A DNA stretch of 64,000 bases from Candidatus Babeliales bacterium (GTDB lineage: Bacteria > Babelota > Babeliae > Babelales > JBFXEV01): NCBI GenBank assembly GCA_050179755.1, contig JBFXEV010000001.1, forward strand, positions 329,994 to 393,993, given 5' to 3'. The position numbers and the translations under genes were made by a program. Of this stretch, positions 1-64,000 are shown piece by piece. The notes beneath the pieces were generated by a model that saw only the letters and a list, made by a program, of their open reading frames with translations, did no database searches and was not told where the DNA came from. Numbering within the stretch: the stretch's first letter is position 1; every line of letters starts with the position of its first letter.

Positions 1-465
1 ATCACTCAAGCAGTAAGCCAAGAATTGATTGAAGATAGAATATCGCAAGAACAATTTAAACAAACACTCGTGCGCTTCCTTGAAAATGGACTTAATAAAG
101 TGGTATGGTGCCCGGTAGCAGAAGAAGACGTATGGAAGTCTGTCAAACAAATTTCTACACAGCTTCATAACCTTTATGAGCAAGAAATTATTAACGAAGA
201 TGAGCTTGATGATCTTTATAAATCACTTCTTGAACAATTTTGCCATTTCTTAGATTTGTGTGGCTCTGATTTATCAATTGATATCATTAATCAAATTAAA
301 GAAGACATTGAAGCTGGCGAACTAAACTTCTTGGCTCTTGATGAACAAGAAGAGTATATAGAAACTAAAGCTGAGCGGTTAACAAGAGCTGTGCTGCAAA
401 CTGAAGCAAAAGCATTTGCTCGTGGGTATGGTATTATGACTGACGTGCTCCCAAAACGTCCATAA
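1..465 (+). CDS. Hypothetical acidic helical protein, 5'-truncated by the window edge
   Basis: Frame is open from base 1 (ATC ACT CAA...) to TAA at 465; no recognisable motif; followed by a terminator. Confidence 0.75.
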   Translation: MTQAVSQELIEDRISQEQFKQTLVRFLENGLNKVVWCPVAEEDVWKSVKQISTQLHNLYEQEIINEDELDDLYKSLLEQFCHFLDLCGSDLSIDIINQIKEDIEAGELNFLALDEQEEYIETKAERLTRAVLQTEAKAFARGYGIMTDVLPKRP

Positions 466-500
466 AACTTGAAACACTCTCTATAATTATTTTGAATATA

Positions 501-534
501 AAAAACGCTTGAGTATATTACCTCAAGCGTTTTT
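501..534. terminator. Bidirectional intrinsic terminator
   Basis: Inverted repeat AAAAACGCTTGAG-N8-CTCAAGCGTTTTT between convergent genes. Confidence 0.85.
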
Positions 535-832
535 ATCTAAATGATTTTTTATTTGGATGAGCCACAACCGCAACAACAGTTATCTGGCCCTTTAATGGAC
601 CATAATACCAAAAAACACGATATGCACCAGGGTGCACATATGCCTCAAATACTTTCTGGCCCTCAGGACCTTGTAAATTGTGATACTCATGAGTATTTAG
701 CGAAGAATGCCTAAGATCTAACGCCATAAAGGCAAGCGTTCTATAAATTCCTCGCACAAGAGGCTTGCAAGACGCATCTTGCTCAAGCTCCTTTAAGTCA
801 TTATCCGCGCGCTCAGTGAATATTAGATCCAT
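533..832 (-). CDS. RelE/ParE-superfamily type II toxin
   Basis: 99 aa; LIFTERADNDLKEL start, HSSLNTHEY, VFEAYV..GAYRVFWYYG..ITVVAVVAHP; 2 bp downstream of a small acidic ORF. Confidence 0.7.
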   Translation of the reverse strand: MDLIFTERADNDLKELEQDASCKPLVRGIYRTLAFMALDLRHSSLNTHEYHNLQGPEGQKVFEAYVHPGAYRVFWYYGPLKGQITVVAVVAHPNKKSFR

Positions 833-834
833 AG

Positions 835-1023
835 CTACTCATCTAAGTATTCAGAAAAAGAGCCACGATCAATGGTTCCTTTTTGCTGTAAACCTTCTTT
901 TACTTGTGCAAGCAACTCTTTGTTTTCTGGTGCAAATAACCATGTTTGGTCTTGAATATCTTGCGCAGCATCCAAAACGATTGTAGCATCTACCACAGTA
1001 CGTTGTTTGTTTTGCTTTTTCAT
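835..1023 (-). CDS. Putative cognate antitoxin
   Basis: 62 aa, directly upstream of the toxin; acidic C-terminus WLF..ENKELLAQVKEGLQQ..DRGSFSEYLDE. Confidence 0.6.
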   Translation of the reverse strand: MKKQNKQRTVVDATIVLDAAQDIQDQTWLFAPENKELLAQVKEGLQQKGTIDRGSFSEYLDE

Positions 1024-1030
1024 ACCGCTC

Positions 1031-2356
1031 TTAAAAGTTAAAACTCATAACTGCCGTGATAGTATCACACGCAATCACGCGTTTACCTGCCACCGGTAGC
1101 TTATATATTAATTTAAATTGGGGCTTAATGAGTGCATCTGGACTCACATCATAGAGCGTGTCATACTCTGCTGCAAATAAAAGCTGAAACACTTTCCATG
1201 CTTTAAGTGCCTTTGATGAATTTGCGATCAACTCTGAATTATTATTATTAAACAACGTTACATGCGATCTGCTTTGTTTAACAAATTGATAGGTGGCAGA
1301 AAGTGAAAGCCCACGCACAAGATGATGCGTTTCAAGATACAGGTTATATTGCTGTGCAAAACCTGGATCTATAAATGCACGGTCTTTAACCAAGTAAAAT
1401 AAATCTGTTTGAGTTGGTGCTGTTTTAATGCGGCGTTCACGCGTGTTACCAAAAATTTGCCAGAACTGCACATCAAGGCCACCGCGCAATTGATTGATAA
1501 ATGGCAAACAGTTAAACCAATCAAGATCAATCCCTGCGCCAAAAACAAGCGCGGTTGAACCATCACAACCAAAGGGCACCGAAAATAAATCATTTACATC
1601 AGTTTTTATACCAGTAGGAAAGCTTACACCACCGCGTATATTCAGCGATACATTTTTAAGCCATGGTTTTCCCTGTGGAAAATCACGCCACCATTCTACC
1701 ATCACGGCAACATCGCCAATACCTGTTTTTTTCCATCCATCAAGATTTAGTGCAGGATCAAACAAATGTACTACATCAACAAAATTATTAGTAATGAGCT
1801 GACGAACTCTCACATCTTGGGGATCAAAGTTCTCTTGCGATGTTAAATCAACAATGCGCACATTTTTTAGTTTCATTGAGTAAAATGGCACAAATACAGC
1901 AAGCGAAATATTATACGGAAATACATAACGAGCATTAATACCAAAGCCACCCTTATAATCAAAATCACCAGTAAATCGCATATTCCCGCGCAATGGCTCA
2001 GTAAATGCAGTAATGGGAGAAGTAGGTTCATAAGGCGCGAGCATGCCAACTCGCTGCAATAATATTTTTTGCTCTTGATTAATTGGCGTTATGCCACCAA
2101 GCATGGCAACTGCATTATGCGTAAACTGAAACAATTGTAATGGATTAACTTTTTCACCATCGCGGTTATATGCTTTTGTATGTGTGCCAATTTCAGCCCA
2201 TCCGGTAATTTGGATGGGTTCACAGTCCCAGCGATGTGTACGCAAATTAATATCATACGGTCTAAATACATTAATACGAAATAGCGCAAATGACGTGCTA
2301 CATGCACTGAGCATAATAAGCAACATCATGCAGACTATACGTGGAAATTTTATCAT
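1031..2356 (-). CDS. Probable outer-membrane beta-barrel protein
   Basis: Signal peptide, alternating amphipathic strands (LNIRGGVSFPTG, LVFGAGIDLDW, LSLSATYQF), C-terminal Phe (AVMSFNF). Confidence 0.6.
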   Translation of the reverse strand: MIKFPRIVCMMLLIMLSACSTSFALFRINVFRPYDINLRTHRWDCEPIQITGWAEIGTHTKAYNRDGEKVNPLQLFQFTHNAVAMLGGITPINQEQKILLQRVGMLAPYEPTSPITAFTEPLRGNMRFTGDFDYKGGFGINARYVFPYNISLAVFVPFYSMKLKNVRIVDLTSQENFDPQDVRVRQLITNNFVDVVHLFDPALNLDGWKKTGIGDVAVMVEWWRDFPQGKPWLKNVSLNIRGGVSFPTGIKTDVNDLFSVPFGCDGSTALVFGAGIDLDWFNCLPFINQLRGGLDVQFWQIFGNTRERRIKTAPTQTDLFYLVKDRAFIDPGFAQQYNLYLETHHLVRGLSLSATYQFVKQSRSHVTLFNNNNSELIANSSKALKAWKVFQLLFAAEYDTLYDVSPDALIKPQFKLIYKLPVAGKRVIACDTITAVMSFNF

Positions 2357-2383
2357 AGTTACTATCCTAGATGCTTAAAATTA

Positions 2384-5300
2384 TTATTCATAAATACGCA
2401 CACCATCATCTGCGGTGACAAAAAGTGTTCCTGTGCCAGTGCTACGAATAATACTGTTCACCTGACGTGTCTGTTCGTTAAACGTAAGTTGAGAGGTTCC
2501 TGGATTACGCTTTATTCCAGCTGCTGGCACTCTTGCAAGCTCAACACCTTTATCTTCAAATCGAGCACGTGCAACCAAATGCAACGCACCATCAGTATAA
2601 AAAGTATTAATGCGATGAGCATGATTAATCCATGATCCACAATATTTCTTTTTAACATCGGGAACCAAAACTACTGGCTCTGGTAATGAGCGATCAATAA
2701 ATAATCGATTAACACTTGCGGTTTCATCAAACAATGAACACGCTACCACATATAATTGCCCAACACCGGCAGCATCATAGATGTTGACCGTTGAAGACAC
2801 TGCAACAAGGGCTGATATGTTAGCACTTGCGGATGGTAAATCAATACGCTGCCACGTAATCTGATCTTGATGCAATGCTGCATGATAATCAACTCCAGGA
2901 GCGGTTGCCACAAGGCCACGCGGCGTTGCCACAAAGAGAATACCCTGAACAATACACGCATCATTAAACACGTAACCTTCGCACACGGCGCCAATAGTTT
3001 CTGCTGTTGCTAACGTGCATACATCTTTTTGCTGGCCATTCTTTTTAAAACTATCTTTATGTAAAGGAATACGGTCAATACGATCTTCGGTCACAATGTA
3101 TAAAAATTGATCGTCACTCATAATTTTTCGTACCCACTCATATGAGCCAAACATCGTAAATGCAAGCTCGGGATTAAGCGATGCAAATGCATTACCAAAT
3201 CCTGTGGCGGTAGCTATTCCATGACCATCATTTGTTTGTAATAGTGCAACCCCGCGCGGCCCACCAATACACAACCATTGATCTTTACCATCGGTAGCTA
3301 TATGCATCACATCAATGAATCCAAGCTCATCAAGAGCCCCGCCTTTACATAACATAACATCAGGCTTAGGATCAACCTGTGCACACGCATTAAGTGTGCC
3401 ATCTTCACAGCGTAACATTACGTGATGATCACGTATAAGATTATTGCCATGCGCATCATACACGGGGTTAGTCTGTGCAATGAGAAGTTGCTGATGACCT
3501 GCCGCTATAAGATAAGACGATGCACAGTTACGCGTTGCTGGTACATCGCACAATACTTTTACACCACCAAGATTACTATCAAACTGCGTTGTTAAAAGAT
3601 AGCTTAAAAATTGCGCCGAACTTGCATAGTGGCTCGTATGACCATAACCCAACGCATATCCTGTATTTAGAACACAATTAAAATCAGGCTTTTCTTCTTT
3701 TTTTGAATTTTTCTGTACCACGGGCTCAGCAGGAACGCCGCTATCAGCAGCTTTTTTAAGCGCTTCTTTTTTTGCTTTTTCTTTTTGTTCTTCATTACGT
3801 TTTACTTGAGCTTGCCTTTTTGCAATTTCGGCAGCAGCTTTTGCTTCAAGCACTTCATTTTCTTTTGCAATAGATGGCCCGCGCCAAGCAAATCCATGAA
3901 AACGCAGCCGATCTTTATGCTCGGCACAAAGACTTAGTTTATGAAATGTTGATCCATGCATAAACATACCAATAACCGGATCGGTTGATCCTGCAGTGCG
4001 CTGCCATGGTGACCATGCTGCTATAGCCCCTTTTTCATTAATAATTGCTTGTGAACAAAAAATTCCTGGCAATTCTTGAGTATGACATGCTGCCACCGCC
4101 GCATATATAGTTTCACCAATTGCTTGCATATCAGTAACTGGGCCAGGAAGCGCTCCTGATCCAACAGTAAACGGAGCAGATTGATCATCTTTTTCCATAG
4201 GAATTGCAAGCACAAACGAAGACAGATTCTGTACGCGCTGTGCACCACCTACCGTAATACAATATTTTTTAGCATTATTCAACGTAAAGATAAACAACCC
4301 AGGCTCTTGTTGCCAAGCTGAAATTGGTTCAAATGGACCTTTATAATACATCAGATCTTTGCGCAAGGCACTCAACATACATTTATTTTGAACTACCTTA
4401 CCCATAAGTATTGCATGCTGCTCTTTTTGGAATGGATTCTGAACTTCAAGAAATAAACTGCCATTAGTTATTTGCATGTCAGTAACAGTGTATACACCAA
4501 ATTGCTTAAGCGCTTCAGGCAATAGCGCTTCTAATGATATGCTCTTTGAAACGGCTTCAGCGCCAGTCAGTGGATCAATTCCCACAAAGAGGTATTTTGC
4601 CCTTGGCTTATTTTCTTTAGTCTTTTTTTCTTCCTTTGCATCATCTGCATCTGTATCATTAGTAACAGCTTCTGTTTTTTTCTCAACCTTTTTTGGTGGA
4701 ATAACCTTATTATAAGATTTAATAAAAACAAATGAATCATTGTGCTCTGCCGAATTTGAAGCTACTTGAGCCACTACATATTCAACGCCTTCTATAATAC
4801 CACTTGCAAGGCGCAAAATTTTACCTTGCTTGCCATCTACTGGCATTATTTTATGCACATGAATAATAGCGCCGCCCAGTTTATCAAACCCAGAATAACG
4901 ATAAATGGTATCTGGCTTACTTTCAATAACAACATAAAGCGTATCGTTATAACCAACACTTATATGCTGAACTTTTTGGTTATAAAGCGGATTTAACTGG
5001 TCTACTGCCTTATTCATAAAAACTTTTTTATAAGCAATAGAAACAAAATCTCCATTTGTAGTTAGTTTAGTAAGCGCTGCACTATTATACCCAACTTCGG
5101 GAGCTCCAAAGTAAATGTTTTGATTTGCTTTTATTGCGTATGGGCACGGCATTGCATCAATTATTGCACCACCAAGCTCATATTTGGTTGAGGTAATGCG
5201 AATTTTATCGACATGAGCCGCTTCTTGCACAGCAAGAGCAACTTCATTAGATTCAGGCTCACTAACTACACGTGGTTGATCAATTTGATCATCAATTAAA

Positions 5301-5413
5301 GGTGTATTATCTACTTGATCTAATGATAAAGCATCCTGAGCACATGCTACCCCATTCAGCAAAAAAAGACCCACCATTAGTATGTGGACTGCGTTTTTTA
5401 TATAATTTTTCAT
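2384..5413 (-). CDS. Large exported hypothetical protein, beta-rich (possible propeller) with charged insertions
   Basis: 1009-aa ORF, signal peptide ending ACA-Q, two K/E-rich low-complexity segments. Confidence 0.7.
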   Translation of the reverse strand: MKNYIKNAVHILMVGLFLLNGVACAQDALSLDQVDNTPLIDDQIDQPRVVSEPESNEVALAVQEAAHVDKIRITSTKYELGGAIIDAMPCPYAIKANQNIYFGAPEVGYNSAALTKLTTNGDFVSIAYKKVFMNKAVDQLNPLYNQKVQHISVGYNDTLYVVIESKPDTIYRYSGFDKLGGAIIHVHKIMPVDGKQGKILRLASGIIEGVEYVVAQVASNSAEHNDSFVFIKSYNKVIPPKKVEKKTEAVTNDTDADDAKEEKKTKENKPRAKYLFVGIDPLTGAEAVSKSISLEALLPEALKQFGVYTVTDMQITNGSLFLEVQNPFQKEQHAILMGKVVQNKCMLSALRKDLMYYKGPFEPISAWQQEPGLFIFTLNNAKKYCITVGGAQRVQNLSSFVLAIPMEKDDQSAPFTVGSGALPGPVTDMQAIGETIYAAVAACHTQELPGIFCSQAIINEKGAIAAWSPWQRTAGSTDPVIGMFMHGSTFHKLSLCAEHKDRLRFHGFAWRGPSIAKENEVLEAKAAAEIAKRQAQVKRNEEQKEKAKKEALKKAADSGVPAEPVVQKNSKKEEKPDFNCVLNTGYALGYGHTSHYASSAQFLSYLLTTQFDSNLGGVKVLCDVPATRNCASSYLIAAGHQQLLIAQTNPVYDAHGNNLIRDHHVMLRCEDGTLNACAQVDPKPDVMLCKGGALDELGFIDVMHIATDGKDQWLCIGGPRGVALLQTNDGHGIATATGFGNAFASLNPELAFTMFGSYEWVRKIMSDDQFLYIVTEDRIDRIPLHKDSFKKNGQQKDVCTLATAETIGAVCEGYVFNDACIVQGILFVATPRGLVATAPGVDYHAALHQDQITWQRIDLPSASANISALVAVSSTVNIYDAAGVGQLYVVACSLFDETASVNRLFIDRSLPEPVVLVPDVKKKYCGSWINHAHRINTFYTDGALHLVARARFEDKGVELARVPAAGIKRNPGTSQLTFNEQTRQVNSIIRSTGTGTLFVTADDGVRIYE

Positions 5414-5591
5414 TGATATCCTCGAGTATATAGATCACTAGTTTAAGTCAAATTAGATAAAAAAACTATTGTTGAGAAGCCACTAGTTCATAGGTTGCGA
5501 CAAAACGAAATTATTTACAATTTAATAAAACTATGCTAATTCTAGTATGCCATGATTTTGAAAAATAGTTAGTTAAACAGCAAAGAACGCT

Positions 5592-7133
5592 ATGCACACT
5601 CATATATATTCCGCAACAACCATTGGCGTTTGCGCACACCTTGTGAAAGTTGAAGTTGATCTTTCTTTTGGCATGCTCCAATTCTTTATTGTTGGCTTAC
5701 CTGATACGGCAATTAAAGAAAGCAAGCAACGCATTGCAACCGCTCTTAAAAATAGCGGCATACGCCTGCCAGAACGTAAAATAACCGTTAATCTGGCACC
5801 CGCAGATCTTAAAAAGGAAGGAACACTTTTTGATATGCCCATTGCGGTGGGTATTTTGCAAGCAGCAGGCATTATTGAAGTACAAAAAGATTTTTTAGAA
5901 GAAACACTTTTTTTGGGTGAACTTTCACTTGACGGTACTATAAGCTTTATTAAAGGGGCACTCCCTATTGCCTATGATGCAAAACGATTAGGCAAGAAAC
6001 GTATAATTTTGGCCAGTGCAAATGCGCATGAAGCTGGCCTTATACAAGGCATTGAGGTTATTGGCGTAAAAAGCTTAGTTGAACTTATTGCTTATTTGCG
6101 CAACGAACAGCCAATTATGCCAACCGTATGTGATCTTTCTTCATACAGGCAAAATTCATTGCATGCAATCGATTTTGATCAAGTAAAAGGGCAACAGCAA
6201 GCAAAACGAGCGCTCCAAATTGCAGCAGCTGGCCGACACAATATTCTTTTTATTGGCCCGCCAGGATCTGGCAAAACCATGCTTGCAAAGCGATTGCCTT
6301 CGATAATGCCTCCAATGACGTTTGATGAAATATTACACACCAGTAAGATTTATTCGGTAAGTGGCAAACTTTCAAATGAACCTCTTATCACCAAACGACC
6401 CTTTAGAAATCCACATCACACCATCTCGCAAGCAGGGCTTGTAGGTGGCGGATCGTTCCCGCAGCCCGGAGAAATAAGTTTAACGCATAATGGCATTTTG
6501 TTTTTAGACGAATTAACAGAATTTAAGCGCAGCACTTTAGAAGTACTCAGACAACCACTTGAAAATAAATCGGTATGTATTTCACGCGCAACCCACACAA
6601 TTAGCTTTCCTGCATCTTTTTTATTAGTGGCAGCATTAAATCCATGCCCCTGCGGCTTTTTAGGAGATAAAAAGCGCCCTTGTTTTTGTTCGAAACTCCA
6701 AATTGAAAAATACCTTGAAAAACTTTCAGGACCTATGCTTGACCGCATAGACTTGCAAATTAATGTGCAATCAGTTGAATACGATACTATTAAAGACAAA
6801 GGCTCCTCACCTCAAAGTTCTGCGGTGCTCTACCAAGCAGTAGAAAAAGCAGTAACATGGCAACACGAGCGATTTAATAACACTCATGCATATAATGCCG
6901 ATATGGATACGCACCAAATCGAAAAATTCTGCGTGCTCACCGAACCTGCTGAGGAGCTTATTAAAAAAGCGTTTGAACGTTTGCACTTAAGTATGCGCGG
7001 CTATCATAAAATCCTAAAAGTTGCGCGAACCATTGCAGACTTGTGCCAATCTCACATGATTGACGTACCACATATTCAAGAAGCTATCATGTATCGCTCA
7101 CTTGATAAAACACTGGAACAAATGCGCTCATGA
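5592..7133 (+). CDS. comM: ComM/YifB Mg-chelatase-like AAA+ ATPase
   Basis: IVGLPDTAIKES, ITVNLAPADLKKEG, Walker A GPPGSGKT, PFRNPHHTIS, LFLDE, NPCPCG, SGPMLDRID. Confidence 0.95.
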   Translation: MHTHIYSATTIGVCAHLVKVEVDLSFGMLQFFIVGLPDTAIKESKQRIATALKNSGIRLPERKITVNLAPADLKKEGTLFDMPIAVGILQAAGIIEVQKDFLEETLFLGELSLDGTISFIKGALPIAYDAKRLGKKRIILASANAHEAGLIQGIEVIGVKSLVELIAYLRNEQPIMPTVCDLSSYRQNSLHAIDFDQVKGQQQAKRALQIAAAGRHNILFIGPPGSGKTMLAKRLPSIMPPMTFDEILHTSKIYSVSGKLSNEPLITKRPFRNPHHTISQAGLVGGGSFPQPGEISLTHNGILFLDELTEFKRSTLEVLRQPLENKSVCISRATHTISFPASFLLVAALNPCPCGFLGDKKRPCFCSKLQIEKYLEKLSGPMLDRIDLQINVQSVEYDTIKDKGSSPQSSAVLYQAVEKAVTWQHERFNNTHAYNADMDTHQIEKFCVLTEPAEELIKKAFERLHLSMRGYHKILKVARTIADLCQSHMIDVPHIQEAIMYRSLDKTLEQMRS

Positions 7134-7540
7134 TCCTTGGCATCGGTATTGATATAGTGGAAACTGAGCGATTTAAGGATTGGCATACAAAACCGATACG
7201 GCAATTACTCCGTATTTTTTCTCAAGATGAAATTGCCTATTGCCAAGAATTGCAAACGAAAAGCTCTGAGCGCTTTGCCGTGCGATATGCTGCCAAAGAA
7301 GCATTTTACAAAGCATATGCTGCTTGGCAACAAAAAACACCCGCGTTGCCGCTCATCACCCTCTGTAGCGCGATACACACTCGCAAAAATAAGTATGGCT
7401 TGCCATACTTAGTAGTGAACTGGCACGTGTTACAAGCCCCCTATGAGCCAACATGCCATATTTCGCTTAGCCATACAGACCGCATGGCAATCGCACAAGT
7501 GATACTAGAAGCACCGCAAACATACAAGGAAATACCATGA
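7130..7540 (+). CDS. acpS: Holo-[acyl-carrier-protein] synthase
   Basis: MILGIGIDIVE, RFAVRYAAKEAFYKA, HISLSH. Confidence 0.93.
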   Translation: MILGIGIDIVETERFKDWHTKPIRQLLRIFSQDEIAYCQELQTKSSERFAVRYAAKEAFYKAYAAWQQKTPALPLITLCSAIHTRKNKYGLPYLVVNWHVLQAPYEPTCHISLSHTDRMAIAQVILEAPQTYKEIP

Positions 7541-8124
7541 AGTTATTTATTACCTTTTTCGCTAGTTGCAGCCTTGCTGCCATGGATCCGACTTCGCCAA
7601 GGCTACGTCGTGATACCAATCACGCCATCTCGCCACGCTCTAGCTTAGGCGTAGCGGGAGCTCCAGAGGAGCGACGGCGGATGGATGCTCCTAGTACCAT
7701 AAATCCCAAAGCTCACCCACAGGCTTTTTTTTCGGACTTAGATGCAAGAATTCTTGCAACAGTGCAGAATGCTCAAGTAGCCTGCGAACAACACAGTAGA
7801 GACTCAATGCTTAATAATCTGGCAAAACTTTCTGAGTTACTTACACTTGCCCAAACCCATAAAGATGATTTTCTCAGCGGCTATGAAAAAAATCACAGCG
7901 CAGGCACCAAACGAACCCATGAAGTGATGCCAAGCGAAATGGAAAGCCTTAATAACGTAATGGCGTTTAGGCTACAGACGCAAAGCCTTATCACGGCATT
8001 TCAGGAAACGGCTCATGAAGAAATATCTCCCGAAGAGTGGCATCTTATGAGTAAGCTTTTTAAGGCTTTTAACCCTGTAAATGACGCTAAAAAATCACGC
8101 CCCGATTCTCAAGAGAACAAGTAA
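7537..8124 (+). CDS. Exported hypothetical protein with an in-frame palindromic insertion
   Basis: AAGGA RBS, short leader MKLFITFFASCSLAA, ATGA overlap with acpS. Confidence 0.7.
   Translation: MKLFITFFASCSLAAMDPTSPRLRRDTNHAISPRSSLGVAGAPEERRRMDAPSTINPKAHPQAFFSDLDARILATVQNAQVACEQHSRDSMLNNLAKLSELLTLAQTHKDDFLSGYEKNHSAGTKRTHEVMPSEMESLNNVMAFRLQTQSLITAFQETAHEEISPEEWHLMSKLFKAFNPVNDAKKSRPDSQENK
7582..7686. repeat. GC-rich palindromic (REP/RPE-like) element flanked by ATGGAT direct repeats
   Basis: ATGGAT at 7582 and 7681 (99 bp apart); internal 93 bp is 63% GC by hand count; hairpins CGAC-TTC-GCC-AA-GGC-TAC-GTCG, GTGAT-ACCA-ATCAC, GCTCC-AGA-GGAGC. Confidence 0.65.
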
Positions 8125-8182
8125 CCAGGCCCAAATATGCCACTTGGGACCATAACGATAGCAGGCTCCAGGAGCTTATTGC

Positions 8183-8210
8183 TTGACAACCAGCGTAATT
8201 AGCATACACT
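8183..8210 (+). promoter_or_regulatory. Sigma70-type promoter upstream of the tRNA
   Basis: TTGACA-N16-TACACT. Confidence 0.55.
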
Positions 8211-8286
8211 TGATGTTATAAAGCAAGATTTCACCTTAAAAGGATACGTTTTGCTCACATTGACTTATATGAAATAAAAATTACGA

Positions 8287-8363
<77 letters not shown>

Positions 8364-8581
8364 AATTGTTTAAGGTACCTTAATTATAAACTTTTCTTTT
8401 TCTGGCTTTTGCCATAAACTTTCTCCACTATATCAACTCAGTTATAACCCCTGTTTTGGCACTATGTCTGCATCTTCTTATAATTCATACTTGAAGATGA
8501 AAGGCGCTGTAAAAGAAATTAATGCAGTGCTCTGCATTACTAACTATATGAATATTAATCCAAACCGAAAGACCATTTTCC

Positions 8582-9124
8582 ATGTCAAATCGTCGTGAAT
8601 TTAACGGCCAACGTAACGAACAACGTGAAGCTACGCTGGACGCGTTAACAGTAGGCCAAGTTCTTAAAGGAACAGTAAAGAACATTACTAATTATGGTGC
8701 ATTCATTGATATTGGAGGTATCGACGGCCTTCTTCATATCACTGACATGGCTTGGAAACGTGTTGGTCACCCAAGCGAAATCATTAATGTTGGCGATAAA
8801 ATAGACGTAAAAGTACTTGCTATCGATAAAGGCAAAGAGCGTATTTCTCTTGGTATCAAACAATTGCTAGACAACCCTTGGGAAAAAACTGTTAAAAGTA
8901 TTATTCCAGGTTCAACTATACGCGGCACAATTTCAAACATTACTGATTACGGTATGTTTGTAACTATCGCAAAAGGTGTTGATGGCCTTGTACACATTTC
9001 TGAAGTTTCTTCAAATGGACGTGTTGACAACTTACATCACATGTTCAATGTTGGCCAAGACGTTAGTGTAAAAGTTCTTGGTATCGACAACGATAAACGT
9101 AGAATTTCATTAAGCATGAAATAA
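8582..9124 (+). CDS. Short S1 RNA-binding protein (two S1 domains resembling RpsA domains 3-4)
   Basis: GTVKNITNYGAFIDIGGIDGLLHITDMAWKRVGHPSE..RISLGIKQL..NPW, then GTISNITDYGMFV..GVDGLVHISE..RRISLSMK. Confidence 0.9.
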   Translation: MSNRREFNGQRNEQREATLDALTVGQVLKGTVKNITNYGAFIDIGGIDGLLHITDMAWKRVGHPSEIINVGDKIDVKVLAIDKGKERISLGIKQLLDNPWEKTVKSIIPGSTIRGTISNITDYGMFVTIAKGVDGLVHISEVSSNGRVDNLHHMFNVGQDVSVKVLGIDNDKRRISLSMK

Positions 9125-9135
9125 GCTTATAGTTT

Positions 9136-9181
9136 AAAAAGCGAGGACTCCAAACAACCAATTGGAGAGTCCTCGCTTTTT
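9136..9181. terminator. Bidirectional intrinsic terminator
   Basis: AAAAAGCGAGGACTC...GAGTCCTCGCTTTTT between convergent genes. Confidence 0.85.
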
Positions 9182-9212
9182 GTATTTTTTGCTCCTAATA
9201 TAAAGAAGTTGT

Positions 9213-10130
9213 TTAAACTTGATTTGCCAAGAGCACTTTGAGCAATTGAATAAGTTTATTGGTATTTTCATAGCTATTTCTCGCTATGTGTTTGGCGCGT
9301 GCAATGTAGTGTAAACAACTTAATTGCACATCTTTATTAAAAAAAGGATTGTCTAGAAACCCTGCCAGTGCAGTATATTCATCAAATTTATTACACAATA
9401 CATCGGGAGTATAGAGATTAACTAACTGCACTAATGCCGCTGTATAGCTTTTTAGTCCCTGTAGTTCAGCATCAGTAAATGCAACCGAGTCATCCAAGAA
9501 ATGCTGAACGTTCTGGAATGAAGAAGCACACAAATCTTGATTGAACGAAGATGCCATATCTATGCCATAAAAAATATCAGCCGCCTCATCATAAAAATAA
9601 TTGCTTCTACCACGGCCAGCATTACCTACGAAAGTATCTAAAGCAACAAGTGCTGGTAAATTTTTATGACGCGACATATGATATATTATCTCTCTTGTGA
9701 GACCAAGAACTTTTTCTTTTCCATTTTGACGAAGATTTAACCCTTTATATATCTTACCTTGATACAAATCAAAACGAACGCCTGGTACATATGTATGAAG
9801 TGTTGCAGGACTACCAAGATCTTTACCAATATATGTTATAGCCGCTGGAATAAGACTGGCCTGATTCAAGGAAACAGAAATAGAATGCCCTATATCAAGA
9901 GCTACCATCTCACAGACACAGCGTGCTAAGCGAGCAAAATCATCTGCAAATTTAATTTGTTTTATGAGAAACCAAACACCTGAAGTATCTTGAAAAATAG
10001 TAATTTCACAATAGGGATATTCAACATATTTGCAGGATTCTTTTATTGGCTTAATGTCTCTGTAATCAATACCTTGAACCCTACATGCACTTAGAAGCAG
10101 GAAAACATACATTAAAATAATCTGGCTCAT
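9213..10130 (-). CDS. HipA/PI3-PI4-kinase-like protein with signal peptide; catalytic Asp absent (possible pseudokinase)
   Basis: LIKQ, CEMVALDIG, LDTFVGNAGRGRSN (paralogues have N-x-DR), YGIDMA. Confidence 0.6.
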   Translation of the reverse strand: MSQIILMYVFLLLSACRVQGIDYRDIKPIKESCKYVEYPYCEITIFQDTSGVWFLIKQIKFADDFARLARCVCEMVALDIGHSISVSLNQASLIPAAITYIGKDLGSPATLHTYVPGVRFDLYQGKIYKGLNLRQNGKEKVLGLTREIIYHMSRHKNLPALVALDTFVGNAGRGRSNYFYDEAADIFYGIDMASSFNQDLCASSFQNVQHFLDDSVAFTDAELQGLKSYTAALVQLVNLYTPDVLCNKFDEYTALAGFLDNPFFNKDVQLSCLHYIARAKHIARNSYENTNKLIQLLKVLLANQV

Positions 10131-11083
10131 GATAAAAAGCCTTTTCTTGTCAACAAGCTCTTAAGAAGCCTATCAAGCTCAATTGCATGCTCATAATTTG
10201 CCAACATTATTTGGTTGCACCATGCAAAAAATTTAAAGCAATTTTTCATAGTTTCTTGATCAAAGAATGTTGTATCATAAAAGCCAGACAATCTAATATA
10301 CATTTCAAATTTATCCCATATTGCTCTAGGGGGATAAAGAGTAACCAATCTATGTAACGTTTCATAATATAACAATAATCCTTGAAACTCTTGTTCCGAA
10401 AAATCGACTTGTTCATTAAAAAAAAGAGTATACATATTTTCTGTAGAAAGCGCACATAATTTTCTGTTGAAGGCATCTGCCATATCAATACCTATAAAAG
10501 AATCAGTTGCTAGATCGTAAAAATAATTCCATCTACCCCGATCTCCATTCCCAACAAAAGTATCTAAGGCAACTAGAACAGGCAAATCATTATGGCGAGA
10601 CATGTGATAAATAATTTCTCTGGTTAATCCCGTTATCTTATTTTGAGCATTTCTTTGTCTAATATGTAATCCTTTATACTGCGTTCCTTGATATTTATCA
10701 AAACGAACACCTCGTGCATATGTGTGAAGTGTTGCAGGAAGATCAATAAGTTTACCTATAAATGGCACACCGGCAGGAATAAGCGCTGCATAATTGAGTG
10801 GTGCTTCAATAGAATGCCCTATATCAAGAGCTACCATCTCACAAACCAATTGCGCTGGATCAAATACATTACTATCCCTTAAAAGCTTTATTTGCTTTAC
10901 AACATACTTATTGCCAAATGGATCAATCAGAAATGTAATAGAAGAATGCAGACAATCCATATGACCATAAGATTCTATTTCTGTTACCAAATCTTGGTAA
11001 TTAATATTTTCACCGCCTCTTTGCGGAGTCAACATTAATGGTAAATAGAACGCAAGTCGCTTAGTAATATATAATCCAGACAC
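10127..11083 (-). CDS. HipA/PI3-PI4-kinase-like protein (start uncertain)
   Basis: YVVKQ, CEMVALDIG, LDTFVGNGDRGRWN, FIGIDMA. Confidence 0.65.
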   Translation of the reverse strand: MSGLYITKRLAFYLPLMLTPQRGGENINYQDLVTEIESYGHMDCLHSSITFLIDPFGNKYVVKQIKLLRDSNVFDPAQLVCEMVALDIGHSIEAPLNYAALIPAGVPFIGKLIDLPATLHTYARGVRFDKYQGTQYKGLHIRQRNAQNKITGLTREIIYHMSRHNDLPVLVALDTFVGNGDRGRWNYFYDLATDSFIGIDMADAFNRKLCALSTENMYTLFFNEQVDFSEQEFQGLLLYYETLHRLVTLYPPRAIWDKFEMYIRLSGFYDTTFFDQETMKNCFKFFAWCNQIMLANYEHAIELDRLLKSLLTRKGFLS

Positions 11084-11115
11084 AGATCGCGTTTTTCATT
11101 CTTAGTCATTCTTTT

Positions 11116-12045
11116 TTATTTTAGCGAGACTCTCAACTTTTTATGTCCTTTTTTCATTGGCTTCTTCCAAAGACCTGAAAAATGATGAATAGCCATAGTC
11201 TCTTGTTGCACCCACTTATATGGTCCATCATTCTTTTTACCCCATGCATAAAAGTAATTTTGTGGGAAAATTACATTAACGCCATCACAACTGGTTAACA
11301 ATTTTTTTACGGTATCACCAAAGTAAAAAACGCCGTTCCTATGAAATTGGTCTTTTTCATGAACATAGTCTTTCATAGTATCAATAAGCGCCTTCAGAAT
11401 GGGATGGCCCGGACGCGAGCCTATCAATGCATTACAACAGGTTAATTTATCACCTTTTTCATGGCCAGAAATCCATTTCAGTTCATGAATACCGGTATAG
11501 AAATCGCACCAATGATGCAACAAATCAAAAGGCTTAAGACATTCAAAATCTACATCAACATATAATCCACCAAATCGATATAAAATTTCATAACGCCAAA
11601 TATTTGCTTTCTCGCCATAATTAACTGCATTCTTAAAAGATTCCTTATTAATCAAATCAAATGCCTCGAGATCTGCTTCAGTCCAAACTTTAAAATCCCA
11701 ATCGGGGTGCAAATCAATCCATGTTTTTTGCAATTTTTTCAATTCTTCAGGCGGACGGCTACCCAACCAAATTTGATGAATCACTTTTGGAATAGTAACT
11801 GTTTCATTATATAGTATGGGCTTCTTATTTTTGGCTATACGAGCAACATGTTTGGTATAATTTTCCTTTAACATTTGCATATCAGCAGAAGTATATGAAT
11901 TATTATTCAGTAATTCAAAATAATAATCTTCAAATGTAGTAAACATTGCCTTATCAAAATCTTCCAAATAGTATAAATCTAAATTTATACAAGAAGTATT
12001 ACAAAAAACTATTAATAGTATGCTCGCACAATATAACTTTTTCAT
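11116..12045 (-). CDS. GT32-type (DXD, OCH1-like) glycosyltransferase with signal peptide and basic tail
   Basis: IPKVIHQIWLG, RYEILYRFGGLYVDVD; start moved to the ATG after GGAGG. Confidence 0.88.
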   Translation of the reverse strand: MKKLYCASILLIVFCNTSCINLDLYYLEDFDKAMFTTFEDYYFELLNNNSYTSADMQMLKENYTKHVARIAKNKKPILYNETVTIPKVIHQIWLGSRPPEELKKLQKTWIDLHPDWDFKVWTEADLEAFDLINKESFKNAVNYGEKANIWRYEILYRFGGLYVDVDFECLKPFDLLHHWCDFYTGIHELKWISGHEKGDKLTCCNALIGSRPGHPILKALIDTMKDYVHEKDQFHRNGVFYFGDTVKKLLTSCDGVNVIFPQNYFYAWGKKNDGPYKWVQQETMAIHHFSGLWKKPMKKGHKKLRVSLK

Positions 12046-12065
12046 TATCAATACCTCCACTAAAA

Positions 12066-12475
12066 CTATTTCTTGTTTATAAATTCATAGAGTATTTCTA
12101 TCAATCTCTCATTTTTTTTATTATTAAACAACTTAACAACTTTATCTCTGCCTTCATGTCCCATAACAATCCACAGCTCAGGATGCTCCACCATGTAACG
12201 CATTTTCTTACTTAATTGTGTTGTATCTTTTTCATTGACCAAAAAACCAGTAATGCCATCAACTACTAATGTCGGAATTCCCCTATGATGCGCGCTGATA
12301 ATGGGCAATGCTGTAGCCATTGCCTCCGTCATAGAAATAGAAAAATAACTCACAACTAATAAGATATTCAACGGTTATCGATGCTAGCTGAATATGTTTT
12401 TACTGAAATAAACAATGAACTCACCATACATAAATACAGTACAAACCAACTTGCAACTTTTTTTATCATGTTCAT
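12066..12475 (-). pseudogene. GT4 (WcaL-like) remnant with frameshift and large internal deletion
   Basis: Leader MNMIKKVASWFVLYLCMVSSLFISVKTYSA out of frame with NILLVVSYF, which is fused directly to ISMTEAMATALPIISAHHRGIP; compare intact 30164..31381. Confidence 0.85.
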
Positions 12476-12638
12476 TCATCGCTCCTTGTAACAAAGAATC
12501 TCCCTACGTTCAAGATATAAAAAAAAAGCATATAATTGCAACATTATACAATCCGTAACAACAATTTTTCAAAAAACACAGAATCTTAATTGCTTAACAA
12601 TGTCAAATCAACATTGTAATTAAAAAAAAGTGGTATGG

Positions 12639-12668
12639 TTGACATCTCTAATTGTACCCAGCTAAGCT
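12639..12668 (+). promoter_or_regulatory. Sigma70-type promoter
   Basis: TTGACA-N18-TAAGCT about 40 bp upstream of ATG 12708. Confidence 0.45.
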
Positions 12669-12707
12669 ATTTTTAAATAGTAGGTTCAAAAAATGAATGG
12701 ATAATCA

Positions 12708-13577
12708 ATGAATATAAAATATATATATTTCATAACCATGCTGTCCTTGCTCCTTGGCAATCATGAAATGAAGTCAAAAATAGCCAGTGAGGTGCTCACA
12801 ACGTTGGCAAGTGTCATTAATGATGTCATTGAAAAAAATTTTACTGATGAAGAACAAGCTAAAATTAATAATATAACTAAATTGCGAAATGAATTAGAAA
12901 AAGATGAAACAGTAACAGGCTTATTTAGCATGTCTCACATGGTTCGTATTATTAGTATGCCTCACGATCCATGGGGCCTATTACTCGTAAAACTTGCACG
13001 TACGTTTCAGCCTAAAACATCGTTAGAGCTGGGTACTTGTCTTGGTATTTCATGTGCTTATTTGGCCGCCGGCCTAAATGAGGGACAACTTATAACAATG
13101 GAAAGTTTTCAACCATTAGTTCCTTTAGCAACAAGCAACTTTGAAGCTCTAAACATTAATAATATTTCTTTACTCTGTGGCGATGTACCCGATCTGCTCA
13201 AACAAGAATTGCCATTGTTGCCTTCTATAGACTTTGTTTTTGATGATCATTTACATGCTGAAAAGTATGTAATGGAATATCTAAATATTATTAAACCTTA
13301 CCTTTCAGATCAAGCTGTGTATTTATTTGATGATATTCATCGCAATGCAAGTATGGAATCGGCGTGGGAAAAGATTAAAAAAGATGAAGCAGTAAAAATC
13401 ACCATCACTCTTGCAAAAGGAATTTGCTATTGGGACTTCAAACACCCAGTGCCACGCGTTGGAATTTGTATTGTTGATAAAGATATAACTGAAAAAATCC
13501 ACTGTGATATTAACTTAGATGGTTGCAAAAGCGTAAAAGTGGAAAATAATCGTTTAATTGAACAAAGAGATACATAA
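12708..13577 (+). CDS. Class I SAM-dependent (O-)methyltransferase with signal peptide
   Basis: LELGTCLGIS motif I, IDFVFDDHLH, YLFDDI; paralogue of 28323..29174. Confidence 0.85.
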   Translation: MNIKYIYFITMLSLLLGNHEMKSKIASEVLTTLASVINDVIEKNFTDEEQAKINNITKLRNELEKDETVTGLFSMSHMVRIISMPHDPWGLLLVKLARTFQPKTSLELGTCLGISCAYLAAGLNEGQLITMESFQPLVPLATSNFEALNINNISLLCGDVPDLLKQELPLLPSIDFVFDDHLHAEKYVMEYLNIIKPYLSDQAVYLFDDIHRNASMESAWEKIKKDEAVKITITLAKGICYWDFKHPVPRVGICIVDKDITEKIHCDINLDGCKSVKVENNRLIEQRDT

Positions 13578-13649
13578 ATTACTCGATTTTGATCGAAATT
13601 AAAAAATCTCTTTTTCCATAATACATTCTTGAAAAATATCAATCAATCA

Positions 13650-13893
13650 TGCAGTCATTGATATTGGAGGTATCGCAGGTTCAACTATACGCGGCACAAT
13701 TTCAAACATTACTGATTACGGTATGTTTGTAACTATCGCAAAAGGTGTTGATGGCCTTGTACACATTTCTGAAGTTTCTTCAAATGGACGTGTTGACAAC
13801 TTACATCACTTGTTCAATGTTGGCCAAGACGTTAGTGTAAAAGTTCTTGGTATCTACAACGATAAGCGTAGAATTTCATTAAGCATGAAATAG
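13650..13893 (+). pseudogene. Internally deleted duplicate of the S1 gene
   Basis: 13650-13675 matches 8698-8723 and 13676-13893 matches 8907-9124 (4 substitutions seen); no ATG upstream of the matching segment, in-frame TGA at 13630. Confidence 0.9.
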
Positions 13894-13910
13894 GCTAAGC
13901 TTATAAAAAT

Positions 13911-13946
13911 ATAAAAATGGGATCAAATGCTTGATCCCGTTTTTAT
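13911..13946. terminator. Intrinsic terminator
   Basis: ATAAAAATGGGATCAA-ATGC-TTGATCCCGTTTTTAT. Confidence 0.8.
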
Positions 13947-14019
13947 TGCTACCATAGCAATTCCAAATTTTTACTCATATGCTTTCAATACGTAAATAAA
14001 AAATCCACTCAACAATAAA

Positions 14020-14946
14020 TCAGCGCCGCCGCCGTTTAAACCGTTTAGGAGGTTTTATCCAAAAAGCTGTATAGTAATGCACAGCCAACGTTTCGGGCTG
14101 CACATATGCCTTGCCGGGTTGAATAGTAAAGCCATAACTTGCAGCCATGGGCCCACTTGGATAAAAAAAATTTGAAGGGAAAATCATATCAAGCGAATCT
14201 GATTCAAGAGGCAAAATATCTTCGATTATCGATGTAAAAAAATCAGGACCAGTTCTATTAGCAACGCCTCTTTTATTAACAAAATGTTTCAACGAATTAA
14301 CAGCATGAGCAAGAATAGGATGCCCTGGACGAGCAGCAATTATGCCATTATTAATGCGCAATCTATTCTTAAATAATAACGGTACTGCATGTATACCAAC
14401 ATAAAAATCACATACTTGATTTAACCAATCGAGCGGTTTAAGACTTTCAAAATCAATGTCTACATACACTCCACCAAAATGATAGAGTATTTCATACCTT
14501 AAAATATCAGCTTTTTCACCCCAATTTACGGCTTTATCAAAATACTTTTTATTTTCAAACACAAAACCCTCAACATCATCATTAGTCCAAAGTTTATACT
14601 CCCAATCTGGATGCATAGTAAGCCAAGACTCCTGCCATGCGCGCGTTTTTTCTGGCAATGGGCGCGGACCTATCCATATTTGATGAATAATTTTAGGAAT
14701 AATATACTCATCAGTATATCGTTCGCGTGCCTTATCCAAAAATTGATAATATTGATCAACAATTTGATTAAGAAGTGCCTTATGTGGTGTTTTTTCAAGG
14801 AATTTATTATATGCTTTCAGATCATCTGGATGACTTATCATTGCTTGACTAAAACTTTCAGGAATATAAATCTCCTGAACTACAGCCACCACATAAAAAC
14901 TTGTAATCAATACAAGCAATATAGATATAAAATATATATTTTTCAT
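14020..14946 (-). CDS. GT32-type glycosyltransferase with signal peptide and tail KPPKRFKRRRR
   Basis: IPKIIHQIWIG, KADILRYEILYHFGGVYVDID, RTGP; start coupled (TAATG) to the upstream stop. Confidence 0.9.
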   Translation of the reverse strand: MKNIYFISILLVLITSFYVVAVVQEIYIPESFSQAMISHPDDLKAYNKFLEKTPHKALLNQIVDQYYQFLDKARERYTDEYIIPKIIHQIWIGPRPLPEKTRAWQESWLTMHPDWEYKLWTNDDVEGFVFENKKYFDKAVNWGEKADILRYEILYHFGGVYVDIDFESLKPLDWLNQVCDFYVGIHAVPLLFKNRLRINNGIIAARPGHPILAHAVNSLKHFVNKRGVANRTGPDFFTSIIEDILPLESDSLDMIFPSNFFYPSGPMAASYGFTIQPGKAYVQPETLAVHYYTAFWIKPPKRFKRRRR

Positions 14947-15962
14947 TATCTTACCTTTTGTTGAATTCTTGCCATCCATGCGCATGCTTTTTGACCAAAC
15001 GCACGCACTGGATCTAAATCTAAGGGAGTTCCAAAAGGAACGTTGCCCGTTGCAATGATATCAAGGCATTCTTTTGCAGAAGAAACACAGGTGCCAAAAC
15101 CATAGGTTTCTTGAAAAGAATTGAGCTTATAGTCACCCGGAATCATAATACAAGGAATTCCAAGTCCGTAGGCAATAATTGCGCCATGCAAACGGGAAGT
15201 AATAACTAACGAGCTTTTACAATAATATTCATTAATATAATCTTCTAATCCAAAATTTTTAGCCTGAATATTATTTATGACTTTAAGCTCTTTAATATGT
15301 TGCGATAACATGCTTATAATCTTCTCTGTTTGTTCTTTACCAAGCGAAACACTATGAGAATCATATAATATTAAACCTTCTGCATTCATGTTCCGCTTAA
15401 ATTTTTGTAAGTATATAACGGTTGGACAAAGGGAAATATCTGCATATGATAATTGATAATACTGTGCTGTTAGAAGATCACGAAGATTAACTAAATCGCA
15501 TTTTTTTGCAACAGCTTGCACAATTTCTTTGCTAACGCCTGCTGCAAATTCGCCATGCTTATATGGTAAACAAATACCCAATCCCCACATAATCATAGGA
15601 AGCGTACAATTATCACGTAACTTAATCCAAAAAGGCTCAAAGCAAGAATTCAATAAACCTGCTCCTCCAATAATAGCTCCTTTATAGTGCGTATTAATAA
15701 AATCAAAATCAATATCTTTATCATGCATACACCAAACATCAGTTGAAATGCCAAGCATTTCTTGTATGCCTAAAATCGGCAAAAAATTCCCTATGTTATC
15801 AGAAGAGGAATAAAATTGAATAATAGGAGACTGAGGTTTTCTGAGCTCTTTTTGTACTTTTGACAGATCATGAAATTTACAGCGTCGATCAATCGCACCA
15901 TATACACCATGCGCCACTAACCCAAAACATAGTAATACCCCATATTTTAAATAATTAACCAT
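14946..15962 (-). CDS. Polysaccharide pyruvyl transferase family protein
   Basis: NIGN, IIGGAGLL, WGLG, NLRD, VITSRLHGAIIAYGLGIP. Confidence 0.82.
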   Translation of the reverse strand: MVNYLKYGVLLCFGLVAHGVYGAIDRRCKFHDLSKVQKELRKPQSPIIQFYSSSDNIGNFLPILGIQEMLGISTDVWCMHDKDIDFDFINTHYKGAIIGGAGLLNSCFEPFWIKLRDNCTLPMIMWGLGICLPYKHGEFAAGVSKEIVQAVAKKCDLVNLRDLLTAQYYQLSYADISLCPTVIYLQKFKRNMNAEGLILYDSHSVSLGKEQTEKIISMLSQHIKELKVINNIQAKNFGLEDYINEYYCKSSLVITSRLHGAIIAYGLGIPCIMIPGDYKLNSFQETYGFGTCVSSAKECLDIIATGNVPFGTPLDLDPVRAFGQKACAWMARIQQKVR

Positions 15963-16225
15963 ACATTCCTCTTTTCGCTAATAATTATATACATAAACAT
16001 CGCAGTATATGCCAGAAATTATTTTTTCTATAAATACCATTCCTTTAAAGCTCGTCACGAACATAACTACTTAATACATAGCATAGGGAGCCTTTCCAAA
16101 GCAACAGTCGCTCAATCAAATATAAATAAAAATTTTTCTACAGATTTAAAACTTGACATGCCCAGTGCATATAAAATAGGCTATTAAAGAACAATTAAAA
16201 AAAGTATCTTGAGGTAGGAATACAA

Positions 16226-17122
16226 ATGAAGCAAATTTTACACGCCAGCCCTATTCTTCTAGTTTTTATAACAATCTTATCTTTGCATGCAACAACAGAA
16301 CAAAAAGCTCTAATTGCTTTACAACCTAGTCAGGATCATATAGAAAACTACACTCGAATGCAAAAGTCTCCATTTTTCACCATATGTATTTATGCATACA
16401 ATACCGAAAATTGGATTAAAAAAAACTTAGATTCTGTTTTTAGTCAACATTATAAAAATTATCGTATACTCTACATTGATGACGCTTCTTATGACGCAAC
16501 TACAAATACAGTACAAAAATATATATCAACAACATCAGCACAACATATTAAAATAATTACAAATACAGAACATCAAGGCGAACTTAAAACACTCTATTCC
16601 ATTATTAATAATTGCGCTGATGATGAAATTATTATCTTGCTCAATGGTAATGATTGGCTTGCACATAACAAAGTATTAACTGAACTAGGTGCAGCATATA
16701 ATTCAAATGACATTTGGCTCACCTATGGCACATGCACCTCTGCACCTAAAGGCTGCAATATTAGTATTCGAAATGGATCAATACCTCAACACATATTGGA
16801 ACATCGTCTCTATAGAGACATATTCCCTTATATGCCAGTACGCAGCTTCTATGCATGGCTTTTTAAATTAATAAAAAAAGATGATCTGATTGACGCTTCA
16901 ACGGGAGATTTTTTTGAGCATGCAGCCGAATGTTATATTATGTGGCCACTGCTAGAGATGGCGCATAACCATTTTAAAGCAATTTCATCCACTACTTATG
17001 TAATAAACAGCCATGATCCTATCGCACAATTGGAAAAGGATTATCATTTACGCATGGCAATAAACAGCCAAATGGATAAAAATATTCCTATCTATCCTCT
17101 TGCAATAAAACCAAATTGCTAA
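16226..17122 (+). CDS. GT2 glycosyltransferase with degenerate DxD motif (NGND)
   Basis: AYN..WIKKNLDSVFSQ.Y.NYRILYIDDAS, LLNGNDWL, RSFYAWLFK, WPLLEMA. Confidence 0.82.
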   Translation: MKQILHASPILLVFITILSLHATTEQKALIALQPSQDHIENYTRMQKSPFFTICIYAYNTENWIKKNLDSVFSQHYKNYRILYIDDASYDATTNTVQKYISTTSAQHIKIITNTEHQGELKTLYSIINNCADDEIIILLNGNDWLAHNKVLTELGAAYNSNDIWLTYGTCTSAPKGCNISIRNGSIPQHILEHRLYRDIFPYMPVRSFYAWLFKLIKKDDLIDASTGDFFEHAAECYIMWPLLEMAHNHFKAISSTTYVINSHDPIAQLEKDYHLRMAINSQMDKNIPIYPLAIKPNC

Positions 17123-17135
17123 AATAATTACTACC

Positions 17136-18137
17136 ATGAAAAGAACAAATCTATATATACTCATTATCTTATTGAGCTCCTATTATACACAGGCCAAAAT
17201 ATTAATCTTTACATTTGCTTATAACAGACCTGATTTTATTGAAATTCAATACCAAACATTTAGCAAATTTTTAAGCGAAGAGTTTGAATTAATTGTATTT
17301 AATGATGCTACTGAACAAACTGCCAAAAAAGGTATCGAACAGATATGCACCGCCTTAAATCTTATATGCGTTACGATTCCTCAAAAAATACATGCGCGGC
17401 CCTATCTTAATCGACCGGACAAAAGCAAGCCACATGCAGCAATAAGAAACTGCAATGTAGTGCAATATGCCATGGATATTATAGGGTTTGATCACAATGA
17501 TATTCTTATGCTAGTTGATTCTGATTTATTCTTAATACGAGAATTTGATATAAGAAATTTTATACAAAACCACCACGCAGCAGCATTTATGCGGCCTTGC
17601 TCAGATGTGCCTGAAAAATACCATAATTGCACTACGTTACACCCTCATGTTTCCGGCATTTCATATTTTTGGATAGGACTTGTTATTCTCAATATGAATT
17701 CGTTACCTCATAAATATGCATTAAATTTTAATAGAGGCACTGTACAAACAGTTTTTGGCCCCTCATTTGTGGATGCTGGCGGATATAGTTACTATAGCAA
17801 AACATGTATACCAAATTTTAAAGCAAAACCTATTATTCGCACCTGTTTTCAAGATATCATCTGTACATCGTGTAAAGAAAAAAATAGTGCTATCTGTACG
17901 CATTCTACGGCTACTTTACAACACCTTGGCGTGCCAAATGATTTAATTAAACTATTACAACAGATACCGCTTGATCCACGTAAAGAACAAGCCGATCGTG
18001 GCATAGAACTTTTTAACGCAGGTACCTTTTTACATTATAGATCAGGGTCGAACTGGAACAAGGCATCTCGTGCTTTTATTGCCAATAAAGATAAGGCGTT
18101 TAATAACTTGATTAAGACTATCTTGGAGCAAGAATGA
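17136..18137 (+). CDS. GT-A-fold glycosyltransferase-like protein with signal peptide
   Basis: IFTFAYNRPDFIEIQ, IVFND, LVDSDLFL, DAGG, FLHYRSGSNW. Confidence 0.6.
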   Translation: MKRTNLYILIILLSSYYTQAKILIFTFAYNRPDFIEIQYQTFSKFLSEEFELIVFNDATEQTAKKGIEQICTALNLICVTIPQKIHARPYLNRPDKSKPHAAIRNCNVVQYAMDIIGFDHNDILMLVDSDLFLIREFDIRNFIQNHHAAAFMRPCSDVPEKYHNCTTLHPHVSGISYFWIGLVILNMNSLPHKYALNFNRGTVQTVFGPSFVDAGGYSYYSKTCIPNFKAKPIIRTCFQDIICTSCKEKNSAICTHSTATLQHLGVPNDLIKLLQQIPLDPRKEQADRGIELFNAGTFLHYRSGSNWNKASRAFIANKDKAFNNLIKTILEQE

Positions 18138-19147
18138 TATTTTTTAAAAAATTATATATTAGTTTAAGTTGTGTTATTTTGTTAACGTCAATTAATTATA
18201 TAACAGCCAAAGTTCTTATTTTTACCTTTGTGTATAATCGTCCCGATTTTATTGAACTTCAACAGAAGCTCTTTAAAAAATTTTTAAAAGATGACTACGA
18301 ATTTGTGATTTTTGATGATAGTAAAACAACTGAAATAACAAAAAAAATTAAATTAGTGTGTCAAACATACAACATTACACATATTAAAATTCCACAAAAA
18401 TTACATGATCGGCCCTATCTTAATCGTTATCGTACACCAAAATGGTTTGCGCAGTATAATAATGCGTCATCACGCAATTGCAACGTAGTGCAATACGCAT
18501 TAGATACGCTCGGCTTTGAGCATGATGATCTTGTTATTCTACTCGAATCAGATGTTTTTCTAATAAAAGAATTTAGTTTTTACGACTATATGCAAGGTTA
18601 TGATCTTGCAGGATATGATCGCTCGCCGGAATATAGTGACAACCGTCAGTCGCTTGAATTTCTTTGGATTGGGCTCATTTATCTCAATATGGCAACACTA
18701 ACCAATAAATACAGCTTTAATATAAATTGCGGGCAGATACATGGCGTAAATATAGACTCCGGCGGTTATTCACATTTTTATCTACATCACATTAACGACG
18801 CACGCATTAAGCTTTTTGAAAAAATCAGAATAGAACAATTAATTTGTATGGAATGCACACATGCCAAAAATTACAGATGTTCTCACAATACTAAGCTTCT
18901 TAAAGCCTTAGGTTTTGATATGCCTACTATAGCGTTTATTCAAGACGTTCCTATTGACTGGGGTTCAGGCCATTCAAGAAAAGGCTTAAGCAAAAGAAAC
19001 ATTGAATTTTTACAAAATAATAGTTTTGTGCATTTTTCAGGATCAAGTGGCTATGCTATGTTTTCACCTTATTGCAACATGGAAGAACTGTATAAAGACA
19101 AAGCAGCAGCATTTACAAAATATATTACCTATCTGCTAGATGCTTAG
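18134..19147 (+). CDS. GT-A-fold glycosyltransferase-like protein, tandem paralogue
   Basis: IFTFVYNRPDFIELQ, VIFDD, LLESDVFL, DSGG. Confidence 0.6.
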   Translation: MIFFKKLYISLSCVILLTSINYITAKVLIFTFVYNRPDFIELQQKLFKKFLKDDYEFVIFDDSKTTEITKKIKLVCQTYNITHIKIPQKLHDRPYLNRYRTPKWFAQYNNASSRNCNVVQYALDTLGFEHDDLVILLESDVFLIKEFSFYDYMQGYDLAGYDRSPEYSDNRQSLEFLWIGLIYLNMATLTNKYSFNINCGQIHGVNIDSGGYSHFYLHHINDARIKLFEKIRIEQLICMECTHAKNYRCSHNTKLLKALGFDMPTIAFIQDVPIDWGSGHSRKGLSKRNIEFLQNNSFVHFSGSSGYAMFSPYCNMEELYKDKAAAFTKYITYLLDA

Positions 19148-19192
19148 ATATCTGGCTTTCAGATTCGGCAAAACTATCCTGTTTACGATGGT

Positions 19193-20302
19193 TTATATTT
19201 TTCTTTTTTCTATGTATTGTTGATAACGGCGTTCTTTTCTATAAGGATCACACAATGGAACCCACAGCTGGCATGTTTTTTCTTTCTTAGCATCTGGTGC
19301 GTCTTGTTTAATTACCTGTGTAGAATCTACAGATAATGAAGATACGTTATGAGCAATCGCCAGCTCCTTTTCTACCGCTTGTTTTGGCTTAGGCTTTACA
19401 ATCCAATACGCAGTATAATAATGCACTGCCATTGTTTCGGGCTGCACATACGCCTCTCCATCTTTTAGCTTATAACCAGGTCCGCCTTTTTCACCACTGG
19501 GATAAAAGAAATTGGATGGAAAAACCAAATCAAGAGAACCAGAAGCAATCGTACTTGGTAAAACATCTTGAATAGTTTGTGTAAAAAAATCAGGGCCAGT
19601 ACGTTGCGCAACACCTTTTTCATGTCTATAAAATGGTATTTGACTAATTGCCCGCTCTAAAATAGGGTGCCCTGGCCTTGCACCAATTAATCCATTATTA
19701 ATTCTTAGCTTATGTTCAAATAATAGTGGCACTGCATGTATACCAGTATAAAAATCACATCTTTCATGCAACCAATCAAATGATTTCAAACACGCAAAGT
19801 CAGCGTCAGCATATAACCCCCCAAATCTATATAAAATTTCATAACGCAAAATATCAGCCTTTTCTCCCCAATTTCTTGCTTGATCAAAGTATATTTTATT
19901 TTCAAAATCAAACTGATCAACATCTTGATTAGTCCATAACTTATATTCCCAATCAGGATGCATCTTAATCCAAGATTCCTGCCATTTTTTAGCTTCTTGA
20001 GGAAATGGATACGGCCCTATCCAGATTTGATGAATAATTTTGGGAATAGAATGCGCTTGTATGTGCTGCTGTTCTGCACCTTGTTTGTTAGAAAATAAAT
20101 AATATTGTTGCATTATTAATGCTAACAATTCCTTATGAGGTGTCTGCTTAAAAAACTCATTATATTGATCTTTATCTTTTTCGTGACTCACCATTGCAGC
20201 ATTAAAATCTGCAGGAAAAATTATATTTTGACCAATCCCAGATGTAAAAACAGAGCATGCTAACATACAAATGATCTGACAAGCGTAGATTAATTTTTTC
20301 AT
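19193..20302 (-). CDS. GT32-type glycosyltransferase with extended C-terminal tail
   Basis: IPKIIHQIWIG, KADILRYEILYRFGGLYADAD; close paralogue of 14020..14946. Confidence 0.9.
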   Translation of the reverse strand: MKKLIYACQIICMLACSVFTSGIGQNIIFPADFNAAMVSHEKDKDQYNEFFKQTPHKELLALIMQQYYLFSNKQGAEQQHIQAHSIPKIIHQIWIGPYPFPQEAKKWQESWIKMHPDWEYKLWTNQDVDQFDFENKIYFDQARNWGEKADILRYEILYRFGGLYADADFACLKSFDWLHERCDFYTGIHAVPLLFEHKLRINNGLIGARPGHPILERAISQIPFYRHEKGVAQRTGPDFFTQTIQDVLPSTIASGSLDLVFPSNFFYPSGEKGGPGYKLKDGEAYVQPETMAVHYYTAYWIVKPKPKQAVEKELAIAHNVSSLSVDSTQVIKQDAPDAKKEKTCQLWVPLCDPYRKERRYQQYIEKRKI

Positions 20303-20445
20303 CTGGCCCCTTTTTACTTACTACTTTATTTTCTGCGACTCTATAGATGCAGTCTTCTTTTTACACAATAGCATATTTAAAACATCATTTTCAATAAAAA
20401 GAGAATGCAGCCAAAGAAGAATAACACTCTTCAAGAGCTCACTAC

Positions 20446-21342
20446 TTACTGTGGCATTTGAGTGTAATATTGCCGTACAGTATGTACTAATTGATCTCCC
20501 GATGACAGTTTATAAGCCTCTAAGCAGTTTTGACGCATTTTTTCTTCTTGTTCAAACGAAATACTTCTTACTATTTCATCCACCATTGCTACCTTTTTTT
20601 CTGGTATAAAAACACAACAAGATAACCAATCTATTTCTGCTGGTAACAGAGTGCCGTCTGCCAAAATGACCGGAATAGCGCCTGCTTGTAAACTTTCCCA
20701 AAATCGAATAGTGCTTACACCATAGCCACGAGGGCATAAAGAAAAACGCGAGCGAGAAAGAATGTCACGATATTCTTTATTATGCTCTTTATTTATAGTA
20801 CGAGCTCCCCAAGATGGTCTTTCCATAATTACCACATCTTTTGGACAAGGCAATTCAAAAATAAATGCTCTCACTTTTTGAGCTGATTGCGTGCCAATAA
20901 ATGAATAGAGAATATCTTTTTCTCGTGCAGGGCTCACACCATTTTGAGCAAAATGAGGAAACGGCAATAGAGTAATACCCTCATATATCATGCCCTCTGC
21001 TACATGAGGAGTAAAAAGTACCGTAATGCCTATTCTACGCAATGTAGGAATAATTTTTTCAAATTGAAAGTGCTGACAAATAGTAAAACCACCATCTAAG
21101 TACATATCAGGTATTTTATCCAACATGTTTTTCTTAATTAATATTGTCCACGGCAATGCAAGATAATGCACATCTTGTGGTAGAGGATCTGCCAGAAAGA
21201 TTTTATACGCATTAAACTCGGTAGGAACAGGCTCTTTAAGAAATAAATCAGTAAAATGCGCATGTATTTGCATGGCACCAAAAACAATGCCTTGTACTAG
21301 AAGCATAATACAAAGAAACACCCCATATATTAGTTGTTTCAA
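20446..21342 (-). CDS. Exostosin-family (GT47-like) glycosyltransferase
   Basis: LYSFIG, YRDILSRSRFSLCPRGYGVSTIRFWESLQAGAIPVILAD..LP..IDW; TTG start after GGGG. Confidence 0.85.
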   Translation of the reverse strand: MKQLIYGVFLCIMLLVQGIVFGAMQIHAHFTDLFLKEPVPTEFNAYKIFLADPLPQDVHYLALPWTILIKKNMLDKIPDMYLDGGFTICQHFQFEKIIPTLRRIGITVLFTPHVAEGMIYEGITLLPFPHFAQNGVSPAREKDILYSFIGTQSAQKVRAFIFELPCPKDVVIMERPSWGARTINKEHNKEYRDILSRSRFSLCPRGYGVSTIRFWESLQAGAIPVILADGTLLPAEIDWLSCCVFIPEKKVAMVDEIVRSISFEQEEKMRQNCLEAYKLSSGDQLVHTVRQYYTQMPQ

Positions 21343-21530
21343 ATTTTCCCCTTTATATATAAATAATTCCTACATTACTATTTTTTTTCCCACAATATTT
21401 TATAGTGCAATAATTAACACTATTGGCAGAATAACTTGAATTGCGAAACCTGAAATTGCTAACATTGAAGTAGCTTATATTTAATTTAACAACTTATACT
21501 TGAAACTCAGTTAACCAAAAAGAATAATCT

Positions 21531-22961
21531 ATGAAATCTTTTCGATCATTCACCCTTTTACTCATACTATATACTACCACGTCGCTTTTTAGTTATGAAC
21601 TACCATTTGTTATTGTAACCTGCTCTTACAATAATGCTGCCTATGTGCAAAAAAACCTAGACTCTCTATTTTCTCAAAAATATACTAATTTTCGTCTTAT
21701 TTATATAGACGATGGGTCTTGTGACGGTACTGCAGAATTAGTTGAAGTATACAAGCAAACCTATCATCTTGATAACTTTACTCTCATAAAAAACACACAC
21801 CATTGCTTGAAAGGAGAAAATATTTATAAGGCAGGGTATATGTGCAGCGATGAAGAAATAATAGTAATACTGGACGGTGACGATTGGTTTGCACACGAAT
21901 ATTCACTGGCATATATTAATAATGCCTACCAAAAAACAAATGCTTGGCTTTCATATGGTAAAGTACAATTTTACCCGCAAGGCAATGTAAGCAACGCAAA
22001 AGACTTGCCACTCGATATCATTGAACAACAATCTTTTAGAAAATATACCTGGGTGTACTCGCACCCACGTTCTTTCTATGCATGGCTTTTTAAATTAATT
22101 AAATTAGAAGATCAATTAACTAAAAAAGTTGTCGGCTTTGAAGGTAAATTCTTCCCTAATTACAATGATCGAGCAATACTCTACCCTATGCTTGAAATGG
22201 CCAAAGATCACATTGTTTTTATTAAAGAAGTTGGAGTAATTCAAAACTGTGAAAATCCAATTTCATCACATAATCCCAAAGAAGGGTTCACGCCAATAAA
22301 AAAGCAATGCAGCAAAGAAACGGTGGGGCAGCCAATAATGTATGCACCGATAGAGAATCCAATCCTTAATCGATTATATACTTATAAAAATGCCCATGCC
22401 GACTGCATTATTATTATTGAAGATATTACTAAAGCATCATCTACTCTTTGCAACGTACTTGATTTTGTCCAAAATCTTGATGCCATAATTATCGTATCGG
22501 ACGTGGCGGCAAATTTAGAAATGGCTCTTAAAAATATACCATCTTTCTATAAAATCATCAGCATACGGCCCCAAGAGTTTAATCTTCATGAAATATGCAG
22601 CAATAAACATCTTTTGCTCATGAATGACTCGGTATTATTAACTCATATCATTGATTGCTCCGCTATTATTTATGAACTTGAACGCACTTTTGCATATGCA
22701 TGGTATAACGACTTATCTTTAGAAAGTTGTGCTGCAAAAAAAATTCCAGCCCAACACATTGAAAACGGTTTATACGTCTGGCGATTCTTATACACTACCA
22801 AAAATAATATTCATATTAACAGCTTTAATGGGATGCTCTGTCGCACAAAGCATCTGCGCAAAGCTTTCTCTCATGCGCCCAACACCATACAAGAGTTACA
22901 AACTATATGGAAATCAAAAAAAAGTTCCCTCAATAAAATTGGCCTTTTTCATGAACATTAA
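21531..22961 (+). CDS. GT2 glycosyltransferase with second degenerate domain
   Basis: CSYNN, YIDDGS, LDGDDWF, RSFYAWLFK, YPMLEMA. Confidence 0.88.
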   Translation: MKSFRSFTLLLILYTTTSLFSYELPFVIVTCSYNNAAYVQKNLDSLFSQKYTNFRLIYIDDGSCDGTAELVEVYKQTYHLDNFTLIKNTHHCLKGENIYKAGYMCSDEEIIVILDGDDWFAHEYSLAYINNAYQKTNAWLSYGKVQFYPQGNVSNAKDLPLDIIEQQSFRKYTWVYSHPRSFYAWLFKLIKLEDQLTKKVVGFEGKFFPNYNDRAILYPMLEMAKDHIVFIKEVGVIQNCENPISSHNPKEGFTPIKKQCSKETVGQPIMYAPIENPILNRLYTYKNAHADCIIIIEDITKASSTLCNVLDFVQNLDAIIIVSDVAANLEMALKNIPSFYKIISIRPQEFNLHEICSNKHLLLMNDSVLLTHIIDCSAIIYELERTFAYAWYNDLSLESCAAKKIPAQHIENGLYVWRFLYTTKNNIHINSFNGMLCRTKHLRKAFSHAPNTIQELQTIWKSKKSSLNKIGLFHEH

Positions 22962-23096
22962 TTATATAATATTGATATTTATTGACTTTACTTCACGCTT
23001 TTTAGCATAGTATTAATGCTAACTTATTGTTAAAAATAAATCTGAAAGGAAATTTTAAACTTATTCAGATCAATGTACAAAATAATCAAGGAGGTA

Positions 23097-24038
23097 ATGA
23101 TGATCAACATTAGTTCTATTTCATTTAACTTACTTTTGCTCACTTGCAGTATTTTAATAAATTTACCAATAACCACGAAAACATTTTTAGTCTTTGGTGG
23201 CAAACAGGGATGGATTGGCGGGCAAATGATTAATATTCTTCAAGACCAAGGCCATGTAGCAATTGCTGCAGAGTCACGCCTTGAAAACCGCATTTCAGTT
23301 GAAAATGAAATAGTGCGCTTAAATCCCGATTGTATTATAAATGCTGCAGGAGTCACGGGTAGACCCAATGTTGATTGGTGTGAAAACAATAAGCAAGCAA
23401 CTATTAAAGCAAACCTTGTAGGAGCCTTAACCTTATTTGACATCGCTCATACTCATAACATACATGTAATTAATTTTGGCACTGGTTGCATTTATGAATA
23501 TAATGATACACACCCCATGTACAGCGGCATTGGCTTTACTGAAGAAGATAAGCCTAACTTCCAAGGGTCTTTTTATTCATTCACCAAAACCATGCTAGAT
23601 CAATTAGTACCATATTATCCTAATGTTCTCAATTTACGCTTGCGTATGCCTATTTCCGACGATCTACACAGCCGAAGCTTTATTACTAAAATCACTAAAT
23701 ATCAAAAAGTAGTAAATATCCCTAATTCTATGAGCGTGCTTCATGATCTATTACCATTAGTTCCTGTAATGGCTGAGCGTATGTTAACGGGGAACTATAA
23801 CTTTGTAAACCCCGGGGTAATTAGCCATAATGAAATTTTAGAATTATATAAAGAATATATTGATCCAGATTTTTGTTATATAAACTTCACCGTGGAAGAA
23901 CAAGCAAAAGTTATTAAAGCTGGTAGATCAAACAACGAATTAGATACCAGTAAGCTTCTTGCTGAATTTCCTTATATAAAACCGATTAAAGAGGCAATAA
24001 TTGGTGTATTTGAACGTATGCAAAAAAATCTTCCCTAA
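23097..24038 (+). CDS. NDP-4-keto-6-deoxyglucose 3,5-epimerase/4-reductase (NRS/ER, eukaryote-type L-rhamnose synthesis) with hydrophobic leader
   Basis: GWIGG, AAGVTGRPNVDWCE, TGCIYEY, FTEEDKPNF.GSFYSFTK, LRLRMPIS, FITKITKY.KVVNIPNSM, RSNNELD; AAGGAGG RBS. Confidence 0.88.
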   Translation: MMINISSISFNLLLLTCSILINLPITTKTFLVFGGKQGWIGGQMINILQDQGHVAIAAESRLENRISVENEIVRLNPDCIINAAGVTGRPNVDWCENNKQATIKANLVGALTLFDIAHTHNIHVINFGTGCIYEYNDTHPMYSGIGFTEEDKPNFQGSFYSFTKTMLDQLVPYYPNVLNLRLRMPISDDLHSRSFITKITKYQKVVNIPNSMSVLHDLLPLVPVMAERMLTGNYNFVNPGVISHNEILELYKEYIDPDFCYINFTVEEQAKVIKAGRSNNELDTSKLLAEFPYIKPIKEAIIGVFERMQKNLP

Positions 24039-24082
24039 AATAATTGACTTATAAATTTGCATTATTGCAAAAGGATTGCTTA

Positions 24083-24245
24083 ATGAATATTTATCACATA
24101 AAAGAAGCATTTCTTTGCTTTTTATTCTCTCAATTTCATTGAACTACAATCAAAAGTATTGATATTCACCTATGCTTATAATCGACCTGATTTTATTGCA
24201 GTACAAGATGCTACTTTTAAGTATTTTATGGAAAACAACCAGTAA
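24083..24245 (+). pseudogene. 5' remnant of a third 17136/18134-family gene
   Basis: Frameshifted leader, then KVLIFTYAYNRPDFIAVQDATFKYFMENNQ-stop. Confidence 0.8.
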
Positions 24246-24630
24246 TTTACTAAAATAATTCTACATGCCGCTTCAATCCTCTTGTTTAATTCCACTGTCG
24301 TCGCTCTGAATGTAGAGTTCAATTCCAAGTCATTAGTTAGACTCTACACGTGCTAACTGCCATCAACTGGTTAATGCGCACTTAAATTGACTGCCGCATG
24401 CCTTCTCTTGACATTAATTAATACAGTTTGTCATCCTATTAAAGAATAGAGATAGAGAGGCCGTAAAGCAAAAATGCTTTTCCTGCATATTTTGAATTTT
24501 AATAATATCATGCCTATGCTGCGCTTTTTGGTTATCTTGGCTACTATGAAATTTGAAGATTGGGCAAATTAAAACGATGTTGAAAATTGAGAGCTATATG
24601 TAAATTGGTAAAATATTATAAGGAGGGATT

Positions 24631-26022
24631 ATGAAGCATCAACTTATTTTTCTATTACTATTCGCTTCTTTAAAAACATATGCGGATTTTGAACCACAAA
24701 ATATTGCAGTAATTGGTACTGGGTATGTTGGGCTTATTACCGGAGCAGGCCTTGCCGATTTTAATCATCACGTTGTTTGTGCCGATATTGATCAAGAAAA
24801 AATTAAATTGCTCATGAATGGCGTTATTCCGATTTTTGAGCCGGGAGTGGATGAACTTGTTGCAAAAAATGTGGCACTAGGATCTCTCAATTTTACTTCA
24901 GACGTGGGCAGCGCTGTAGAAAAAGCGGATATTATTATTATTGCCGTGGGCACTCCAATGGGTGATAATGGACATGCTGACTTAACGGCATTAAAAGCGG
25001 TAGTAAAAACAATAGCTGACCATTTGAATGGTTACAAAATTATTGTAACTAAAAGTACCGTGCCAATAGGGACCTATAGACTCGTTTATTCAATGATTGA
25101 AAAAGCAAAACCTGATGCACAGTTTTCTGTGATTTCTAATCCAGAATTTTTGCGAGAAGGCTCTGCAATTCGTGATTTTTTTCAATGTAATCCGATAGTA
25201 CTTGGTGGGTATGATCAGAATGCACTTAATAAGATGAAGAATATATATCAACCTTTAATTAATAAAGGTACCAATCTAATTATGACTGATCCATCGAGCT
25301 CAGAAACTATAAAATATGCATGGAATGCATTTTCTGCAACACGTATTATGTATGTCAATGAGTTGGCTCATGTATGTAATGCTGTAGGTGCCAATATATT
25401 TGAAGTGGTAAAAGGTTTAAGTTTTAGTGAAGATTTACTGCCAACAAGTATGTTGCGTCCTGGCCCCGGCCTTGGCGGTTCATGCTTGCCTAAAGATACT
25501 AATGCGCTTGTTGCCATGGCGCAGCTTTATGGCGTTGATCTTAAAATTGTTACTGCAGTCATTGCAGCAAATGAGCGGCACAAAAACTTAATAGTAGAAC
25601 AATTATATCCTTTTTTCCACCGCAAAATGGCTGGTCGAACAGTAGCTATTTTAGGCTTATCATTTAAAGCAAATACAGATGACATCCGTTATTCTGCAGC
25701 AATAACTGCAATAGAGCGATTAACAGCTGACGATGTATTTATAAAAGCATATGATCCGCAAGCAATGGAAAATATGAAGAGGTTGTATCCTAATATTATG
25801 TACTGCCAATCGCTGGAAGAGGCGGTAGCTCAAGCAGATGCAATTCTGCTTCTTACAGAATGGGATGAATTTAAAAATGCAGACTTGGTCAAAATAAAAG
25901 AACTTATGACCAAGCAGACAATGTATCACAAGCCAGTAGTTGTTGATCCGCGGAATCTATGGAATCCAAGTGAACTTAAAGCACTTGGATTTGATTATGC
26001 AAATTTGGGCCGTGTAAAGTAA
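24631..26022 (+). CDS. ugd: UDP-glucose/GDP-mannose dehydrogenase family protein with signal peptide
   Basis: IGTGYVG, AVGTP, KSTVPIG, SNPEFLREG, KYAWN, GGSCLPKD, FKANTDDIR. Confidence 0.9.
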   Translation: MKHQLIFLLLFASLKTYADFEPQNIAVIGTGYVGLITGAGLADFNHHVVCADIDQEKIKLLMNGVIPIFEPGVDELVAKNVALGSLNFTSDVGSAVEKADIIIIAVGTPMGDNGHADLTALKAVVKTIADHLNGYKIIVTKSTVPIGTYRLVYSMIEKAKPDAQFSVISNPEFLREGSAIRDFFQCNPIVLGGYDQNALNKMKNIYQPLINKGTNLIMTDPSSSETIKYAWNAFSATRIMYVNELAHVCNAVGANIFEVVKGLSFSEDLLPTSMLRPGPGLGGSCLPKDTNALVAMAQLYGVDLKIVTAVIAANERHKNLIVEQLYPFFHRKMAGRTVAILGLSFKANTDDIRYSAAITAIERLTADDVFIKAYDPQAMENMKRLYPNIMYCQSLEEAVAQADAILLLTEWDEFKNADLVKIKELMTKQTMYHKPVVVDPRNLWNPSELKALGFDYANLGRVK

Positions 26023-26144
26023 TAATTATTGATACAAACTCTTGATTTTGTCAGCCTAATTTTTATAGCTTATATTTAATAAATAGTGAGATCAATCAAA
26101 AAAGATTTTAAATACAAACTAAAATTATATCCAAAAAGGCTACC

Positions 26145-27149
26145 ATGAAAAAAGGAATAATACGTATTTGCACTATCCTAGCTGCCTTACTTTTTTTTAT
26201 CTTACCTCAAGACTTTCAAGCTAAAGCATCATTATTGGAAAGAATCAAGAAAACGCACAATCAAAGATCTAAATATATTAACAAAAAAGATCAAAAGAGA
26301 AAGAAAAATACGCTTAAAAAAATAAAAAAAAGAGAAGCGGTTATAGTCCCGGATGAGGTAAGTACCTATTCAGAACTACCTTTAGCTGTTGTTATCTGCT
26401 CCTACAATAACGAAGAATGGGCAATACAAAATCTTGACTCTGTACTTACACAAAATTATTCCAATTACCACATTTACTATATCGATGATGGCTCTGTGGA
26501 CGCTACGCCCACAATAGTTAAGGAATACATTGAAGCACATAACCTAAAAAATAAAATAACATTTCTTCGTAACGACACTAATTACTTTAAGCTCTACAAC
26601 ATGTATCATCTAATCCAGACGTTACCCGATCAAGTCATTGTAGTAGAATTAGATGGTGATGATTGGTTCGCATCTCCTGGAGCGTTAAGCTACATAAATA
26701 ATCTGTATCACAATCGCAATATTTGGTTGACTTATGGAAGAAATCAAGAATGGCCTAGTGGTAATATTGGTTGGCATGAAGAATATCCTGAAGACGTAAT
26801 TAAAAATAAAAAGTTTAGAGAATATACCTATCATGCATCACAACCCAGATCATTTTATGCATGGTTGTTTAAACAAATTAAACAACAAGACCTATTCTAT
26901 AAGGGAAATTTTTATCCTGTTGCAACAGATGTGGCCTATATGTTGCCTATGTTTGAAATGGCTGGCCAGCGAAGCGCATATATCGGTGATATACTCTATA
27001 TACGAAATAGAGCTAATGTAATTAATACTGAAAAAAGATGGTCAATGGATGAAATTAAAGCTTTTAAGAAAGACATTCGCGCCAAACATAAATATCCTAC
27101 TCTGAACGCTCCAGTATTAAATGAAGGAGAAATAACGTATGAGAAATAA
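26145..27149 (+). CDS. GT2 glycosyltransferase with Lys-rich segment after the signal peptide
   Basis: CSYNN, YIDDGS, LDGDDWF, RSFYAWLFK, PMFEMAG. Confidence 0.88.
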   Translation: MKKGIIRICTILAALLFFILPQDFQAKASLLERIKKTHNQRSKYINKKDQKRKKNTLKKIKKREAVIVPDEVSTYSELPLAVVICSYNNEEWAIQNLDSVLTQNYSNYHIYYIDDGSVDATPTIVKEYIEAHNLKNKITFLRNDTNYFKLYNMYHLIQTLPDQVIVVELDGDDWFASPGALSYINNLYHNRNIWLTYGRNQEWPSGNIGWHEEYPEDVIKNKKFREYTYHASQPRSFYAWLFKQIKQQDLFYKGNFYPVATDVAYMLPMFEMAGQRSAYIGDILYIRNRANVINTEKRWSMDEIKAFKKDIRAKHKYPTLNAPVLNEGEITYEK

Positions 27150-28326
27150 TAAAATATTATTATCTGCTTTCTTACTCCTTCAATTGGGCGACTCTTGCCT
27201 TGCTGTAGCAAAAGAATCCCTCTGTATCTTATTTTTAGTTGATCAATTTCCCAGCCTACCTGAAACCTTTGTATTAAATCAAATTACTGGATTGATAGAT
27301 CGTGGGCATAATGTATATATCCTTGCTCGCTTACCTGAAAATGGCGAAATTGTCCATGCAGATTTCAAAAAATATAAGCTTGAAATGCATACCCACTATC
27401 AATCAAAAAGCTATGAGGACGGAATGCCTCCTTCTTTACAAAACATAGACCCCGATATATTATTTTGCCATTTTGGTTTACAAGGAAACTATGGATTACA
27501 ACTAAAGAAAAAATATTTTTCAAGAGCAAAGCTCATTACCGTTTTTCATGGATATGATATGAGTAGATTGCTTAACGAAAAGCCCGACCTCTATAAAGAG
27601 TTACTGCCTGCCTTAGATTTGGCGCTGCCTATTAGCCAAGCTTGGAGAAAAAAATTAATAAAAATGGGAAGCAATAAAAATAAAACAATAGTACATCACA
27701 TGGGCATTGAATGTAGTCAGTTCACTTTCCAACCACGCCAACTTCATAAGAATGAAACTATTGAATTTATTTCTATAGCGCGCCTTGTTGAAAAAAAAGG
27801 TATTCAGTATGCCTTGCAGGCCTTTGCACAAACAAAACAAGAACATTCAAATATACACTATACTATTATTGGAGACGGCCCATTGCGCAATGAACTGTTA
27901 AAAGAGGCAAAAGAATTAGGTATTAGTAACAACGTCTCCTTTCGTGGTTGGCAGGAAAGTCAACAAGTTGCCATTGCATTGAACAAAGCACATATAATGA
28001 TCGCACCAAGCGTGACAAGCGTAAAAGGTGACATGGAAGGTATTCCTGTTTCCTTAATGGAAGCAATGGCCACTGGACTACCAGTTTTAAGCACTAACCA
28101 CAGTGGTATTCCAGAACTCATTGATCATGGTATCTCCGGTTATTTAAGTCCAGAAAAAGATGTGCAACAGCTAGCTGCCAATATGCAATTTATGATACAA
28201 AACCCCGGACTATGGCCCACTATCGGCTTGGCAGGACGCCAAAAGGTAGAGAATGAGTTTAATATTATAACACTAAATGATCAATTAGAACAAATGTTAT
28301 TCAAACTAATAGAGGATAAAATATGA
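27139..28326 (+). CDS. GT4 glycosyltransferase, WcaL-like
   Basis: FPSLPETFVLNQI, CHFG, TVFHGYD, ARLVEKKG, DMEGIPVSLMEAMA, HSGIPEL. Confidence 0.9.
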   Translation: MRNNKILLSAFLLLQLGDSCLAVAKESLCILFLVDQFPSLPETFVLNQITGLIDRGHNVYILARLPENGEIVHADFKKYKLEMHTHYQSKSYEDGMPPSLQNIDPDILFCHFGLQGNYGLQLKKKYFSRAKLITVFHGYDMSRLLNEKPDLYKELLPALDLALPISQAWRKKLIKMGSNKNKTIVHHMGIECSQFTFQPRQLHKNETIEFISIARLVEKKGIQYALQAFAQTKQEHSNIHYTIIGDGPLRNELLKEAKELGISNNVSFRGWQESQQVAIALNKAHIMIAPSVTSVKGDMEGIPVSLMEAMATGLPVLSTNHSGIPELIDHGISGYLSPEKDVQQLAANMQFMIQNPGLWPTIGLAGRQKVENEFNIITLNDQLEQMLFKLIEDKI

Positions 28327-29174
28327 ATATTCGTGTTATAGCTATTATTAGCTGCCTATTGCCAATCTGGATGACCGCTCAAACACATACGGAAGATACC
28401 TTACAAAAAATTGCTAATGTCATCAATAGTATAAAAAAGCAGGAATTCACAGCTAATGAGCAAGAAACAATGGATAAGCTTACTGAGTGGCGTACAAAAT
28501 TGAGCAAAGATGAAACAATCATAGGCAATTACAGCATTTCACATATGGCACGAATCATCAGCATTCCTCACAAGCCATGGGGGCAAATTTTATTGAAGCT
28601 CACCAACGAGTTTCAATCTAAAATGATGCTAGAAATTGGTACCTGCATTGGAATGTCTGCTGCATATCTTGCAGCCGGAGCTCCTCAGGGTAAAATGCTT
28701 ACTTATGAAAATTTTGCGCCTATTGTTCCATTAGCTGAAGATACACTCTCATATGCAGGGGTTTCAAACGTTGAAATTTTGCTTGGTGATGTGGCAACAC
28801 TACTTAAAAATACAGTTTCAAAGGTTGACCCAATTGATTTTGTATTTGATGATCATATACATACAGAAAGGCCTGTACTTGAATATTTTAATATTATTTC
28901 ACCTTACTTAGCAGACCAAGCAGTTTATTTATTTGATGATATTATGCGCAATCCGAGCATGGAATCAGCATGGAATAAAATAAAGAATGATCCACGAGTA
29001 TCTATTGGGGTGACTCTGACACAAGGTATTTGCTATCATGATTTTGATCATGCAGTGCCTCGTCTAGGTATTTGCATTATTGATAATAAAATAAAAGAAA
29101 AATACTATATAGACATTAATCTAGATCGCTGTAATAATGTAAGCGTACAAAACAATCAATTAATACTAAATTGA
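28323..29174 (+). CDS. Class I SAM-dependent methyltransferase with signal peptide
   Basis: LEIGTCIGMS, IDFVFDDHIH, YLFDDI. Confidence 0.85.
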   Translation: MNIRVIAIISCLLPIWMTAQTHTEDTLQKIANVINSIKKQEFTANEQETMDKLTEWRTKLSKDETIIGNYSISHMARIISIPHKPWGQILLKLTNEFQSKMMLEIGTCIGMSAAYLAAGAPQGKMLTYENFAPIVPLAEDTLSYAGVSNVEILLGDVATLLKNTVSKVDPIDFVFDDHIHTERPVLEYFNIISPYLADQAVYLFDDIMRNPSMESAWNKIKNDPRVSIGVTLTQGICYHDFDHAVPRLGICIIDNKIKEKYYIDINLDRCNNVSVQNNQLILN

Positions 29175-29207
29175 ACAAAATTTATTTAAGCACAACAATC
29201 AAAATAC

Positions 29208-29247
29208 TTTAAAATGGGAGTGAATGTATAATTCCTCCCATTTTAAA
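29208..29247. terminator. Bidirectional intrinsic terminator
   Basis: TTTAAAATGGGAG...CTCCCATTTTAAA between convergent genes. Confidence 0.8.
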
Positions 29248-29258
29248 ATTTATACTTG

Positions 29259-30143
29259 TTACTTCCATAAAGCTGAAAAATGATGGATTGCCATTGTTTC
29301 TTTTTGCACCCATTTATACGGACCATCAGCCTTTTTACCCCAAGCATAGAAATAATTTTGTGGGAAAATTACATTAATGCCTTCACAATTTGCAAGCATT
29401 CTTTTTATTGTATTACCAAAATAAAATACACCGTTTCTATGAAATTGTTTTTTTTCATGAATAAAATTGTGCATGTCCTCAATAAGTGCCTTCAAAATTG
29501 GATGACCTTTACTAGAACCTATCAAGGCATTACAACAAGTTAATTTATCACCTTTCTCACAATCACGTAACCAGTTAAGCTCATGAATACCAGTGTAGAA
29601 ATCACACCAATGATGTAATAAATCAAATGGCTTAAGACACTCAAAGTCTACGTCAACGTACAATCCACCAAACCGATAGAGAATTTCATAACGCCAAATA
29701 TTTGCTTTTTCACCATAATTGGCTGCATTCTTAAATGATTCCTTGTTAAAGATATCAAAGGCTTCAAGATCCTCGTCAGTCCATAATTTAAATTCCCAAT
29801 CAGGATGCAATTCAATCCATGTCATTTGCAATTTTTTTAACTTTTCAGGCAAAGGGCTCCCTAACCAAATTTGATGAATTATTTTGGGAATTGTAACTTC
29901 TTTGCAACACTTAAATGGCTTTTTATCTTTACTAATGCGATTTACTTGTTGAGTATAAATATGTTTCAATAACTGCATATCATCAGAAGTATATGGATTA
30001 TTATTTAATAAATCATAATAATAATCTTCAAATACCGTAAACATAGCCTGATCAAAATCTTCTAAATAATATAAGTCAAAATTAAAACCATTAACCTCAC
30101 CGCTTAAAATAAACAGCAAGCTTAAAAAAAATTGTTTATTCAT
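29259..30143 (-). CDS. GT32-type glycosyltransferase, close paralogue of 11116..12045 without basic tail
   Basis: IPKIIHQIWLG, NYGEKANIWRYEILYRFGGLYVDVDFECLKPFDLLHHWCDFYTGIHEL identical to paralogue. Confidence 0.9.
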   Translation of the reverse strand: MNKQFFLSLLFILSGEVNGFNFDLYYLEDFDQAMFTVFEDYYYDLLNNNPYTSDDMQLLKHIYTQQVNRISKDKKPFKCCKEVTIPKIIHQIWLGSPLPEKLKKLQMTWIELHPDWEFKLWTDEDLEAFDIFNKESFKNAANYGEKANIWRYEILYRFGGLYVDVDFECLKPFDLLHHWCDFYTGIHELNWLRDCEKGDKLTCCNALIGSSKGHPILKALIEDMHNFIHEKKQFHRNGVFYFGNTIKRMLANCEGINVIFPQNYFYAWGKKADGPYKWVQKETMAIHHFSALWK

Positions 30144-30163
30144 AGCTGCTCCCTTCCTGTGCC

Positions 30164-31381
30164 CTATTTATTTAAAAATTCATAAAATATTTTTACTAAA
30201 TTCTTTGCTTGTTTTTTAGAATTAAAATTTTCAACTATTTGCTTTCGACCAGCTTTGCCCATCTTTGGCCATAATTCTGGATGTAAGATCAGATATTTGA
30301 TCTTTTCTGCAAGTGCAATTACATTTTTTTCTTCTACTAAAAGCCCGGTAATGCCATCTTGCACTAATTCAGGAATACCACTATGGTATGTACTAATTAT
30401 TGGCATGCCAACCGCCATTGCTTCCATCATAGATACTGGAATGCCCTCTTTATCACCATCAGAGCTTGTTACTGAAGGGGCAAGCAAAATGTGGCTGGAT
30501 TGCATCAATTCCCTTACTTCTGCTTGCGTTTTACTACCAAGTAAATGAATTTTGTCTGAAACCTCTAATTTTAAAATTAGCTCTTTCATTAGTGCCATAA
30601 GTGGCCCATCTCCAATAATGTTATATTCAATATTAGTATATTTTTGCGCTATACTTGCAAATGCTTTTATTGCATATTCAATTCCCTTCTTTTCAATAAA
30701 ACGAGCACAGGTTAAAAATTGTATCGTCTCCCCTTCTTTATAATGGCGCTCTTTAAAATCAAATGCTTGGCAGTCAACCCCTAAATAATGCACTCTAATT
30801 TGGTGCGCATCATAACCAAGTCCGACTAATTTTTCTCTCCAATGATTACAAATAGGTAGCGCTAAATCTAGGTAATTAAACAGATTATCATACAGGTGAA
30901 TATCGTTGTCTAAATTACAACTCATATCAACACCATGGAATATAGTAAACAGCGGGGCATTTATGGCGTATTTTTGCTTCAATTCATAGCCTAAATAGCC
31001 GCGATGCCCAAAATGACAGAGTATTATATCAAACGAATACTTTGAAAAAAAATCTTGCTTTTTACTTTTAGAATCATCATGATAGATAACGCGCTCTGCA
31101 AGTTTAAAGTCAACAAATGCATCATGCACTAAATCATCTTCCTTTTTAACTGCATATATACGTACATCATGACCTAATTCAAGTAAATCAATCACTTGAT
31201 TTAATATAAAAGTCTCAGATAATTTAGGAAAATAACTAACTACCATCAAAATTCGTAATGATTGATTGGTCGTTGATGGGGCTGTGATACATCGTGAGTA
31301 GACGCATAAAACCCAAAGCACGCAGCATAAAATTCTTGCAAAATATAGTATAGGCATAACTCTCCGCAGTCGTATACTCAA
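30164..31381 (-). CDS. GT4 glycosyltransferase, WcaL-like
   Basis: FPKLSETFILNQV, CHFG, FHGVD, ARFIEKKG, EGIPVSMMEAMA. Confidence 0.9.
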   Translation of the reverse strand: MSIRLRRVMPILYFARILCCVLWVLCVYSRCITAPSTTNQSLRILMVVSYFPKLSETFILNQVIDLLELGHDVRIYAVKKEDDLVHDAFVDFKLAERVIYHDDSKSKKQDFFSKYSFDIILCHFGHRGYLGYELKQKYAINAPLFTIFHGVDMSCNLDNDIHLYDNLFNYLDLALPICNHWREKLVGLGYDAHQIRVHYLGVDCQAFDFKERHYKEGETIQFLTCARFIEKKGIEYAIKAFASIAQKYTNIEYNIIGDGPLMALMKELILKLEVSDKIHLLGSKTQAEVRELMQSSHILLAPSVTSSDGDKEGIPVSMMEAMAVGMPIISTYHSGIPELVQDGITGLLVEEKNVIALAEKIKYLILHPELWPKMGKAGRKQIVENFNSKKQAKNLVKIFYEFLNK

Positions 31382-31505
31382 TTATTTCTCATATTCAGAA
31401 TATAATAGAACAAGTTCAAATAACAATGAATTAAAAAAATTATAGAAGTATTCTTTATTTATAACCCCCAGTAATCAACCTTTGTTACGGAAATTTATAT
31501 TATCC

Positions 31506-32690
31506 TTATGTCTTATTTTTTGTAATAAGTGCATATTCAAAAAAATTAATCAATTGCGCATTTTGCTTTTCAAGATTAAATTCTTCTTCTATTCGTGCTC
31601 TGCCTGCCTTGCCCATAACACGCCATAGCTCAGGATGCTCTATCAAATACTCCATCTTTTCACTGAGTGCATTTACATCTTTTTCTGGTACTAAAAAGCC
31701 GGTAATCTTATCTTGCACAAGCTCAGGTATACCACTATGATAGGTGCTAATTACTGGCAAGCCCCTTGCCATTGCTTCCATTATTGAAACTGGTATTCCT
31801 TCTTCATTACCATTTCTAGAAGTAATTGAAGGAGCTAAAAAAATATGCCCTTTACTTGCTAACTCATGTAATTCTTCTTGTGTTTTATTTCCAAGAAAAT
31901 GAATGTTTTGCGTAATATTAAGGGATTTCGCAAGTGCCTCGATACTTGCTTTACAGGGCCCGTCTCCAATTAATATATACTCAATATTGGGATATTTTTT
32001 TAACACCCTTGCAAATGCTTGTACAGCATATTTTAACCCTTTTTTTGTAACAAATCGACTAATAGAAAGAAAACAAATGGGTTGACCATTATCATATGTA
32101 CGATCTTTATATGCATAATTTTGACAATCAACGCCCATATGATGCACATATATTTTTTCTTGATCATACCCTAAACTAGTCAATTTTTTTTTCCAATATT
32201 CACTTACTGGTAATGCCAAATCAAGAGAAACGAATAGTTTATCATAAAAGTGTCTATTTCTTCTTAGCGTTCGACTCATATCGTAACCATGAAATACCGT
32301 AATTAGCGGCGCCTGAATATCATATTGGGCTCTTACTTTTTCCCCTAAATAACCTCTAGTGCCAAAATGACAAATAACAATATCAAAAGAATGTTGCCCG
32401 AAAAACAAACTTTTCTCATTTTTAGAAGAGTGATCATATATAATCCGATCTTGCAAATTATAGTCATAAAACTCTTTATGTATTAATTTTTTACCTTTTT
32501 TTTGTGCGTAAATCCGAACATTATGACCTGCATCCAATAAATTAGTAATTTGATAAAGAATGAAAGTTTCAGATAATACTGGAAACGTCTCTACCACGTA
32601 CAGTATGCTAAGAGTCCGTGGTGTACTTCTTAACGGTAGATGTATAAAAACAATAATAAAAATATAATAATAAAATCTCACATTATTCAT
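31506..32690 (-). CDS. GT4 glycosyltransferase, WcaL-like
   Basis: FPVLSETFILYQI, CHFG, FHGYD, EEGIPVSIMEAMA. Confidence 0.9.
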   Translation of the reverse strand: MNNVRFYYYIFIIVFIHLPLRSTPRTLSILYVVETFPVLSETFILYQITNLLDAGHNVRIYAQKKGKKLIHKEFYDYNLQDRIIYDHSSKNEKSLFFGQHSFDIVICHFGTRGYLGEKVRAQYDIQAPLITVFHGYDMSRTLRRNRHFYDKLFVSLDLALPVSEYWKKKLTSLGYDQEKIYVHHMGVDCQNYAYKDRTYDNGQPICFLSISRFVTKKGLKYAVQAFARVLKKYPNIEYILIGDGPCKASIEALAKSLNITQNIHFLGNKTQEELHELASKGHIFLAPSITSRNGNEEGIPVSIMEAMARGLPVISTYHSGIPELVQDKITGFLVPEKDVNALSEKMEYLIEHPELWRVMGKAGRARIEEEFNLEKQNAQLINFFEYALITKNKT

Positions 32691-32786
32691 TATTATTTTC
32701 TCCTTAAAAACTTACGTTCTATATAATTAGGATAATAAATAAAAAAATTGGAAAGCAATAGTTACAGCTTTCTATAGTTTTTCACC

Positions 32787-32814
32787 TTGACAAGTTTGTG
32801 CACTTTTCTATGCT
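32787..32814 (+). promoter_or_regulatory. Sigma70-type promoter
   Basis: TTGACA-N16-TATGCT about 40 bp upstream of ATG 32854. Confidence 0.5.
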
Positions 32815-32853
32815 TCTTATTGATCAATACTGAACGTTAATAAAGGCAAAAAA

Positions 32854-34527
32854 ATGTTAAAAATGGCCACTTCAATACTTATTTTACTAACTTTCAAAAT
32901 ATTCTCTTCAGATCAATTACCCATACAAATAAAATATTCATCTGCTCTATTGCAAAAAAAGGTTGAATATGAACTACCACTTGTCGTGCTTATTTGTTCA
33001 TATAATAACGCACCCTGGGTCAAAAAAAATTTAGATTCTGTATGCATGCAGCACTACACCAATTGGCGCATTGTATATTTTGATGATGCTTCCACTGATG
33101 ATACGTATGACCTTGTAATTGACTACGTTCATAGACATAATATCTCTGATAAATGCACTTTAATTACCGCGCCCTCACGCGGCCGCAAACTTAAAAATCT
33201 CTATACTGCTTTTCATCATTATATTGATGACCATGAAATCATTGTGCAACTTGATGGCGATGATTGGTTTGCGCATGAAAATGTTTTTTCATGTATTAAT
33301 ACACTCTATCAAAAACATGATATATGGATGAGCTACGGTAATTATCAAAACGTACCTAATCAAGCTCGCCAAGCATTAGTCATGGACATGATTCCCGAGC
33401 ATATTGTAGAAAACCGTCTGTTTCGGCAACAATTAATGTTTATGCATTTACGCACTTTTTATGGCTGGCTTGCAAAACAAATAAGAATTGCCGATCTTAT
33501 GAGCGCCCATTTATCTGACTATAAAAGCAACTTTTACCCTGCCTCAAATGATGCGGCGACCATTTGGCCCATGTTTGAAATGGCATGGCATCGATTTGCA
33601 TTTATAGAAGAAATTATGTATTACCTCAATCGATCAAATCCTATTAATGGCTTTAAAGTTGACCGCAGATTACAACGCAGAAGCACTGAAGAATTACAAG
33701 TAAAAATCCCCGTATACAAAGCACTACAAAAACCGATTCTCAATCATCTTGCTCAGTTTAAGAACGCACAAGCAGATTGCCTTATTTTATCACATAATAA
33801 TCCTGAGCAGCTCAACGAATTATTCCATTCACTCGATAAATATGCCCAGGATCTCAATGAAATATGGCTTTTTTATCAGGCCGATACTCAAGAAATGGAG
33901 GTAGAGTACCGCAAAATACTCCTTGATAATATTCACAATGTGCATAACTTCTCAATGTCTGGCAGCTCAATTAATATTAATTTGCAAGCTTGCCTTGAGA
34001 GCTGCACGAGTAAGCATCTACTGATTTGCTCAGATTCAATGAAATTAAATAAGTGCACTGATCTGAGTAATTGCATAGTAGAACTTGAACGTACTGGCGC
34101 TTATGGATTTTATCTAAGCCTTGGGCATAATCTAAATGCTTTTCCTGATCAACATGTATGGGGCGAACTCTATGCTAGTAAATTTAATGCAAGTAAATAT
34201 GCTTGGTTTAATTCTCTTGATATGACAGTCATGCGTAAGGCTGATTTTCTAAACCGCATACATCTTCTTGCCGAAACTACCACCATTACTGATTTTATTA
34301 CGGCATGGGAACAAGATCTTTCTCTGGATATATCAAATGCTGGTCTCTATTACACGTCACCAAAAACTACGGGAAAACTCCACGTTATTAAAACCATATT
34401 GCCACCACTGCCAGATTTACCTCGCCGAAGAAAACAGCGTAAAAACCCTTTTATCGACACTAAAAAAACACCTGAACATATCACTATAAAGCGAGAGCGA
34501 CGTATTAAAAAAAGACAATTATCTTAG
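32854..34527 (+). CDS. Two-domain GT2 glycosyltransferase with Pro-rich/basic tail
   Basis: CSYNN, FDDAS, LDGDDWF, RTFYGWL, LERTGAYGFY. Confidence 0.88.
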   Translation: MLKMATSILILLTFKIFSSDQLPIQIKYSSALLQKKVEYELPLVVLICSYNNAPWVKKNLDSVCMQHYTNWRIVYFDDASTDDTYDLVIDYVHRHNISDKCTLITAPSRGRKLKNLYTAFHHYIDDHEIIVQLDGDDWFAHENVFSCINTLYQKHDIWMSYGNYQNVPNQARQALVMDMIPEHIVENRLFRQQLMFMHLRTFYGWLAKQIRIADLMSAHLSDYKSNFYPASNDAATIWPMFEMAWHRFAFIEEIMYYLNRSNPINGFKVDRRLQRRSTEELQVKIPVYKALQKPILNHLAQFKNAQADCLILSHNNPEQLNELFHSLDKYAQDLNEIWLFYQADTQEMEVEYRKILLDNIHNVHNFSMSGSSININLQACLESCTSKHLLICSDSMKLNKCTDLSNCIVELERTGAYGFYLSLGHNLNAFPDQHVWGELYASKFNASKYAWFNSLDMTVMRKADFLNRIHLLAETTTITDFITAWEQDLSLDISNAGLYYTSPKTTGKLHVIKTILPPLPDLPRRRKQRKNPFIDTKKTPEHITIKRERRIKKRQLS

Positions 34528-34621
34528 ATAAAAGTTATACATTGCTACGGCAGTAGCCCTTGCACACCACCCTCTATTTTGAGTATAGTAAGAATGTATC
34601 TTAAACCTCTAAGGAGTAACT

Positions 34622-36019
34622 ATGAAGTTCAGAAGCATTACCCTATTGTCGTTGCTTGTCTTTGCACAATCTCATGCAATTAATTATCAAAAATATCAAG
34701 CAAATAACCCACAAAACATAACGATAATCGGCACAGGCTACGTTGGTCTAATTTCAGGCGCAGGTCTTGCAGCATGCGGGCACCAAGTTACCTGCGTGGA
34801 TATCATTAAAGAAAAAGTTGAAAAACTAAATCAAGGCATTATGCCTATTTTTGAACCCGGCATTCAAGAACTGGTAGTAGACCAAATGAAAGCAGGTCGC
34901 CTTTCCTTTACTCTTGATAGCAAATCTGCAATTGGCCAAGCTGATGTAATTATTATTGCCGTAGATACGCCTATGGGGGAAGATGGCAAAGCAGATTTAC
35001 GTGCTCTCACTGCAGTAGCCAAAAATATCGGCGCAAACCTTAATGGATTTACGGTGATTTGCACCAAAAGCACGGTACCACTGGGCACACATCTTGTGGT
35101 GCGCGATTTAGTGTCATCCACAAATACGTCAAACTCGCAATTTGAAATTGTTTCCAATCCTGAATTTTTACGTGAAGGAACTGCAATTATAGATTTGTTT
35201 GAACGGAACCCTATAATCGTTGGTACCGATTCAATCAAAGCACATGAGATCATGCAAGCAATCTATCAACCAATTATTGACCAAGGTGCAGATTTTATTG
35301 CTACTAATAATGCAACAGCAGAAATTATTAAATATGCGTGGAACACGTTCTTAGGTGTCCGTATTGCTTATGTAAATGAACTTGCAGAACTTTGCAATGC
35401 TGCACAAGCTGATGTATTTCAAGTAATACATGGCATGAGCCTTGGTGAAAAAGTATATCCAACAAGCAAGTTAAAACCTGGCCCGGGCATTGGTGGCTCA
35501 TGCTTACCTAAAGATACGCAAGCGCTTGTGCGCAAAGCTGATGATTTAGGTATTGATTTGCAAATGGTAAAGGCATTTGTTTCCTCTAATAAAAAACAAA
35601 AACGCAACGTAGTTCAACATATTTATGATTTACTTGATGGTGCTGTTGAAGGTAAAACGATAGCCATTTTGGGGCTTGCATTTAAAGCAAATACCGACGA
35701 CATTCGTTATTCAACAGCGATTCCGGTAATTAATAAATTACTTGCCGATGGTGCGCATGTATCAGCATATGACCCTGCTGCAATGGAGAATATGAGGCAA
35801 TTATATCCAGACGTAACTTACTGCTCAACAATCACGCAAGCATTAAAAGATGCGGATGCTGTTGTATTAATTACCGAATGGGACGAATTTAAACGAATCG
35901 ATTTGGCGCAGGTTGCACAGTTAGTTCGTTCACGTAACTTATTTGACGGTAGAAACCTTTGGGATCCTAAAGCACTCAAAGCTCTTAATTTTAACTATCG
36001 TAATTTAGGCAGAGCTTGA
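34622..36019 (+). CDS. ugd: UDP-glucose/GDP-mannose dehydrogenase family protein with signal peptide (second copy)
   Basis: IGTGYVG, KSTVPLG, SNPEFLREG, GGSCLPKD, FKANTDDIR; leader MKFRSITLLSLLVFAQSHA. Confidence 0.9.
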   Translation: MKFRSITLLSLLVFAQSHAINYQKYQANNPQNITIIGTGYVGLISGAGLAACGHQVTCVDIIKEKVEKLNQGIMPIFEPGIQELVVDQMKAGRLSFTLDSKSAIGQADVIIIAVDTPMGEDGKADLRALTAVAKNIGANLNGFTVICTKSTVPLGTHLVVRDLVSSTNTSNSQFEIVSNPEFLREGTAIIDLFERNPIIVGTDSIKAHEIMQAIYQPIIDQGADFIATNNATAEIIKYAWNTFLGVRIAYVNELAELCNAAQADVFQVIHGMSLGEKVYPTSKLKPGPGIGGSCLPKDTQALVRKADDLGIDLQMVKAFVSSNKKQKRNVVQHIYDLLDGAVEGKTIAILGLAFKANTDDIRYSTAIPVINKLLADGAHVSAYDPAAMENMRQLYPDVTYCSTITQALKDADAVVLITEWDEFKRIDLAQVAQLVRSRNLFDGRNLWDPKALKALNFNYRNLGRA

Positions 36020-37671
36020 TAATAATTCGCAAAATTTGGGTGCTACTTTGCTTTATAGTAAGTAGCACCTCACTTTCTGCATCTTTATGCAGTGAGCTAC
36101 CCATTGTAGTCCTTATATGTTCGTATAATAATGCACCGTGGGTAAAACGCAATCTCAATTCAGTTTTCAGTCAAAACTACACCAACTATCGCATACTTTA
36201 TATTGATGATTGTTCTGATGATGATACTGCGGCACAAGTTCTTGCCTATACCCAACGCCATGATACCGAACATAAACTCACACTGATTACGAATACTGAA
36301 CGATGTCGAAAAATGAAAAATGTATACAATGCCGTGCATTCATGCGATGACCATGAAATCATTGTACAATTAGATGGTGATGATTGGTTTTGTGATGATC
36401 AGTTATTTGCACATATTAATCATATGTATACCACGCAAGATATTTGGCTTACCTATGGATCGTATATGGACGTGCCAGGAGATAGTCGCGGTTATGCACA
36501 AAAAACCGATCCTGAGGTAATTAAAGATCAATCGTATCGCAATGCACCGTGGCTCTATATGCCCACGCGTACTTTTTATGCTTGGCTCTTTAAACACATA
36601 GATCTTAAAGATTTTATTGCAGAACAAGTTAAAGGATATCAAGGGCTCTTTTTCCCTTCTGCCGATGATCCTGCATTTATGTTTCCAATGCTTGAAATGG
36701 CAGGAACACGTTTTGCCTATATTAATCACATCAGCTATGTGGCAAATCGCGATAATCCCCTTATTGGCAGAAAGTTTGAACCAAATTTACAAGGAGCATC
36801 CGGCTGTGACGTACGGCACCGTACACGCTATCAAACACTTAAAAGTTCATCAAAAAAAATAACTGGTTGCCATGCAACAGCAGATATGCTTATTTTTTTT
36901 GAAAATAACCTCGATGGTCTTTCTCTTTTACTTGATTCTATTAGCATGTATATGAATGGCCTTGAACGCATCTTTATTGTTTATGATGACCATATACCCA
37001 CCAACCCCCTTGAAAAACTTATAAATCACTCTTCCATTGATATTCACTTAATTCCATTCATTGAGATCAGCAATATAGAAAAACTTTTAAAAAACGATTA
37101 TGTACTTATATCAACCGACCTGCTTTACTTACATTCAAATCTCAATATACGAGATTTCATAAATCACCTTGAAAAAACTGGCGCTTACGGATTCTATTTT
37201 TCCTATACTCCCACAGAAAATCCATTCTCTCTCCACACTCAGCACATTTATGAAGATATCTATGCTTGGAAATTCAACTGTGGAGGGTTTGCATTCTTTA
37301 ACTCGCTTGATATGGCGCTTATGAAAACTAAAGATGCAATCAAACAACTTGCAAGCATCACACCAAAAAAAACAGTAGCGTGTATTGCTGATTTTAAAAA
37401 TGAATGGTTATCAGCACACACTGCGGATATGCACCAAGTTGGTTTATTTTTAAAAGAAAGTCTCACTAAAGGAACCTATCAGCTCAGTAACAAGCTTATA
37501 ACACTGCCACCTTACTTTGATCCTCCTCCTGGCAGAGGTTACCGCACACCCAATGATTTTATTCGTAAACGAGAAAGAAAAATTCGTTTAACCGAAAATC
37601 GTAAGCTCCTTGAATCTGGTCAAACTGCAAGACCACGCCTTATTAAAAAAAGAACATTGCCCTTGTCTTGA
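36016..37671 (+). CDS. Two-domain GT2 glycosyltransferase with basic tail
   Basis: CSYNN, YIDDCS, LDGDDWF, RTFYAWLFK, LEKTGAYGFY; TTG start overlapping the ugd stop. Confidence 0.88.
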   Translation: MIIIRKIWVLLCFIVSSTSLSASLCSELPIVVLICSYNNAPWVKRNLNSVFSQNYTNYRILYIDDCSDDDTAAQVLAYTQRHDTEHKLTLITNTERCRKMKNVYNAVHSCDDHEIIVQLDGDDWFCDDQLFAHINHMYTTQDIWLTYGSYMDVPGDSRGYAQKTDPEVIKDQSYRNAPWLYMPTRTFYAWLFKHIDLKDFIAEQVKGYQGLFFPSADDPAFMFPMLEMAGTRFAYINHISYVANRDNPLIGRKFEPNLQGASGCDVRHRTRYQTLKSSSKKITGCHATADMLIFFENNLDGLSLLLDSISMYMNGLERIFIVYDDHIPTNPLEKLINHSSIDIHLIPFIEISNIEKLLKNDYVLISTDLLYLHSNLNIRDFINHLEKTGAYGFYFSYTPTENPFSLHTQHIYEDIYAWKFNCGGFAFFNSLDMALMKTKDAIKQLASITPKKTVACIADFKNEWLSAHTADMHQVGLFLKESLTKGTYQLSNKLITLPPYFDPPPGRGYRTPNDFIRKRERKIRLTENRKLLESGQTARPRLIKKRTLPLS

Positions 37672-37739
37672 TTCCGCGCAAGTTGTATATTGATGTTAGT
37701 AAAGAAGCTAGTATCAATGAAAATGAAAAAGGATACACG

Positions 37740-38879
37740 ATGAAGCTTATCACTACGCATATCTGCATATACCTCTTTATTACCTTAATCATCACAACAC
37801 TATGCGTACCACGTAATTTATATCATGGGCAAAAAATATCCGCTAACTCGCTTAAATCTTTAATACGGCCACTGCCAGACGACGCAGCTCCGGTTCTTGC
37901 ATGGATTGAAGAACATGCAGATGATATACGATATCTTGCAGCAACGCCTAAACCTCTTTCTTATTGGGCAGATAAGAAATATCATGGTAAAAAAACTATT
38001 CAAAGCTGGGGCATTGAAAACCGCGGCAGTAATAATTTTGTTTTTAAGTTGCCAGGCACTTGCTGGTGGATCAAAATTAGCGGTCCATTACGCCGTCTTA
38101 TTAATATATACGTCTATAATACCGGCACTAATCCTTTTGCTCATAGTGAATATGCCCTCCATAACGAATTTAGCAACCGTGAATATTTAAACAGTTTTGA
38201 AATCGTACCCACATTCCAAACTATAAGCCGCTATGCTAATTTGTTACTTTGTGACGATGTTATTGCTCGTAACCACATAACTAAAGTGTATTTTCCCGAA
38301 ATATATTTAGTACATATTCCTGGTAATCCTACCGATATATCTGATGATAACTATATTATTATTGAGCGAGACGTTGAAAATATCGAAAATATATGTGATC
38401 ACCCCCGTAGCACACTTGCGTTAACCAAAAAAAGCATTAAACAACTGTATCAAATAATCACACAGGGAGGCATTTTTGACTTTAATGGAGAGAATTTACG
38501 CATTGATGACCAAAATAATCTCGTTTTTATTGATCTTGAGCAAGCAATTGTTGAAAATCCAGCAGATTTTTATAATAAAAATAAAGATATTTTTGATTTG
38601 CGCGTATGCCATGGCATAGAGTCATTTGCAGACGTACATTTAGAAAAAGAATCTAAAGAATTTATTTATTTCAAAAATTTAATAATGAATGATCCCGCGC
38701 TTCTTGAATCTGCATATTGGGCTCGCTATGCAAAATTATTTAAAGTACGCAAACGTAGGCTTACGCGTCCCTCTCTCAAAAAAAGAAATATACCATCAAC
38801 CTCGCTTGCTGCATCGCTTGCAAAATACCCGGTAAATAAAGAGACGCTTAAACGCATAGGAAATAAAACAAATGCTTAA
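37740..38879 (+). CDS. Protein-kinase-like-fold protein with signal peptide and basic tail
   Basis: GSNNFVF, WIKISGP, IFDFNGENL (DxxxxN), VFIDLEQ; start moved to the ATG after AAAGGA. Confidence 0.6.
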   Translation: MKLITTHICIYLFITLIITTLCVPRNLYHGQKISANSLKSLIRPLPDDAAPVLAWIEEHADDIRYLAATPKPLSYWADKKYHGKKTIQSWGIENRGSNNFVFKLPGTCWWIKISGPLRRLINIYVYNTGTNPFAHSEYALHNEFSNREYLNSFEIVPTFQTISRYANLLLCDDVIARNHITKVYFPEIYLVHIPGNPTDISDDNYIIIERDVENIENICDHPRSTLALTKKSIKQLYQIITQGGIFDFNGENLRIDDQNNLVFIDLEQAIVENPADFYNKNKDIFDLRVCHGIESFADVHLEKESKEFIYFKNLIMNDPALLESAYWARYAKLFKVRKRRLTRPSLKKRNIPSTSLAASLAKYPVNKETLKRIGNKTNA

Positions 38880-39945
38880 CAAAATCGTTATCTTCCTTGC
38901 TGCACAACTGACTATATGCTCACTCAGCCCTCTTTGTGCAAGAAACACCTATAATGGCATTGAAATCTCTGCCGAAACTATTGCTTCATTTATCGAACCT
39001 TTGCCAAATGAAGCGATTCATATAAAAAAATGGATAAAAAAACATGCTGCAATGCTGCGCTTTCTTGCTGCTTGCCCCGCCCCACTTTCATCATGGGAAG
39101 AAAAAAAATTAAGAGGAAACACCTACCTGGAAGAACATGGTTATGAAAATCTTGGCAGCAATAACTTTGTGTTCTACATACCTGATTCTGATTGGCTTAT
39201 AAAAATAAGCGGACCTTTAAGGCGTGTCACCAATATCTATATGTATAACACTAACACAGATCCTTATATACCAACAGAATATAAACGCCATAAGGCATTT
39301 GGCAATAAAAAGCTCTTAAATAGATTTAAGGTGGTACCGACCTATGTAACTATTAGCCGGTTTGCAAACGCACTTCTCTGCAAAGATGTTTGTAAAAAAA
39401 ATAACATTGAGAATATTTATTTTCCTGACATATATTTGGTGCATATTCCCGGCAATCCGCACGATATATCAGACGATAACTATATTATTCTTGAAAAACA
39501 AGTCCCCAATATTGAAAATATCTGCTCACACAAACAAGAACGCAGAGCATTAACAAGAAAAGCTTTGAGAGAACTTTACCTCATTATTACACAAGCAGGT
39601 ATCTTTGATTTTAATGGAGAAAACTTACAAATTGATAATCACAATAATTTAATCTTTATTGACTTAGAACAAGGAATGGTTGAAAATCCCTCGCATTTTT
39701 TTAATAAGGATAAACAAATGTTTGATTTTAGGGTCTATGAAGGATTAACTTCTTTTGTTGAAACCCATTTGGAACCGTTCAGAGATAAGTACGATTTTTT
39801 TAGTTCATTACTCGCTAAAGATGACTCCTTAAGAACTTCCTCTGAATGGCAAGATATCAAACGCTATTTTTCGCTTACCAATGAGCAATCTACAAGCAAC
39901 ATTAAAAAAAGTGATGTTGTGGCCAATTATAAAGACCAAACATAA
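38872..39945 (+). CDS. Protein-kinase-like-fold protein, tandem paralogue
   Basis: GSNNFVF, LIKISGP, IFDFNGENL, IFIDLEQ. Confidence 0.6.
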   Translation: MLNKIVIFLAAQLTICSLSPLCARNTYNGIEISAETIASFIEPLPNEAIHIKKWIKKHAAMLRFLAACPAPLSSWEEKKLRGNTYLEEHGYENLGSNNFVFYIPDSDWLIKISGPLRRVTNIYMYNTNTDPYIPTEYKRHKAFGNKKLLNRFKVVPTYVTISRFANALLCKDVCKKNNIENIYFPDIYLVHIPGNPHDISDDNYIILEKQVPNIENICSHKQERRALTRKALRELYLIITQAGIFDFNGENLQIDNHNNLIFIDLEQGMVENPSHFFNKDKQMFDFRVYEGLTSFVETHLEPFRDKYDFFSSLLAKDDSLRTSSEWQDIKRYFSLTNEQSTSNIKKSDVVANYKDQT

Positions 39946-40039
39946 AGCACTCTCTAAATTATTGCACCCCATGAATACTTTGTGTTATTACTTAAGCAAA
40001 GAGCTGATAAAAAAAGATGATGCGTTGCGGAGGTTTCTC

Positions 40040-41563
40040 ATGAACAAACAAGTAGTGCTTGTGTGCCTTGCGTACTTGCTCTTTCAGCTTGCCACCATGC
40101 AATGCTCAGAGCTACCTATCGTGGTTCTCATCTGTTCATACAATAATCAAGAATGGGTAGTAAAAAATCTTGACTCAGTTTTTATGCAAAACTATCAAAA
40201 CTACCGCGTTATATATATCGATGATTGCTCACAGGATAATACTGCCTTGATAGTGCAATCATACCGTGACACATATGACCTCAATGATCAAATTAAACTC
40301 ATACAAAATACCACGCGCTGCCGCAAAATGAAAAACATATATACAAGCATTCACAACTTTTGTGAGGATCATGAAATAGTAGTGCAACTTGATGGCGACG
40401 ATTGGTTTATAGACGATCAGTTGTTTGCGCATCTTAATGAATTATATCAAAAAGATGCTATATGGCTTACCTATGGCAGCGATACGCTCCATTATGCACA
40501 ACCAACGCCAAAAAAAACAATACATGATCAGGTCTTTCGAAAACAAAAATGGATATACGCTCCAACTCGCAGTTTTTATGCATGGCTTTTTAAAGCAATC
40601 AATGTTCAAGACTTGCTTGCCGAAAACGTTCCTGGTTATCAAGGTCTTTTTTTCCCCTCTGCAGATGACGTAGCATTTATGTACCCCATGCTTGAAATGG
40701 CAGGTAATCGCCACACATTTATTAAACACATAAATTATCATGTAAACACGCATAACCCACTCAGTAACAGAAAAATTGAGTTTAATCTACAAGAAGCTGC
40801 AAGCTTAGATATAAGAATGCGTCCCCCCTATCCCCGTTTTGCAAAACTAAAAGAAAGCAGTGAAATTCGTCATAAAAAGGCGATTGCAGATATTTGCATT
40901 ATTTCCGACCATGCAAAGAATCTAGAAACGCTTCTTATATCTATTAAGACGTATGTAACGCATCACGGAATGATTGCTATTTTATATACAAAGCAAATCA
41001 CTGAGCACCAAGCGTTAATTCATAAGTATCCAGACTACCACTTTATTGCATCTGACACCCAACCAATTACTGATAGTTTAAAAGATTTTGCACAACATGC
41101 CCTCCAACCGCATATCCTCCTTATGTGTACAGATATTAAAGTCACAGCTCCTTTAGACCTAAGAGACTATAGTATTGTGCTTGAAAAAACTGGTGCCCAT
41201 GGTTTTTATTTTGGCATCTCTTGTAATCAAGCGATTGACACCCTTCAACATTTATTTAATGATGTATATGCTTGGAAATTGGCATGGAGCGAAAATAGTA
41301 TATCTTCTAACAGCGATATGACATTATTGCGAACTAAAGATATTCTTAATAATAAAAAGAACACTATGCATGAAATTGGCCTGTGTCTTGCACATGCTAT
41401 TACCGCACGATGTGACTCAGCTACGCTCCCCGAACTAAGGTTACACTATCAAGCACTCAAAAGGCCATTGAAAAAAAGAAGACTACACGTTCCTGGAGTT
41501 GATCCTAGAACTAAAACAAAAAATAAGAGTAAAAAAGCACTTCAAAAGGAGAATGTACCATGA
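40040..41563 (+). CDS. Two-domain GT2 glycosyltransferase with basic tail
   Basis: CSYNN, YIDDCS, LDGDDWF; start moved to the ATG after GGAGG. Confidence 0.88.
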   Translation: MNKQVVLVCLAYLLFQLATMQCSELPIVVLICSYNNQEWVVKNLDSVFMQNYQNYRVIYIDDCSQDNTALIVQSYRDTYDLNDQIKLIQNTTRCRKMKNIYTSIHNFCEDHEIVVQLDGDDWFIDDQLFAHLNELYQKDAIWLTYGSDTLHYAQPTPKKTIHDQVFRKQKWIYAPTRSFYAWLFKAINVQDLLAENVPGYQGLFFPSADDVAFMYPMLEMAGNRHTFIKHINYHVNTHNPLSNRKIEFNLQEAASLDIRMRPPYPRFAKLKESSEIRHKKAIADICIISDHAKNLETLLISIKTYVTHHGMIAILYTKQITEHQALIHKYPDYHFIASDTQPITDSLKDFAQHALQPHILLMCTDIKVTAPLDLRDYSIVLEKTGAHGFYFGISCNQAIDTLQHLFNDVYAWKLAWSENSISSNSDMTLLRTKDILNNKKNTMHEIGLCLAHAITARCDSATLPELRLHYQALKRPLKKRRLHVPGVDPRTKTKNKSKKALQKENVP

Positions 41564-44034
41564 AGAACATACTATCATTACTCATTAAGAGTATAATCTT
41601 ATCTTTGGTAATTCTTACCAATGGGTCTTTTTTATATGCTCAAAAGCTACCCTCAAGAACTGAACTTCCACTTGTCATAGTAGTGTGCTCATATAATAAT
41701 GCGCCCTGGGTAGAAAAGAATCTTGATTCTATTTTCCAGCAAGATTACAGTAACTTTAGAGTAATATATGTTGATGATGCTTCGGAAGATGAAACTTCAG
41801 ATGCTGTTGCACAGTACCGTGCTCGTCATCACTTAGAAGATAAATTAATCCTGTGGAGCAACAAAGAACGAGCACGTAAAACCAAAAATGTCTATAACGC
41901 GTTCCATAGCTGTGATGATAATGAAATCATTGTCATTGTGGATGGTGATGATTGGCTTGCACACACACAAGTATTTTCTCAAATAAATCATGCCTATCTT
42001 TATAATGATGTTTGGCTCACGTGGGGACAATTTGAAATGTCCGACAAATCACAAGCAACGCGGGGTTGGAGCCAATACGTGCCAGAAGATCTTATAGAAT
42101 CTAATGATTTTAGAGAATTTACGTGGGTTTATGGTGCGCCACGTACGTTTTATGCGTGGCTCTTCAAACAAATTAAGATAGAAGATTTTATAGGTCTTAT
42201 GGTATCGGGTTACCAAGGCAAATTTTATCCTTCATGTGATGATTTTGCTATGATGTACCCAATGCTTGAAATGGCGCAACACCGCATAGCTTTTATTCCC
42301 GAAAATGCCTATATTGTAAACAACTTTAATCCACTTTCTACCTCACACGTAAAACCAGCAGACCCACTTGTTTCTATGCAAACAGCGTGTGAAGTCAAAA
42401 TGTATAAAAAAAGATACAGCGCTTTAGAAAGTCCTGTAACCAACGTGGTAGCGCAACATCAACACAGTAAAGCGGATGCTATTATCGTTTCTACGTCTCG
42501 TGATAAAACAACTGCTCTTATTAACACGGTGCGCCATCAGATTAAGAACATTGGATGTATTCTTGTGGTACATCAAGAAACATCTAACGCAATCAATTCC
42601 TCTGACGTTACGTATCTTAAATTACCTTCAAGCGCCACTGATCTTAAGCAAGCAATTGCCGCATTACCTCATGATCATCTTCTTTTAATGCACGACACCC
42701 TTACTATTACTCAAAAAATTGACTGTCAAATAGGTATTATTGATCTTGAAAGAACTGGCGCTTTAGGTTGCTATTATCAAGTCCACCCAAAGTTACTTGA
42801 ACAAACTGATATCCCCTACCAGCATGTACGCGATCAACTCTATGCTTGGAAAATTAATCTTGATGGTAATCATACCATTCAAGAACATGGCTACGATATG
42901 AACCTGTATCGTAAAAAAGATATTCTAGATCTTATTACGTCACAAGAACTACAAACTATTACTGATTTCAAGCAAAGCATGCCACGGCGATCAACCAATC
43001 TACATGCTGTTGGCTTATGTTATACTACTCCATGTGCAACAGCGCAAAATTTTCTTACAAAAGCCTATGATCGTCAAAACGCGCATTATACTGTTGTTGA
43101 TTTTGACAAAGCAATGTATGCAACTGAACGTCACAAAGAAATTTATCATGAAATAGTAGCTTCATCAAAAGAAGCAGCTTTTGTTGATATATTAAGAAAA
43201 AATTATAACAAATTCTTTGATAATCCTCCCTTCAAAATAGCCCCCAAAATACCCAAGATCATTCATCATATTTGGCTTGGTGGACCAATGCCTGAGCAAT
43301 ATGTACTTTGGAGAAAGAAATGGCAAGATATGCACCCGGATTGGACATTCATGCTCTGGACTGACAAAGAAGTTGCTCATTTTCATTTAGAAAATCAAGA
43401 ATATTATGATGAAACCACAAGCTATGGTGAAAAGGCAAACTTATTACGCTATGAGCTTTTATATCAATTTGGTGGCTTATATGTAGACACAGATTGTGAA
43501 TGTTATAAACAATTTGATTTCCTCCATCATTGCTGTGATTTCTATGCGGGCTGCGAATACCCTCAACGATCGTATGCTGGTAGTAGAATAATGGTTGGTA
43601 ATTCAATTATGGCTTCACGGCCAGGGCATCCGCTCGTGCGAGCATTTATTGATGGTATCCAGCATACGTGGCAAGAAGAAATGCAAGTAGCGCGATCTGG
43701 CACCCGCTATGCAACAGACATTATCAAAAAGATGCTACCTAAAGCACGCGACGTTATTATGATTTTCCCTGCAAACATATTCTATCCATGGGCAACAGCA
43801 AAAAATCCATGGGAAGAACCAATAACTGATCAAGAAACGTTTGTGCAGCCTGAATCGTGGTCTCTCCATTATTGGCATTTTACTTGGAATAAACGCCCTC
43901 AAAAAGAAGAAAAAAGAAGCCGTGTTCAACAAGAAGAACAAACGTATTATAAAAAACAAAAAGTAAGTGAAAATAAAAAAAAGAAGCCAAAAGATAAAAG
44001 AAGAATACTAAAAAAGCGAGAATTTAAAGGGTAA
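41560..44034 (+). CDS. GT2 + degenerate domain + GT32 fusion glycosyltransferase
   Basis: N-terminal YVDDAS/VDGDDWL; C-terminal IPKIIHHIWLG and RYELLYQFGGLYVDTD. Confidence 0.9.
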   Translation: MKNILSLLIKSIILSLVILTNGSFLYAQKLPSRTELPLVIVVCSYNNAPWVEKNLDSIFQQDYSNFRVIYVDDASEDETSDAVAQYRARHHLEDKLILWSNKERARKTKNVYNAFHSCDDNEIIVIVDGDDWLAHTQVFSQINHAYLYNDVWLTWGQFEMSDKSQATRGWSQYVPEDLIESNDFREFTWVYGAPRTFYAWLFKQIKIEDFIGLMVSGYQGKFYPSCDDFAMMYPMLEMAQHRIAFIPENAYIVNNFNPLSTSHVKPADPLVSMQTACEVKMYKKRYSALESPVTNVVAQHQHSKADAIIVSTSRDKTTALINTVRHQIKNIGCILVVHQETSNAINSSDVTYLKLPSSATDLKQAIAALPHDHLLLMHDTLTITQKIDCQIGIIDLERTGALGCYYQVHPKLLEQTDIPYQHVRDQLYAWKINLDGNHTIQEHGYDMNLYRKKDILDLITSQELQTITDFKQSMPRRSTNLHAVGLCYTTPCATAQNFLTKAYDRQNAHYTVVDFDKAMYATERHKEIYHEIVASSKEAAFVDILRKNYNKFFDNPPFKIAPKIPKIIHHIWLGGPMPEQYVLWRKKWQDMHPDWTFMLWTDKEVAHFHLENQEYYDETTSYGEKANLLRYELLYQFGGLYVDTDCECYKQFDFLHHCCDFYAGCEYPQRSYAGSRIMVGNSIMASRPGHPLVRAFIDGIQHTWQEEMQVARSGTRYATDIIKKMLPKARDVIMIFPANIFYPWATAKNPWEEPITDQETFVQPESWSLHYWHFTWNKRPQKEEKRSRVQQEEQTYYKKQKVSENKKKKPKDKRRILKKREFKG

Positions 44035-44036
44035 CA

Positions 44037-45518
44037 ATGAAATTGAAAAGAGTCTTGTATGTTTGCCTTATGGCAAGCACACTACTCTTGTGTGAAACTG
44101 CACAAGCTGATAAACGCAACCTTATCCACAAAATAGAAATCACCTCGCACACGCTGCGCTTTACTCTTGATCCAGAATTACATAAAAAATATTTATGGGA
44201 AGACTTCTATGTTACCTATCATGATGAATTAGGTCTTGATACACTCGATTATAGTATTATTACCATGCCCATTCTCCTCAATGTTTTCTCAATAATTTTA
44301 ATATCAGGGCAAGAATATTATGTAAAGGAAATTGATAAAGATCTGTATCACTCACTTTCTATTGTGCAAGAAGCACTTAAACGCCTTTATCCTCATACGG
44401 AATGGAAAGGTCGATTAACGGCAAAAAAAGTTGTTGATAATTCTAAACTTATAAAAAAAGACTCAAAAACCATAGATATGGCAATGCCATTTAGCCATGG
44501 TCTTGATTCAATATGCACTTCATTCCTGCATCGTGATAAAACTCAGTTACTTATGACGGTACGCGGCTGCCCTGATACGCCTATTGATGCAAAAGTGAAT
44601 ACGTGGCACATCACCAAAGACGCCGTGGTTCGTTTTGCAAAAACGCATGGCCATACCACAAGCTTTGTAACATCAAACTTTCATGAATTCTTTAATTGGG
44701 AAGTTCTTGGCGATATTAATCCCGAAATTATGAATTGGCGCATGGATACTATTGAGGATCTAGGTTGGATCGGCATAGCAGCACCAATTCTTGTATCTAA
44801 AGGCATAAAGCAATTAGTGCTTGCTGCAAATAAAGATTGGAGCACTTTGCATCCAGGCATTAGCAGCCCCATAACTAATAATACTATGTCATTTGCCGGA
44901 ATTTCAGTTATGAATGACGCTTTTGACTTATCGCGCACTGAAAAAAATTTTATAGTGGCAGATATTTGCAATAGGCACGATTTGCCCAAACCCAAAATGT
45001 TTGTCTGCGAATACCATAGACCTGAACGAAAAAATTGCAACGTATGCACAAAATGTGTTTTCACCATCCTTTCATGGATACTTGCGCAAGAAGAACCACG
45101 AGAATACGGCTTTGATGTATCTGTAGATTCATTTCTTGAATTCTTTAGAAATACTTTTTTTTATGAAAACATATATTCTCCGTACCGCACTGGGTGTTTT
45201 AAATATATGCAATATAAAGCGCGGCAACAACTGCCTCAACTTAATGCAAGAGCACAATCATTTTTCTCATGGTTTTTAACTATTGATTTTGATAAGCTCA
45301 CCGTACCAACAAACCAAATAGTTATTGATTATGATGATTTTATTGATCTTTATCCAAATATGCTGCCCACCTGGAAAAACTATCGCATAATGCTTGAGCA
45401 TACACATGTACCAGGTAATATATCAGATGAAGTATACCAAAGCATTTGGCATGCTGCCCAAGTAAAAAGAGCTCTTAAACGTAAGGCTTCCAAACGAAGG
45501 GTAAAAAAACACTCATGA
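44037..45518 (+). CDS. PP-loop (adenine nucleotide alpha-hydrolase-like) protein with Cys cluster
   Basis: MPFSHGLDS, CE.....KNCNVCTKC; signal peptide; basic tail. Confidence 0.65.
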   Translation: MKLKRVLYVCLMASTLLLCETAQADKRNLIHKIEITSHTLRFTLDPELHKKYLWEDFYVTYHDELGLDTLDYSIITMPILLNVFSIILISGQEYYVKEIDKDLYHSLSIVQEALKRLYPHTEWKGRLTAKKVVDNSKLIKKDSKTIDMAMPFSHGLDSICTSFLHRDKTQLLMTVRGCPDTPIDAKVNTWHITKDAVVRFAKTHGHTTSFVTSNFHEFFNWEVLGDINPEIMNWRMDTIEDLGWIGIAAPILVSKGIKQLVLAANKDWSTLHPGISSPITNNTMSFAGISVMNDAFDLSRTEKNFIVADICNRHDLPKPKMFVCEYHRPERKNCNVCTKCVFTILSWILAQEEPREYGFDVSVDSFLEFFRNTFFYENIYSPYRTGCFKYMQYKARQQLPQLNARAQSFFSWFLTIDFDKLTVPTNQIVIDYDDFIDLYPNMLPTWKNYRIMLEHTHVPGNISDEVYQSIWHAAQVKRALKRKASKRRVKKHS

Positions 45519-45739
45519 AGCAATTGGTTATATTGAGGCAATGGATAAAAACTTATTGGAGTTCATATTAACTATGATAATTTTCGCTATCTGTGAGACG
45601 GTATTTCAGACAATTGGCAACAATCACGCAAAACGTTGCCAGTTACTCATATAGATGAAGCATTTACCGCGCAAGATTATGGTCTTATATGGCAAAACTA
45701 TACAACATTGTATGGCGATTGATAAAAACAGGAATCTCT

Positions 45740-47077
45740 ATGAAACGAATATATATGTCGTTCTTACTCACTATCTGCAGCATATTGAAAGCTCAAGAAT
45801 TGCAATTTATTGATGCGATTGATCTTGAAGACCATAAAATTACCTATTACGTCAATCAGGAATTTCACACCATCTATTTGCGCGATAATCTATTTGTAGA
45901 GTATGAACCCGATATTAATCTTTGGGATCTTGATTATACCATTATCACGATGCCCTTAATTATGAATACTATTGGTATGATCTGGATTTCAGGAAACGAT
46001 TATGTTATAGATGCGATGGATAAAGAACTGTATCATTCTCTTGAGCTTATTCGCACTATTTTTAGACGTTTTTACCCTAAAACATCCTTTAATGGAAACC
46101 TAATACCAAAAAAACTTGTTGATAATTCACCAAAACCTTCTGCCAATGCAGCAAAAATTGCATTACCATTTAGCCATGGACTTGACTCTTTATGTACATC
46201 ATTGCGTTTACGTAAAACACCGCAATTATTAATCACCGCACGCGGATTACCTGATACTCCTTTGGCGCTTTGGGATAGAAATTGGCGCTTTACCATACAC
46301 TCAATAGAGCAGTATGCTGCGCTCCATGGCCATACCGTTTCCTTATTACAAACTAACTTCCATGAGTTTTTTAATTGGACATATCTATGTACGCTCAGCC
46401 CTGAAATCTATAATTGGCGCATTTGCATGGTAGAAGGATTAGGATGGATGGGATTAACAGCCCCCATACTCGTTTCAAAGGGATATAACAAATTTATTTT
46501 ACCTGCTAATAGCGATTGGACTACCGCGCATCCAGGAGCTGATTGCCCTCTTATCAATGATAATGTTACCTTTGCAGGTATCGTTATTAAATCTGAAGGC
46601 TTTGAGCTAACTCGCATGGAAAAAAATAAACTTATTGCCAACATATGCAATGACGAAGATTTAGAAAAACCATTTTTAATGATTTGTGAAAACGTGTTAC
46701 CGCGACGTAAAAATTGTTGTCAATGCGAAAAATGCATAGCATCAATGCTTTCGTTTTTATTAATAAATGAAGATCCCAAACAGTATGGATTTAACATGCC
46801 AATTCCCGATTTTTTTGACTATGTTAAATCAACATTTATACCAGTAACCAAATTGGAAGATTATCCTGCGAATTGGTTTAAATATTGCCAACAAGAAGCA
46901 CGAGAAAAACTGACTCAGATGAATTCTGATGAACATGCCTTCTTTTCTTGGTTTATTACCATTGATTTTGATGCAATCACTATTCCATGTAATAGTATAA
47001 CCATTGATTATTCCCAATTTCTCGATGTTTATCCATATATTCCCCAAAGTGCTTTACAGGGTAAAGGAAGGGCATGA
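45740..47077 (+). CDS. PP-loop protein with Cys cluster, paralogue 2
   Basis: LPFSHGLDS, ICEN..RKNCCQCEKC; start moved to the ATG after AGGA. Confidence 0.65.
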   Translation: MKRIYMSFLLTICSILKAQELQFIDAIDLEDHKITYYVNQEFHTIYLRDNLFVEYEPDINLWDLDYTIITMPLIMNTIGMIWISGNDYVIDAMDKELYHSLELIRTIFRRFYPKTSFNGNLIPKKLVDNSPKPSANAAKIALPFSHGLDSLCTSLRLRKTPQLLITARGLPDTPLALWDRNWRFTIHSIEQYAALHGHTVSLLQTNFHEFFNWTYLCTLSPEIYNWRICMVEGLGWMGLTAPILVSKGYNKFILPANSDWTTAHPGADCPLINDNVTFAGIVIKSEGFELTRMEKNKLIANICNDEDLEKPFLMICENVLPRRKNCCQCEKCIASMLSFLLINEDPKQYGFNMPIPDFFDYVKSTFIPVTKLEDYPANWFKYCQQEAREKLTQMNSDEHAFFSWFITIDFDAITIPCNSITIDYSQFLDVYPYIPQSALQGKGRA

Positions 47078-47120
47078 GCATAAAACAATCACTTGAAATT
47101 TCATTATTACAAGGAATCTC

Positions 47121-48464
47121 ATGAAAAAATTAATCTTTGCAGCTTGTATGTTATTTACACTGTACACACAAACACACCAATTAATAGATTCTATTGATAT
47201 TAATGGCCAAAAAATTACCTATTTCCTTAATAAAAAATTTCATAAAACCTATCTCAGGCAACATTTATACGTAGAATATCAACATGATATAGATTTATCA
47301 GAGCTTGATTATACCGTTATTACCATGCCACTTATTATGAACACTATTGGCATGATATGGATTTCAAATCAAGACTATAGTATTCCAGCAATGGATAAGC
47401 AATTGTTTTATTCTCTAGAAACCATTAAGGAAGTCTTCAAGCGATTTTATCCTGCAACTTCTTTTGAAGGAAATTTAATTCCACAAAAGCTAGTAGATAA
47501 TTCACTCCTATGGGATTATATACCGCAAACTGATGGTATTGCGTTGCCATTTAGCCATGGCCTTGATTCTCTTTGTACTTCTTTGCAATTACGTACAACG
47601 CCTCAACTACTCATTACTGCGCGTGGCATGCCTGATACGCCACTTGAAAACTGGCAAGAAAACTGGGAATACACCATGCAAGCAATTACCCATTTTGCTG
47701 CAATTCATGGGCATCAATCAACAACGCTTGTTTCTAATTTTCATGAATTTTTTAATTGGGATCATCTTTGCTCATTCAGCAAAGAAATTGGTAACTGGCG
47801 CTTATGCGCTGTTGAAGGTCTGGGTTGGATGGGACTTGCTGCACCAATTCTTGTTTCAAAAGGGTATCGCACCTTTGTATTACCTGCCAATGGCGATTGG
47901 TTAACGCCTCATCCGGGCGTTGATTGCCCTATTGTGGTTGATAATATCTCTTTTGCAGGCATTTCCAACATATGCCAAGGATTTGAATTAAACCGTATGG
48001 AAAAAAATAAAGTAATCGCACAACTTTGCAATGAATACAAACTTGAAAAACCAACATCTATCATATGCGAAAAAATACTTGAAAAAAGAAAAAACTGTTG
48101 TAAATGCCAAAAGTGTGTTGCTTCTATACTTTCTTTGCTATTGCTGAATGAAAACCCAGAAGATTACGGCTTTTCTGTTGATCTACCTCAATTTTTTACG
48201 TACTTTAAAAATAAATTTATCAAGAAAAATGAGTTTGAAGTATATGCCGCAGGATGGTTTATTTATTGCCAAGAACAAGCTAGAAAACAATTAGCAACTT
48301 TAACGCCAGAACTCTACGAATTCTTTAATTGGTTTATAACTATACCATTCGATGCGCTGACATTGCCTTATGATTATATAACATTAGATTACAATAACTT
48401 TGTGGATTTATATAAAAATATTCCTACAAAAGCATTAACACGTTTCAATGAGGAAAAGAAATAA
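47121..48464 (+). CDS. PP-loop protein with Cys cluster, paralogue 3
   Basis: LPFSHGLDS, ICEK..RKNCCKCQKC. Confidence 0.65.
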   Translation: MKKLIFAACMLFTLYTQTHQLIDSIDINGQKITYFLNKKFHKTYLRQHLYVEYQHDIDLSELDYTVITMPLIMNTIGMIWISNQDYSIPAMDKQLFYSLETIKEVFKRFYPATSFEGNLIPQKLVDNSLLWDYIPQTDGIALPFSHGLDSLCTSLQLRTTPQLLITARGMPDTPLENWQENWEYTMQAITHFAAIHGHQSTTLVSNFHEFFNWDHLCSFSKEIGNWRLCAVEGLGWMGLAAPILVSKGYRTFVLPANGDWLTPHPGVDCPIVVDNISFAGISNICQGFELNRMEKNKVIAQLCNEYKLEKPTSIICEKILEKRKNCCKCQKCVASILSLLLLNENPEDYGFSVDLPQFFTYFKNKFIKKNEFEVYAAGWFIYCQEQARKQLATLTPELYEFFNWFITIPFDALTLPYDYITLDYNNFVDLYKNIPTKALTRFNEEKK

Positions 48465-48496
48465 CTATCTGGTCACGATACGGTATGGAGATTATC

Positions 48497-49111
48497 ATGA
48501 AGCGCTTTGTTATGGTATACCTAGTATTAAATATAATTACTCTACTTTCTCATGATAGTGAAAAGCACACTACATTACCTAAAGTGCGTTCCTTTGATTT
48601 TGAGTTTATTGCAATGCATGAAAAAGATTTCAAGCAAATTTACGAATGGCTGCATCGGCCTTTCATAGAGCCATGGTTCATACCAAAATCCCTGTCTTGG
48701 ACCGATTTTTTAAGCATATACTCGGCAAAGCTTACTACTGAATTTGAATGGAATTATTTGATATATAGTCATGAAGAGCCGATTGGCTATATTCGCTATT
48801 ATGATGCACATCGAGAACCGGACGGCATAGGAAACCTTGAACCAGAAGGATCGTATGGTATTGAATTATTTATAGGCGAATCAGAATATCTGCAAAAAGG
48901 ATATGGAACTACCATATTGTCTTTATTTATGGAGAAAATTATCTTGGATCAAAAAAAACTAGGGCGTAACGTAGAACGTTTTATTATTGATCCAAATATA
49001 CATAATATTCCTGCCTATAGAACATATTCCAAAGTTGGTTTCTCAAAAGTACGTGAATTTGAAGATCCCTATTATGGGCCATTATTGATTATGGAATTTT
49101 ACCCAAATTAA
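48497..49111 (+). CDS. GNAT N-acetyl/acyltransferase (AAC(6')/IucB-like subgroup)
   Basis: WLHRPFIEPW, PIGYIRYY, GIELFIGESEYLQKGYG, IIDPNIHNIPAYRTYSKVGF. Confidence 0.85.
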   Translation: MKRFVMVYLVLNIITLLSHDSEKHTTLPKVRSFDFEFIAMHEKDFKQIYEWLHRPFIEPWFIPKSLSWTDFLSIYSAKLTTEFEWNYLIYSHEEPIGYIRYYDAHREPDGIGNLEPEGSYGIELFIGESEYLQKGYGTTILSLFMEKIILDQKKLGRNVERFIIDPNIHNIPAYRTYSKVGFSKVREFEDPYYGPLLIMEFYPN

Positions 49112-49159
49112 ACCACTAATTGGTTATACCATTGCTCTAAAATTATTACAAGGTCAATT

Positions 49160-50488
49160 ATGTTCAAAAAAATAATTTTGTTAATTCTTTGTACTGTTCA
49201 ACTGATTCATGCTCAACAATTTATTGAATCGATGGAAATTCAACATAATACCATTACCTATCGCATAAACGAAAAACTTCATAATAAGTATTTACGTGAA
49301 AATTTATATATTGAGTATCCATATGATATACAATTAAATCAATTAGATTATTGCATTATCACCATGCCCTTAATAATGAACACGATAGCCATTATTTGGG
49401 TATCAAATGAAGATTATTACATTGACGCCATGGATGCTGAGCTTTATTATTCACTTGAAAAGGTAAAAGAAGTATTTAGGCGATTTTACCCAATTACCCG
49501 TTTTGATGGTAATTTAATTCCAAAAAAACTAACTCATACTGCAAATATTTGGCAAACAAAGAAAGAAACTCCTGGATTTGCTTTACCGTTTAGTCATGGG
49601 CTTGATTCTTTGTGCACCTCAATGCGACATTACAAAACGCCTCAATTGCTTATTACTGCTCGTGGCATGCCGGATACACCTGTTGATATGTGGGAGATTA
49701 ATTGGAAATACACCAAAAAGGTAATTAAACGATTTGCAAAAATATATGGCCATACAACAATCACGATTACTTCTAATTTTCATGAATTTTTTAATTGGCG
49801 CGAACTCTGTTCCTTGAGCCCTGAAATTGAGCATTGGCGATTATGCGTGGTTGAAGGGTTAGGTTGGATGGGACTTACAGCACCTATACTCATCTCAAAA
49901 GGTTACAAAACATTTGTGTTACCAGCAAATGGAGATTGGCTTTCTCCTCACCCGGGGGCAGATTGCCCTCTTATCAATGATGTAGTAACATTTGCAGGAA
50001 TTACTTGCAAATCTGATGGATTTGAAATAACACGTGCAGAAAAAAATAACATCATAGCAGCCATATGCAATGAGAATAATTTGGAAAAACCAACATTCGT
50101 TATCTGTGAAAATATATTGGAAGAACGCAAAAACTGTTGCGAGTGTTATAAATGCGTTACGTCAATTCTTGCTCTTTTGCTCATAGATGAAGATCCTTTT
50201 GATTATGGGTTTGATTTTATATTAAATGATTTTTTAGATCATTTAAGAATGACCCTAGCTAAAAATAAAACCTACGAACCTGATACCGTTCGATGGTTCA
50301 AGCATTACCAAGAACAAGCTCATCTAAAATATGATAAACTCACGCCAAAACTGCAAGAATTCTTTGCCTGGTTCTGCACAATAAATTTTGATGCTGCTAT
50401 TGAGCCTTGGAATAATATTGTTATTGATTACAACAATTTTATCGATATTTACCCAAACATACCAGATTTTTTAAAACTAAAAAATTAA
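49160..50488 (+). CDS. PP-loop protein with Cys cluster, paralogue 4
   Basis: LPFSHGLDS, ICEN..RKNCCECYKC. Confidence 0.65.
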   Translation: MFKKIILLILCTVQLIHAQQFIESMEIQHNTITYRINEKLHNKYLRENLYIEYPYDIQLNQLDYCIITMPLIMNTIAIIWVSNEDYYIDAMDAELYYSLEKVKEVFRRFYPITRFDGNLIPKKLTHTANIWQTKKETPGFALPFSHGLDSLCTSMRHYKTPQLLITARGMPDTPVDMWEINWKYTKKVIKRFAKIYGHTTITITSNFHEFFNWRELCSLSPEIEHWRLCVVEGLGWMGLTAPILISKGYKTFVLPANGDWLSPHPGADCPLINDVVTFAGITCKSDGFEITRAEKNNIIAAICNENNLEKPTFVICENILEERKNCCECYKCVTSILALLLIDEDPFDYGFDFILNDFLDHLRMTLAKNKTYEPDTVRWFKHYQEQAHLKYDKLTPKLQEFFAWFCTINFDAAIEPWNNIVIDYNNFIDIYPNIPDFLKLKN

Positions 50489-50665
50489 ATTAAATGATGC
50501 TTTTTGAGCAATTGCTAAAGCGCCGTAATAAATTGAGGAACATTCTTACCACTTTTTTGTATAGTTTTTTTTCGCTTCTCAAGCAATGCTAGGCCGCTAA
50601 AAAAGATCTCGTAAAAAAAATAACAATACAATACGTATCTCGTATGAAATGGGCCAGCATACCCA
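50485..50665 (-). pseudogene. Decayed 3' remnant of another HipA-like kinase paralogue
   Basis: Minus strand encodes YAGPFHTRY and ALLEKRKKTIQKSGKNVPQFITAL*QLLKKH, resembling paralogue C-termini (AGLFDEKY, SLLDCNKKTI, IQNSG..QLLDK). Confidence 0.5.
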
Positions 50666-50725
50666 CAAACTCATTATTCTTTCTTGCAACATTACTCTCA
50701 GCTTTTAGCATACTAAGGGAGAATA

Positions 50726-51628
50726 TCAAAAAGCAACCGCGAGAAAGTGCTCAAGCACGCTCACAAGCTCTTGTGCGCTCGTGTAGCTTGCGCATATAGT
50801 TTTTTTATTGCAGTCTAACAAACTCCGCCACGTGTGTTGCGCCTGTCTATCAAAATATTTTTCATCAAAAAGTCCTGCCTGATATGCATAGCTATCAAGT
50901 AAATCACAGGTACGATCGGCAGGATATAATGTAATAAGTTGTTTGAGTGTTTCATTATATGCAAACAAAGCGTGCCTTTCTTCAGCACTAAGTGTTACTG
51001 AAGAATCAGTCAATAACGATTGCATGCTATTCACTGATGGCGCGCATAAATTTCTAGAGAAGGCACATCCTAAATCAATACCAGTAAATAAATCAGTTTC
51101 TTGATCATAAAAATAGTTATTTCTTCCGCGATCATTATTCCCTACAAACGTATCTAAGGCCATAAGCGGAGGCAAACTTTTATTGCGCGACATATGATAT
51201 ATGCCCGCACGTGTTAATCCTCTGTGTTTTTCTTGTAAAAGGCATAATCCTTTATAAGGATTACCTCCCCATTGCTTAAAAGGAATTCCTGGAGCATGCG
51301 TATGCAATGCAGCTGGCACACCAGTATTTTTGCCAACGAAAGGCACTCCTGCTGGAATAAGACATATATCATCATGCATAACGCCCACCGCATGCGCAAT
51401 TTCAGTTGCAAGCACTTCACATATTGTTAATGTGCAACGCGGCCGCCACCTTGTGTGTGGGTATTCCTTTACTATATATTTATTACCTTGTTCATCTTGC
51501 AAAAAAACAACAAATGAATGAAGGCATTTCTGCCGCTTATATTCATGTGTAGTACGTAAAGAAGTATAATTACATGCTTGCAATGCCGTATACATGCTTA
51601 TAAATATCACGAGTATTTTTATCTTCAT
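50726..51628 (-). CDS. HipA/PI3-PI4-kinase-like protein with signal peptide
   Basis: YIVKEY, CEVLATEIA, LDTFVGNNDRGRNN, GIDLG. Confidence 0.68.
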   Translation of the reverse strand: MKIKILVIFISMYTALQACNYTSLRTTHEYKRQKCLHSFVVFLQDEQGNKYIVKEYPHTRWRPRCTLTICEVLATEIAHAVGVMHDDICLIPAGVPFVGKNTGVPAALHTHAPGIPFKQWGGNPYKGLCLLQEKHRGLTRAGIYHMSRNKSLPPLMALDTFVGNNDRGRNNYFYDQETDLFTGIDLGCAFSRNLCAPSVNSMQSLLTDSSVTLSAEERHALFAYNETLKQLITLYPADRTCDLLDSYAYQAGLFDEKYFDRQAQHTWRSLLDCNKKTICASYTSAQELVSVLEHFLAVAF

Positions 51629-52569
51629 ACAAAATACTTATCTATTTTAATCAAAAGATTCTCAATAAGTTCGAGCAATCTTTGGGCTTGCTCAAAACTT
51701 ATATGTATAATTTTTATACAATGACCTAAATAGCCCCGCCAACGCTCGCAAGCCCTTTCAGGGAAAAATGACACATCATAAATTCCTGATGCCACAGCAT
51801 ACTTATCAATCATGCTTTCTAAAGATGCGGGAGAAAAATGAATGAGCATATTTTTAAGGGTAGCTGCATACGCCCTAAGTCCATAACACTCTTGCATGGA
51901 GAGATTTATATAATCACCATCTAATAACTGATTTATAACTCTACACGAAGGTTGGCATAAATCTCTGCGAAATGCTGCACCCATATCTATTGCCATAAAG
52001 GAATCTGCTTGCTCATCGTAAAAAAGATTGCGGTTATTACGATCATTATTACCCGTCAAAGTATCAACTGCAACGAGCGCTGCTAAATCTTTATGCAATG
52101 CCATAGCGCTAATAATCTCACGCGTTAAGCCTTGATTATCTTTCTGGCAAAGCGATACGCCATGATATTTTGCGCCTTTATATTTATCAAACCGAATGCC
52201 GGGCGCATGCGTATGAATGGTTGCTGGCATAGCAATTTCTTTGCCAGCGCAGTAAACACCCGCGGGCACCAAATAGGCTGTATCAAATGGCACGCCAACT
52301 GTATGCGCTATATCAAGAGCCACGAGCTCGGTAATAGTTGTTGCAAGTAAGCTCGTGCATGTTGAGTATTTATACTGCTTAACTACATAAAGGCTTCCGT
52401 CATTATCTTCAAGAAAAGAAACAAAGCTATTAACGCATCTTTTTTTATCAACGGTAAGTATAGTTTGAGTAAATGATGCTATGTCAAAGTCATAAGCGTG
52501 CATGCTTAAAGTAACAACAAACACTATGTATAATGTGCTAAAAGCATTCATGAGGTACCTATTTATCAA
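51625..52569 (-). CDS. HipA/PI3-PI4-kinase-like protein with signal peptide
   Basis: YVVKQY, ELVALDIA, VDTLTGNNDRNNRN, AIDMG. Confidence 0.68.
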   Translation of the reverse strand: MINRYLMNAFSTLYIVFVVTLSMHAYDFDIASFTQTILTVDKKRCVNSFVSFLEDNDGSLYVVKQYKYSTCTSLLATTITELVALDIAHTVGVPFDTAYLVPAGVYCAGKEIAMPATIHTHAPGIRFDKYKGAKYHGVSLCQKDNQGLTREIISAMALHKDLAALVAVDTLTGNNDRNNRNLFYDEQADSFMAIDMGAAFRRDLCQPSCRVINQLLDGDYINLSMQECYGLRAYAATLKNMLIHFSPASLESMIDKYAVASGIYDVSFFPERACERWRGYLGHCIKIIHISFEQAQRLLELIENLLIKIDKYFV

Positions 52570-53464
52570 GTAATTGGGAGATTACATCAAGCAAGAGCAA
52601 TGCGCTCTCACCACTATTTTGTATATGTTGTTTGCAACGATGTAAAAAGCGTTTCCATTTTTTTTGCACTTTATTGCTAAAAAATCTAGTATCAAATAAC
52701 TGTGATTCTTGCGCATAGTCATCTAGTAGCTGATTTATCTTATGTGCTGGGAATAACGCTACTAATTTTTCTAGCGTTGCGTAATAATGCGCAAGAGCTT
52801 CTTTCTCATCTACAGTAAAATATATTTGATCATTTTGTAGCAATGCTTCTAGCGTATGCACGGAAGCTTTGCATAAATTACACGAAAATGCTCCTCCTAG
52901 ATCAATACCAATAAATGAGTTTGTCTCTACATTATAAAAATAATTATAGCTACCGCGATCTATATTACCCACAAACGTATCAAGTGCAACAAGCGCAGGC
53001 AAATTCTTATGGCACGCCATACTTTTGATAATTTCTCGCGTTAGGCCAACATTGGGGCTTTGATACAGCACTATATTTTTATAGACATTACCTTGATATT
53101 TATCATAGCGAACACCCTCTACAAACGTATGCACTGTTGCTGGCAATGAATTGAACTCTTTTGCCATAAACGGCACGCCCGATGGTATAAGGCACGCTTC
53201 ATTAAGTAAAACCCCTACTGCATGCCCTAAATCAAGCGCCACTAATTCACAAATGGTAGTTGCTGCCATTAGGCTAAACTCGCCATGTTTATATTGCTTT
53301 ACAATGTACTGATTCCCGTCTCTATCATAAATGCGAGTTGCATAACAATTATGGCTTTGAATGCGATAAAAAACTTCTGTATCAACTATGATATGCTTAT
53401 AATCTAGTGCATGTGTTGAATATATGAGTAATACGATGAACAACGTACTATATAATTTCTTCAT
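52559..53464 (-). CDS. HipA/PI3-PI4-kinase-like protein with signal peptide
   Basis: YIVKQY, CELVALDLG, LDTFVGNIDRGSYN, GIDLG. Confidence 0.68.
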   Translation of the reverse strand: MKKLYSTLFIVLLIYSTHALDYKHIIVDTEVFYRIQSHNCYATRIYDRDGNQYIVKQYKHGEFSLMAATTICELVALDLGHAVGVLLNEACLIPSGVPFMAKEFNSLPATVHTFVEGVRYDKYQGNVYKNIVLYQSPNVGLTREIIKSMACHKNLPALVALDTFVGNIDRGSYNYFYNVETNSFIGIDLGGAFSCNLCKASVHTLEALLQNDQIYFTVDEKEALAHYYATLEKLVALFPAHKINQLLDDYAQESQLFDTRFFSNKVQKKWKRFLHRCKQHIQNSGESALLLLDVISQLLDK

Positions 53465-53715
53465 AAGCTCTCATGTGCTTTGATATCATAAAAATATTAT
53501 TCGCTACTACTACAACAGGAAAAGTAACTGGCAATGCGGCAAGCGCCCGCTTGAATGTAGCTTATATCGCATGATCTTACTCCTTAAAAGTTTTTTTAAT
53601 GAATAAGAAAGTTACATAACTCTAGATATACTACAATTGACAGTACAAATTCAAGAAAAAACTGTTGCACCACGTATTGCATATTGTTACGCTAGGCAAG
53701 AAAGGAAATACTATT

Positions 53716-54747
53716 ATGATCTTTCGCCTAGCCCACAAGATTTTTCCACAATTTTCCCTCTTTTTTTTCTTTTTTTGTATATGCGTAGATGTATGTTACA
53801 ACGCCCAGTGTACTTCTATTGTATCATTTCCCTTAGTTCAATTTGACAATGCCATGATCTGCCACCCCATTGATAGTAATGAGTATCAAAAATCATGCAA
53901 CCGCACACCTGAAGATAAAAAACTTTTTGATTTTGCACATCAAAATTACCAAACATATTTCTTAGAAGCGCAAGGATATACTCAAGCAGTGCGCATACCA
54001 AAAATTATCCATCAGATTTGGGTGGGGCCACATCAACCGCCACCTCAATTTAAAAAATGGCAACAAACGTGGATTGCCCTGCACCCTGATTGGGAATATA
54101 AATTGTGGACCGATACAGAAGTTGAAAATCTCACCCTCATAAACAAGCAATATTATGATGAAGAGCAAAATTATGGTGCAAAGTCTGATATCTTACGCCT
54201 TGAATTACTACATGAATTTGGAGGATTATATGTAGATATTGATTGTGAATGCTTATGCTCGTTTGATATGCTTCATCATCTTTGTGATTTTTATATTGGT
54301 TTTTTTCAAGTTAATTTTTTACGTTCTTCAGCACGCGTAAATAATGCGCTCATGGCAGCATGTCCACACCATCCACTTATAACAATCCTACTACACAAAC
54401 TTGCCTTGAATCAGCAAAAACAAAGCTCCGCAGAAATTATTGAACGAACAGGCCCCAGCTTTATCACGCAAGCACTCAAAGAACATGTTTATTCTGCTGA
54501 AGGAATCAATCTATTATTACCAGCAAATTTCTTTTATCCATTTACCGGAATAAGTCAAAAATTGAAATTGATTATGCATCCTGAGACTATGGCAATACAT
54601 TATTATGCAGGCACTTGGCACAACAAGAAAAAAAGAACGCATACCCCCCTCAATAAGCAATCTACCTCCTATAAAGCATTGCAAAGAGAACGCGAAATAA
54701 AAAAAACTGTGTTGTTAGCAAACTATAATACTGTCATTTCTCAATAA
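53716..54747 (+). CDS. GT32-type glycosyltransferase
   Basis: IPKIIHQIWVG, KSDILRLELLHEFGGLYVDID, RTGP; start moved to the ATG after AAAGGA. Confidence 0.88.
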   Translation: MIFRLAHKIFPQFSLFFFFFCICVDVCYNAQCTSIVSFPLVQFDNAMICHPIDSNEYQKSCNRTPEDKKLFDFAHQNYQTYFLEAQGYTQAVRIPKIIHQIWVGPHQPPPQFKKWQQTWIALHPDWEYKLWTDTEVENLTLINKQYYDEEQNYGAKSDILRLELLHEFGGLYVDIDCECLCSFDMLHHLCDFYIGFFQVNFLRSSARVNNALMAACPHHPLITILLHKLALNQQKQSSAEIIERTGPSFITQALKEHVYSAEGINLLLPANFFYPFTGISQKLKLIMHPETMAIHYYAGTWHNKKKRTHTPLNKQSTSYKALQREREIKKTVLLANYNTVISQ

Positions 54748-54823
54748 CTCTTGCAAAGCAACAACCACTTATGCTATTAATGGTACTATAGACACTCTAT
54801 TGCAGCATAAATGGAGCGAGTAC

Positions 54824-56470
54824 ATGCTACGTTGGTTAATCAATTTTCGCGCGCTTTTTCTCCTTCTTTCTCTTGGAATTAAATCATTGGCACATGCCCA
54901 TGATACTAATGATGAGCGACCTTTAGTCATATCTATATGTGCCTATAATTGTTCATCATGGGTACTACAAAACCTAGATTCTATCTTTAGTCAAAATTAT
55001 AAAAACTTTCGAGTGATTTATATAGATGATGGCTCTTTAGATACCACCGTAGAACAAGTTGAAAAATATAGAGACGAACACGCACTTAGTGATAAAATTA
55101 CACTGATTGCCAATCCAGTACGAGTAGGTAAACTCAAAAACATATATCACGCATTTCATACATGCAAAGATACAGAAATCATTGTACAGGTTGATGGCGA
55201 CGATTGGTTACCTACTACACATATTTTTGAACGAATTAATCAAGCATATCAAGAACAAGACGTTTGGCTAACTTATAGCGATTTCTATGTGCATCCAGAA
55301 GGCACCAAAGAATGGTGCGTTCCCCAACCAGTTCCTGATCATATTAAACAAAAAAGAGCATATCGTAATTGGAAGTGGGTGTTCACTCATTTACGCACAT
55401 TCTATGCTTGGCTTTATAAAAGCGTAAAATTAGAAGATTTTATAACCGAACTTTCTCCTGGTTTTGAAGGAAAGTTTTTCCCCATTTGCAATGACATGGC
55501 AGCCTTCTTTCCCATGCTAGAAATGTGCGGGCCTCACTTTAGCTTTATACCGGAAAAGCTTTACGTCTATAATCGTGACAACCCAATCTTAGGGGCTAAG
55601 CTCTATGGACATCTTTATAAACCAATCGGTGAAGATGTACGCAAACGAGAAAAATATCCGTTAGTTGAAAAACCCAAATTTAACCATCTTGCATCACTTG
55701 CTCAAGCGCAAGCGCATCTGATTATTCTTTCAAATGGCATTTTAAAAGATCTCTCACGCATAATCAGTTCTCTCAACCGCAATGCTTCTGACATTAAGCG
55801 CGTTACGGTAGTATTAGATAAAAAAACGGCTGAACTGCAAACATTTGCAAAAAAACATGCCTCTACTCACTTTGTCTATCTCACTCAACAATCATGCAAT
55901 GAGGCGCTTTCAAGTATAGTTCAAAAAAGCTCAGAATCACACGTTATTATTGCAAAAGATGCCATTTTTATAGAGCAACCTATTGATATACGTGCCTGCA
56001 TTAATGAACTTGAAACCACGCAAGCACACGCATTTTATTTAGGATTTATGCATACCAATATGCCTTTTTATAACCCTGAAACAAAGCGGGAAATAGTGCC
56101 TCATCAGCATATCTGGAACAACGTATATGCATGGAAATTTAGAATAGGCTATGATCGATTATGCAACAACCTTGATATGACACTATTTACCAAGAACACC
56201 TTTATCAAGAGATTGCAATCTTTGCCTGAGGCGCAAACAGTGTGCTCATTTATAGATGCCTGGCAACAGTGCAATGCTACAAACCAACATGAAGTTGGCT
56301 TATTTTATGATAATGCAAAACTAGGCGGGAATCTCAGCTTACATACTCATGCAAATTACACAGCTTGCCTTCCAATCGTACCTACCCACATAAGCATGAA
56401 AGAGTATGTGATGAGCTTACTGCAAATTAATGCGCAACTATTCAATAAAGAGTATAATGCACGTTATTAA
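54824..56470 (+). CDS. Two-domain GT2 glycosyltransferase
   Basis: CAYN, YIDDGS, VDGDDWL, RTFYAWL, PMLEMCG; start after GGAG. Confidence 0.88.
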   Translation: MLRWLINFRALFLLLSLGIKSLAHAHDTNDERPLVISICAYNCSSWVLQNLDSIFSQNYKNFRVIYIDDGSLDTTVEQVEKYRDEHALSDKITLIANPVRVGKLKNIYHAFHTCKDTEIIVQVDGDDWLPTTHIFERINQAYQEQDVWLTYSDFYVHPEGTKEWCVPQPVPDHIKQKRAYRNWKWVFTHLRTFYAWLYKSVKLEDFITELSPGFEGKFFPICNDMAAFFPMLEMCGPHFSFIPEKLYVYNRDNPILGAKLYGHLYKPIGEDVRKREKYPLVEKPKFNHLASLAQAQAHLIILSNGILKDLSRIISSLNRNASDIKRVTVVLDKKTAELQTFAKKHASTHFVYLTQQSCNEALSSIVQKSSESHVIIAKDAIFIEQPIDIRACINELETTQAHAFYLGFMHTNMPFYNPETKREIVPHQHIWNNVYAWKFRIGYDRLCNNLDMTLFTKNTFIKRLQSLPEAQTVCSFIDAWQQCNATNQHEVGLFYDNAKLGGNLSLHTHANYTACLPIVPTHISMKEYVMSLLQINAQLFNKEYNARY

Positions 56471-56489
56471 AAACACATAAAGGAAAATC

Positions 56490-57422
56490 ATGAATATTTT
56501 TTTTCAAAAACTACTAACGTGTCTTTTCTTACTCAGTATGCCAAGCATACAAGCACAGCTATTTCCAGATTATTTTGTGGATTTTGATACAGCGATGCTG
56601 TGCAACCCAGACGATGCTCTCTCTTATCAAACAGCGATTGAAGCAGATGCCAAAAACAACAACTTTTTTAGCTATGCACGTGCGCAATATACAAAATACA
56701 TAATCGAACAACCAGACTATTGCCAAGAACCACGCATTCCAAAAAAAATTCACCAAATTTGGGTAGGTCCTAACACGCCACCAGTCCATTTTAAAACATG
56801 GCAGGAGTCTCTCTTAAAACTACACCCAGATTGGGAATATAAACTCTGGACCGATGAAGACGTTAAGCATTTAACAATGATTAATCAACGTCATTACGAT
56901 GCAGAAACCAATTATGGCGCAAAAGCTGATATATTACGCCTTGAACTTCTTAATCAATTTGGTGGCGTTTATGTGGACATTGATTTTAAATGCATTAAGC
57001 CATTTGATCCATTGCATCATCTTTGTGACTTTTATATAGGTTTTTTCCAAGCAATTTTTATGCGTGGAAGAGCGCGCATTAATAATGGCATCTTTGCAGC
57101 AACGCAAGGTCACCCACTCATTAAAATTCTTATTGAAGAAATTGGCAAAAATAGAGATCAATACCCTGATTTGACAAGTTGGAGCGGCATATTAGCACGC
57201 AATGGCCCTGATTTTGTAACAAGGATTATTCACACCTATCTACCGCAACTTGAAGGCATTAATATTATATTTCCTTCAAACTATTTTTACCCATGGTCTG
57301 GCGCACCAAAAAACCTGCAATTGCACGTGCAACCAGAAACAATTGCCATACATTATTTTGCAAGCTCATGGGATCCTAAGGTGCATGACTTACCGCATCT
57401 GCAACAACTAAAGCAACGTTAA
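56490..57422 (+). CDS. GT32-type glycosyltransferase
   Basis: IPKKIHQIWVG, KADILRLELLNQFGGVYVDID. Confidence 0.9.
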   Translation: MNIFFQKLLTCLFLLSMPSIQAQLFPDYFVDFDTAMLCNPDDALSYQTAIEADAKNNNFFSYARAQYTKYIIEQPDYCQEPRIPKKIHQIWVGPNTPPVHFKTWQESLLKLHPDWEYKLWTDEDVKHLTMINQRHYDAETNYGAKADILRLELLNQFGGVYVDIDFKCIKPFDPLHHLCDFYIGFFQAIFMRGRARINNGIFAATQGHPLIKILIEEIGKNRDQYPDLTSWSGILARNGPDFVTRIIHTYLPQLEGINIIFPSNYFYPWSGAPKNLQLHVQPETIAIHYFASSWDPKVHDLPHLQQLKQR

Positions 57423-57440
57423 TAACTTTGCTTGGAGTCA

Positions 57441-59078
57441 ATGAAGAACATATTTGTCACCCTATACGCTCTAGGTTTTCTTGCCTGTTGGGCGGCACCA
57501 TGCCTTCCAAGCACTACGGAACTTCCTTTCATAATTTCAGTCTGCGCTTATAATGCAAGCGCTTGGGTTGAGAAAAATTTAGAATCTCTCTGCACGCAAG
57601 AGTACAGCAACTTCCATATAGTCTACATTGATGATGGTTCTGAAGATGACACGGCACAAAAAGTTGAAAACTATAGAACACAACATAATGTACAAGATAA
57701 AATTACGCTCATAAGAAACCAAACGCGCCAACGCAAAATGAAAAATATTTATACGTTATTTCATAATTGCCCAGATGAATCTATTATCATACAAGTTGAT
57801 GCCGATGATTGGCTAGCGCATAACAAAGTTTTTTGCATTATTAATAAAACATACCAGGAGCAAGATGTATGGCTCACGTATGGCCAATTTCAAGTGCATC
57901 CAAGTAAGCAAATGGGCTATTGCAGACAAGTACCAAGTGAAATACAAAAAAATCGTGACTATCGCAAGTATAGATTTGTATACACGCATATTCGCACATT
58001 TTACGCTTGGCTCGTTAAATTAATTAAACTACAAGACCTCATAGCAGAAAATATGCCTGCTCCCTATACTGGCCGTTTCTTCCCCGTGGCAAATGATAAC
58101 GCTATTTATTTTCCTATGCTTGAAATGTGTGGCAATCGATATGCCTTTATTCCCGATATTTTATATATCCATAATCATGAGAACCCCCAATATGGTCGCA
58201 TTCTTGAGCCCGATCTTTATCATACTGCTCGTGCTGATATAAGATCCCGCCGCAAATATGAAGTACTTAAAAACAAAACTCTTAATCGCTTGGAAGCTTT
58301 TAAAGACGCCAGAGCAACCGCCATTCTTCTTTCAAACGATAATCCCACTGGTCTGCAAACACTCATAGAATCTATCATTGCCCACACTTCAGGAATAAAA
58401 GATATTGTGGGGATCTACCACGCTTCAAATGACACTATTAACACTCACTACCATAAGGTGATCGCACAGCATCCCTCTATCAAGTGTATGCCCGTTGCCA
58501 CAGATTCCGCACTTGCTGCCTTAAAATCGTGCATAAACAAAAGCACATCTGGTCATATACTCCTTGCACAAGATATCGTGTATATAAAAAAACCCATTTC
58601 ATTCAGTGCCTGCATATACGAGCTTGAACGCACGGGAGCTTATGGGTTTTATTTAAATTATGCGCAGAACAAAATGCCTTTTTATTTTCCACAAAGCAAA
58701 AAGGAACATATTGCGTCTCAAATACTTAATAACGAACTATCTGCTTGGAAATTTAATTGCGGTACGTTTGCGCTCTATAATAATATTGATATGACATTAT
58801 TACGAAAACATGATCTTCTTACAAGACTTGATACTCTTGAACCAAAAGCAACATTTTCACTCGATGCATTTCTTGGTGCGTGGCATACCAATAAAGCAAT
58901 TGATGGCCACATGATAGGCCTTTATTACCAAGATGCCCACCTTGATGGTGGGCGTACAAGAATAGTAACACCTGCTATAGAAAAACCACTGCTCAGTTTT
59001 AACTTGGAAAATTACTATAAACAACAATCATGGTTGCCAAATGATTTATCCAAGGAATTGATGCACTTTCTCAAGTAA
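57441..59078 (+). CDS. Two-domain GT2 glycosyltransferase
   Basis: CAYN, YIDDGS, VDADDWL, RTFYAWL, LERTGAYGFY. Confidence 0.88.
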   Translation: MKNIFVTLYALGFLACWAAPCLPSTTELPFIISVCAYNASAWVEKNLESLCTQEYSNFHIVYIDDGSEDDTAQKVENYRTQHNVQDKITLIRNQTRQRKMKNIYTLFHNCPDESIIIQVDADDWLAHNKVFCIINKTYQEQDVWLTYGQFQVHPSKQMGYCRQVPSEIQKNRDYRKYRFVYTHIRTFYAWLVKLIKLQDLIAENMPAPYTGRFFPVANDNAIYFPMLEMCGNRYAFIPDILYIHNHENPQYGRILEPDLYHTARADIRSRRKYEVLKNKTLNRLEAFKDARATAILLSNDNPTGLQTLIESIIAHTSGIKDIVGIYHASNDTINTHYHKVIAQHPSIKCMPVATDSALAALKSCINKSTSGHILLAQDIVYIKKPISFSACIYELERTGAYGFYLNYAQNKMPFYFPQSKKEHIASQILNNELSAWKFNCGTFALYNNIDMTLLRKHDLLTRLDTLEPKATFSLDAFLGAWHTNKAIDGHMIGLYYQDAHLDGGRTRIVTPAIEKPLLSFNLENYYKQQSWLPNDLSKELMHFLK

Positions 59079-59459
59079 TGTACGTGCATTACCATATGTC
59101 AAATGTTTAATGGCCTCGTGATATGGCAACCATTTATAACCCTGATGCTCATGGGAGAGAGTTACCACCTTGGAAAGCGTTTGCCCCAAGAAAAAGGTGA
59201 CTGTTTTATGCACGCGCTCATGCGATGTTCTATCAGTTAACCAATAGGCAAAAGATTCTTCAAACCCCGGCACCAATTGTGCTTTAAGGCCAGATTCTTC
59301 AAAAAGTTCTCGATGAGCTGCTTGCTCTTTTGTTTCGCCTTCTTCTAAATGTCCTTTGGCAAAATCCCAATGACCTGCCGCATAATGAAGCACCAAGTAT
59401 TCAATTTGATCATCATCTTTATAAAAAACTACTATGCCTGCTGAATGTTCGTACTTCAT
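59046..59459 (-). CDS. Nudix hydrolase, asymmetric Ap4A hydrolase-like
   Basis: HWDFAKGHLEEGETKEQAAHRELFEESG Nudix box, LSHEH..YKWL. Confidence 0.88.
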   Translation of the reverse strand: MKYEHSAGIVVFYKDDDQIEYLVLHYAAGHWDFAKGHLEEGETKEQAAHRELFEESGLKAQLVPGFEESFAYWLTDRTSHERVHKTVTFFLGQTLSKVVTLSHEHQGYKWLPYHEAIKHLTYGNARTLLEKVHQFLG

Positions 59460-59460
59460 T

Positions 59461-61104
59461 CTACTCCAAAAAGTAAGCGTCTATGCCAAATTGTTTGCGC
59501 GTCATAAATAGAGCATAAAACATAAGCCCCATTAAAGGAATACTCCAAGCCCAAAATATAATGGTCTCACTCAAAAGATGCGGCAAAGAGCCCGGTAACT
59601 GAGCAATAATACAGTGCACCGCAAAAAACAGTGCTAAAAAACCACACAGCGCTGCAATTACTTGCAACGTGTACCTTAACGCAAAATGTAAAAATCCTTT
59701 ACCATCAATTGAAACATGAAACCTTGTTGCAAGCACCCAGGCAAATAACAGCGTTTGTATAGCACCGCTCAAACTTGTGGCAAAGGCAATACCATAAGCG
59801 CCATATATCGGCATAAAAATATAATAACTCGTTATAAAGTTAATGATTCCTGCTGCTACTGTTATATAGAGCGGTATCTTTGTTTCATGGAGCGCATAAT
59901 AAAGATTGAGAAGTATCTTATTAAGTGAAAAGAAGAATAACCCATAGAGAAAGGCCCGCAAAATTTCAGAAGCTTGTAACGCATATGCCATAGTAAATTT
60001 ACGCGATAAAAACATAGTAATAAAAATTTTATCACTAAAAAAGCACATTAAAATTGTTGCAGGAAGCGTCACCCACAACACTAGCTTGGCAGCCTCGCTG
60101 GCATAAAAACTCAGTTTTTGAGGTTCTTGTTTGCCAATGCTTGCAAAATAGGGAAGCAATACGGTTGAGAGCGCCACGGCAAACACGCCCAAGGGAATAC
60201 CCATAAAACGATTGGCATAATAAATAAGCGTTACTGAACCTTCAGATAAAAATGATGCCAAGCTGCTATCAACAAAGAAAAATATCTCCATGATGCTCAT
60301 GCTTAAAAAACACGGCAAAAATTTTTGAAGAACGTGTCTAAAGTTTTGCCACGCTTCCTTATTAAGAGGCCCAAAACCAAACTGAAGCTTATAATAGACA
60401 ACTAAATGAAGCAAGAATTGTAAAAAACCACCAAAAATTAAAAAATAACATAAAATGTCGGGCGACAACCCAAAGTAGCCACAAATAAGTAACGCACCAA
60501 TAAATACTATGTTCAAAAGCACAGGAGCAAATGCTGGCACAAAAAAGTGCCCCACCGCTTGCAAAGCACTGGCAAGCAATGCACTTGATGATAAAAATAA
60601 AATAAAAGAAGTTAAAATTCTTAAATAGGTAATGGCATAAGCTACAGGAGGCGCTGCAATCGCCGGCCCAAAAAATGTAGCATAGATGCTATCAAAACAT
60701 CCAATACCACACAATGGCGCTTGCTCAACTGGGGTATACCAACCCGGCACAATAAGTCTGATTACCCATGCTGCTTTCCAAAACATAAATAGGCATAATA
60801 AAAGAAGTCCACCTTCGATTATCAAAAAAGATAAACTCATGAGCGAGTTTGTTTCTTGCCGCTTTCCTTGTTTTTCAAGCTCTACAAAAGTAGGAATAAA
60901 CGATGCACTCAGTGCACCTTCAGCAAACATTTTACGAAGCGAGTTGGGAATTTTGAATGCCGTAAAAAAAGCATCTGAAATGGCACCAGGTTCGCCAAAG
61001 TAACGCGCCATCACCACTTCACGCAGCATGCCAAGGATTCGGCTTATGAAAGTTGATCCACTTACTTGAATCATTTTTTTGCGCATTGATTGTTTACTAA
61101 ACAT
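59461..61104 (-). CDS. murJ: Lipid II flippase MurJ (MviN)
   Basis: SRILGMLRE, DAFFTAFKIPNSLRKMFAEGALSASFIP, YYANRFMGIPLGVF; many TM helices. Confidence 0.93.
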   Translation of the reverse strand: MFSKQSMRKKMIQVSGSTFISRILGMLREVVMARYFGEPGAISDAFFTAFKIPNSLRKMFAEGALSASFIPTFVELEKQGKRQETNSLMSLSFLIIEGGLLLLCLFMFWKAAWVIRLIVPGWYTPVEQAPLCGIGCFDSIYATFFGPAIAAPPVAYAITYLRILTSFILFLSSSALLASALQAVGHFFVPAFAPVLLNIVFIGALLICGYFGLSPDILCYFLIFGGFLQFLLHLVVYYKLQFGFGPLNKEAWQNFRHVLQKFLPCFLSMSIMEIFFFVDSSLASFLSEGSVTLIYYANRFMGIPLGVFAVALSTVLLPYFASIGKQEPQKLSFYASEAAKLVLWVTLPATILMCFFSDKIFITMFLSRKFTMAYALQASEILRAFLYGLFFFSLNKILLNLYYALHETKIPLYITVAAGIINFITSYYIFMPIYGAYGIAFATSLSGAIQTLLFAWVLATRFHVSIDGKGFLHFALRYTLQVIAALCGFLALFFAVHCIIAQLPGSLPHLLSETIIFWAWSIPLMGLMFYALFMTRKQFGIDAYFLE

Positions 61105-61119
61105 AGTTGTTCATCCTAG

Positions 61120-61821
61120 TCAAATCTCATGCAACTTGCCATTATGCAATTCCAATATAACATCCATTCTTTGAGCTACCGCCAAGTCATGAGTGCTCAA
61201 AATAACACCCATGCCATATTTTTGCTGATTTTCAAGCAGCACATCAATCATGCGCGCACCGGTTTGTTCATCTAAATTGCCAGTGGGCTCATCTGCCACC
61301 ACAAAATCCGGTTGGTCAAAAAGTGCGCGCGCAAGAGCAACGCGTTGTTGTTGCCCACCTGATAGCTCAGTGGGCAGAGCATCAATTTTATCAAGAAGCT
61401 GCACAGTTTCAAGCAATGTTATTGCTTGTTCATAACATTCTTGCCTTGTTCGCCCGGTGCTTATTCCTTTTAACATAACATTTTCACTAGCAGAAAGCTC
61501 ATCTAAAAGATAAGCATTTTGCAACAAAATACCAAATGCTTGCTGCAAATACATTTGTTTTTGTTTTTTAGTACACAAGGCCAAATTGGTATCATCATAA
61601 AAAATAGCGCCAGAAGTTGGCTCCTCAAACCCTACAATAAGATGAAGCAATGTAGATTTACCTGTTCCTGATGCACCCATAATTGCAAAGGTGCGACCTT
61701 TCGTAAAAGTATAGGAGAGCCTATCAACAACAACTTGTTGATTATCTGCTGCCACAAATGTTTTTGAAACATCACTGAGCGATATCTTGTTAATAGAGCA
61801 TGGTTTGATTAATTTGTTCAT
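61120..61821 (-). CDS. ABC transporter ATP-binding protein, LolD-like
   Basis: GASGTGKST, LSGGQQQRVALARAL, ADEPTGNLD, STHD. Confidence 0.88.
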   Translation of the reverse strand: MNKLIKPCSINKISLSDVSKTFVAADNQQVVVDRLSYTFTKGRTFAIMGASGTGKSTLLHLIVGFEEPTSGAIFYDDTNLALCTKKQKQMYLQQAFGILLQNAYLLDELSASENVMLKGISTGRTRQECYEQAITLLETVQLLDKIDALPTELSGGQQQRVALARALFDQPDFVVADEPTGNLDEQTGARMIDVLLENQQKYGMGVILSTHDLAVAQRMDVILELHNGKLHEI

Positions 61822-63106
61822 GTAAACAACTCCATATTAACGTTAGAAGCTTATATTAAATCGGGCTGATTCATACATACGGACAGTTTACAGCGCCCGT
61901 TGCAACATCGGCAGATATTGCAATCCTACGGATATTCTGACTTGCATTTAAGTCACTGTGCCGCTGGATACCACATAATTTACAGCGAAAACGATGCTTA
62001 GAGCGTACACCAATAGATCCACATATTGCACAAGTTTTGCTTGTATAAGCTGGATTAACATATACTGTTCTTAAGCCCTTTTCATGAGCCTTATATTCAA
62101 TAAATCCTTGTAATTGTGCAAATGCCCAACCATGTAAGCGGCTTCTCATTCGCTTACCAGCCTTAATACGACTACGAATATTAGTTAGCTCTTCCATGCC
62201 AATGGTGTTGCAACCATGCGCAATAGCTTCTTTAACAACATCTTTACTTGCTACGTGATTAACATGTCTTATACGACGTGCTTCTTTCCCAGAGATTTTT
62301 TTCAGGAGTTGCCTTGAACTCTTTGTACCGTTGGATTGAAGTCTTCTACGTAACGCTAAAAACTTGTTTCGATCATGTATTAGCTTATCACCCCCAATAA
62401 GTTTGCCCGATGATGTGGCAACTAAATTATTCACACCTGTATCAATTCCTAAAACCATACCATTTGATGGAAGCATAGGAGTCTCGAGAAAATCAAGAAC
62501 TAGATTAAAATACCAACAACCTTTTTTGTAAATTAATTCTGCTTCCTTGGATGTTCCTCGTTTAAGGTATTCTCGTTGGAATTCACCTAAGTGCGTGGAA
62601 ACCTTAATGCGTTTAGAAAGTGTATTGAGACTAATTATATCTTCTTTAATCGTATAAGTGCGCTTATCGAAGTGGACACTGGAGGTTGGTCTAAATATTA
62701 TATTTGTAACAACTTTTTTCTTTGCACGTTTTAATGAGTAAATTGCATCTGAAACAGCTCTTATAGCATTGCATACCATCTGAGCGCCCAATTTAGTATT
62801 CCTACGAAGCTCATAATATACCAAATGATGTAAAGCAACTTTATTATAACACTGCTTTGCATAAGCAATTGATGCAATTTCAGTGCAAGCAATATTATAT
62901 TCCTTCTGTAGTCGAGTTAAGGCCCGACTTTGCTCAGTGTTAGTTATTAATTTAATAGAAATCGTTCGTCTAATTACATTGCTCATTGAATTAAATCTTA
63001 ATAGAAATATTTTCTAGCTTTCATATTACAATTATACCCGAAATTGATTAATTTACCTAATGCTTTCTCCTACTTGACTAACGCAATGGTTTTCGGAAGC
63101 CGAAAA
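61822..63106 (-). mobile_element. Non-autonomous IS200/IS605-family (tnpB-only) element; ends approximate
   Basis: tnpB without tnpA; left-end-like segment with hairpin TTTTCGG-AAG-CCGAAAA at 63090-63106; right end ...GGAGTTGTTTAC on the minus strand. Confidence 0.6.
61871..62986 (-). CDS. tnpB: RNA-guided endonuclease TnpB
   Basis: RuvC-I GIDTG, RuvC-II MEEL, W.F.QL..FIEYKA, TSKTCAICG/CKLCG Zn finger, RuvC-III HSDLNASQNI. Confidence 0.92.
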   Translation of the reverse strand: MSNVIRRTISIKLITNTEQSRALTRLQKEYNIACTEIASIAYAKQCYNKVALHHLVYYELRRNTKLGAQMVCNAIRAVSDAIYSLKRAKKKVVTNIIFRPTSSVHFDKRTYTIKEDIISLNTLSKRIKVSTHLGEFQREYLKRGTSKEAELIYKKGCWYFNLVLDFLETPMLPSNGMVLGIDTGVNNLVATSSGKLIGGDKLIHDRNKFLALRRRLQSNGTKSSRQLLKKISGKEARRIRHVNHVASKDVVKEAIAHGCNTIGMEELTNIRSRIKAGKRMRSRLHGWAFAQLQGFIEYKAHEKGLRTVYVNPAYTSKTCAICGSIGVRSKHRFRCKLCGIQRHSDLNASQNIRRIAISADVATGAVNCPYV

Positions 63107-63271
63107 GAAACCATATGAAATACCGTTACAGACAGCTTTTTGTCTTGACTATGAAGTTGATACTTGTATTAGAAGTGTACCATACTTTAGAATGTTACTT
63201 AAGGGAACGATGCAAGCAAGGCAGCTCTGCCAAGCCACATCACAATGCCAACAACACCAAAAGGGGGTGTA

Positions 63272-64000
63272 ATGAAGAACATATCACCAATGCATAATCT
63301 TGAGAACATGCCGGGAAAACTGCCGGTGATTCCAACAATGGATGTGGTTGTTTTTCCACATACGATTGTACCATTGCTTGTCTTGGATGAAAAAATAATA
63401 AATGGCATTCAACAAGCAATCGACTCAACCAAACTGGTATTGCTTTTGGCAGCTAAAAAACAGGTAGACGATTACCAAGGCGCCATTGGCACAAAGGATT
63501 TATATTCTTATGGTACCGTTGCTTCTATTATGAGGGTTATTAAAGTGCCAGAAGGTGGGATTAAAATCCTTATTCAAGGTATTTGCAAAGCACAAGTATT
63601 AGATATTGTTACGGATAGTGACATGCTCCATGCGTCAATTCAACCCTTTATGCAAGAAGTACCAGAAGATGACCCTGAGTTACGTGCCCAGGTAAAAAAT
63701 ATTAAAGAATTAGCCGACCACATGGCTGCAAGCGGCCAATCATTTAGCCCTGATTTTCATATCATTCTTTCAAAAATGAACGATACACAGAAAATCGCAG
63801 ACTTTGTGCTTTCTCATCTTAATTTAACAGTACATGAAGCACAAGCATTACTCGAAAAACCTACTCACAAAGAATTTCTTGAAGGGCTCTATCTTTATTT
63901 AAGCCGCGAGATGGAAGTTGCACAAGTGCAAGAACGCATTAAAACGCGTGCTCGTGAATCAATGAACAAATCACAAAAAGAATATTATCTTCGCGAGCAA
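63272..64000 (+). CDS. lon: Lon protease, N-terminal part (runs off the window; absent from the ORF track)
   Basis: Manual translation: LPVIPTMDVVVFPHTIVPL..GTVASIMRVIKVPEGGIKILIQG..MNKSQKEYYLREQ; AGGGGG RBS. Confidence 0.93.
   Translation, partial: MKNISPMHNLENMPGKLPVIPTMDVVVFPHTIVPLLVLDEKIINGIQQAIDSTKLVLLLAAKKQVDDYQGAIGTKDLYSYGTVASIMRVIKVPEGGIKILIQGICKAQVLDIVTDSDMLHASIQPFMQEVPEDDPELRAQVKNIKELADHMAASGQSFSPDFHIILSKMNDTQKIADFVLSHLNLTVHEAQALLEKPTHKEFLEGLYLYLSREMEVAQVQERIKTRARESMNKSQKEYYLREQ

Follow-up and report, generated by a model that had tools for sequence, protein, structure and literature searches.

The window analysed here, a stretch of 64,000 nucleotides from a Candidatus Babeliales bacterium, contains a glycosylation locus (positions 9213-59078) in which a basic-hydrophobic leader stands at the N-terminus of all 39 intact genes. 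The explanation that we favor, and to which we give about an even chance, is that these genes encode a Sec-exported glycan synthesis and tailoring set, working outside the bacterial cytoplasm on host-derived cofactors. If true, a Babeliales lineage would make or modify glycans beyond its own cytoplasm and probably draw on the host's activated sugars. No published experiment on any protein of the locus was found in the literature, and we infer export, cleavage, site of action, host cofactor use, acceptor and product from sequence.

Gene content of the locus

Forty open reading frames (ORFs) of at least 100 amino acids tile the locus without large gaps. One of them (12066-12371) is a 101-residue C-terminal GT4 remnant, so the earlier note's count of 39 intact genes is correct. 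By Pfam, PDB and fold matches, the glycosyltransferases (GTs) are nine GT2, six GT32 plus one GT2-GT32 fusion, three GT4 and one GT47. These are accompanied by two UDP-glucose 6-dehydrogenases (Ugd), a eukaryote-type UDP-rhamnose epimerase/reductase, a pyruvyltransferase, two methyltransferases, a GNAT acetyltransferase, seven kinase-like proteins and six proteins from unnamed families. Coordinates and strands are as follows.

9213..10130 (-) KA kinase-like paralogue 1; leader with lipobox-like LLSAC; no Pfam match; 38% identity to KA paralogue 5 (52559-53464)
10127..11083 (-) KA kinase-like paralogue 2; weakest leader; GTG start
11116..12045 (-) GT32 (Gly_transf_sug, DXD), leader; Pfam E 4.7e-15; internal ATG chosen, Shine-Dalgarno-like motif
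12066..12371 (-) GT4 C-terminal remnant (pseudogene piece); Glycos_transf_1 positions 105-169 of 172 only
12708..13577 (+) SAM methyltransferase (Methyltransf_24), leader; E 2e-10; domain from residue 106
13769..13909 (+) duplicated 3′ end of flanking S1-domain gene; 94% to 9000-9140
14020..14946 (-) GT32, long hydrophobic leader (about 20 residues); E 1e-14
14946..15962 (-) polysaccharide pyruvyltransferase, leader; PS_pyruv_trans E 2.2e-18; domain from residue 81
16226..17122 (+) short GT2, leader; E 8.8e-15; domain from residue 52
17136..18137 (+) P family 1, leader; GT-A-like fold probable from Atlas structural matches to GT2/GT8/GT77 clusters (TM 0.54-0.69)
18134..19147 (+) P family 2, leader
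19193..20302 (-) GT32, leader, basic C-terminal tail; E 8.3e-15
20446..21342 (-) GT47 exostosin-type/RXYLT1-like transferase, leader; Exostosin_GT47 E 2.6e-19
21531..22961 (+) long GT2 (GT2 plus P-like C-terminal domain), leader; Pfam
23073..24038 (+) UDP-4-keto-6-deoxy-glucose 3,5-epimerase/4-reductase type (UDP-L-rhamnose synthesis), leader of about 35 residues; PDB 4qqr E 3.3e-101, 7jid E 1e-64
24100..24260 (+) P-family gene remnant in the 24038-24631 gap; frame +1
24631..26022 (+) Ugd copy 1, leader; E 5.2e-60; domain from residue 24
26145..27149 (+) short GT2, leader, very basic linker; E 1.4e-16; domain from residue 82
27139..28326 (+) GT4, leader; E 2.1e-38
28323..29174 (+) SAM methyltransferase (Methyltransf_24), leader; E 4.3e-10
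29259..30143 (-) GT32, leader; E 6.8e-14; 79% DNA identity to 11151-11450
30164..31357 (-) GT4, leader; E 1.2e-38
31506..32690 (-) GT4, leader; E 5.5e-40
32854..34527 (+) long GT2, leader, polybasic tail; Pfam
34622..36019 (+) Ugd copy 2, leader; E 1.2e-57
36016..37671 (+) long GT2, leader, polybasic tail; Pfam
37740..38879 (+) KB protein-kinase-like fold protein 1, leader; 49% identity to KB paralogue
38872..39945 (+) KB protein-kinase-like fold protein 2, leader; predicted model pLDDT 88; PRPK/Bud32, PI4K, Rio2 at E down to 5.6e-5
40040..41563 (+) long GT2, leader, polybasic tail; Pfam
41560..44034 (+) long GT2-GT32 fusion, leader, polybasic tail; GT2 spans 40-163 and Gly_transf_sug 581-653
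44037..45518 (+) Q family 1 (unnamed; QueC-like lead only), leader
45740..47077 (+) Q family 2, leader
47121..48464 (+) Q family 3, leader
48497..49111 (+) GNAT acetyltransferase, leader; Acetyltransf_8 E 7.5e-16
49160..50488 (+) Q family 4, leader
50726..51628 (-) KA kinase-like paralogue 3, leader; HipA_2 E 0.0096
51625..52551 (-) KA kinase-like paralogue 4, leader; HipA_2 E 2.3e-5, PI3_PI4_kinase E 0.0021
52559..53464 (-) KA kinase-like paralogue 5, leader; low-confidence model; kinase folds top the list, none at E <= 0.001
53716..54747 (+) GT32, leader; E 1.3e-12
54824..56470 (+) long GT2, leader; E 6.1e-22
56490..57422 (+) GT32, leader; E 6.4e-14; SetA glucosyltransferase 1.2e-9, Och1-type 8.4e-4
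57441..59078 (+) long GT2, leader; E 6.1e-18

The kinases named in the earlier note fall into two groups: the predicted model supports a kinase fold for the KB pair, whereas the assignment of the KA quintet is weakly supported. The PP-loop enzymes it listed were not confirmed. The four Q-family members have no sequence match in Pfam, NCBIfam or PDB, and the sole pointer to a PP-loop is an Atlas lead (0.90) to a QueC-like cluster.

Searches of the 40 ORFs against Pfam returned no Bac_transf, Glycos_transf_4, Polysacc_synt (Wzx), Wzy/ligase, ABC2 or NTP_transferase, in agreement with the earlier statement that the locus holds no priming transferase, Wzx/Wzy, ABC exporter, ligase or nucleotidyltransferase. 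At most one or two hydrophobic 19-residue windows occur in any of these ORFs. About 380 bp past the right end of the locus lies MurJ, a gene of the MOP flippase superfamily (Pfam MurJ E 2.9e-87), and priming or export genes could lie elsewhere in the 1.53-Mb genome. The window has no UDP-glucose 4,6-dehydratase, the step upstream of the epimerase/reductase. In ordinary bacteria UDP-sugars, NAD(P), SAM, PEP, acetyl-CoA and ATP are cytosolic cosubstrates. Most LPS genes are described as absent from Babeliales in PMC4776705.

Detection and polarity of the leaders

Leaders were called where nine uncharged residues in a row, beginning no later than residue 18, averaged 1.9 or more on the Kyte-Doolittle scale. 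The rule is positive for 40/40 locus ORFs versus 3/11 flank ORFs, and alone it is unspecific, as 12 of 26 control enzymes (Ugd, GT and epimerase types from 11 ordinary bacterial loci) are also positive, mostly through the Rossmann beta-1 strand. In the GT4 remnant the match is false, being the GT4 beta-1 strand. The discriminating feature is a hydrophobic run in an extension before the first Pfam match, present in 29/29 Pfam-bearing locus genes versus 2/26 controls (by our reading of the domain and leader positions). The export-type leader claimed for nearly every enzyme of this 39-gene glycosylation locus is thus found in every intact gene; the three leaders named at the time were located as MKFRSITLLSLLVFAQSHA at 34622, MKKLYSTLFIVLLIYSTHA at 52559 and MFKKIILLILCTVQLIHA at 49160.

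Could the leaders be artefacts of wrong start codons, or chance Lys- and Ile/Leu/Phe-rich N-termini of AT-rich DNA? The window is AT-rich (GC 0.33-0.43), the simple rule yields false positives, and in 11 genes an internal ATG was preferred over the longest ORF. Against this, for 28 of the 39 leaders the first start codon in the ORF is the one used, and a Shine-Dalgarno-like motif lies upstream of 10/11 chosen internal starts versus 0/11 longest-ORF starts. Hundreds of independently predicted homologues show leaders of differing sequence and the same character. All eight housekeeping genes in the flanks (ComM-like, ACPS, S1, NUDIX, MurJ, ABC ATPase, TnpB, Lon), of the same composition, lack one, as do MutL, UvrC and ClpB in a related locus described below. 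An artefactual origin is therefore largely refuted and very improbable. Because nearby cytoplasmic housekeeping genes carry no leaders, both objections anticipated in the earlier note, start-site artefacts and the same leaders on core enzymes, fail within the window and the one related locus; as far as these two reach, leaders are restricted to this gene class.

Net charge of the n-region is +1 or higher in 37 of the 39 intact genes. Against the 12 residues that follow the run, the n-region is the more positive in 31 of 40 ORFs and the less positive in 6, with 3 ties. Under the positive-inside rule, by which the more positive flank of a membrane run stays inside, this polarity would place the catalytic domain outside. 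These sequence features support the view that the leaders are genuine, conserved additions whose charge polarity is that of Sec signals (N-in, C-out). Among the six ORFs that are more basic after the leader is the 26145 gene, whose leader is followed by a very basic linker that would be difficult to translocate.

An unlikely alternative is that the leaders are uncleaved anchors with catalytic domains on the cytoplasmic face or in mixed topology, forming an ordinary membrane-tethered complex in the cytoplasm that draws on nucleotide sugars imported by the bacterium itself, while priming and export genes lie at other places in the genome. Over 19 residues, 22/40 leaders are transmembrane-like in hydrophobicity, and many could therefore be uncleaved anchors; the six ORFs with more basic post-leader residues, the adjoining MOP-family flippase and the cytoplasmic nature of all the cosubstrates also fit. 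The prevailing charge polarity runs the other way, the hydrophobic runs of the other 18/40 leaders are too weak or too short for a membrane span in the 19-residue test, and same-family homologues of ordinary bacteria need no anchor. The epimerase/reductase leader, moreover, abuts the first Rossmann-fold strand (gap of 2 to 3 residues), and a small residue stands where position -1 probably falls. Across this family, the residue two positions before the conserved K-T-F-L-V-F-G-G strand is Ala in 33% and a small residue of any kind in 50%, which argues that there is no stem and so favors cleavage over the Golgi-like uncleaved anchors suggested earlier, at least for this enzyme.

Ugd activity depends on a catalytic cysteine in reduced form. 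In the Ugd clade that bears leaders, the median is 7 cysteines versus 4 and even numbers are not in excess, unlike what an oxidising periplasm would favor, which is weak evidence because the compared groups are different lineages.

Conservation of leaders in Dependentiae

Dependentiae (TM6) are a lineage of obligate intracellular parasites of protists. Among 120 Ugd homologues, 72 have an extension with a hydrophobic run, 3 an extension without a run and 45 no extension. Leaders also occur in 89/120 long GT2 homologues, 105/120 epimerase/reductase homologues and 119/150 KB homologues (by the simple rule, itself unspecific), and leader character is kept while leader sequence is not. On a Ugd tree built with the extension left out, the leader trait needs 4 changes versus 36.7 in shuffles, with 0/500 shuffles as low. 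All extension-bearing homologues with a phylum-level name are TM6, Dependentiae, Babeliales or Babeliaceae, whereas named homologues without an extension are Marinimicrobia or Fidelibacterota. A distant Dependentiae genome (GC 0.28; Ugd 43% identical) has ten consecutive leader-bearing genes: GT2, methyltransferase, GT47/RXYLT1-like, FkbM methyltransferase, GT32, GT2, P-like, RXYLT1-like, UXS-like and Ugd. By these sequence comparisons the leader trait belongs to the Dependentiae lineage and is found across it beyond this one locus, rather than being a local peculiarity. A very large Sec-type secretome is already on record for this phylum: Chromulinavorax destructans is described as having signal peptides on 44% of its coding sequences and cells that replicate in the host cytoplasm with a mitochondrion wrapped around them (PMC6561590).

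Proposed exported glycan synthesis and possible separate effectors

In the explanation that we favor, each enzyme would cross the inner membrane by its Sec-type leader, and signal peptidase I would probably cleave most leaders; a few may be long enough to remain as anchors, and one or two resemble lipoprotein signals. The enzymes would then reside in the periplasm, on the cell surface or, if released by type II secretion or in vesicles, in the host cytoplasm around the cell, with activated sugars and cofactors supplied by the host. Type II secretion genes are reported in all seven TM6 genomes (PMC4776705). Ugd would convert UDP-glucose to UDP-glucuronate and the epimerase/reductase would complete UDP-L-rhamnose. 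About 20 Pfam-supported GT domains and up to 9 further GT-A-like domains would add the sugars, and further decoration of the product would come from the atypical kinases together with the acetyl-, methyl- and pyruvyltransferases. Since no lipid-linked priming, flipping or polymerisation is encoded, the acceptor is most likely a protein or other exported molecule and not undecaprenyl phosphate. For the exported assembly line of the earlier note, the leaders, the enzymes with cytosolic cosubstrates and the lack of priming and export genes stand, whereas its export, location and host cofactors we infer only.

Other intracellular bacteria deploy glucosylating effectors and toxins, and the locus proteins might instead be separate exported effectors, each GT or kinase modifying host proteins or lipids in the host cytoplasm, with families duplicated under host pressure and no assembly line. 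The GT32 protein at 56490..57422 matches the Legionella SetA glucosyltransferase domain (E 1.2e-9) and, more weakly, the catalytic domains of lymphostatin, YeGT, a Photorhabdus toxin, TpeL and TcdA, as well as Pfam TcdA_TcdB. Families are strongly expanded and still duplicating and decaying (nine GT2, seven GT32 domains, five KA, four Q, remnants and a 4.77-kb block duplication), and the polybasic tails, conserved in orthologues, resemble host-targeting signals. The account in PMC4378268 interprets signal-peptide-bearing ankyrin and ubiquitin-system proteins of Dependentiae as host effectors, including Babela ankyrin proteins (79/126 with signal peptides) that it takes to be secreted into the amoeba. 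We nevertheless regard separate effectors as improbable, because the presence of sugar-making and tailoring enzymes (two Ugd, epimerase/reductase, pyruvyltransferase, two O-methyltransferase-type enzymes, GNAT) is understandable only where a decorated glycan of several sugars is being built. The GT4, GT47 and pyruvyltransferase families are polysaccharide enzymes, and the same enzyme mixture recurs in the ten-gene run of the distant Dependentiae genome.

Gene content of the locus

The glycosylation locus (window positions 9213-59078) lies in an AT-rich window, its GC content being mostly 0.33-0.39, against 0.37-0.43 on either side of it. ORFs of 100 aa or longer number 40 and are spread over both strands; they comprise 39 intact genes and the remnant of a GT4 gene. 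Where a gene is named by a single number, this is the lower coordinate of its ORF in the window. Pfam assigns 29 of the intact genes and the fragment to families, and the other 10 genes have neither a Pfam nor an NCBIfam match.

Table. Pfam assignments in the locus
GT2: nine proteins (two short; seven long, of 476-824 aa, including a fusion to GT32)
GT32 (Gly_transf_sug, DXD): six stand-alone proteins
GT4: three proteins, and a 101-aa C-terminal remnant at 12066-12371
GT47/exostosin-type with RXYLT1-like C-terminus: one protein
Polysaccharide pyruvyltransferase: one protein
Methyltransf_24 enzymes: two
GNAT: one
UDP-glucose 6-dehydrogenase (Ugd; 24631 and 34622): two copies
Short-chain epimerase/reductase (23073-24038): one
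Weak HipA_2/PI3_PI4-kinase matches: three proteins

Both Ugd copies are UDP-glucose 6-dehydrogenases, with three UDPG_MGDP_dh domains in Pfam (E 1e-57 to 1e-27), a GxGxxG motif and the catalytic-Cys motif GGSC[LF]PK, which is invariant in the Ugd alignment (A1). The epimerase/reductase is similar over its full length (residues 37-317, E 3.3e-101) to the 3,5-epimerase/4-reductase of PDB entry 4qqr, and it also matches the UDP-L-rhamnose synthase 7jid at E 1e-64. These matches make gene 23073 one of eukaryote/giant-virus type, predicted to finish UDP-L-rhamnose; 4qqr is a plant entry and 7jid the Mimivirus enzyme. The UDP-glucose 4,6-dehydratase that would perform the preceding step is absent from the window. 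Five of the 120 best homologues of the epimerase/reductase are longer (448-533 aa), four of them with GxxGWIG some 170-230 residues in.

The unmatched genes and the three weak kinase matches together form four paralogous families: KA with five members, KB with two, P with two and Q with four. For KB, the structure model (pLDDT 88) has 23 PDB fold matches at E <= 0.001, the best being PRPK/Bud32, PI4KIIIbeta, Rio2 and COQ8A; its predicted fold is atypical protein-kinase-like. The KA proteins, which include the three weak kinase matches, are 38-41% identical, and the AlphaFold model built from the five paralogues is poor (pLDDT 66). Kinase folds top the KA fold-search list, with no match at E <= 0.001, and the HipA_2 and PI3_PI4_kinase Pfam matches are weak. 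Family P (17136-19147) probably consists of GT-A-like transferases, with GT2, GT8 and GT77 clusters among its Atlas structure rows at TM 0.54-0.69. In each of the seven long GT2 proteins, the C-terminal half is homologous to the P pair (hhalign 94.5%, E 7.4e-8), so that these long proteins are probably two-domain transferases. The nearest Atlas feature clusters of P belong to Chlamydiota and Nucleocytoviricota, a hint of a gene pool common to amoeba-associated organisms.

The Q proteins (within 44037-50488) are 45-58% identical. They had been labelled PP-loop enzymes in the earlier note, a label that finds no backing in Pfam even at E 10, in NCBIfam or in sequence searches of the PDB. The sole lead for Q is an Atlas value of 0.90 to a cluster carrying DUF6395/QueC-like; among the structural neighbours there is one fusion with a pyruvyltransferase. 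The motif FSHGLDS is invariant in Q and no more than resembles the SGGxDS-type PP-loop motif; matches to ATLF (E 0.015) and SecA_DEAD (E 0.14) were discarded as noise. Beyond the leader, at residues ~62-80, all four members share a further conserved hydrophobic stretch (DYTIITMPLIMNT.G.IW.S), and in two of the four its hydropathy is transmembrane-like.

Leaders ahead of the catalytic domains

An N-terminal leader, a basic-hydrophobic extension ahead of the catalytic domain, had been proposed for nearly all enzymes of the locus, and the proposal holds throughout: each of the 39 intact genes starts with one to three basic residues and then an uncharged hydrophobic run. A simple leader rule, which asks for nine consecutive uncharged residues whose mean hydropathy is 1.9 or more and which begin no later than residue 18, picks out all 40 locus ORFs versus three of 11 flank ORFs. 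Of the three flank products flagged, one is outer-membrane-like and the other two measure 1009 and 195 aa; none has a Pfam match, and all eight flank genes with a housekeeping identity (ComM-like, ACPS, S1, NUDIX, MurJ, ABC ATPase, TnpB and Lon) are leaderless.

The leader rule alone is unspecific. As controls we used 26 Ugd, GT2, GT4, epimerase, pyruvyltransferase, nucleotidyltransferase and related enzymes of 11 ordinary bacterial loci, with GC of up to 0.50, taken from 80 fetched loci; 12 of these enzymes were flagged, nine of them through the hydrophobic Rossmann beta-1 strand. We tightened the criterion to a hydrophobic run ahead of the catalytic domain. A run within the N-terminal extension, ahead of the first Pfam match, occurs in 29 of 29 Pfam-bearing locus genes versus two of the 26 controls, and both of these two lack a basic n-region. 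The feature setting the locus apart from the controls is thus the position of the run ahead of the catalytic domain. An internal ATG was taken as start for 11 genes in place of the longest ORF. An SD-like motif lies 4-15 nt upstream of 10 of these 11 internal starts versus none of the 11 longest-ORF starts. That the leaders are an artefact can be very nearly dismissed.

Sec/signal peptidase I signals have a positive n-region and then, ahead of the mature domain, an h-region of roughly 7-15 hydrophobic residues, and the leaders have both: the net charge ahead of the run is at least +1 in 37 of 39 intact genes, and the run is present in 39 of 39, lying ahead of the first Pfam match wherever there is one (29/29). 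Relative to the 12 residues after the run, the n-region is more positive in 31 of 40 ORFs, equal in three and less positive in six. Under the positive-inside rule, this polarity would place the catalytic domain outside the inner membrane. A 19-residue transmembrane-like test is passed by 22 of the 40 leaders and failed by 18, so that the set probably includes cleavable signals alongside possible anchors. Lipoprotein-signal-like leaders, such as LLSAC at 9213, number one or two. A hydrophobic-window scan, for which MurJ with eight windows served as positive control, found no polytopic protein among the 40 locus ORFs.

The epimerase/reductase is informative on the type of leader. In 110 homologues, the leader runs directly into the conserved K-T-F-L-V-F-G-G strand; two residues before this strand Ala is found in 33% and small residues in 50% in all, and the residue after that position is charged in 72%, mostly Lys. 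Cleavage-site candidates (small residues at -3/-1) come from a crude scan, and the lack of a stem between leader and fold would fit a signal-peptidase site better than a tether. For GT32, GT47 and some GT2 proteins, 30-100 residues separate the leader from the first Pfam match, and a stem-bearing anchor is possible for these. In a rival reading, the leaders are anchors and the catalytic domains remain in the cytoplasm. In roughly half of the genes the leader is long enough to be in keeping with such an arrangement, but the charge polarity of the leaders and the stemless epimerase/reductase both argue against it, and we consider it unlikely.

Seven leaders end in His-Ala immediately ahead of the likely cleavage point (LHA at 16226, IHA at 20446, SHA at 34622, IHA at 49160, MHA at 51625, THA at 52559 and AHA at 54800). 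A recurrent His at -2 is unusual.

Conservation of the leaders in Dependentiae

Leaders are retained among homologues of several locus families. For Ugd, 72 of the best 120 homologues of 34622 are extended by 12 residues or more and carry a hydrophobic run in front of beta-1, three have an extension without a run by the leader rule and 45 begin at the Rossmann strand. The extensions are mutually unalignable and of the same character throughout. On a core-only Ugd tree (FastTree), the extension trait takes 4 changes versus 36.7 in shuffles, none of 500 being as low. Among 120 homologues of the long GT2 36016, the run lies ahead of beta-1 in 89, the extension is without a run in 12 and missing in four, the motif anchor having failed in the other 15. 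A leader is present in 105 of 120 epimerase/reductase homologues, the remainder including four longer forms (448-525 aa), and 119 of 150 KB cluster representatives pass the simple leader rule. All extension-bearing matches named to phylum level belong to TM6, Dependentiae, Babeliales or Babeliaceae, and the named matches without extension to Marinimicrobia or Fidelibacterota. Ugd cysteine counts were rejected as evidence, being confounded by phylogeny.

The Ugd alignment was also used for a scan of genome contigs, whose general patterns matched at least 600 stretches; 80 loci were fetched. The sole named Dependentiae genome among the 80 (L001; GC 0.28, Ugd 43% identical) has ten leader-bearing genes in a row: GT2, Methyltransf_24, GT47/RXYLT1-like, FkbM methyltransferase, GT32, GT2, P-like, a second RXYLT1-like, a UXS-like epimerase and Ugd. 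The run is followed by MutL, UvrC and ClpB, all leaderless, and points to an arrangement common to distant members of the phylum. Its UDP-glucuronate decarboxylase-like (UXS-like) epimerase (L001:8416-9960) has a leader and a 195-residue N-terminal extension, which to our mind recalls the stem of the Golgi UDP-xylose synthase. In another of the loci (L056:8840-19600, 'uncultured bacterium', GC 0.51) the Ugd extension is ~80 residues long, and a leader-bearing epimerase, GT47 and thioredoxin adjoin it. The leader trait may thus extend beyond AT-rich Babeliales, or the locus may come from GC-rich Dependentiae.

Pathway functions looked for in the locus

The earlier note had reported the usual carrier-lipid and export genes as missing, and Pfam searches of the 40 ORFs agree. 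They turned up neither a priming phosphoglycosyltransferase (no match to Bac_transf or Glycos_transf_4) nor Wzx or Wzy, and no ligase, chain-length regulator, ABC-2 permease or nucleotidyltransferase. Bac_transf, Polysacc_synt and NTP_transferase are present in the control loci L045 and L058. One caveat to 'no flippase' is MurJ, a member of the MOP superfamily, just past the right end of the locus; given its match to the lipid II flippase model (E 2.9e-87), we read it as a peptidoglycan gene. Classical Wzx/Wzy-, ABC-transporter- or synthase-dependent loci share GT2, GT4, Ugd, pyruvyl-, methyl- and acetyltransferases with this locus, but their enzymes are without leaders in the control loci, whereas all 39 have them here. 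As a search of the locus for the genes that define the classical Wzx/Wzy- or ABC-dependent type came back empty, the locus is not of that type.

Possible function of the leader-bearing enzymes

Large secretomes have been described in this phylum. Chromulinavorax destructans has signal peptides on 44% of CDS and replicates in the host cytoplasm, wrapped by a mitochondrion (PMC6561590); 79 of 126 ankyrin proteins of Babela massiliensis have signal peptides and were read as secreted into the amoeba (PMC4378268); and type II secretion genes occur in 7/7 compared TM6 genomes, Babeliales being without most LPS genes (PMC4776705). Within this frame of secretome, type II secretion and LPS, export by Sec is the simplest reading of the leaders. 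The locus is like the published secretomes in phylum and in having the same N-terminal signal type on a very large share of proteins, but PMC6561590 and PMC4378268 deal with ankyrins, proteases, nucleases and ubiquitin-system proteins, and do not describe cofactor-dependent sugar-nucleotide enzymes and glycosyltransferases as a class bearing leaders. The word-start 'glycosyl' occurs 0 times in PMC6561590 and once in PMC4378268, as DNA glycosylase. The literature search returned no paper combining Dependentiae, glycosyltransferase and signal peptide, the five matches listed, of six, for Dependentiae with glycosyltransferase being unrelated by title and abstract. The locus is therefore an instance of the known Dependentiae secretome, of a functional class for which we found no description in the main text searched, including that of PMC6561590, PMC4378268, PMC4776705 and PMC12172432.

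The reading that we favour, and to which we give an even chance, is that Sec-exported enzymes build a decorated glycan outside the cytoplasm. The enzymes would leave the cytoplasm by Sec and act in the periplasm, at the cell surface or in the host cytoplasm next to it. There they would have access to UDP-sugars, NAD(P), SAM, PEP, acetyl-CoA and ATP of the host; the glycan would be assembled on an exported acceptor, with no lipid carrier.

Exported proteins could also act singly on host targets. SetA and large clostridial toxin-type glycosyltransferases share the GT-A fold with DXD motif with the GT32 proteins of the locus. These known enzymes use host UDP-sugars and work as single enzymes on host proteins, delivered by type IV secretion or self-translocation, and are not known to use a Sec leader. 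A GT32 member of the locus matches Legionella SetA over 83 residues (E 1.2e-9) and TcdA over 28 residues (E 1.6e-3), both matches being partial and weak, and Pfam TcdA_TcdB matches in the locus cover just 21-44 residues. Such SetA-like and toxin-like matches would suit single host effectors, as would conserved polybasic C-terminal tails, but the sugar-nucleotide and tailoring enzymes in the locus would not, and we regard independent action on the host as improbable.

Polybasic tails (net charge of at least +5 over the last 30 residues) are found in 10 of 40 locus ORFs versus 0 of 11 flank ORFs, at the C-termini of the following.
11116, 14020, 19193, 30164, 32854, 34622, 36016, 39881, 41560, 44037
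They are kept in orthologues (e.g. ...KKRTLPLS, KKRRLHVPGVD), and 24 of 120 long-GT2 homologues have them. The tails resemble nuclear-localisation or acidic-lipid-binding signals.

Comparison with known systems

By analogy, assembly by Sec-exported enzymes would work most like the glycogen system of Chlamydia, and also like giant-virus clusters. The Chlamydia trachomatis glycogen enzymes synthesize a polysaccharide outside the bacterium on host UDP-glucose (Gehre et al. 2016, PMC4829429). They pass by type 3 secretion into the inclusion lumen, a vacuole fed by a host transporter, and a handful of enzymes make a simple homopolymer (PMC4829429), whereas the locus encodes 39 enzymes, all with Sec-type leaders and with a wide range of sugar and tailoring activities, for which no compartment is known. 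The autonomous clusters of giant viruses of amoebae (Megavirinae) likewise combine sugar-nucleotide-modifying enzymes with glycosyltransferases, and build a surface glycan inside the protist host, outside any ER/Golgi (PMC10117803). Giant viruses and the locus share the same type of UDP-L-rhamnose epimerase/reductase (7jid, E 1e-64), but the viral enzymes work in the host cytoplasm with no export signal, whereas the organism of the locus must pass its enzymes across its own membrane. Sec-type leaders, size and enzymatic breadth set the locus apart from both systems.

Golgi type II glycosyltransferases are similar in having an N-terminal hydrophobic segment ahead of a Leloir-type catalytic domain, which is lumenal in the Golgi. 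GT47/exostosin, RXYLT1-like and GT32 are typical Golgi families, and the eukaryotic epimerase/reductase is cytosolic. In contrast to the Golgi set, Ugd, GT4 and the methyltransferases of the locus are bacterial-type and several leaders are stemless. We know of no membrane-bounded compartment with nucleotide-sugar transporters in Dependentiae/Babeliales bacteria.

In the textbook view, a bacterial surface glycan is put together on a lipid carrier inside the cytoplasm, and flipping or pumping then brings it to the outside. Phylum-wide export signals on sugar-nucleotide enzymes and Leloir transferases, with no adjoining carrier-lipid machinery, would break this rule. Taken further, Dependentiae may have a fourth bacterial glycan pathway, a carrier-lipid-free 'outside-in' extracytoplasmic line in which all enzymes are Sec-exported, fed by the host and used to coat the bacterium's own exported proteins; we put this forward tentatively, with doubt outweighing confidence. 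If true, it would be a cellular counterpart of giant-virus fibril glycosylation, and would show that the energy cost of making a surface glycan can be shifted from a bacterium onto its host. Such a pathway would give a testable picture of energy parasites exploiting host metabolite pools beyond ATP, would point to molecules that coat or disguise Dependentiae inside protists, and would offer, in nature and by the hundred, enzymes of cytosolic type that have been adapted to export. Were the enzymes instead to act on host proteins, the locus would be a rich source of glycosyltransferases and kinases that modify the host and are new.

Locus edges and neighbouring genes

The 3′ end of the S1-domain gene (9000-9140) is repeated 4,769 bp further in, at 13769-13909, with 94% identity over 141 nt, and the repeated copy (remnant ~13660-13909) still translates as an S1 C-terminus. 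Between the two copies lies a five-gene block of KA, KA, GT32, the GT4 remnant and a methyltransferase, of which the last three have 71-79% DNA identity to other parts of the locus: the GT32 and the methyltransferase match within 28323-31381, the GT4 remnant matches there or in the neighbouring GT4 gene (31598-31706). Such a block has the look of DNA recently inserted or duplicated at the edge of the locus. At ~24100-24260 there are the first ~50 codons of a P-family gene, followed by stops; together with the GT4 remnant at 12066-12371, this P remnant suggests that the locus is gaining and losing copies.

To the left of the locus, window positions 1031-5413 encode two leader-bearing proteins without a family match. 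One, of 441 aa, is outer-membrane-like with an LSAC lipobox-like site and the other is 1009 aa long; both are candidate surface proteins, and so possible acceptors. GC at 10-34 kb (0.33-0.35) is slightly below that of the flanks (0.37-0.43), making an island-like origin possible. On the left, a tRNA-Met (CAT) gene (8287-8363) ends 850 bp short of the locus; on the right, a TnpB (OrfB_IS605/Cas12f-like TNB) gene (61871-62986) lies 2.8 kb past it.
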